34,828 bases of DNA, taken from positions 1-34,828 of the forward strand of contig BTVJ01000077.1 in NCBI GenBank assembly GCA_045863395.1, given 5' to 3'. Of the stretch, positions 1 to 34,828 are shown piece after piece. Numbering within the stretch: the stretch's first letter is position 1; the number at the start of each line of letters is the position of its first letter. The notes below the pieces were generated by a model that saw only the letters and a list, made by a program, of their open reading frames with translations, did no database searches and was not told the origin of the DNA. Position numbers and translations under genes: made by a program. This stretch comes from Myxococcales bacterium (lineage in GTDB: Bacteria; Myxococcota_A; UBA9042; JABWCM01; BTVJ01).

Positions 1-958
1 CAGGCTCGACAGGCGCGCCACTCCCATCGACCAGCACCACCTCGCCGGGGGGGCCCTCGGTCACGCGGCCGATCTCGGTCAGCGGCACGCCGTCCAGGCG
101 CTGGGGCACGGCGTGGCTCTCGGGGATCGTCAGCAGCAGCTCGTAGTCCTCGCCGCCGGCCACGATCAGGGGAACCAGGTCCTCGATCTCCAGCGCCGTA
201 GCGGCGGCGCGCGCCGCCTCGCTCACGGGCAGCCGGTCCAGCTCGATGCGCATCCCCACCCCGGAGCGCCGCGCGACGTGGCCCGCGTCCTGGAGGAGCC
301 CGTCCGAGAGATCGATGGCTGCGGTGGCAAGTCCTGTCCTCGCCGCCGCCAGGCCCTGGGCGAGGCGCGCCGTCGGAGCGACGTGACGCGCCACCACGGC
401 CGCGTGGGCCTCGCGCAGCTCCGGTCGGTTCAGCAAGAGCCGCAGCCCGAGCGCGCTCTCTCCGAGGGCACCGGACACGCAGACCCGGTCGCCCGGGCGC
501 GCCCCGGATCGCAACAGCGGCCCGAACGGCACCTCGCCGTGGAGGACCAAGCTCAGGACGACGGGCCCTTCCGTCCGCGTGGTGTCCCCGCCGATCAGCG
601 CGACCTGCGCGTCGTCCGCCGCCTCCATCAGCCCGTCGCGCAGCCCCACGAGCGTCTCCAGGGGGAGGCTCACCGGCAGCGACATCATGAGCAGCGCGGT
701 CGTCGGCCGACCGCCCATGGCGGCCACGTCGCTCAGGTTGACCAGGAGCAGCTTGCGGCCCACCTCCCGCGCGGTCATCAGGTCGAACCGGAAGTGGACC
801 CCCTCCACCATGGTGTCGCAGGTCGCGATGGTCGGCGCCAAGGACGGCGCCAGCACGGCCGCGTCGTCTCCGATACCGACCAGCACGCAGTCCGTGCGCG
901 CCCGCTGCGCAAACCCCTCGATGAGCCGGAACTCACCCGCGCCACGCAGGTCCTTCAT
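1..958 (-). CDS. thiL: Thiamine-monophosphate kinase (3' end runs off the window)
   Basis: Not in the ORF track because no stop falls in the window. Manual translation from ATG 958, which overlaps the upstream TGA (ATGA), gives [14 protein letters not shown]...GIGDDAA...[10 protein letters not shown]...[10 protein letters not shown]...LIGGDT...IDLSDGL...GGEDYELL, the ThiL motifs. Confidence 0.95.
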
Positions 959-2607
959 CGCCCACCCCGGACGGCGCGCTCCTCGTCCTCGGAGCCACGC
1001 AGCCGGATGGCGTCGCCGTCCACCGTCAGCACGGGCAAGAGCCGCGTCGCGGTGCCGTCCGGGCGGATGGACAGCACGCCGGTCACGCCGACGTGCCCGA
1101 CCGTCTCACGAAGGGCGCGCCGCAGCGCCTCCCGGTCGGCGCCACCGCCCGCCCGCGCCATGGCGTCGAGCAACACGCGGACCGAGTCGTAGGTCTCGGC
1201 CTCGAACGGGGTCGGCCCCACGGCGAAGCGTGCGATGAACGCGTCCACGAAGCCCCGCGCGCGCGGGTCGCTCGGGTCCGGGAAGAACGGCGCCGCGAAG
1301 ACCGCGTTGTCCGTGGTCCGCTCCGCCGGGTCGATCAGCCGCGGATCGAGCCACCCGGAGCCGCCGAGGAGCTGGACGCCCCGCACACCCGGAGACGTGC
1401 GCAGCGGCACGCCCGCAGCCCGCAGGTAGGAGCCGAGCCGCCGCCCAGCGTCGGCGGAGTCCGGCACGAAGAGGGAGTCCGGGAGCCCCCCCGCCGCCTG
1501 GCGCAGCGCGCGGATCGCCTCGCGAAAGTCGCTGGTCCCCGCCGGGTAGGAGACCACCCCAACAGCAGTCAGCCCGAAGGTGGGCGCAAGGTCCCGCGCG
1601 ATGGCGGCCACCTCCCGCCCGTAGCCGCTGTCCGGGTGCAGAATGGCCACGGTCTTGATCCCCATCCCAGCAGCGGTACGCAAGACCTCTGCGGTGACCT
1701 GGCGGTCGGTCGCCCGCAGCCTGAAGCCCCAGGTGTCATCGCCGCCCAGGTCGGACACGGAGCTGAGCACGACGTGGGGCACGGCGAGGTCCTGCAGAAC
1801 CGAGGCCGCGTCCGTGGTCTCTCGGACCCCCACCGGCCCCAGCACGGCAGCCACCTGCTCCGAGAGCACGAGCTCCTCGGCGCCCTCGGCAGCGCGGGCC
1901 CCGTCCCCCCGCGTGTCGCGTACCGCGAGGTTCGCCGGGCTCCCTGCGTCCAGGAGCGCGAGCTGCACCGACCGCAGCGCGCTCTGGCCGATGGCCTGGT
2001 AGGGCCCCGACAGGGGCAGCAGCACGCCGACCTTCCAGTCGGTGCCGCTGCGCGCCTCGTAGCGCCGAACGAGCGCCTCGAGCTCCCCCCGGAGCCCCAT
2101 GTCGGCGATACCCCGGCTGAGCAGGGTGCTCGCGAGGGTCGCCGCCTCGTCGAAGGCCCCCCGCCCCTCCAGGTCGCGTACGGCTCTGCGGATGACGTAG
2201 TGCCCGAGGGGCCCCTGCGGGTCGACCCCCAGGACGATTGCGTAGGCTGCGCCGGTCTCCACGAGCGCATCGAGATACGCGTCGAGGCCCTCGTCGGGCG
2301 GCTCGGACGCGGCGAGGAAGGAGCCCTGCACGCGGGCCAGGTCTCCGATGCGAAACGCCGCGGCCACGGAGGCTGCTCGCCAGCGCCCCCGCCACGTGGG
2401 GTCCACCGGCGGGACGTCCGCGAGCGCAGCCAACGCCTCCCGGTAGTCGCCTCGATCCAGGAGCGCCTCGGCTGTCTCGACCGCCTCCGCGTCGAGCTGG
2501 GCCTGAGGAACGACCACGGGAGCGGGTGGAACAATGGGGTCCGGCCTGACCGCAGGCTGGCACGCGCAGAGGAGCCACGCGAAGACCAGCCAGGCCCAGC
2601 GGCTCAT
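955..2607 (-). CDS. LpoA/LppC-like lipoprotein (penicillin-binding-protein activator family; N-terminal helical region plus type-1 periplasmic-binding fold)
   Basis: Lipoprotein signal with lipobox LCAC (Cys16). C-terminal region has [33 protein letters not shown] and GVTGVLSI, typical of LppC/YraM and branched-chain SBP folds. ATGA overlaps on both sides. Confidence 0.75.
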
Positions 2608-3707
2608 GCGTCCTCCTCCGCGGGGCTCGGGGCGTAGCTCCTCCGCAGGAGCGCCTCATACTCCCGCCGTCGCGGGTGAGCGTCGGAGGTCGGCTCCGGC
2701 CACCCGTCGACGAGCGCGCGCGCCGACTCCCCGGTGGGGATCTCGACCACGACCTCCACGTAGGCGTCACCCCGAGGCTTCCCCCTCCCCTGCGGGATGC
2801 CCCGGTGCTTGAGCCGGAACCGCTGCCCGGACTGCGTGCCCGGAGAGATGCTCAACCGGACGACCCCGTCCACCATCGGCACCTCGAGGGTGGCGCCAAG
2901 CACGGCCTCGCGGACGGTGACGGGGACGCGCACCACCACATCGGCGCCACTCCGCGTGAAGAGCGGGTCCGGCTGCACCCGCAGCACGATGTAGAGATCG
3001 CCGTCGGGCCCGCCGTGCGTCCCAGGCTCACCGGCGCCGCGATAGCGGAGCCGCTGACCGTCCTCGGCCCCCGGGGGGACCCGCACGCTGAGCCCCTGCT
3101 CGATGGTCTCGACGCCAGTCCCACCGCAGCGCCCACAGGGATCCGGCACCACCCGCCCGCGCCCTCCACAGAAGTTGCACACCCGGCGAAAGGCGAGCAG
3201 CGGCCCTGGGTCCCGCACCTCGCCGCGCCCGTCGCACACGTGGCACTGCACCGGCGCCGTCCCCGGCTGCGCCCCAGTGCCAGCGCAGCCACCACACGTT
3301 GCGCTCACGTCCACGGAGATCCGCCGCATCCCCCCCATGGCGGCCGCCGCGAAGTCCAGCTCCAGGTCGTAGCGGCGATCCTTGCCCGGCACGGGCTTGA
3401 GCTTCGGACGGCGCAGGATCTCGTCGATGACGTCGCTCATCAGGTCGTCGAGGTGCGGCCGCCCACCCTGCGGCCCCAGCTTGACGAGCGCGTCCTTCTC
3501 GACGCCGAACCGGTCGTAGAACTGGCGCCGCTCCGGCGCGCCGAGCACCTTCCAGGCCTCGACGATCTGCCGGAACTGCTCCTCCGACGTGACGCTCCCC
3601 TGGTTCTGGTCCGGGTGGAAGCGCATGGCGAGGCGGCGGTAGGCGCGCTTGATGTCGTCCTGGCTCGCCGAGCGGTCGACGCCCAGGATCTTGTAGTAGT
3701 CGGGCAT
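2604..3707 (-). CDS. dnaJ: Type I DnaJ co-chaperone
   Basis: J-domain DYYKILGV...FHPDQN (HPD motif), four CxxCxGxG zinc-finger motifs (CGGCAGTG, CHVCDGRG, CNFCGGRG, CGRCGGTG), C-terminal GDLYIVLRV...GTQSGQRFRLKHRG. Confidence 0.95.
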   Translation of the reverse strand: MPDYYKILGVDRSASQDDIKRAYRRLAMRFHPDQNQGSVTSEEQFRQIVEAWKVLGAPERRQFYDRFGVEKDALVKLGPQGGRPHLDDLMSDVIDEILRRPKLKPVPGKDRRYDLELDFAAAAMGGMRRISVDVSATCGGCAGTGAQPGTAPVQCHVCDGRGEVRDPGPLLAFRRVCNFCGGRGRVVPDPCGRCGGTGVETIEQGLSVRVPPGAEDGQRLRYRGAGEPGTHGGPDGDLYIVLRVQPDPLFTRSGADVVVRVPVTVREAVLGATLEVPMVDGVVRLSISPGTQSGQRFRLKHRGIPQGRGKPRGDAYVEVVVEIPTGESARALVDGWPEPTSDAHPRRREYEALLRRSYAPSPAEEDA

Positions 3708-3738
3708 GGCGGTGCGGAGCGTGCCAGCGTTGGACGGG

Positions 3739-5547
<1,809 letters not shown>

Positions 5548-5784
5548 GCTACCTCTCGCCCATCACCACTCCAGGACCGCGGGCTGCGTCCGATCCAGCG
5601 GCGTCCGGTTCCAGATTTGCGGGATTCTACAGTCAACTCCCGCAGGACGCGAGCACTTATTCGCTCGCCGGGTCCTCCCCGCCCCCTGATGCCGTCCTCG
5701 GGGATCGGACCGGCGAGCCACCGACTGCCCTCACAGGCGTCACGAGAAGCCGCGCCCCCCCCAGGAGCACGAACGGCGCTGGCG

Positions 5785-7992
5785 TCAGGCGGGCCCGTCC
5801 GCGGGCTCGGTCTCCCCGTAGTAGCTGCCGTACCGACCGACGTAGTGGTAGTACCCGTAGCGCCCGCTGTCCAGGTCCAGGTCGTTGAGCACGCAGCCGA
5901 GGATCCGGGCGTTGACGGCTGCGAGGCTGTTGCGCGCATGCAGCAGCGTCTCCTTGGTCGTCTTGCCGCTCTTCGCGACCAGCACCACCCCGTCCACCTG
6001 GGTGCCGATGACGATGGCGTCCGTCACGGCGATGATCGGAGGGGAGTCGAAGATGATCGTCTCGTAGTGCTGCTCGAGCTCAGCGATCAGCTCGCGGAAC
6101 CTCTCGGTGTGCAGGAGCTCCGCCGGGTTTGGAGGGCACGGCCCACAGGGGATCAGATCGAGCCCCGGCACCTCCGTGGGGATCACGAACCTGGTGATCG
6201 GATCCTTGCCCACCAGGTAGTTGGAGACACCGACGTCGGATGGCGCGTCGAAGGACGTGTGCAGCTTGGGTCGGCGCATGTCCGTGTCGATGAGCACGAC
6301 GCGCCCGCCGGAGGCCGCCATGGTGATGCCCAGGTTGATGCTGATGGTGGTCTTGCCCTCCTGCGGCCCGGGGCTCGTCACGACGAAGGTCCGCAGCTTC
6401 CCCCCTGGCAACATGAACAGGAGGTTCGTGCGGATTGTGCGGCTCAGCTCGGCCACCGTGGACTTGGGCCGGTAGTGCACGTACAGCTCCTTCTTCCCCT
6501 CGAAGGCCTCCTCGTGCCGCCGGTGCCGCTTGTCCGTGCGGATGGTGGGCACCATGCCCAGGAAGGTGACCTGAGCCACCTGCTCGATGTCCAGCCGAGA
6601 CTTCACCGTGTTGTCCATGAACTCCACGAAGAACGCGAGGGTGATACCGCCGAACAGGCCAAGGAGCATACCCAGCGCCACGTTGAGCTTCATGTTCGGC
6701 TTCACGGGCACGGTCGGCATCTGCGCGAGGTCCAGCAGGCGCACGTTGTTCACGTTCACCTGCGACGTCATCTTGGTCTCCGTCTGCCGCTGGCTGACCT
6801 TGTCGAAGTTGAGCCGGGCGTCCTCGCGCTTCTCGACCAGCCGCTGGTACTCGATCTTGAGCTCAGCCACCCGGGAGTCTTCGAGCTGGGCCGCCTTCAG
6901 CCGCTCGAGCAGGCGTTGCTCACGCATCTTGAGGCGCTCCACCCTGTGCTCGACGCTGGTGATGATGTTCTTCACCTCTTTGCGCGCCGCCGCCTCGACC
7001 AGGCTCAGGCGCTCCTTGGTGCTCCTGACCTTCGGGTACAGGTCGCCGTAGTCCGTCTCGAGGCCCTTCATCTCGCTCTTCAGCTCAAGCCACTGGGTCT
7101 TGAGCTGCTGGATGATGGGGCTCGCGAGCACCTCGGCGAGCGACACCTTGAAGATGTCCTTCTCATTCTTGTATCGGCGCACGACGGACAGCTCCGCCTG
7201 CGCCTGCTCGCTCTCCCGCCGCAGCACGTCGAGGTCTGCGTTGATGGTGGCGATGCGTTGATCGATGGCCTTCTTCTGGTTCTCGAAGGTCCCGACCTCG
7301 TGGAGGCGCTCGAAGTCGCGGGCCGCGGTCTCCGCAGCCTCCTTGGTCGCTCCGAGGTCGGCTACGATGCCCGAGAGCTCTCCATAGGCTTCGTTGACGA
7401 CCCGCTGCTTGTGCTCCAGGTTCTCGGAGCGGTAGGCGTTGGCCACCGCATTCGCGAGCTCCATCGCAAACGCGGGATCCGGGTCCTCGATGCTGATGAA
7501 CACCATCATCGAGTCCTTGAGGGGCTCCACCTCGATGCGCTGGATCAGCGCATCCACCGGGTCGCGGCTCGCCATCAGCTCCGCGGCGCGGTCAGGCTCC
7601 TCCCGCTGAAGCTCCTCGCTCACCCCCAGGAACGCCGCGTTGTACCGGAGGCCGAGCCGATCCACGACGCTCTCCGCGACCGCGCGGCTCTTGATGATCC
7701 GGTACTGGGTCTGGAAGTACTCCTTGTTGGACCAGTAGTTGGCGTTGCCGAGGTCGATGACCTCCGCCATCCCCGGCAGGACCCGCGGCGGGTTCCGATC
7801 GATGATGACCGACGCGGTCGCACGGTAGACGGGCGTCTGCCGGGACGTCCTGAACACCATCCCGGACACGACCGCGATGAAGAAGACGGCGATGATCCAC
7901 TTGCGCTTGTAGAGGACGAACGCATAGCGCTTCAGGTCGAGCCGCGAGGGATCCTCCACGCTGACCTGGCTCACGTCGTTCCGCACAGTCAT
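5785..7992 (-). CDS. wzc: Wzc-type polysaccharide co-polymerase with fused BY tyrosine kinase
   Basis: Two TM segments flank a coiled-coil periplasmic domain. Walker A SPGPQEGKTT, A' LIDTDMRRP, B IIFDSPP, C-terminal Tyr cluster RYGYYHYVGRYGSYY. Start placed at ATG 7992 (RBS GGGAGG); the ORF extends to GTG 8013. Confidence 0.93.
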   Translation of the reverse strand: MTVRNDVSQVSVEDPSRLDLKRYAFVLYKRKWIIAVFFIAVVSGMVFRTSRQTPVYRATASVIIDRNPPRVLPGMAEVIDLGNANYWSNKEYFQTQYRIIKSRAVAESVVDRLGLRYNAAFLGVSEELQREEPDRAAELMASRDPVDALIQRIEVEPLKDSMMVFISIEDPDPAFAMELANAVANAYRSENLEHKQRVVNEAYGELSGIVADLGATKEAAETAARDFERLHEVGTFENQKKAIDQRIATINADLDVLRRESEQAQAELSVVRRYKNEKDIFKVSLAEVLASPIIQQLKTQWLELKSEMKGLETDYGDLYPKVRSTKERLSLVEAAARKEVKNIITSVEHRVERLKMREQRLLERLKAAQLEDSRVAELKIEYQRLVEKREDARLNFDKVSQRQTETKMTSQVNVNNVRLLDLAQMPTVPVKPNMKLNVALGMLLGLFGGITLAFFVEFMDNTVKSRLDIEQVAQVTFLGMVPTIRTDKRHRRHEEAFEGKKELYVHYRPKSTVAELSRTIRTNLLFMLPGGKLRTFVVTSPGPQEGKTTISINLGITMAASGGRVVLIDTDMRRPKLHTSFDAPSDVGVSNYLVGKDPITRFVIPTEVPGLDLIPCGPCPPNPAELLHTERFRELIAELEQHYETIIFDSPPIIAVTDAIVIGTQVDGVVLVAKSGKTTKETLLHARNSLAAVNARILGCVLNDLDLDSGRYGYYHYVGRYGSYYGETEPADGPA

Positions 7993-8014
7993 GAGCCGCC
8001 TCCCCGGTACCACC

Positions 8015-8695
8015 TCATAGGACCGACTCGGGCACGAAGACGATGTCTCCGGGCATCAGGAGGAAGTTGGGCGCCCTCCCCTCGCTGATGTCCTCCACCG
8101 GGACTCCAATCCGAAGCTCCGAGCTCCCCTCGACCCGCGTGACCACCGTCGAGTTCTTCGACGCCCGCGACGAGAACCCCCCAGCGAGGGTGATCGCCTG
8201 TACGATGTTCATCGACTCCTCGTAGCGGAACGTCCCGGGCTTCTGGACCTCCCCCAGGACGAACACCTTCTTGGAGTTGAACTCCTTGACGAACACGTTG
8301 ACGCTCGGATTGCGCAGGTAGCCTTGCCTCAGGCCGTCCCGGAGCCGGTCGGCGAGCTCCGCCGGCGACAACCCCTCGACGGACACGATGCCCACGAGTG
8401 GAAAATCGATGGTCCCCGACGGCGTCACGCGGTAGGTGCCGCTGAGGTCCTTCTCCTGGTAGACGGTCACCTCGAACACGTCCCCCGGCCCGAGGATCGA
8501 CGCCTGCACGGTGACCGCGCGGACGTCGACGGGCATGTGGTCCCTGTACCGCTCTGTCTTGCCGCTGCCACAGCCGGCCGTCAGGACCCAGCTCGCGAGG
8601 AGGACGAGCAACAGAGTCGAGGTGTCGCAACGCACCAGCGGCCGACGTGCTGAACCGGATGTCTGGGCTGACGAAGGACTCGGCGCTCTTGTCAT
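8015..8695 (-). CDS. wza: Short OPX (Wza-family) polysaccharide export lipoprotein, Poly_export plus one SLBB domain
   Basis: Lipobox-like LTAGC, PES motif [11 protein letters not shown]...[24 protein letters not shown]...AITLAGGF. Ends [12 protein letters not shown] with no C-terminal OM helix. Exact start uncertain. Confidence 0.88.
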
Positions 8696-8751
8696 GGATG
8701 TCCTGCGACCAACGCCACCGCCGGGGATCGGCGCTTCGAGCGGCGTCGTCC

Positions 8752-8780
8752 ATTGTCCCCCGTCACGACGAGCGGCGCAA
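8752..8780 (-). promoter_or_regulatory. Possible internal sigma70-type promoter for OPX-wzc
   Basis: Minus strand TTGCGC-N17-GACAAT in the 125 bp gap between the barrel and OPX genes; weak match. Confidence 0.3.
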
Positions 8781-8820
8781 GCGTGCGTGAGGCGAGCCGG
8801 GCGGCTGGCGCCATCGATGG

Positions 8821-10098
8821 TCAGTACCGCGCGATGAGGCTCCCAAAGACCTGGTGACGGACGTAGCCACCCACGTCCGCCAGCTGCCCGTCGCGTCGCT
8901 GCTCGAAATCGCTGAAGACGTCCGTCAGCTCATAGCCTACGCGAGCGCCCAGATACCGGAGGATGTCGAAGTCGATGGAGAGGTCGACGGTCAGCACCTT
9001 CTCCGCCCGCTCGTTGGACGGGAGGTAGACCACTCCCGCCGCCGGCGTGATCGCCCCGAAGTCCAGGAAGGCAAAGGCGCTGTCGAGCTTGATGGTCACG
9101 ACATCCCAGAGCCGCTGCTCGAAGCGAAGCCCGATCCGGTCCTGGGCATAGTAGTTCGCGAAGTATGAGTCGACGAAGTCCCGGTCGTAGCCAAGGTCGA
9201 GGAGGGTCGTCTCCAGCGGCATCCACGCGAAGTGCACCGAGGCGAGCACACTCTGGAAGTCGTCACCAGAGTCGTAGAACCCTTGCCCGTACCCCACCTT
9301 GATGGTCGCAGCGATGGTCTTCGTGATGAAGCCCGTGACGCCGGCGCGGGTGCGAAGTGGCATGGAGTCGGTACGCCCACTCTGGGGATCCGGGGTGTCC
9401 CACGAATTGAAGGCCAGCGTCGCCTCGATGACCAGCGCGGTCTTTGGGTAGAACTTCCACGAGCCCAAGAGGTTGATCTCGTGGGTCTGCTTGTCGAACT
9501 CCTCGAAGTCCAGGAAGTGGTCGAACCCATACGAGTACTGCGCCGAGATATCCAGCGCGCGGCGCTCCGGCGTCCCACCCGGATGGACGGACACGCGCCC
9601 CCCGACCTTGTTGTTGATGCGCTGGAAAGAGCGCGTCGTCGAGAAGTTGGGCGTCTCCAGCCAGTCCCGGAAGCTGTCGAAGACCTTGAACGACGCGGCC
9701 GCTCGAGGGAACAGCTCGATGCCCAGATCTGCGGTCACCCCGAACTGGGGCTGCGCCTCGACGCTCGGATCGTCATTGAAGTACTGGCGGATGTCTCCTT
9801 TGACGTCGAACATCAGGTGGATGACATCGTACTCCGGGTTGTCGATGCGCAGGGCGGGCAGCACCCGGAGCAGCGCGGTCGACGTGACGGCGTCAACGTC
9901 GTTGTCCGCGACATTGAAGACATTGGAGTCCCAACGCCCCTCGAGGGCGACCTGAGGCCAGAACTTGAACGTTCCCGCCTGAATGCCGCGCTCGAGGGTC
10001 GTGTCGGGGAGGGCCAGCCACGTCTGGGCGTGCGCGGCGGATGTCATGGCACCCAGGAACAGCGTGGCTGCCAGGATGCCCATTGCTCTACTCTGCAT
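8821..10098 (-). CDS. Outer-membrane beta-barrel, EpsX/Wzp-like polysaccharide-secretion porin
   Basis: Sec signal ending AAHA-Q, alternating amphipathic strands rich in Y/F/D/G, DSNVF motif near the N-terminus, C-terminal beta-signal [11 protein letters not shown]; directly upstream of a short OPX. Start placed at ATG 10098 after GAGGA; the ORF extends to 10161. Confidence 0.8.
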
Positions 10099-10172
10099 CT
10101 GATCGTCGTCCTCGCTGCGCCGCCGCACCGTCACCCGGGGCCCACTGAACGCCGGCTCCACGGTGCGCGCGC

Positions 10173-10727
10173 CTACTTCGACTGACTGGCTGACACCGGA
10201 CGGTCCATCAGGATCTCTACGTCCTTCAGATCTCCCGTGGGATCGTACTCGGGCAGATCGGAGTCCAGAACCTTCTCGATGACCGGACGCCCATCAACGG
10301 TTCCGTCGGAGTCGGGACCGCCACAGCTCCTCACCTGGGCATCGAGCTCGATGAACTTGTTGTGTGCAATGGCGATCTTGATGGCCTCGTGCTCGGCGCC
10401 ATCGCGATCATTGCGAGACGCCGCCTCCTGCAAGGCGATCTTGTTGCGCTCGGCGAGCTTCATGAGCCCCTTCATTGGGGTCAGCGCATCAGCGATGCAG
10501 GTGGTCTGAGCTACGTCCTGACCGGCACGAGAGGCCTCGAGGGCCTGAAAGCCCGCCTTGAGCATCTCGTTCATCTCGGCGATCTTCGCTTCGGCGTCCT
10601 CCCCCATCTGGGAGGCGCTCATGTTCGCGAAGCTGGTAGCCTGCCGCTCCTGCGCTACGGCGCCAGCCGATCCCAGCATGATCGCAACGATGGCGACGAT
10701 CTGGGCTTGAACTGCTCTCATTCGCAT
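10173..10727 (-). CDS. Secreted alpha-helical hypothetical protein (184 aa, two Cys)
   Basis: ATG 10727 follows RBS GGAGAAGGG and a good promoter. Signal peptide (IVAIVAIMLGSAGAVA-Q), helical core with Cys in QTTCIAD and VRSCGG, acidic Pro-containing tail. Confidence 0.8.
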   Translation of the reverse strand: MRMRAVQAQIVAIVAIMLGSAGAVAQERQATSFANMSASQMGEDAEAKIAEMNEMLKAGFQALEASRAGQDVAQTTCIADALTPMKGLMKLAERNKIALQEAASRNDRDGAEHEAIKIAIAHNKFIELDAQVRSCGGPDSDGTVDGRPVIEKVLDSDLPEYDPTGDLKDVEILMDRPVSASQSK

Positions 10728-10758
10728 GGTTATGGACCCTTCTCCGCGGTGCAGCGCT

Positions 10759-10787
10759 ACGTTAGTGGAGGTCGCGCTTGGAGTCAA
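10759..10787 (-). promoter_or_regulatory. Sigma70-type promoter for the hypothetical/barrel/OPX/wzc module
   Basis: Minus strand TTGACT-N17-TAACGT, about 30 nt upstream of ATG 10727. Confidence 0.65.
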
Positions 10788-11130
10788 ACCTACGCGGCCA
10801 AACCGTCGTCCATCCGTCACCCCGCTCGACATCGCCCCTCGTAGCCCCAACGTAGTGGTCCCGAGGGTGCCGCGATCCTTGCGCAGGGCCTCATCGCGCA
10901 GGGCGCCAGCGCCCGCTGCGACTGCTCCAGGCTGGTGGGTTGCCAGGCTGCGCAGCGGTGATCAAACTTTCTCGTCACAGGCAGCCGGACCTCCAGCACC
11001 TGATCCCCATGACGCGCACCATCGGCCCGTCGTACCGATAGCCTGAGGGCCACGACCACATTTTTCGCTGCCCACGTTGATCCAGGTTGGTGGCAGCCCA
11101 GGCGAAGTCTTGTTGATCCAGAAATGGTGA

Positions 11131-11159
11131 AGCCGCCCCCGACGATGTCCGGGGCGGCT
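11131..11159 (-). terminator. Putative intrinsic terminator or stabilising hairpin after the gltG-like gene
   Basis: Perfect 9-bp stem AGCCGCCCC/GGGGCGGCT plus inner GAC/GTC, 27 nt after the stop; followed on the minus strand by TCACCATTTCT, a weak U-tract. Confidence 0.55.
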
Positions 11160-11186
11160 ACACACTGAACCCGAGGAAGAGACCCG

Positions 11187-12644
11187 TCAGCGCCCGCGCG
11201 ACAGGATGAAGGGGTACGAGAAGGTCACGCTACCGTTGTCCGGCGGGTCGAAGCGCCATCCGCGGACCTTCTCGACGATGCACTTGCCGATGGACGCGTC
11301 GCTGGTGGAGTTGCTCGTCACGTCGATGCTGGTGATGCGACCGGCGGGCCCGATGGTGAACTGGATGCTGATCTTGCCCTCCACGTTCGGGTTGACCTTC
11401 AGGGCGCGCTCGTAGCAGGTCCGGATGGCGCCCTGGCGGCGGCGGAACACCTTGGCGACGGCGTTCTTGTCGATCTTGCCGGTCCCGATGGCTTGGCCCA
11501 AGGACCCGCCCACCTTGACCTTCACCTTGACCTCGTCAGTGCTCTCCTTCGCCGCGGTCTTGACCGTACCGGCCTTGGGTCCCGCGATCTCGTTGGAGCT
11601 GATCGTCTTGTAGGTGTTCCCGGACGCCTCAGCGCTGGCCTTGGGCCCGCCTCGGAACGTGCCGCTCTCACCCTTCTCGGCGATCTTGACGCCACCAGAG
11701 ATCTCCCATGCCTCGTCGAGCTTCTTTGCAGTGGCGCCGTCGGCCAGGGTGTTGGCGTAGTCGCCGCTCCCAGGTCCGGCCGAGCCCACGAACTTGAGGA
11801 TGGTCGTGGACTTCACCCTCTCCACGGCCTTTGCGTAGGCCTCCGTGCCCTTCTTCAGCGGCTGCTTGGCGCCGACCTGGGCCGCCTGGACCTCGACCTT
11901 CTTCTCCTCCTTCTTCTCCTTGGGCTTCTCGATGGGCGGGGCCTCGACGACCTTCTCCTCGACCTTCTCCTCAGCGACCTCGGTGGGCTCGCCGTCCTTC
12001 TCCTCCTCGTCCTTCTTCGCCTCGGCCTCCTTCTCCTCCTTCTTGATCTCGACCTCGGTCTTCAAGGTCTCGAACAGCTTCGACTCACGACGCTTCGTGG
12101 GCTCCTCGTACTTGCCGTACTTCTCCCACCAGAAGTGCAGGCCGCCGATGAAGCCGCCCTGAATGATGAACGAGAGGGCCATGATGCCGAGGAGCGCCGT
12201 GTCGATGCGGTTGACCCAGCTCCCCTTGGCGATGGCGGGGAGCTGCGGACGCGCCATGGTAGGCGGCGGCGCGACGAACTGGAACAGCAGCGTCACATCC
12301 CCGAGCGTGATCTTGCCACGGCTGTTCTCCGTGAGGGGCACGGTCCAGACGCTGCCCCGCTTCTGCGCGAGCTGCTTCTCTCGAAGCGTCCTGAGGTCGA
12401 TGACCTTGTCCTTCACCGACACACGCCCCCCCATGGTGTCGTCGAAGTTCAGGTGGTATGCCCCGCCCCGGATGTCGAGCAGCTCGAACGTCCGAGGGAG
12501 CCGCGACGCCGGGATGCTGAACGTGTTCTTTGTCGCCTGACCGATGGAGACGGCGTCGTGCTTGCGCAACAAGCGCTCTTCCAGGATCCGGCCGTTCTGG
12601 ATCACCCCAATGCGCAGGATCTTCGTGGTGTTGGGCTTGGACAT
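11187..12644 (-). CDS. GltG/PglI-like TonB-type energy transducer (AgmX/PglI C-terminal domain)
   Basis: N-terminal cytoplasmic domain KILRIGVIQNGRILEERL...RGKITLGDVTLLFQFV, one TM segment, Lys/Glu-rich linker, C-terminal TonB_C-like IRTCYERALKVNPNVEGKISIQFTIGPAG...CIVEKVRGWRF...FSYPF. Start ATG 12644 with RBS GAGGT. Confidence 0.85.
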   Translation of the reverse strand: MSKPNTTKILRIGVIQNGRILEERLLRKHDAVSIGQATKNTFSIPASRLPRTFELLDIRGGAYHLNFDDTMGGRVSVKDKVIDLRTLREKQLAQKRGSVWTVPLTENSRGKITLGDVTLLFQFVAPPPTMARPQLPAIAKGSWVNRIDTALLGIMALSFIIQGGFIGGLHFWWEKYGKYEEPTKRRESKLFETLKTEVEIKKEEKEAEAKKDEEEKDGEPTEVAEEKVEEKVVEAPPIEKPKEKKEEKKVEVQAAQVGAKQPLKKGTEAYAKAVERVKSTTILKFVGSAGPGSGDYANTLADGATAKKLDEAWEISGGVKIAEKGESGTFRGGPKASAEASGNTYKTISSNEIAGPKAGTVKTAAKESTDEVKVKVKVGGSLGQAIGTGKIDKNAVAKVFRRRQGAIRTCYERALKVNPNVEGKISIQFTIGPAGRITSIDVTSNSTSDASIGKCIVEKVRGWRFDPPDNGSVTFSYPFILSRGR

Positions 12645-13396
12645 CCTGTTCAACCTCACCAAGTCGGAGCAGATTCGCTGAGAGCTGGCCCGCCGCTTCC
12701 GGCACGCCGGTGCCGTGGTTGGTGCCCTGCCGTGTCGTGCACAAACCGCCCGTGGGCCACATGTCGACTCACCAGGAACCTATCGGCAGCGCTCCGAGGA
12801 TCTTGAGGGGTGTCCTCGCGGTCGGTCGCGCTGGGGCCGAAGTCCTCCCGGCATCCTTGGGAGCCAACCTGGAGGGCTTCGATCACCAGGTCATGCGCAG
12901 CACTGACCAGCGAGTGCTGAACGCTCTGGTTCGGACCGGGCCCTCGGACAATCACGGCATCCCCTCGACGCTGCCTCTCACAGGCTACAATACGCGCTTC
13001 GCTGCACAACGACACCATTCGTAACACGACGCCCACTCGTCGCGCTGGCTGGTGGGCCGATCCACAAGTCGCAGAGGGCCCATCGCTCGAGCGCTCGCCT
13101 TTGAGCGATCATCGTGCGGTCCTCAGACAACCACTCACAGTACCGGTTCTCGCCCCCCGATGCGAGCGGAGTCCTCACAGCCCGAGCGGCAGCGACGTGC
13201 TTGGACCTCTGGGCGTGCGAATTGTTTCGGCAGGGGAGCTGTGTTCGTGCGGAGGACACCGTGGACCACTTCCGCCGGGCGGGTCCACCTGTGCGCATCT
13301 GACCCACGAAACACGCAGTCGTCATCGGCGGTGTTCAGGGGATGAGCGCTAACGGAGGATGCGGAGGGGCGTTGGGAGTGGCCAGCCGGAGAACGA

Positions 13397-14071
13397 TCAC
13401 CGCTCGCTGGACTTGATGATGGCGAATCGGAGGTCGTGCAGCTCTGCCATGCCCGACGTGTGAACCACCTCGGCGATCATGCGGAACGGGATGTTGCGAT
13501 CACAGATGATGGTCGCCACGCCCTTGTACTCGCGCTGCAGCTTGAGGTTCTCCTCCTTCTGCTCGCGGACCAGGCGCTCCAGCTCCTTGTGGAGGGGCGA
13601 GATCAGGAACTTCTCGTCGGAACCGTCCTCCTTGAAGGACTTGTCCACGTAGAAGTACATCTGATCAGCCCGAGCGTGCTCCTCGGGAGAGCAGGCCTCG
13701 ATGTCGCGCTCACAGTGGCCGAGCATCTCGTAGTCGTCCTCGGAACACATCTGTCCGCCGATCTTGCAGCTCACCTTCACGACGGCCTTCTTGTCGGCCA
13801 GGATGTGCCGCTTGGTCACCGTCACAGGGATCGAGTCCTCCGCGTTGTAGTCCGCGGTGGACTTGGCGAGGACCAGGTCGGCGGTCTGGGTGATGTTCAG
13901 CGGGTCGCTGGTCAGGGTCACGAGGAGGAACACCAACAAGATGGTCATGATGTCCATCAGGGAGTTGATGTTCAGCGAGCCGCCGCCCTTCTCGCGATGC
14001 TTGACTCGCTTCCGCTCCTTGGCCCAATCCTCGTCTTCCTGAGGGGGAGTGTTGAAGATCTCGTCAGCCAT
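13397..14071 (-). CDS. ExbD/TolR-family stator subunit, AglS-like
   Basis: LNINSLMDIMTILLVFLL TM helix with the conserved Asp (D40); C-terminal IICDRNIPFRMIAEVVHTSGMA ExbD periplasmic motif. Confidence 0.9.
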   Translation of the reverse strand: MADEIFNTPPQEDEDWAKERKRVKHREKGGGSLNINSLMDIMTILLVFLLVTLTSDPLNITQTADLVLAKSTADYNAEDSIPVTVTKRHILADKKAVVKVSCKIGGQMCSEDDYEMLGHCERDIEACSPEEHARADQMYFYVDKSFKEDGSDEKFLISPLHKELERLVREQKEENLKLQREYKGVATIICDRNIPFRMIAEVVHTSGMAELHDLRFAIIKSSER

Positions 14072-14130
14072 CTCTTTTCGCTCTCCTGACAGACCGGATT
14101 CCGAGCCAGCGGCTCCGGCTGAGTCGCGTA

Positions 14131-14721
14131 TCAGTCAGCTACCACGAACACCACGTTGTCGAACAGCACCTGCGCCTCGCCTGTGTTGGCCTCACGCTTC
14201 GGCTTGGCCGCGGAATAGCTCGAGAGGTCGTCGTAGGAGTCCTCCTCGAGCTGCACGCGAGACGCGTCAATGGTCCGCGCGATGATGTGCCAGGGGATGT
14301 CGAAGTCCGCGCCGATGTTGATTGTTCGCTCCTTCGGCCACTGCTTCTTCTTCGTCATCAGACGAGAGTACAGCCTCGGGTAGTCGTAATCGACATAGGA
14401 CACGCCGTCGTCCGTCTGGAAGGTGCGCTTCATGATCTGCGGCTCTGGCTCCGTCGTGAGCTCCTCCTCCTGCGACAGCTTGAAGCCCTTCTCCGACACC
14501 AGAACCGTGAGGTTCAGCGGCTTCTTCTCGTTCTCCTTCTTCGCCTCCGACTTGCCCGTCCCCATCTTGGGTGCGGACACGCCCTGGATCTTCACTTCGA
14601 AGAAGTTGAACGCGTACAGAAGGACCGGAATGAGGATCGTGAGGATCGCCATGATGGGCGTCAGGTTGATCTCATCCAGCTCTACTGCGGAGTGGCTTCG
14701 CTCTGATGGTTTCCGTGACAT
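14131..14721 (-). CDS. ExbD/TolR-family stator subunit, AglQ-like, conserved TM Asp replaced by Ala
   Basis: EINLTPIMAILTILIPVLL TM helix, LNLTVLVSEKGF, YDYPRLYSRL, INIGADFDIPWHIIARTIDASR, ending LFDNVVF; lies between the ExbB-like gene and the second ExbD-like gene. Confidence 0.88.
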   Translation of the reverse strand: MSRKPSERSHSAVELDEINLTPIMAILTILIPVLLYAFNFFEVKIQGVSAPKMGTGKSEAKKENEKKPLNLTVLVSEKGFKLSQEEELTTEPEPQIMKRTFQTDDGVSYVDYDYPRLYSRLMTKKKQWPKERTINIGADFDIPWHIIARTIDASRVQLEEDSYDDLSSYSAAKPKREANTGEAQVLFDNVVFVVAD

Positions 14722-14799
14722 TCAGTCCTCCCGGGGAGCTCACGTTCAGGGCGCGCCGCACCGCGCGGCGCTGCCCCTTTCCATGGGTCTCCTCTTGAA

Positions 14800-15456
14800 C
14801 TAGCGCTCGCCGCCCTCAGCACCGCCGCCAGAGCGACCGCGGGAGATCAGGAGGTTCTCGAGCTTCACGGAGTACTGATCGATCTCATCGATGATCTTCT
14901 TGGTGACGCCCGACAGGAAGATGTGCGCGGCCATGCACGGGATGGCGACGATCAGACCGAATGCCGTCGTGTTCATGGCGAGCGAGATGTTGCGGCCGAG
15001 GGCCTCCTGCCGCTTGTCGGCGGACACGTTGGCCAGGTCGTTGAAGGCTCCGATCATTCCGATGATCGTTCCGAGCAGTCCGAGCAGAGTCGCGATGTTC
15101 GCGATGGCCTGAAGGGAGTTGGTTCGCTTCTGGATGTGAGGCACGACCTCGAGGGTCGCCTCCTCGACGGCGTTCTGGATCTCCAGCTCGCCCTTGTTGG
15201 CTCGCGTGAGGCCCGCCTTGATGACCTTCGCCAATGCAGCCGACGGTGCCGCGTTGCAGAGCTTGATCGCCCGGTCGATGTTGTTGGCCATGACCAGCTT
15301 CTGGATCTGCGCCATGAAGGCAGTCGCATTGATGTTGTACTTGAAGAACAGGAAGATGAACCGCTCGATCATGATGCCGACGCCGAAGATGGACACCACG
15401 AGGATGATGTACATCCAGATGCCGCCGGTTGAGAATGCCTTTGCGATCTGGTCCAT
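14800..15456 (-). CDS. MotA/TolQ/ExbB proton-channel protein, AglR-like
   Basis: GGIWMYII...IERF, ANIATLLGLLGTIIGMIGAF, ISLAMNTTAFGLIVAIP; RBS GGAGG. Confidence 0.93.
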   Translation of the reverse strand: MDQIAKAFSTGGIWMYIILVVSIFGVGIMIERFIFLFFKYNINATAFMAQIQKLVMANNIDRAIKLCNAAPSAALAKVIKAGLTRANKGELEIQNAVEEATLEVVPHIQKRTNSLQAIANIATLLGLLGTIIGMIGAFNDLANVSADKRQEALGRNISLAMNTTAFGLIVAIPCMAAHIFLSGVTKKIIDEIDQYSVKLENLLISRGRSGGGAEGGER

Positions 15457-15570
15457 GAGACGCTACCTCCACACAGGTGTGACCTTGCCAGAAGACCCTG
15501 ACTGACCTACTCGATGCCCGAGTTCGATGTCCGACGCGATGCTCTCCGTGCATGACGCTGGGGAGCCGCG

Positions 15571-15600
15571 ATCTTTACTTCATTTGTCGTTCCCTGTCAC
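15571..15600 (-). promoter_or_regulatory. Possible internal promoter for the stator genes
   Basis: Minus strand GTGACA-N17-TAAAGA(T) in a locally AT-rich patch enclosed by a 10-bp inverted repeat (15557-15566 / 15632-15641). Confidence 0.4.
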
Positions 15601-15665
15601 GTCGCGAGTGCGCCGGCTCGCTGTCCCCACCGCTCCCCAGCATCGCATGCCTGCGGGAAAGAGCC

Positions 15666-15974
15666 CTAGAAGGGGTTGTCGCGCACGGACTGGACGACCT
15701 TGTCCACGAAACTCTTCTTGACCTCGCGATCACCGTACCTCGCGTCCGTCCGTCCCAGGACATAGAAGACCTCGGGCTTCTGGATGCGCCCCTCTATGAC
15801 GAGGGCCTCCAGCTCTTGCACCCGCGGGGGAGCCTTCTCTGCCCGCTTGCCCTTGCCTGATGCCGCTGCTCCGCTGCCTGACTCGGCAGGATCCTGCGCT
15901 GACGCCAACGACCCCGAGAGCAGAAGCGCGCCTACTATAGCAAAGCGACCAGTCGATTTGAACAATCTTTTCAT
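15666..15974 (-). CDS. GltF/CglF-like small periplasmic protein
   Basis: Signal peptide ending ASA-Q; C-terminal IEGRIQKPEVFYVLGR...SFVDKVVQSVRDNPF matches the recalled GltF-family pattern; follows the GltE-like gene. Confidence 0.8.
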   Translation of the reverse strand: MKRLFKSTGRFAIVGALLLSGSLASAQDPAESGSGAAASGKGKRAEKAPPRVQELEALVIEGRIQKPEVFYVLGRTDARYGDREVKKSFVDKVVQSVRDNPF

Positions 15975-16024
15975 GGGCCGATCCTTCGCTCTTCGTCACG
16001 AAAGGTGGTGACGGTTACACTACG

Positions 16025-17527
16025 CTACTGCGGCTCCGGTAGAGGGACGGGCTCCTCCTCCGGGGGGGGGAGCGTCGCGGGCGCCGGCTCACCGCTCGGC
16101 GCAGGCTCGGGCGCGGCCGAGGGAGTCGGGTCTGGGAGTGCCGGGGGCGGTGGAGAGCGCTCCAGGGGAGCCTCTACCGGTGGAGATGGCGCAGGAGGAG
16201 CTACCTCACCCCCGGGCTCCTCACCCGGGTCGCCCTGGTCCTCCGGGTCGCCCTGGTCCTCCGGGTCGCCCTGGTCCTCCGGGTCGCCCTGGTCATCTTG
16301 CGGCTCCTCATCAGCCGGCTCGGGCTGCTTCTGCGCCTCCTCCCGCCGCTGCTGCTCGATCTTGATCAGCTCCTTCGCCTCAGCGATGAAGCCGTCGATC
16401 TCTTCATCGCGCGCGCTCGACGCCCTCCTGGTCCGACGGTACTCACCGAACTCGTCCATGGATCTCTGGAGCCGCGCCTCTGGATCCAGCCCGGCGACCT
16501 GGTTCTCCAGATAGAGGATGCCCAGGTTGTAGTGGGCCTCCGCCAGGGTCACGTCGATGGACAGGGCCTTGCGATATGCTTCCTCGGCCTCGCGATACTG
16601 CTGGAGCCCGCGCAGGCCATTGCCCAGGTGCAGGTACAGCGACGCCACGCCCGGCGCGAGCGCAATGGCCCGGCGCAGCTCCTCGACGGCGGCCGAAGCG
16701 TCACCCACCTGTGCATAGAGCGCGCCCAATGCGCTGAGCGCCTCGATGAACTCCGGGTGCGCCTCCACCGCCTTCTGCAGATAGTGGATGGCGCCGGTCA
16801 GGTCCTGGTCCGTGACCCGGATTCGAGCCATGAGGAGGTAGAGCTCCGCATCTGGTCTGATCTCCAGCGCCTGCTTCAAGATATAGCCGGCGTTCTCCAG
16901 CTTCCCCATCTTGAGGTAGCAGGCAGCCAGATTCCTCATGGCGCCCAGGTTGGTCTCATCCTTCTTGAGGACCTCCCGTGCCTCGCGGAGGACCGCCGAG
17001 AGGTCGCCACTCTCGATCATCGCCCTGTGGAGGATGTTCTGGAAGCTGAGGTTGTCCGCATCCTCGCGCGCCGCATCACGCGCGAGCTCAACCGCACGTT
17101 GCGGCTCGCCTGCTACGGCCCAGGTCCGGACTGCAAGGTCCAGGGCCGCCACATAGGGTGACTCCGTGCTGTCGCGGAACGCCCTCTCGGCGCTCTCGGC
17201 CGCCTCCCGATGCCGCCCCAGCCGCGAGAGTCCGATGGCGAGCTTGTACCGGGTGGCCGGGGTCGACGCTCCACCCTCGATGGCCTGCTGAAGGCGCTCG
17301 ACGGCCTCCTGGGTACGGCTCGCCGCCAGCAGGTCGGAGCCCTGCGACGCCAGGGCCTCGGCGTCGATCCTGGGAGCTTGCGGCACGGCATCTTGGGGAG
17401 GCGTGAGTCGGACCTCCCTTGGCGTGCCCGAGCAGCCCGCCAAGACGACCAGTGCGGGCACCACGGTCCGCAACGCCAGTCGACCGAAGGCAGCAGGGCG
17501 AACCCACCGAAGACAGGCCAACATCAC
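16025..17527 (-). CDS. GltE/AglT-like TPR lipoprotein with acidic Pro-rich tail
   Basis: Lipobox LAGC, multiple TPRs (e.g. LHLGNGLRGLQQYREAEEAYRKAL, AHYNLGILYL); GTG start overlaps the upstream TGA. Confidence 0.82.
   Translation of the reverse strand: MMLACLRWVRPAAFGRLALRTVVPALVVLAGCSGTPREVRLTPPQDAVPQAPRIDAEALASQGSDLLAASRTQEAVERLQQAIEGGASTPATRYKLAIGLSRLGRHREAAESAERAFRDSTESPYVAALDLAVRTWAVAGEPQRAVELARDAAREDADNLSFQNILHRAMIESGDLSAVLREAREVLKKDETNLGAMRNLAACYLKMGKLENAGYILKQALEIRPDAELYLLMARIRVTDQDLTGAIHYLQKAVEAHPEFIEALSALGALYAQVGDASAAVEELRRAIALAPGVASLYLHLGNGLRGLQQYREAEEAYRKALSIDVTLAEAHYNLGILYLENQVAGLDPEARLQRSMDEFGEYRRTRRASSARDEEIDGFIAEAKELIKIEQQRREEAQKQPEPADEEPQDDQGDPEDQGDPEDQGDPEDQGDPGEEPGGEVAPPAPSPPVEAPLERSPPPPALPDPTPSAAPEPAPSGEPAPATLPPPEEEPVPLPEPQ
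16225..16294. repeat. 18-bp tandem repeat, about 3.9 copies, encoding (E/D)DQGDP in the GltE-like tail
   Basis: Unit ccgggtcgccctggtcct at 16225, 16243 and 16261, with a 16-nt partial copy at 16279. Confidence 0.95.
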
Positions 17528-20500
17528 GGCTGCCCCCCATCACTGCGGTCGGCGTCGTCCGGCTCCGGGAGCACTCCGCTCGGCTTGCTTTGAGGTGGCT
17601 CCGGTGGGGTCGGCTCCGCTCCAGTCGGCGCGGGCGAACCTGCGCTGGGCACCTCCCCTCCGGGTGCTTGGGGCGAGGTGGCACCTTCGCCGGCTGGCGG
17701 ATCGACGACGTCCTCGGGCTCTTCGATCTCCTCAGGTCGCTCCACGCCCTCCCCCGGTTTGGCGTCCGGCAGCGCGGCTCCAACCGCCGAGAACTCCAGG
17801 ACCTGCTTCTCTTGCTTGAGGAGCGGGTACTCCGCGGGCTTGTACTTGTTGATGCTCTCCAAGGCTCGTCGGGTCCATTCGTTCGTGACCTTCAGCTCCC
17901 GCGCCTTGGCCAGGGTGGTCTCGTAGCGCTCGATGGCGGTGTTCTCGTACCGGAGCCCGGCGTCCTCCAGCTCGGTCATGTAGAGGTCCTCCTCCTCCTC
18001 GGTGAGCGAGTCGGGGACCGGCGCCGAGTAAAGCGTCTTCGCATACTCCTGGTAGATGTTGCCGATGCGGAAGTAGCCGGCGAAGGTCCAGTCGAGGGCC
18101 TTGTACGGGAAGATGTCGATGTACGCCTTCTCGAGTTCGTAGAGCATCGCCTCCTTGCGCTGCAGAGTCTTCCCCATCTGCGTCAGGTTCCCCTTGAGCT
18201 CGATGGCCTTGTACTCGGCGAACTTCATCTCGATGAGCTCGAACTGGGCCTTGGCCGGGAAGGCAGCCTCCTCCGACCCAGCTTGGAGGCCCCGCGCCTG
18301 GAACTCGGCGATGACCTTCTGATAGAGGCTCGACGCCTCGCGCTGGTTGCCTCGCGCCTTCGCGGCATCCGCCAGCTCCAGGGTTGCCTGGACGACGAGG
18401 GCGTTGGCGCTCGGAGTCGCGCCGTACTTGGCGATGAACTGTTTGAAGATGCGCTCGGCGTCCTTGTGACGCCCCATGTCCTTGTAGATGGACGCCGCCC
18501 GGAACAGCGCGTCGGCCGCGTCATCTCGCTCGAGGAAGAGCTGCTCGTACCGCTCGAAGTTGGCCGCCGCGTCCACGAGCTGCTGGTCGTTCTGCTGCAG
18601 ACGCGCCGCCTCGAAGAGGGAGTAGGGTGCGTTCGGGTTCTTCGGGTTCTTGCGGACGAGGGCAAGGAAGCCGCTGATGGCCCGGTCGAAGTTGAAGAAC
18701 TTCTTGTTGTTCTCGCTGAGGCGGAACAGGGCATCCTCCACGAACTCGCTCTGCGCGAAGCGCGGCTCCGTCACGATGCGCTCGAAGATGCGGGCCGCCG
18801 AGTCGTAGTGGTGCACCTGCTGATAGGCCATCGCCGCGTTGTAGAGCGCCTTGTCGGCGAACTGCACCTGGCGCCCCTCGTTCTCGTCCACCAGGCGCTC
18901 GAACTCGCGGGCGGCGGCGAGGTACTTCTCCTCCGCCAGGAGCTGCTCGGCCCTCTGGAACTGGGCGCCGAGCTTGAAGACCCGGATCTCTTCCTGGAGC
19001 TTGGCCGCGTCCTCTCCCTTGCCAATCTTCTTCTGGGCGATGATCCCGGCCCACTTCTCGATGCTGGCCCAGTCGTTCTCTTCCTTGAAGGAGTTGATGA
19101 TGTTGGCTGCGGCGTATGCCGCCACCTCGCTGCCCGGGTAGCGATCGATGATCTCGGCAAAGCGGCGGCGCGACTCGTCGTACTGCTTGAATCGGTGCAC
19201 CATCTCGGCTGCCTGATACGCCAGGTTGCCTTGTGCGTCCTTGTCCTTGGCGCGGTTGAGGTCCGCCTTGACGTAGGCGTCCACTTCGCCGACCCACCGT
19301 GAGACCAGCGGCGGGATGGGCTTGCCCTGTACGCGCGCGACCTCCGTACCACGGCCCTGTCGACCGTCACCCTGCTCCTCTTCAGCCGCGGCGACCTCGC
19401 CCGGCACGGCGCTGCGCGCGAGTCGCCCCGCCGCAGCTTCGGTCTCCATGTACTTCTCGATGGCCTTGATGGCCGAGAACCCCGCTACCTCACGATACTT
19501 CGCCTTCTCCGGCCAGTCGCGCACGCGCACGTAGCGGTCCGCTCCGTCGAGGAAGCGCCCGGAGTAGAACAGCGTCTCCGCATGGAAGAAGGTGAGGTCG
19601 TAGGCATCGCGGCTCGCCGGGTAGCGGTCGAGATACACCGCGTAGGCGGTCGCCGCCTCCTGGTACTCGCGCGCCGCCTGCTCGAGCAGCGAAGGATCGC
19701 TCTCCGTCGATGCGCGCGACTTGAGCTCCTGGGCAAGCTGGTGGTGGAACTGCGCCGTCTGCCTGAGCGCCTGCTCGACGAGCCTGTCGGCGGTCGACGT
19801 CGCGGCCGGCTCGTCCATGTTGGCCCGGTACCAGGGGCTCCCGGGCGCGAACATCGTCGCGAGCTGGAGCCGGGCCTTCATGGAGCGGTCCGTGTCCCGC
19901 ATGATGTCGTAGATGGCGATCACCTTCTCCATGTACTCCGGGTTCTCCTTGGCCTTGGGATCCCGGTCGATCAGGCGGAGGTAGACCTCGGCGGCCTGCG
20001 CATACTTCGTGCGCTCGTGCAGCTCGTACAGGCTCTTGGCGTACTCGGCGATGATCTCTCGCTCATAGGGTTTGCCATCCCGCAGGTAGGACATGGCCCG
20101 ATCAACGCCCGCGTTGTCGTCCGGGAGGCCATCTCCGTCCCAGTCGTCCTCCGCGAGGCTCAGGGCGAGGTACTCGATGGCCTCGATCCGAAGCGCACCG
20201 GCCAAGGCCCGATCCCCCTTCTCCGCCACGTGGTCATACGACTCGATGAGCTGCTTGAAGGCGACGATGGCCTTGTCGTAGTCGTACTGCTGGAAGTAGG
20301 TCCACGCGAGCTTGTAGACGGCCATCTCGTAGAAGCGGCTGTCCGGGTACTCCATCGCTGCCTTGTATGCAGCGACGGCCTGCTCCCAGTCGCCGTCGTC
20401 GAAGTGGAACTCACCCACGCGCAGCCACGCCTCGGCGGCATACTTGGACTTGGGGTACCTCTGCACGAGGGTCGTGAACGTCTCGCGGGCTTGATCGTCC

Positions 20501-21132
20501 TCCCCCGAGTTCACCAGTACGTAGCCCAGCAGGTAGTACGCCGCGTCAGCGTAGCGGTAGTCCGGGAAGCGCTCGATCAGCGTGCGGTACATCCGCTCGG
20601 TGTCGTCGAAGCGCTGCACGGGTTGCACCGGCTCCGACGGGATCTTTCCACGGTTGTAGAGGTCGGCCTCCTTGTCGTAGCCAGCCATGGCAGTCGAGAA
20701 GTCGCTCGACGACTTCTCGTAGTAGAGCTCGGCGAGGCGGAACATGGCGTCGGGTGTGTGCTCCGGGTGGTTCGGGTACTTGACGACGAACTTCTGGAAC
20801 ACGTCGATCGCCTCGAGGCGCCGTCGCTGCTGCTCGACGTCGATCTCGCCGACGACCCGGTCATAGCTCTCGTTGATGAAGCCCTCGCGCCGCTTGATCT
20901 CGCTGCGGACGAGGTCGTTGACCTCCGAGCTCAGCTCCTTCGCGACCCCCCGGAACTCCGCGGCGCTGCGCTTGAACTCCTCGAGGGCCTCCTCGTACTC
21001 CAGCCCGCGGAGCCTGGAGATGGCGGTCCCTCCGGTCCCACGCCGGGGCGCAGCGTCAACGGCCGTCCACAGGAGGGCGGCCATCACCCCAACGAGCAGC
21101 GGGGCTCGTCGCATCGCCTGCGACCTACTCAT
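17524..21132 (-). CDS. GltD/AgmU-like large periplasmic TPR protein
   Basis: Signal peptide then about 1200 aa of TPR/BamD-like repeats (PDAMFRLAELYYE, YAAEAWLRVGEFHFD, YKLAWTYF, ADKALYNAA); C-terminal APVPDSL...YMTELED...NEWTRRALESINKYKPAEYP as recalled for GltD. Start placed at ATG 21132 (RBS GAGGGGG), overlapping the upstream stop; ORF-track start 21210. Confidence 0.85.
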   Translation of the reverse strand: MSRSQAMRRAPLLVGVMAALLWTAVDAAPRRGTGGTAISRLRGLEYEEALEEFKRSAAEFRGVAKELSSEVNDLVRSEIKRREGFINESYDRVVGEIDVEQQRRRLEAIDVFQKFVVKYPNHPEHTPDAMFRLAELYYEKSSSDFSTAMAGYDKEADLYNRGKIPSEPVQPVQRFDDTERMYRTLIERFPDYRYADAAYYLLGYVLVNSGEDDQARETFTTLVQRYPKSKYAAEAWLRVGEFHFDDGDWEQAVAAYKAAMEYPDSRFYEMAVYKLAWTYFQQYDYDKAIVAFKQLIESYDHVAEKGDRALAGALRIEAIEYLALSLAEDDWDGDGLPDDNAGVDRAMSYLRDGKPYEREIIAEYAKSLYELHERTKYAQAAEVYLRLIDRDPKAKENPEYMEKVIAIYDIMRDTDRSMKARLQLATMFAPGSPWYRANMDEPAATSTADRLVEQALRQTAQFHHQLAQELKSRASTESDPSLLEQAAREYQEAATAYAVYLDRYPASRDAYDLTFFHAETLFYSGRFLDGADRYVRVRDWPEKAKYREVAGFSAIKAIEKYMETEAAAGRLARSAVPGEVAAAEEEQGDGRQGRGTEVARVQGKPIPPLVSRWVGEVDAYVKADLNRAKDKDAQGNLAYQAAEMVHRFKQYDESRRRFAEIIDRYPGSEVAAYAAANIINSFKEENDWASIEKWAGIIAQKKIGKGEDAAKLQEEIRVFKLGAQFQRAEQLLAEEKYLAAAREFERLVDENEGRQVQFADKALYNAAMAYQQVHHYDSAARIFERIVTEPRFAQSEFVEDALFRLSENNKKFFNFDRAISGFLALVRKNPKNPNAPYSLFEAARLQQNDQQLVDAAANFERYEQLFLERDDAADALFRAASIYKDMGRHKDAERIFKQFIAKYGATPSANALVVQATLELADAAKARGNQREASSLYQKVIAEFQARGLQAGSEEAAFPAKAQFELIEMKFAEYKAIELKGNLTQMGKTLQRKEAMLYELEKAYIDIFPYKALDWTFAGYFRIGNIYQEYAKTLYSAPVPDSLTEEEEDLYMTELEDAGLRYENTAIERYETTLAKARELKVTNEWTRRALESINKYKPAEYPLLKQEKQVLEFSAVGAALPDAKPGEGVERPEEIEEPEDVVDPPAGEGATSPQAPGGEVPSAGSPAPTGAEPTPPEPPQSKPSGVLPEPDDADRSDGGQP

Positions 21133-23560
21133 CTGCCCCCTCACCCTCGTCCGGCTCCTCTTCGTCCGCGTCGCCGTCCCCTGGATCGCTGGGCGGCGGA
21201 GCGGGGGCATCGAAGCCCTCCTCCTCGACGATGGACTTCAGAGCCTCTTGAAGTTGAGACAGGCGGTCCGCCTTCTCCTGGCTGAGCTCGGCGATCCGGT
21301 CGCTCTTGGCCTGCTTCTCTGCCCAGGCGATGTCGAGCAGCCCGAGGTCGGCCTCCAGCACGACGGCCGTGACCTTGGCCTGAGCGTCCCGGAACAGCGC
21401 GTTTCCGACCTCCTTGGCAACACGCCTGGACTCCGCCTCGTAGGTCGCCGCCTCCGCCTTGTAGGACGCCAGCCTGTCTCGCTCCAGCGCAATGAGCCGC
21501 TTGTAGAGCGCGATCTTGTCGTCCGCTGATCGCTGGATGCGGTCGAGGATCGCGCCCAGCGCGGCGAAGTCGTCCATCGCCTGCGAACGCACCTGCCCGA
21601 AGGCCTCAGCGACCCGGCGCTCATCCGACGGCAGGGCGCCCGACAACCGCCGATACAGCTCGTGCTCGCGCTTGTGGGCGGCGATGAGCTGGTTCTTGAT
21701 GTTCCCTTCGGCGGTGGTCGCGAAATCGCCCACGCCGATGCGCGCGTTCTCCAGATCGATGTCGCGCTTGACCTGCTCCAGCTCATCGTAGAGTGCCTTG
21801 AGCGACTCCTTCTCGACTTCGAGATCCGCCAGCATCGCCTTCTCGTGCTCACCGCTCCCGGGGGCCACCTGCGCGGCGTACCTGGCGTCCGTCAGCACCT
21901 TGTCCATGGCCGCGAGCTGCTCCCGCACGCGCTGCAGGCCCTGCTCCGTGACGAAAGCATCACGCTTCAGGGCATCGAAGCGCTCGTCGACCTCCCTCCG
22001 GCGCTCCTTGTAGTCTGCGACCGTGTGCGGGACCCGCGCCGTGAAGCGCTCCTCGAGCGCGCGACGCTCCGCCACCAGCTCCTGAACGCGCGCCCGGTCG
22101 TCGGCCCCGGCGGAGCGCAGGAGCATGGCTGCCTCAGCGTCCAGAGTGTCCCGCGTCACGACCAGGAGGCGGTTCTCCGACTCCATGATCCGCACCCACC
22201 CCGCCTGAAGTGCGGGGAAGATGTCTACGCGGCTCGACGACGAGAGGGCCGCGTCCAACAGCGCGGCGATCTCCATCGACTCCTTGACGTCCGCGCGCTC
22301 CCGGGCCATGTCCGCGAAGAGGCTCAGCACGGGCTTCATGGTGTCCACCCGCTCGACGAACGCCGCAGTCCGTGCGGAGAGCGGCGCTGCCACGTCGACC
22401 TGGTCGGAGTGACGCCGCAGGAGCCACTCGAAGTAGCGCGCCAGGTTCTTGTCGCTGCGCGCAAAGTCCTCGAGCTCGTTCTTGATGGGTGTGAAGCGAC
22501 CGATGACGTCCTTGTAGGACTCGCTCGCGTCATCGGCGACGTTCATCTGGAGCTGCACCCGGGCGCGCAGGACGCTTGCATCCACCGCGAGCTGCTCGTC
22601 CTGGACTGTCAGCAGCAGCACGTCGAGCGTGTGGAGCGCTTGCTCGAGGCGACCCTGGGCAGCGTAGGCGTAGGCCATCTCGTAGAGCGCATCCTCGAAC
22701 CAGGGCGACCGGCGGTCGATGGTCTGATACGCGTCCACTGCGGCATCCACGAGACCCAGCTCGGCGGACAGTCGCCCGACGGACAGGGCAGCCTGCTCAC
22801 GCACACGGGAGTCGGCATCCTCGCCGGGCTCGGCGACCATGGCCTCCCGGAAGTACGAGATCGCCTGCTCGTAGTCCTGCCACCCGGTGGACACCACGCC
22901 AAGGTAGTAGCGGGACGGGCCGTAGAAGGGGTCGCCTGGGGGCACCTCGGCGAGCCGAGTCGCCGCGTCCCGGTCGCGTCCCAGCCGCAGCAACGCCTTG
23001 CCCCAGGCGTACTTGACACCCGGCGCGGCGCTCCCCCAGGCGCGCTCGAGTTGCTTGACCAGGTCTGCGAGCTTGTCGCTCCAGCCCAGGTTGAGGGCGA
23101 TCTCAACGAGCAACCGCATGGCGTCGTTGGCCTGAGGGGCGCGGGTGAGCACCAGCTCGTCGAAGTACTGCCGCGCAGCGAGCCAGTTGCGCTCGAGGTA
23201 GAGGCTGTGACCGAGCAGCCACAACGCCTCCGTGTAGTCGGTGTTCTTCTTGAACACCGGGTTCTCCACCAGGTCCAGCAGGAGGATGCTGGCCATGTCG
23301 TAGTGGCGCAGATCGTAGTGGACCCTGGCATCGACCAGCCGCTTCTCAAGATCGTAGGTCGCGCCTTGCGCTACGGGCCTGGCGAACTCCTCCTGGAGCT
23401 GCTTGATGGAGCTCTCGATGTTTCCCAGATCCGTCCGCGCCCGATGCAGGACCTCGTCGTGTGCCGGCTCCGCGAACGACATGCGCGGGAGGAGCACGAG
23501 CGCCACTGCGAGCAGCGGCGCCATCAGTGGGTGGCTGCACATGCCGACGTTCCGCCTCAC
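21125..23560 (-). CDS. GltC-like TPR and coiled-coil periplasmic protein
   Basis: Signal peptide ending SFA-E, TPRs (YQTIDRRSPWFEDALYEMAYAY), long coiled-coil C-terminal half ending EADLGLLDIAWAEKQ; GTGA overlap with the upstream gene. Confidence 0.75.
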   Translation of the reverse strand: MRRNVGMCSHPLMAPLLAVALVLLPRMSFAEPAHDEVLHRARTDLGNIESSIKQLQEEFARPVAQGATYDLEKRLVDARVHYDLRHYDMASILLLDLVENPVFKKNTDYTEALWLLGHSLYLERNWLAARQYFDELVLTRAPQANDAMRLLVEIALNLGWSDKLADLVKQLERAWGSAAPGVKYAWGKALLRLGRDRDAATRLAEVPPGDPFYGPSRYYLGVVSTGWQDYEQAISYFREAMVAEPGEDADSRVREQAALSVGRLSAELGLVDAAVDAYQTIDRRSPWFEDALYEMAYAYAAQGRLEQALHTLDVLLLTVQDEQLAVDASVLRARVQLQMNVADDASESYKDVIGRFTPIKNELEDFARSDKNLARYFEWLLRRHSDQVDVAAPLSARTAAFVERVDTMKPVLSLFADMARERADVKESMEIAALLDAALSSSSRVDIFPALQAGWVRIMESENRLLVVTRDTLDAEAAMLLRSAGADDRARVQELVAERRALEERFTARVPHTVADYKERRREVDERFDALKRDAFVTEQGLQRVREQLAAMDKVLTDARYAAQVAPGSGEHEKAMLADLEVEKESLKALYDELEQVKRDIDLENARIGVGDFATTAEGNIKNQLIAAHKREHELYRRLSGALPSDERRVAEAFGQVRSQAMDDFAALGAILDRIQRSADDKIALYKRLIALERDRLASYKAEAATYEAESRRVAKEVGNALFRDAQAKVTAVVLEADLGLLDIAWAEKQAKSDRIAELSQEKADRLSQLQEALKSIVEEEGFDAPAPPPSDPGDGDADEEEPDEGEGADE

Positions 23561-24288
23561 TCCTTGCCCGGGCTCGCGGGGAGCTCGGAGCCGAACTTGG
23601 CGAGGTTCTCCTTGCTGTACTGGAACTGCTGGACCTCGTACTTGACGTACGGCTTGTCCTGGAGATCCGTCGTGATGTCCCCCTTCTCATAGCCGACCAC
23701 GGCCACCTTGGTGATGCGCCCCTTGGTCGCATAGAAGGTGTAGTTCGACTTGATCTTGAAGAGATAGCCATCCACGTAGCTGAACAACCCGCCGGAGCCT
23801 CGATACACGAGCTCGACGGAGATCATGTGGTTGCCAGGCAGGACGTTGCCATTGAAGATCTCGAAGTCCTTTCGGGAGTCGAGGACCCCGCCGCGGTTGT
23901 CCTGGAAGTAGATCTTCTTGCCATCCAGGTAGTACAGGACCTGCTCGAGGGTGAAGTCACCGCTCATCTCGTTGCGATGGACGACGACGGCCTTCGCTTC
24001 GGCGATCACGTTGTGCAGGATCTGCTCGCGGAGCAGCACGAGGCGGCTCTTGGTCTTGTAGACCTTCTCCTTCAGGCCGACGACCTTCTCCTCCAGATCT
24101 CGGAGCCGTGAGTCATAGTCGTCCGCCCCTTGGGTAGCCTGACCCTCAGGGGACTTGGGCGCCCCGAGCGCACGAAGGTCGGCCTCCGGCGTGCCGCCGC
24201 CACCTCCCTGTGCCGCTTGCGCAGCCACGGAGCCACCCTGTACGCACACGCATAGCGCCAGGGCGTACAGGGCCACAAAACGTCTCAT
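23557..24288 (-). CDS. Secreted hypothetical protein (coiled coil plus beta-rich domain), first gene of the glt-like cluster
   Basis: Signal peptide, coiled coil LRDLEEKVVGLKEKVYKTKSRL, beta-rich domain HRNEM...YYLDG...PGNH...YRGSGGLFSYVDGYLF; RBS GGGGAGG; coupled to the next gene. Confidence 0.85.
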   Translation of the reverse strand: MRRFVALYALALCVCVQGGSVAAQAAQGGGGGTPEADLRALGAPKSPEGQATQGADDYDSRLRDLEEKVVGLKEKVYKTKSRLVLLREQILHNVIAEAKAVVVHRNEMSGDFTLEQVLYYLDGKKIYFQDNRGGVLDSRKDFEIFNGNVLPGNHMISVELVYRGSGGLFSYVDGYLFKIKSNYTFYATKGRITKVAVVGYEKGDITTDLQDKPYVKYEVQQFQYSKENLAKFGSELPASPGKE

Positions 24289-24385
24289 GGTGCGTCGCCT
24301 CCCCTTGCGGGTTGCGCTCGGAACATTTCCATATCCAAATGCTTGAATTCAAAGAGAAAAGCAAGCCAGACCAGACATCGCGCCA

Positions 24386-24415
24386 AGTATAGCCCACCCG
24401 TCCGACCCTGGTCAA
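24386..24415 (-). promoter_or_regulatory. Sigma70-type promoter of the glt-like cluster
   Basis: Minus strand TTGACC-N18-TATACT, about 100 nt upstream of ATG 24288. Confidence 0.7.
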
Positions 24416-24537
24416 TTCGACGGCGGGTGACCATGCCGGGTCAAGCAGGTCCGGATCGCGCCGTCCGCAACCAGAGGACGGAGCGCCGCGGGGCATCTAT
24501 CGGCCGTTCTACGGAGGTCATGAGTGCGCAGAGCAGC

Positions 24538-25581
24538 TCAGCTCGCAGTGGGGTCCCACGGACCTGGCGCCTGGGGAGGATCCAGCCGGGCCACGAGGTC
24601 GACCAGTGCGCGCAAGAATGACTGCACTCCCTCACCGGTCGCGCAGGAGATCACTTGGAAGGAGCGGCCGGTGGCGGCCACGCGGGCGCGAAGATCAGCC
24701 AACGCAGCCTCACGATCAGGGCGCGGGATCAGGTCGATCTTGTTGAGCAGCACCATGGTGGGTCGCTCCAGGAGCGACGCGTCGTAGGATCGCAGCTCGT
24801 CCGTGATCAAGCCCCAGGATGCGAGCGGATCCCGGTCCAGCTCGACACCGACCACGTGCACGAGCACCTTCGTGCGCTCTACGTGGCGAAGGAAGCGGTC
24901 TCCCAGCCCGGCCCCCTCGTGCGCCCCCTCGATGAGACCCGGGATGTCCGCCACGACGAAGGGGCGGCCGGGCGCGTCGACCACGCCCAGGTTCGGCGAG
25001 AGGGTCGTGAAGGGGTAGGCACCGACGCGCGCCTTCGAGGCGGAGATGCAGCGGATCAATGATGACTTGCCGGCGTTGGGCAGCCCGACCAGGCCCACGT
25101 CCGCCAGCAGCTTGAGCGTCAGCGAGATGCGGCGCTGCTCGCCGGGGAGCCCCTGCTGCGCGAAGTCCGGCGCCTGGCGGGTGGGCGTCGCAAAGTGGAC
25201 GTTGCCACGCCCTCCCTTGCCACCGCGGACCACCACGAAGCGCTGCCCGTTGGCGACCATGTCTTCGATGAGGTCGCCCGTCTCCGCGTCCCGCACGACG
25301 GTGCCGACGGGGACCCGGATGTCGATGGACCCGCCATCGGCGCCACGACGCTTGACGGCCTGACCGTCGCGGCCGCGGCCCGCCCGAAACAGGGTGTGTC
25401 CTCGAAATGACTGGAGGGTGGAGAGGTCTGCGCTCGCGACGAGCGTCACATCGCCCCCGCGGCCCCCGTCCCCGCCATCGGGACCGCCCCGCAACACGAG
25501 GGCTTCCCTATGAAAGGACACGCAGCCGCGCCCGCCGTCGCCTGCGACGACCGTGATGGTGGCTTCGTCGATGAACCGCAT
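24538..25581 (-). CDS. obgE: GTPase ObgE/CgtA
   Basis: MRFIDEA, Gly-rich Obg fold, G1 GLPNAGKS, G2 YPFTTL, G3 DIPGLIEGA, G4 NKID; follows rplU-rpmA. Confidence 0.98.
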   Translation of the reverse strand: MRFIDEATITVVAGDGGRGCVSFHREALVLRGGPDGGDGGRGGDVTLVASADLSTLQSFRGHTLFRAGRGRDGQAVKRRGADGGSIDIRVPVGTVVRDAETGDLIEDMVANGQRFVVVRGGKGGRGNVHFATPTRQAPDFAQQGLPGEQRRISLTLKLLADVGLVGLPNAGKSSLIRCISASKARVGAYPFTTLSPNLGVVDAPGRPFVVADIPGLIEGAHEGAGLGDRFLRHVERTKVLVHVVGVELDRDPLASWGLITDELRSYDASLLERPTMVLLNKIDLIPRPDREAALADLRARVAATGRSFQVISCATGEGVQSFLRALVDLVARLDPPQAPGPWDPTAS

Positions 25582-25638
25582 GGCCGTGACATCGCTGGAG
25601 GGAGAGGCAGTACCAGGAGGGACGCGTCGCTCGAAGGG

Positions 25639-25905
25639 CTACTGCTCGGCCACCACGGGGTACACGCTGATGCGGGTGCGATCCTTGGCGCCGTGCTCGA
25701 ACGCCACCACTCCCTCCACCAAGGCGAAGAGGGTGTAGTCGCGACCCATGCCGACATTGCGGCCCGGATGGAACACGGTCCCAAGCTGGCGAACGATGAT
25801 GTTTCCTGCCAGGACCTGCTCGCCGGCGTACCGCTTCACGCCGCGCCGCTGGCCGGCGCTGTCGCGCCCGTTGCGGGAGCTACCCTGTCCTTTCTTGTGA
25901 GCCAT
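25639..25905 (-). CDS. rpmA: 50S ribosomal protein L27
   Basis: [16 protein letters not shown]...[10 protein letters not shown]...[12 protein letters not shown]. Confidence 0.99.
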
Positions 25906-25949
25906 TGATCTCTGCTCCTTGCGCCTGTGGGATCAGCGCGGCCCGTCCC

Positions 25950-26264
25950 TCAGCCGTTGTGGACGCCCGTGATCTGCACGCGTGTGTAGTACTGTCGATG
26001 ACCGCGACGCAGGCGGTAGTTCTTGCGCCGCCGGTACTTGAAGACCAGGATCTTCTTCGCGCGATCCTGGCGAATCACCTTGCCCGTCACCTTGGCGCCC
26101 GCAACGAAGGGACGCCCGACGGTCGTGCTGCCGTCGTCGGCGATGAGGAGGACCTCGTCGAACTGGACGTCAGCGCCCACCTCGTAGGGGAGCTTCTCGA
26201 CGTCGACCCACTGGCCCTCGGCGACGCGGTACTGCTTGCCACCGGTTCGAATCACCGCGTACAT
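25950..26264 (-). CDS. rplU: 50S ribosomal protein L21
   Basis: MYAVIRTGGKQYRV...FKYRRRKNYRLRRGHRQ; start ATG 26264 with RBS AGGAGG. Confidence 0.99.
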   Translation of the reverse strand: MYAVIRTGGKQYRVAEGQWVDVEKLPYEVGADVQFDEVLLIADDGSTTVGRPFVAGAKVTGKVIRQDRAKKILVFKYRRRKNYRLRRGHRQYYTRVQITGVHNG

Positions 26265-26354
26265 GACCCTGTCCTCCTGAAACCACTGTCCAAAAGCCTG
26301 CAACTGGTCCCCGTGCCCGTGCACGAATCGCGGCTCGCCGCGCGAGGGGCCTGG

Positions 26355-26383
26355 AACTTACGCGAGCCCGAAATCGATGTCAA
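26355..26383 (-). promoter_or_regulatory. Sigma70-type promoter of rplU-rpmA-obgE
   Basis: Minus strand TTGACA-N17-TAAGTT; the -35 box overlaps the EVE gene stop codon. Confidence 0.7.
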
Positions 26384-26790
26384 GCGTCTCCCGCGAGCTC
26401 GAGGACGCGGGTCCACTCCGCCTCCGTGACCGGCTGGACGGACAGGCGTGAGCTTCGGACGAGGACCATCTGCGACAGCGCAGGGTCCGCCTTGACGGCG
26501 TCGAGGCTGACGCGCCGGCTCAGGAGCCGCACCGGAGCCACGTCGACACACTCCCAGCGAGGGTCGTCCGTGCTCGGATCCTGGTGGGCGGTCGCGACCA
26601 CGCGCGCGATGCCCACGATGGCCCTCTCCTTCACCGAGTAGTAGATGAAGGCCAGGTCGCCGACGGACATCTCGCGCATGTTGTTGCGCGCCAGGTAGTT
26701 GCGCACGCCGTCCCAGGCGGTGCGACCCGCCAGGACGAGGTCGTCCCACGAGAAGGTCTCGGGCTCGGTCTTCATGAGCCAGTGGCGCAT
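26380..26790 (-). CDS. EVE domain protein (PUA-like)
   Basis: WLMKTEPETFSWDDL...WDGVRNYLARNNMREM..GDLAFIYYS...SRLSVQPVTEAEW; ATG 26790 overlaps the mtnA stop (TGATG). Confidence 0.93.
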   Translation of the reverse strand: MRHWLMKTEPETFSWDDLVLAGRTAWDGVRNYLARNNMREMSVGDLAFIYYSVKERAIVGIARVVATAHQDPSTDDPRWECVDVAPVRLLSRRVSLDAVKADPALSQMVLVRSSRLSVQPVTEAEWTRVLELAGDA

Positions 26791-27833
26791 CAGCCCTCGC
26801 GACGGGCACACGCGGCGCGCAGGGACTCCGCGTAGGGAGGGCGCGCCACGCCTGCCTCCGTGATGATGCCCGCGATGTACCTCGCTGGGGTCACGTCGAA
26901 GGCCGGGTTGCGGACCGCCACATCCGGGGCGGTGCGAGCGGTGCCGAAGGTGCGCACCTCATCGGCGGAGCGCTCCTCGATGGGGATCCCGTCACCGTCG
27001 GGGAGAGACCGATCGACCGTGCTCGTGGGCGCAGCGACGTAGAAGGGCACGCCGTTCTCGTGGGCCAGGACCGCCACCGAGTACGTGCCTACCTTGTTGG
27101 CCGTATCTCCGTTGGCCGCGATGCGGTCCGCCCCCACGAAGACGGCGTCGATGGAGCCCGTGCGTAGGAAGTGCCCCGCCATGGAGTCGGTGATCAGCGT
27201 CACGTCCACGCCGCTCCGCGCGAGCTCCCACGCGGTGAGGCGCGCCCCTTGAAGGAGGGGGCGCGTCTCGTCCGCGAGCACCCTGACACGCCGCCCGGAG
27301 GCGACCGCCGCCCGCACGACGCCGAGCGCCGTCCCGATGCCGCCCGTGGCCAGCCCCCCCGTGTTGCAGTGGGTGAGCAGCGTCACGTCCTGGCCGAGAA
27401 GCGCCGCGCCGTGGGCCCCGATGGCCTCGCACATCGCCGCGTCCTCGGCGTGGATTCGGCGCGCCTCGACTTCGAGGATCGCGACGCGCTCCTCCCGTGG
27501 CGTCCGGTGGGACGCGGCGAGGACGGCCTCCATGCGGTCCAGCGCCCAGAACAGGTTCACCGCCGTCGGGCGTGTGCCCCGCAGGACGGACGACGCGTCC
27601 AGGACGCCGGCGTCGAGATCGCCCGAGGTCACCCTTGCGGCGAGCGCAACACCGTAGGCGGCCGTGATTCCGATGGCGGGAGCGCCGCGCACGACGAGGC
27701 GGCGGATGGCGTCGGCCACGCCCTCCACGGTGTCATAGGACCGGTAGCGCTCCTCCCCCGGGAGGAGCGTCTGGTCCAGCAGGGTCACCCCGCGCTCGTC
27801 GAAGGCCACCGTCTCGAACCCGAGGGCCGTCAT
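26790..27833 (-). CDS. mtnA: S-methyl-5-thioribose-1-phosphate isomerase
   Basis: [75 protein letters not shown] 27833 overlaps the gatB stop (ATGA). Confidence 0.95.
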
Positions 27834-29275
27834 GCTCCAAGCTCCTGGTCGAGGATCTCGTTGACCACCTGGGGGTTGGCCTTCCCGCCCGTCGCCTTCA
27901 TCACCTGGCCCACGAAGTAGCCGCGCAGCGCCGCCCGCCCTGCCCGAAGCTGCTCGAGCTGCTTCGGGCTCTCGGCGATCACGCGACGGACGACCTCGGT
28001 GATGGCCCCGGCGTCCGTAATCTGCGAGCCCATGGAGGCGACGACGTCGTCGGGGTCGGCGCCCTCGTAGACCCGAGCGAACACGTCCTTGGCCATCTTG
28101 CCGCTGATGGTCCCATCGTCCATCAGCGTCAGGATGCGGGCGAGGCGACCGGGGGGCACGGGGCTCGCCGGGATCTCGCGCCCCTCCTTGGCCAGGGCGC
28201 CGAGCAGCTCCGTCGTGATCCAGTTGACCGCCTTCTTGGGCTCGCCGCCGTATTCCGCGAGTACGGCCTCGTAGTAGTCGGCGAGCTCCTTGGCGGACAC
28301 CAGCACCGAGGCGTCGTAGGGCGACAGCCCATGTGCCTCCATGAAGCGCCGCCGCTTCTGGTCCGGGAGCTCGGGCAGCGCCGCACGCAGCGCCTCCACC
28401 CACTCCTGCGACACCTCGACGGGGAGGAGGTCCGGCTCCGGGAAGTAGCGGTAGTCGTGGGCCTCCTCCTTGGAGCGCATGGGCTCCGTCCGGCCGAGGT
28501 CCGCGTTCCAGAGGCGCGTCTCCTGCCTGACGGTGCCGCCGCCCTCCAGCACCTCGCGCTGGCGCTCCACCTCATAGCAGAGCGCCCGGTGCACGTTGCG
28601 GAAGGAGTTGATGTTCTTGAGCTCGGTCCGCGTGCCGAAGGTGTCGGAGCCCAACGGTCGGATGGACACGTTGGCGTCGCACCGGAACGAGCCCTCTTCG
28701 AGGTTTCCGTCGCAGATGTCCAGGTAGCGGACGATGTTGCGCAGGGTCTTGAGGTAGGCGACCGCCTCGTCGGGGCTGCGCAGGTCGGGCTTGCCGACGA
28801 TCTCGATGAGGGGCACCCCGGCGCGGTTGAGGTCCACGCGGCTCTCGTGCCGGTCCGTGTCATGTACGGTCTTGCCGGCGTCCTCCTCCATGTGGATTCG
28901 GATGAGCCCGGCGCGCTTGGTCCGCACCGTCCCGTCCGCCTGCTCCACGTCGATGTCGATGGACCCCTCCTCGCAGAGGGGCTCGTCGAACTGGCTGATC
29001 TGGTAGCCCTTCGGGAGGTCCGGGTAGAAGTAGTTCTTGCGCGCGAACCGACAGCGCGAGCGAATGCGACAGCCCGTCGCCACGCCCGCCATGACCGCCA
29101 TGCGCAACGCCTCCCCGTTGAGCACGGGGAGCACCCCCGGCATCCCGAGGCACACGGGGCAGGTCTGCACGTTGGGCATCTCGCCGTAGGTCGTGCGACA
29201 CCCGCAGAAGATCTTGGTCGCGGTCTTGAGCTGGGCGTGGACCTCCAGCCCGATGACGGTCTCCCACGTTGTCAT
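27830..29275 (-). CDS. gatB: Asp/Glu-tRNA amidotransferase subunit B
   Basis: [68 protein letters not shown] 29275 overlaps the gatA stop. Confidence 0.99.
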
Positions 29276-30777
29276 GCGACGGGGCCCTCCGCAGTGATGG
29301 CCTCGAGAGGCGGCCTTCGGAACGCACCCCAGGCCAGCTCGTGCGCCTGCGCCGCACGAAGGACGGTCGCCTCGTCGAAGGGGCGCCCGAGGAGCTGGAG
29401 CCCGATGGGCAGCCCGCCCGAGAACCCGCAAGGCACGCTGATGCCAGGCAAGCCAGCGAGGTTGCAGGAGATCGTGAAGATGTCCATCAGGTACATCTGG
29501 AGCGGATCATCGATCCTGGCGCCGATGGGACACGCCACGATGGGCGACGTGGGGGTCGCGATGAGATCCACCTGCTCGAACGCCCGATCGAAGTCGCGGC
29601 GGATCAGCGTGCGGACCTTCTGTGCCTTGAGGTAGTAGGCGTCGTAGTAGCCGCTCGACAGGACGTAGGTGCCGAGCATGATGCGGCGCTTGACCTCGGC
29701 GCCGAAGCCCTCGCTGCGCGTCTGGAAGTACATCTCACGGACGTCCTCCTTGGCGCGTTCGGACGTGGCGCGGTGCCCATAGCGCACGCCGTCGTAGCGG
29801 GCCAGGTTGGACGACGCCTCCGCCGTCGCGATGACGTAATAGGTCGCGACGCAGTACTCGGTGTGGGGAAGTGACACCTCGACCAGCTCCGCGCCGGCTC
29901 GTTCGAGGCGGGCGATGCCCTCCCGGACGGCGGCGGCCACCTCCGCCTCGATCCCCTCGATGAAGTACTCTCGCGGGACACCGACCTTGAGACCGCGCAA
30001 GCCGTCGGCGCCGCTCCGCACGGCGTCGAGCAGATCCGGCACGTCCAGCGAGACGGAGGTGCTGTCCAGCGGGTCGTGCCCGCCGATGATCTGCAGAGCC
30101 AGGGCGACGTCTCCGACGGTTCGGCCGAAGGGCCCGATCTGATCGAGGCTCGACGCGAAGGCTACGGCACCGTAGCGGCTGACCCGGCCGTAGGTGGGCT
30201 TCATCCCGCACGTGCCTGTCAGGCTCGCGGGCTGGCGGATGGACCCACCGGTGTCCGTCCCGAGCGACAAGGCGGCCTGACCGGCGGCGACGGTCACCGC
30301 GGAGCCGCCGCTCGACCCGCCTGGGATCCTGGAGAGGTCCCACGGGTTGTGGCACGGCCAGAGGGCCGAGTTCTCCGTGGAGGACCCCATGGCGAACTCA
30401 TCCTGGTTCGTCTTCCCCACGATGACGGCGCCCGCGGCCCGCAGGCGTGCGACGACCGTGGCATCGTAGGGGGGCTCGAAGCCGGAGAGGATGCGACTCG
30501 CACAAGTCGTGGCCAGCCCCTGCGTAACGATCTGGTCCTTGATGGCCACTGGCACGCCAGCGAGGGGGCCCACCGACTCCCCTCGGGCGATGCGGGCGTC
30601 CACCGCGTCCGCCGCCGCCAGGGCACCGGGCCGGTCCAAACGCACGAAGGCCCCCAGGGCGCCGTCGAGGGCCTCCGCGTGATCGAGGGTCGCAGCCACG
30701 ACCTCCCGCGCCGACAGCTCTCGCCGCTGCACACGCGCGCCGATGGTCGACGCCGGCGCGAACAGGATCTCGTCCAT
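29272..30777 (-). CDS. gatA: Asp/Glu-tRNA amidotransferase subunit A
   Basis: Amidase signature [58 protein letters not shown]. Start ATG 30777 (alternative GTG 30786). Confidence 0.99.
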
Positions 30778-30798
30778 ACCTTCCACCTCTCGATCAGC

Positions 30799-31083
30799 TC
30801 AGACGACCCGCGGGACGATGAACGTGAACTCGTCGCGCTCACGGGCATTGTGGAGGGCCTGCTTGCGCGTGAGGCTCGGGCGAGGCTCGTCGGGGCGCAG
30901 CGGCTGCGCTACGGGCACGGCGTGGGTCGTCGGCTCGACCCCGTGCGTGTCCAGGCGGTCGAGCTGATCCACGTACGCCAGGATCGCGTCGAGCTGACCC
31001 GCGAGGCGCTCGACCTCCGCTGGATCGAGGGCCAAGTGGGCGAGGCGTGCGATGCGGCGCACCTCATCCTCATCGATCTTCAT
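30799..31083 (-). CDS. gatC: Asp/Glu-tRNA amidotransferase subunit C
   Basis: EVRRIARLAHL...LDTHGVEPTTH...LRPDE...FIVPRVV; directly upstream of gatA. Confidence 0.97.
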   Translation of the reverse strand: MKIDEDEVRRIARLAHLALDPAEVERLAGQLDAILAYVDQLDRLDTHGVEPTTHAVPVAQPLRPDEPRPSLTRKQALHNARERDEFTFIVPRVV

Positions 31084-31131
31084 GCGTCACCGTCCAGGCT
31101 GGCAGGGCGCGCAGGGCGCCAGAGTGCCGGG

Positions 31132-31161
31132 ACGCTAGCACACGAGCTGGCGTAGCGGCAA
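31132..31161 (-). promoter_or_regulatory. Possible sigma70-type promoter of gatCAB
   Basis: Minus strand TTGCCG-N18-TAGCGT with an extended -10 TG, about 50 nt upstream of gatC. Confidence 0.45.
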
Positions 31162-31194
31162 GGCGCACGGGGCAAGCGTGGAGCCAAACGGGGG

Positions 31195-34100
31195 TCAGCC
31201 GCCGGTGGCGACGACCTGGATCCCTTGGAGCAGCGGCGTGGACTTGTTGTCTCCCGAGTTCAGCTTCACCTCGAGCTGGAAGTACGTGCCCTGGATGCTC
31301 CCGATGGTCTCCAGGTTGAAGGGCAGGAAGTTCGCCGGTGGCGAGGGGCCGTAGTCGGCAGACCAGGGGGCCGTCGCCAGGGCCGCCTGGGTGGCCGCGG
31401 TCCGGAAGCGGAAGGACACCCACGTCCCCGCCGGCGTCGTCGCCGTGATGTAGAGGAGCTTCCAGGTCGTGACCATCGTGGGCCAGCCGACGTAGGTCTT
31501 CGTGTAGGTCCCCTGCGGCGCCACCACCGTCTTGAGCGCGAAGCCCGCCATGTCGCTGTAGGTGTAGGGCGACGCTCCGACCGGGAACTCGCCAAGGATC
31601 TGCCCGGCGCCTGCCGGGTTGAGCTTGGTCGCGGTGGACGAGCACTGGTTGACGGCCCATAGGTTGCCGTCGAAGTCCAGCGTCAGCCCTACCGTTCCCT
31701 TCGTGCCACCCAGGTCGAAGCTGGCGGCGATGGCCATGGTGGACGCGTTGATCTTGCTGATCCAGCGAGCGACCGATGCGTTGCCGCAGTTGCCGTCCCA
31801 GGAGTGATGCGCCACATAGACGAAGCCATCGGTGCCCGCCGCCACGCCGCGGGTGTAGCCCTTGCCCGAGATGACCAGCTCGGTCGACGTGTTGTTGGTC
31901 GGGTTGAAGCGGACGATGCGCGATGACTCGCCGCTCGCCATCCACACGAAGCCGTTGGGGTCCACCGCGATGCCGTAGCCGTGGGTGAAGCCGCTCGGCA
32001 ATGTGAACGCCTGGGTCGCGAGCGTCGCGGTGTTCACGCGGACGAGGCGTGGGGCCGACCCGCCGTTGGTCCGCATGGAGATCCACAGGATCCCATTCGT
32101 GTCGAGCGCCATGCCGTAGGGGCTCGTGCCGGGAGCGATACCGAGCACGTTGACGACGGCCTCGGAAGCGCCCGTGGCCGGGTTCAGCCGCCGAACGTTG
32201 CGGCTCGACCAGAAGCCGACCCACGGCTTGTTGTCCTTGTCCACCGCCAGCGCACGCGCGCAGCCAACCGCCGCGCCGCATCCGCCGCTGCCGTCCGGAT
32301 AGGCGATCCAGGCGATGCACTCGTCCTGCCCAGCGGGCAGCTTCTCAGCCCCGGTGATCTTGCCGTCGCCGTTGGTGTCCGTGGACGTGTCGATCTTGCC
32401 GTTGCCGTTCTTGTCCACGCAGGTGTTCGGATCGATCAGGATCTTCGCGACGCCGCCGTCGTCACGACAGCCCACGTACACGTTGCCTTCCTTGTCGACG
32501 GCCGTGCGTGATGGGTTGGCGCACACCGTGTACCGCCCGAGCTCCAGGCCGGTCTTGGTGTTGAGCTTGGAGACGGTCCCCTCGCCGGAGTTGGCGATCC
32601 AGATGTTGTTGAACTGCAGCGACGACGAGTCCAGCACGATGTTGCCGTTCGGATCCGTGCCGACCCCGTTGATCTGTTCGGGGGCGGGGTTGAAGGGGCT
32701 GCCGTCCTGGAGCGTGCAGAGCTGCGTACAGCCGCCGCAGGGCGCCTGTACGCCCTCGTCGACCTGGCCGTCGCAGTTGTCGTCGATGTTGTTGCAGGCC
32801 TCTGCCTTGCCTGGGTAGATCTGGGCGTTGCCGTCATTGCAGTCGTTGCCACCGAAGGGGCACACCGGCGGGGTCCCCACGATCACCTTGGTCTTGTTGC
32901 AGTAGCCGTCACCGTCCTGGTCACAGGCCTCGTCGATGCCGTTGACGCAGTTGTTGTCCGTGCCGTCGCAGACCTCCACGGCGCCCGGGTGGCTCGATGC
33001 GTCGCCGTCGTTGCAGTCGCCGGCCACCGTCGTCGTGTACGGCGCGGACGCAGCGCAGAGGCACTTGGCATCGAAGGACAGGCCGAAGCCGTCGTCATCC
33101 AGGTCGCGGAAGTAGACGACGCAGCCCTGGGCGCTGGCCTCGTCCACCTGCCCGTCGCAGTTGTCGTCCTTGCCGTTGCACTTCTCGATGACGCCCGGGT
33201 ACACGGTCAGGTCGTTGTCCGCGCAGTCGCCCGGCAGGGTGCTGTCGTAGGGAGCGGCAGGCTGGCAGAGGCACTTCTTGCTCGACGTCACGCCGTACCC
33301 GTCGTCATCGGCATCCAGGAAGTACGTCGTACAGCCGCTTGACCCCTCCTCGTCGATCTGCCCGTTGCAGTTGTCGTCGAGCCCGTTGCACTGCTCACCC
33401 GCCCCTGGATGGATCAGCCCGTTGGCGTCATTGCAGTCATCGCCGACCGTCGCCTTGAAGTCGCCCGTCGGCGCGCAGAGGCACTGTGAGACGCCGAGCT
33501 TGCCGTGCCCGTCGTTGTCCTTGTCCTCATAGTACGCCAGGCAGCCGGTGGCCCCTACCTCGTCGACCAGACCGTCGCAGTCGTCGTCGACGCCATTGCA
33601 GACTTCAGTTGCGTTGGGGTTCACCGACGCGTTGCCGTCGTTGCAGTCGCCGCTGACGGCGACCATGCCCTGCCCCTGAGCGCACAGGCACGCCGCTCCA
33701 CTCGCCGCGCCGAAGGTGTCTCCGTCGACATCCGGATACCAGGTCGAGCAGCCCTGCGCCGCGCCCTCGTCGATCGCCCCATCGCAGTCGTCGTCCTTGC
33801 CGTTGCAGGCCTCGATGGCACCGGGGCTCACCGCCGGGTCCCCGTCATCGCAGTCGCCGCCCTTGTTGGCCACATACTGACCAACGCCCGCGCACAGGCA
33901 CTTGGAGTTCCCCGCAACACCCCAGGTATCCGCGTCCGCGTCCAGGTAGAAAGCGGAGCAACCCGTGGCGCCCTCGTTGTCCGCCACTCCGTCGCAGTCG
34001 TTGTCGATGCCGTCGCACTTCTCCGTCGCAGCGGGATTGACGGCCGGATCCGCGTCGTTGCAGTCGCCCGCCTGGGTGGCGCTGTAGACCCCCGTGGACT

Positions 34101-34828
34101 GGCACAGGCACAGCGGAGCGCCGCCAGCCTTGCCGTAGGCGTCGCCATCGACGTCTACGTGCCAGGTCGTGCAGCCCACGGCCCCGGCCTCGTCCGCCTG
34201 CCCATCGCAGTCATTGTCCTTCCCGTCGCAGATCTCGTCGGCGCCTGTGTAGATGGCCGGGTCCAGCGGCGCGCAGTCCGAGACATCCGGGTCGCCGTCC
34301 GAGTCGGAGTCCCCGTCGCAGACGTCTCCGATGCCATCTCCGTCGGCGTCGGCCTGCCCCGGGTTGAAGGCCAGCGGACAGTTGTCCAGCGCATCGGGGA
34401 TGCCGTCGTTGTCGTCGTCCGGGTCCACGCAGTCCTTGAACCCATCGTTGTCCGTGTCGAGGAAGGTCTCGTCGATGAGCCCGTTGCAGTTGTCGTCGAC
34501 GCCGTTGCACAGCTCCGACGCGCCGGGGAAGACCGCCGGGTCGAACGGTTTGCAGTCTGACGTGTTGGGGACCCCGTCGCCATCGGCGTCACCGTCGCAC
34601 TCGTCGCCGACCCCGTCTCCGTCCAGGTCGCCCTGGGTGACGTTGGCCACGAAGGGGCAGTTGTCCAGCGCGTCCGGGATGCCGTCGTTGTCGTCGTCCG
34701 GGTCCACGCAGTCCTTGATCCCGTCCCCGTCGGTGTCGATGAAGCCCTCGTCGATGAGGCCATTGCAGTTGTTGTCCACGCCGTCGCAGATCTCCAGCGC
34801 GCCGCTGTGGATCGCCTTGTCCAGAGGC
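31195..34828 (-). CDS. Large Cys/Asp-rich extracellular protein: TSP3-like and MopE-like (putative metal-binding) repeats, Vgb-like beta-propeller, C-terminal beta domain; 5' end outside the window
   Basis: Frame stays open to the window edge (PLDKAIHSGALEICDGVDNNCNG). Repeats DxDxDGIPDALDNCP and DCxDxxxxxxPGAxExCNGxDDxCDG; propeller blades IWIANSGEGTVSK, PSRTAVD, PYGMALD, YGIAVD, TRGVA, SPYTYSDM. Confidence 0.9.
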   Translation of the reverse strand, partial: PLDKAIHSGALEICDGVDNNCNGLIDEGFIDTDGDGIKDCVDPDDDNDGIPDALDNCPFVANVTQGDLDGDGVGDECDGDADGDGVPNTSDCKPFDPAVFPGASELCNGVDDNCNGLIDETFLDTDNDGFKDCVDPDDDNDGIPDALDNCPLAFNPGQADADGDGIGDVCDGDSDSDGDPDVSDCAPLDPAIYTGADEICDGKDNDCDGQADEAGAVGCTTWHVDVDGDAYGKAGGAPLCLCQSTGVYSATQAGDCNDADPAVNPAATEKCDGIDNDCDGVADNEGATGCSAFYLDADADTWGVAGNSKCLCAGVGQYVANKGGDCDDGDPAVSPGAIEACNGKDDDCDGAIDEGAAQGCSTWYPDVDGDTFGAASGAACLCAQGQGMVAVSGDCNDGNASVNPNATEVCNGVDDDCDGLVDEVGATGCLAYYEDKDNDGHGKLGVSQCLCAPTGDFKATVGDDCNDANGLIHPGAGEQCNGLDDNCNGQIDEEGSSGCTTYFLDADDDGYGVTSSKKCLCQPAAPYDSTLPGDCADNDLTVYPGVIEKCNGKDDNCDGQVDEASAQGCVVYFRDLDDDGFGLSFDAKCLCAASAPYTTTVAGDCNDGDASSHPGAVEVCDGTDNNCVNGIDEACDQDGDGYCNKTKVIVGTPPVCPFGGNDCNDGNAQIYPGKAEACNNIDDNCDGQVDEGVQAPCGGCTQLCTLQDGSPFNPAPEQINGVGTDPNGNIVLDSSSLQFNNIWIANSGEGTVSKLNTKTGLELGRYTVCANPSRTAVDKEGNVYVGCRDDGGVAKILIDPNTCVDKNGNGKIDTSTDTNGDGKITGAEKLPAGQDECIAWIAYPDGSGGCGAAVGCARALAVDKDNKPWVGFWSSRNVRRLNPATGASEAVVNVLGIAPGTSPYGMALDTNGILWISMRTNGGSAPRLVRVNTATLATQAFTLPSGFTHGYGIAVDPNGFVWMASGESSRIVRFNPTNNTSTELVISGKGYTRGVAAGTDGFVYVAHHSWDGNCGNASVARWISKINASTMAIAASFDLGGTKGTVGLTLDFDGNLWAVNQCSSTATKLNPAGAGQILGEFPVGASPYTYSDMAGFALKTVVAPQGTYTKTYVGWPTMVTTWKLLYITATTPAGTWVSFRFRTAATQAALATAPWSADYGPSPPANFLPFNLETIGSIQGTYFQLEVKLNSGDNKSTPLLQGIQVVATGG
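34381..34790. repeat. Internal 279-bp-period (93-aa) duplication in the repeat protein
   Basis: 43-nt identical core gggatgccgtcgttgtcgtcgtccgggtccacgcagtccttga at 34397-34439 and 34676-34718, with similar flanks. Confidence 0.9.

Follow-up and report, generated by a model that had tools for sequence, protein, structure and literature searches.

Genes for a putative Agl-Glt-like motor and genes for a polysaccharide pore lie side by side in the 34,828-nt stretch of Myxococcales DNA analyzed here (the window). Judged from its sequence, the block is an M. xanthus G4-type Glt-paralogue set with an Agl-type stator, followed by a small secreted protein (H184), an outer-membrane barrel, an OPX protein and Wzc. 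Because motor genes adjoin the gene for this pore, an exporter of surfactant polysaccharide, across myxobacteria and their relatives, the motor likely grips the pore. Our tentative interpretation, held with somewhat less than even confidence, is that a G4-type Agl-Glt motor docks on the barrel of a WzpB/WzaB channel and moves or loads polymer, while remaining non-essential for export. The G4 cluster of M. xanthus has been without an assigned function since 2011 (PMC3169522), and the pairing makes the motor-pore idea testable in this tractable organism.

The block comprises 13 ORFs, all on the minus strand between positions 5785 and 24288, and their order is as the original prediction had given it (Table 1). 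A gap of about 750 bp, missed in that prediction, separates the second ExbD-like gene from gltG, and the real start of the GltD-like gene probably lies downstream of 21210. In profile searches, sub-cut-off matches to the GltC, GltE, CglF/GltF and GltG models were found. The first protein of the block, H243, had no Pfam or NCBIfam match; a fold search returned a generic beta-sandwich that is uninformative on function (best Z 9.6, rmsd 4.1, 100 aligned). We rejected the idea that H243 is the split N-terminus of an ordinary GltC, as there was no profile match.

Table 1. Coordinates of the genes and candidate transcription signals of the block
Feature	Coordinates	Strand	Basis
Sigma-70-like site TTGACC-18-TATACT, upstream of first gene	24386..24415	-	Promoter scan; weak
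H243, secreted, coiled coil and transthyretin-like beta-sandwich	23557..24288	-	AF2 pLDDT 84; G4-specific, single copy
GltC-like TPR scaffold, long G4 type, 811 aa	21125..23560	-	NF033756 E 1.6e-11, sub-cut-off
GltD-like TPR protein	17524..21210	-	TPR matches; tblastn to other GltD-like genes of the genome
GltE-like TPR lipoprotein, lipobox LAGC	16025..17527	-	NF033758 E 2e-12
GltF/CglF-like small secreted protein, PF end	15666..15974	-	NF033764 E 3e-4
AglR/ExbB-like stator subunit	14800..15456	-	PF01618; channel motifs conserved
First ExbD-like (AglQ-position) subunit, without transmembrane aspartate	14131..14721	-	PF02472
Second ExbD-like (AglS-position) subunit, aspartate kept	13397..14071	-	PF02472
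Short GltG-like force transducer	11187..12644	-	NF033760 E 2e-40; NF033768 above cut-off; PF03544
GC-rich hairpin 3′ of gltG	11131..11159	-	Likely terminator or processing site
H184, secreted three-helix bundle, 184 aa	10173..10727	-	AF2 model
WzpB-type outer-membrane beta-barrel, 425 aa	8821..10098	-	PF10082 (BBP2_2) E 1e-14
WzaB-type short lipoprotein OPX	8015..8695	-	Poly_export and one SLBB; PDB 9N9A match
Wzc co-polymerase, fused tyrosine kinase	5785..8013	-	Wzz/GNVR/kinase matches; Walker motifs; Tyr-rich tail

The GltG-like protein has one transmembrane helix, a charged linker and a TonB-like C-terminal domain (TonB_C), and is assigned to the short G4 type because its NF033760 match does not begin until profile position 216 of 650. 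It reached 139 of 650 bits against its NCBIfam model, and is not a full-length, FHA-bearing GltG; the GltC-like protein reached 44 of 450 bits, and the C20 paralogues outscore both. The PF/PY end of the GltF-like family is found in 104 of 116 homologues. The tandem ExbB-like and two ExbD-like genes have the AglRQS (M1) arrangement, with an asymmetric axle: at the transmembrane aspartate column the AglQ-position subunit carries N, S, A or G in all 72 rows with a residue there, and the AglS-position subunit carries D in 72 of 72. D28 of M. xanthus AglQ is essential (PMC3858216), and an aspartate is predicted in both AglQ and AglS of that species, unlike in this stator. The claim that the stator is dedicated to the block did not hold up. 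In 27 of 88 loci the block has no stator genes. The window's copy was the sole Agl-type stator to be found in its genome, which carries further Glt sets with small barrels of their own; it probably serves these sets as well.

A profile search of the block's ORFs found no GltA/B/H- or NfsA/B/H-type barrels, no GltI/J/K and no CglB; OMP_myx_plus barrels are encoded on contigs C63 and C85 of the genome. Only one ORF of the block, that of the BBP2_2 protein, gave an outer-membrane-barrel match, which agrees with the earlier statement that its sole barrel is of the polysaccharide type. Synteny leads us to infer that it is the orthologue of WzpB (the MXAN_1916 position beside wzaB); its profile had no match among PDB sequences. 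Its N-terminus is short and variable, without the conserved long extension of GltA/B, and it has neither the fused plug nor the N-terminal TonB box of a TonB-dependent transporter. The adjoining OPX protein matches M. xanthus WzaB (PDB 9N9A, E 1e-56) far better than 7XFD (E 8e-16) and has the class-3 features, namely Poly_export and a single SLBB domain, a lipobox and no C-terminal membrane helix; the large PF10082 barrel gene beside it is the class-3 translocon arrangement. Wzc adjoins the OPX gene. The block has no wzx/wzy; the rest of the genome contains five Wzy_C and three WecB-like genes, none of them assigned.

In 96 of 107 barrel loci, representing 35 of 39 families, gltG sits no more than 1.8 kb upstream of the barrel gene. 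The same holds for 62 of 66 loci outside the window's class, which were selected by H184, barrel or H243 matches. A downstream dnaK/dnaJ flank, in comparison, is found in 36 of 38 own-class loci and 0 of 64 other-class loci. The predicted conservation of gene neighborhood was thus borne out, far exceeding chance or flank inheritance. The barrel is retained with motor genes more often than with OPX (84/106) or Wzc (26/102), and the latter count does not support Wzc as a fixed part of the module. Among the other-class loci OPX adjoins the barrel in 44, while the other 22 keep the barrel with G4, often with ftsK-lolA downstream; all 18 searched genomes without an adjacent OPX have one elsewhere. 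In 12 regions around the best-matching relocated OPX, a Wzc-like gene was found in 10 and a barrel-profile match in none. In the OPX tree, 28 of 30 copies from barrel-less genomes fall outside the main WzaB-like clade, a pattern that is only suggestive because three in-block and four relocated copies fall outside it too.

Linkage is broken in 11 of the 107 loci (all six of family f7, f19, f20, two of f48 and one of f8). The six f7 loci examined retain H184-barrel-OPX-Wzc, and the best GltG match in the f7 genomes searched is weak (E 1e-28 to 1e-35). One further locus, L046, keeps the motor block but lacks a barrel after it. The tally omits second GltG copies (L052, L070), contigs ending in gltG (L063, L067), GltG-like genes without a block (L057, which may be a true break, and L068), an extra H184 copy without a barrel (L082), L071–L073, L134–L153, L167, L169–L213 and the metagenome loci L215–L266. 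Among 49 genomes taken as H184-negative, 14 have a strong barrel match and all 14 have H243, on the same contig in 12 cases at a distance of 12–15 kb; the 32 H184-negative genomes without H243 have no strong barrel match. Congruent GltG and barrel phylogenies, which had been suggested as a check, were not observed: across 48 loci, where kin are not independent, partial tree-distance correlations group the modules apart (0.59 for GltC-GltG, 0.48 for barrel-OPX and −0.24 for GltG-barrel). Inter-protein mutual information over 70–117 paired loci scored expected partners no better than other pairs and was thus uninformative.

The two modules seem to be transcribed separately. The hairpin between them is real (the fold of 11110–11190 has z −4.56, and 0 of 200 shuffles was as stable), but it has no clean U-run and was not called by a terminator scan. 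The promoter formerly placed at 10759–10787 (TTGACT-17-TAACGT, 8/12) is below the scan threshold, and contigs from RNA libraries of four studies cross it and end at 10900–10922; this weak hint makes a start near 10920 more likely. Run X1 shows even coverage across the region and its reads may come from DNA, and uncovered stretches of RNA contigs were not used. A sigma-54-like motif near 10931–10946 was not convincing (6 of 98 H184 upstream regions, versus 2.6 ± 1.8 in shuffles). The sigma-70-like scan found two sites where 1.5 are expected by chance, and a single RNA-library contig ends at 24367, near the site ahead of the first gene.

H184 belongs to a large family (2,836 clusters at 50% identity), and in 100 of 107 loci its gene is next to that of the barrel. 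Its acidic tail terminates in a Ser/Thr-Pro motif, and a strand in this tail presumably resembles a TonB box. Two of its 150 best relatives carry a fused FecR domain; a word search, which is weak evidence, found no longer fusion forms, and there was no PDB fold match at E 0.001. H184 did not match a protein of 708 aa encoded near the C85 cluster. When H184, the barrel and the GltG C-domain were modeled together, the score was 0.48 (0.42–0.62), compared to 0.00 for the best control and 0.00 when the barrel was replaced; at least 43% of contacts agreed between runs and partner pLDDT was at least 68. The mark used is one that 116 of 157 solved complexes attain, compared to 2 of 215 mismatches; with a score of 0.60 or lower, however, it is attained by just 18 of those solved complexes and by both of the mismatches. 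Of the interfaces originally proposed, binding of H184 to the barrel is therefore weakly predicted, while direct motor-to-barrel contact gained no support from the models; the GltG C-domain with H184 and a replaced barrel gave 0.00 in a tool that lists no contacts, which is not evidence against binding.

By analogy with the published Glt model, AglR and the two ExbD-like subunits would exert a pull on GltG that is powered by the proton gradient. The TonB-like domain of GltG would hold GltF and GltD, with GltC as the outer-membrane scaffold. In that model the barrel contact is GltC, which leaves the earlier notion that a TonB-C domain acts directly on the barrel unsupported. H184, H243 or GltC would be the putative bridge from scaffold to barrel, so that the barrel would take the place held by GltA/B/H in gliding. 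The motor could then move or load the barrel to release or spread polymer, as the Glt and Nfs paralogues move outer-membrane cargo and polymer after export (PMC3858216), while export itself would probably be driven by Wzy/Wzc. In M. xanthus and in other cases where the block has lost its stator, the task would fall to a different Agl-type stator. The M. xanthus cluster named in the original prediction was confirmed: G4 is MXAN_1919–1923, has no stator genes, lies three genes from wzpB (MXAN_1916) and wzaB (MXAN_1915), and adjoins mglAB (MXAN_1925/1926). We infer that MXAN_1917/1918 are the H184 homologues and MXAN_1924 the H243 homologue.

The published phenotypes constrain this mechanism. A polar insertion in MXAN_1922 left motility without appreciable change, with soft-agar insets according to the figure legend (PMC3169522), while mutation of wzaB impairs swarming (PMC7310880). 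The G4 mutant lacks the swarming defect of export mutants, which counts against a motor-export link, and agl mutants still bring slime and spore polymer to the surface (PMC3858216); both conflict with proton-driven export as an essential step, as first envisaged. The same data make it quite improbable that the motor pulls a detachable H184 plug from the barrel in a TonB-like cycle required for polymer exit, and the paper describing the WzpX and WzpS barrels with their OPX partners leaves Glt unmentioned. Such gating would fit the modeled H184-barrel contact, the tail strand that we take to be TonB-box-like and the FecR fusions. It would also fit simulations in which the WzpB loops remain shut at rest and a trigger is needed (PMC10955716).

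A somewhat unlikely but weightier alternative is that G4 and H184-barrel-OPX are independent, inherited and co-regulated neighbors, with H184 a mere barrel accessory and gene order kept by regulatory convenience. The hints of separate transcription, the broken loci, the f7 export units without a close GltG, the silent MXAN_1922 mutant and the negative GltG-barrel rate correlation all favor it, and obg likewise lies upstream in many loci. Yet the GltG-barrel linkage outlives both the dnaK flank and the barrel's linkage to OPX and Wzc, with which it is proven to partner, and H243 and the barrel are present or absent together. Equally doubtful as plug-gated export is a second job for the barrel as G4's outer-membrane anchor, for envelope upkeep or non-polysaccharide cargo, with OPX/Wzc using the pore separately. 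The 22 barrel-G4 loci without an adjacent OPX and the mglAB neighbors point that way; the relocated OPX genes, the sugar-nucleotide genes and wzc downstream of the block in several families, and the description of WzpB as the last component in BPS export argue otherwise.

If the docking of motor on pore is physical, OPX/beta-barrel secretion gains an energized arm and a new subunit, H184, and the idea that gliding evolved from polysaccharide handling gains genomic support. A bolder extension, which we consider unlikely, is that the ancestral Agl-Glt machine was a proton-powered exporter whose single-aspartate stator pulled, via GltG and the TPR relay, on an H184 plug to open an 18-stranded porin, with gliding and spore-coat machines arising by partner swap. 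A link between G4 and the pore may be discussed in an opinion article from 2015 that deals with capsule biogenesis and motility. Our literature search found no paper stating a motor-to-pore link, and G4 locus tags only in PMC3169522.

Compared to known systems, the block shares a 5:2-type stator and a TonB-like transducer with ExbBD-TonB and TolQRA, and differs in its heterodimeric axle, large TPR relay and plugless barrel. With the Agl-Glt gliding (G1/G2/M1) and Agl-Nfs machines it shares GltC/D/E/F/G homologues and a three-gene stator; it differs in its short GltG, two extra secreted proteins, absence of GltA/B/H/I/J/K and CglB, NCBIfam Glt model matches that are all below cut-off, and AglQ-position subunit without aspartate. 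The Agl-Glt 'core complex' of Gammaproteobacteria, Geobacter and Fibrobacter (PMC3169522) has the same GltC-D-E-(small gene)-AglRQS-GltG run, and one gammaproteobacterial locus (L073), unlike the block, has no H243, H184 or barrel match. The WzpB-WzaB-WzcB class-3 translocon for BPS has a WzaB-like OPX, an adjacent barrel and a fused-kinase Wzc, as here; WzaB directly binds WzpB and WzcB, with Wzc cycling as the proposed force (PMC12819527), and the portions of its descriptions consulted name no H184-like subunit and no motor (PMC12819527, PMC9603273, PMC9601211). Compared by gene order, lengths and locus tags, M. xanthus G4 has the same gene set, order and position relative to wzpB/wzaB, at 447, 91, 490, 1111 and 809 aa (the last being MXAN_1923) versus 485, 102, 500, up to 1228 and 811 aa in the block, which additionally carries stator genes inside and wzc after.

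We confirm a phylum-wide pairing of two known modules, an Agl-Glt-like motor and a barrel/OPX export unit, that also brings in an atypical stator and two conserved proteins without names. By family searches, the block's order is H243 (an unnamed secreted protein of 243 aa), GltC-, GltD-, GltE- and GltF-like, ExbB-like, two ExbD-like, a short GltG-like, H184 (unnamed, secreted, 184 aa), a BBP2_2 barrel, a short OPX and Wzc, flanked by obg upstream and dnaK-dnaJ downstream. The window is one entire contig of an 8.77 Mb, 97% complete genome whose close relatives carry the label Myxococcota.

The H243 stop codon overlaps the gltC ORF. Folding analysis confirmed as real the hairpin 3′ of gltG that was proposed to divide the modules, and the accompanying promoter scores under the scan threshold. 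Transcript ends were taken as those listed for assembled RNA-library contigs; read from assembled contigs of RNA libraries only, the ends from four studies weakly hint that the H184-barrel unit has its own transcription start, and further ends hint at units of H243-gltCDE, gltF plus stator, and gltG.

Coordinates of features in the window and on other contigs of its genome
Feature	Sequence	Position	Strand	Basis or remark
Thirteen ORFs of the block	window	5785-24288	minus	ORF call
dnaK, dnaJ, periplasmic-binding-domain lipoprotein	window	955-5547		after block; same in most own-class genomes
Predicted promoter	window	10759-10787		original prediction
RNA-contig ends	window	10900, 10915, 10921, 10922		RNA-library contigs, four studies
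About 750 bp without convincing gene, stator genes to gltG	window	12645-13396		median 148 bp in 68 relatives; covered in parts by RNA-library contigs
First ExbD-like (AglQ position)	window	14131-14721
Large secreted-type protein	window	31195-34779		thrombospondin-3 and MopE-like Cys/Asp repeats, C-terminal beta-propeller; reaches near contig end
gltCDEFG set, FHA-type GltG (L134)	C20	77888-86526
Tandem barrel pair	C63	18286-19616

We tallied 108 loci from 108 genomes, picked by best GltG match in class, H184 match or H243/barrel match; H184 matches occurred in 102 of 151 genomes, and regions were retrieved from 59 of these. The barrel is present in 107/108 loci, with GltG at most 1.8 kb upstream in 96/107, or 35 of 39 families, a fairer count because kin are not independent. 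H184 adjoins the barrel in 100/107 loci, a diverged secreted ORF filling its slot in six others, while OPX directly follows in 84/106 and stator genes lie within the block in 61/88. Outside the window's class, GltG remains near the barrel in 62/66 loci and OPX next to it in 44/66, while the dnaK/dnaJ flank is found in 0/64 (36/38 within the class). The survey therefore bears out the conserved adjacency of GltG and barrel. Wzc, included in the module by the original prediction, is adjacent in the window and lies within 1.9 kb downstream of the barrel in only 26/102 loci.

The GltG-barrel breaks fall in six loci of family f7, one each of f19, f20 and f8, and two of f48; one additional locus has a motor block without a barrel downstream. 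Family f7, whose locus is split (L074-L079, L172, L173), yielded no close GltG of the G4 type; in three of its genomes, H243-gltCDEF faces H184-barrel-OPX-wzc-dnaK within 25 kb. At loci without a neighbouring OPX gene, the barrel is followed by ftsK-lolA or by different genes; ftsK, often with lolA, lies immediately 3′ of the barrel gene in several families (L105, L108, L116, L120-L122, L128). All 18 searched genomes without an adjacent OPX have one elsewhere, with a Wzc-like gene in 10/12 surrounding regions and a barrel-profile match in 0/12. In some families, the genes after the block include those for epimerase, UDP-sugar dehydrogenase and Wzc. Among 49 genomes treated as H184-negative (20 from the search listing, 28 inferred, one added without an H184 search), all 14 with a strong barrel match also have H243, such a match is absent from all 32 that lack H243, and three have H243 but no barrel match.

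The in-block stator (an AglR/ExbB-like and two ExbD-like subunits) is the sole Agl-type stator that a search of the window's genome found. Besides the set on C20 and the barrel pair on C63, contig C85 (L135) carries GltC/GltD next to a small OMP_myx_plus barrel and C59 (L139) carries gltEF; CglD/MIDAS-like adhesin genes lie near the C85 set. These sets and the genome's GltA/B/H-type barrels suggest a separate gliding-type machine. With one Agl-type stator found alongside other Glt sets, it is probably shared with them. Most genomes without an in-block stator have more distant AglR-like genes elsewhere (34-47% identity); in many, two such genes stand back to back in opposite orientation.

The OPX matches M. 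xanthus WzaB (PDB 9N9A, E 1e-56); wzaB is MXAN_1915 and wzpB MXAN_1916 (PMC7310880, PMC12819527). Nearby lies the Glt-paralogue cluster G4, MXAN_1919-1923, encoding proteins of 447, 91, 490, 1111 and 809 aa (PMC3169522), which agree in length with the window's five Glt-like genes. Therefore, by gene order, size and neighbourhood rather than a sequence tree, the motor half of the block is G4. In M. xanthus, two locus tags (1917, 1918) occupy the H184 slot.

H184 is predicted to be secreted and to fold as a three-helix bundle, its acidic tail being modelled at low confidence; a fold search gave no match. Its family comprises 2,836 clusters at 50% identity, and Ser/Thr-Pro occurs among the last ten residues in 79/102 homologues. 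Two relatives are fusions in which a FecR domain comes first; another is a tandem duplicate (P0214, P0192, P0123). In a joint prediction with barrel and GltG C-domain, H184 scored 0.48 (0.42-0.62) against 0.00 in three controls, with at least 43% of contacts in agreement between runs and partner pLDDT of at least 68; the score mark is attained by 116/157 solved complexes and 2/215 mismatches, and at or below 0.60 by just 18/157 plus both mismatches. The modelling thus gives weak support to H184 binding the barrel, already a likely guess from synteny; replacing the barrel, with H184 and the GltG C-domain kept, gave one of the 0.00 controls. H243 is predicted to combine a coiled coil with a transthyretin-like sandwich (fold search).

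The original prediction took TonB-C-type domains to act on an outer-membrane partner, and the motor here to act perhaps on the barrel/OPX/Wzc channel or its polymer. A direct contact of GltG with the barrel is disfavoured by the published Glt model, in which GltF and GltD are bound by the TonB-like domain of GltG while it is GltC that touches the barrels (PMC11761067); any motor-barrel link is therefore expected via GltC, H243 or H184. In the accessory role that we tentatively favour, the motor would grip the WzpB-type pore through one of these proteins and move or load it, and export itself would not need the motor. Glt and Nfs are dispensable for export and transport polymer after it (PMC3858216), a polar insertion in MXAN_1922 leaves motility unaffected (PMC3169522), unlike wzaB loss (PMC7310880), and WzpB and WzcB are direct binding partners of WzaB (PMC12819527). 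Rate correlations place the motor and export modules in separate groups. Together, these observations point to a motor with an accessory role and speak against energising as an essential step.

The separate rate groups and the MXAN_1922 phenotype also suit two modules that are independent neighbours, a somewhat unlikely reading. Essential gating with H184 as a plug is improbable, given dispensable Glt/Nfs and the normal motility of the MXAN_1922 insertion mutant; a non-polysaccharide role for the barrel has a similarly small chance.

A published link between G4 and wzpB/wzaB was not found in the available passages of PMC3858216, PMC7310880, PMC3169522, PMC9601211, PMC12819527, PMC11761067, PMC12204202, PMC9603273, PMC10955716, PMC9389320, 10.64898/2026.09.26.754727 and 10.1101/2020.09.30.318626; supplementary pictures of PMC3169522 may show G4 neighbourhoods. 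Both modules were already known separately; a physical and functional motor-pore link is a directly testable proposal. In the first ExbD-like subunit, N, S, A or G replaces the transmembrane aspartate in each of the 72 aligned rows that have a residue at that column, and the second keeps it in 72/72, predicting a heterodimeric axle with a single aspartate. In M. xanthus AglRQS, by contrast, the aspartate is predicted in both ExbD-like subunits, and AglQ D28N paralyses the motor (PMC3858216).
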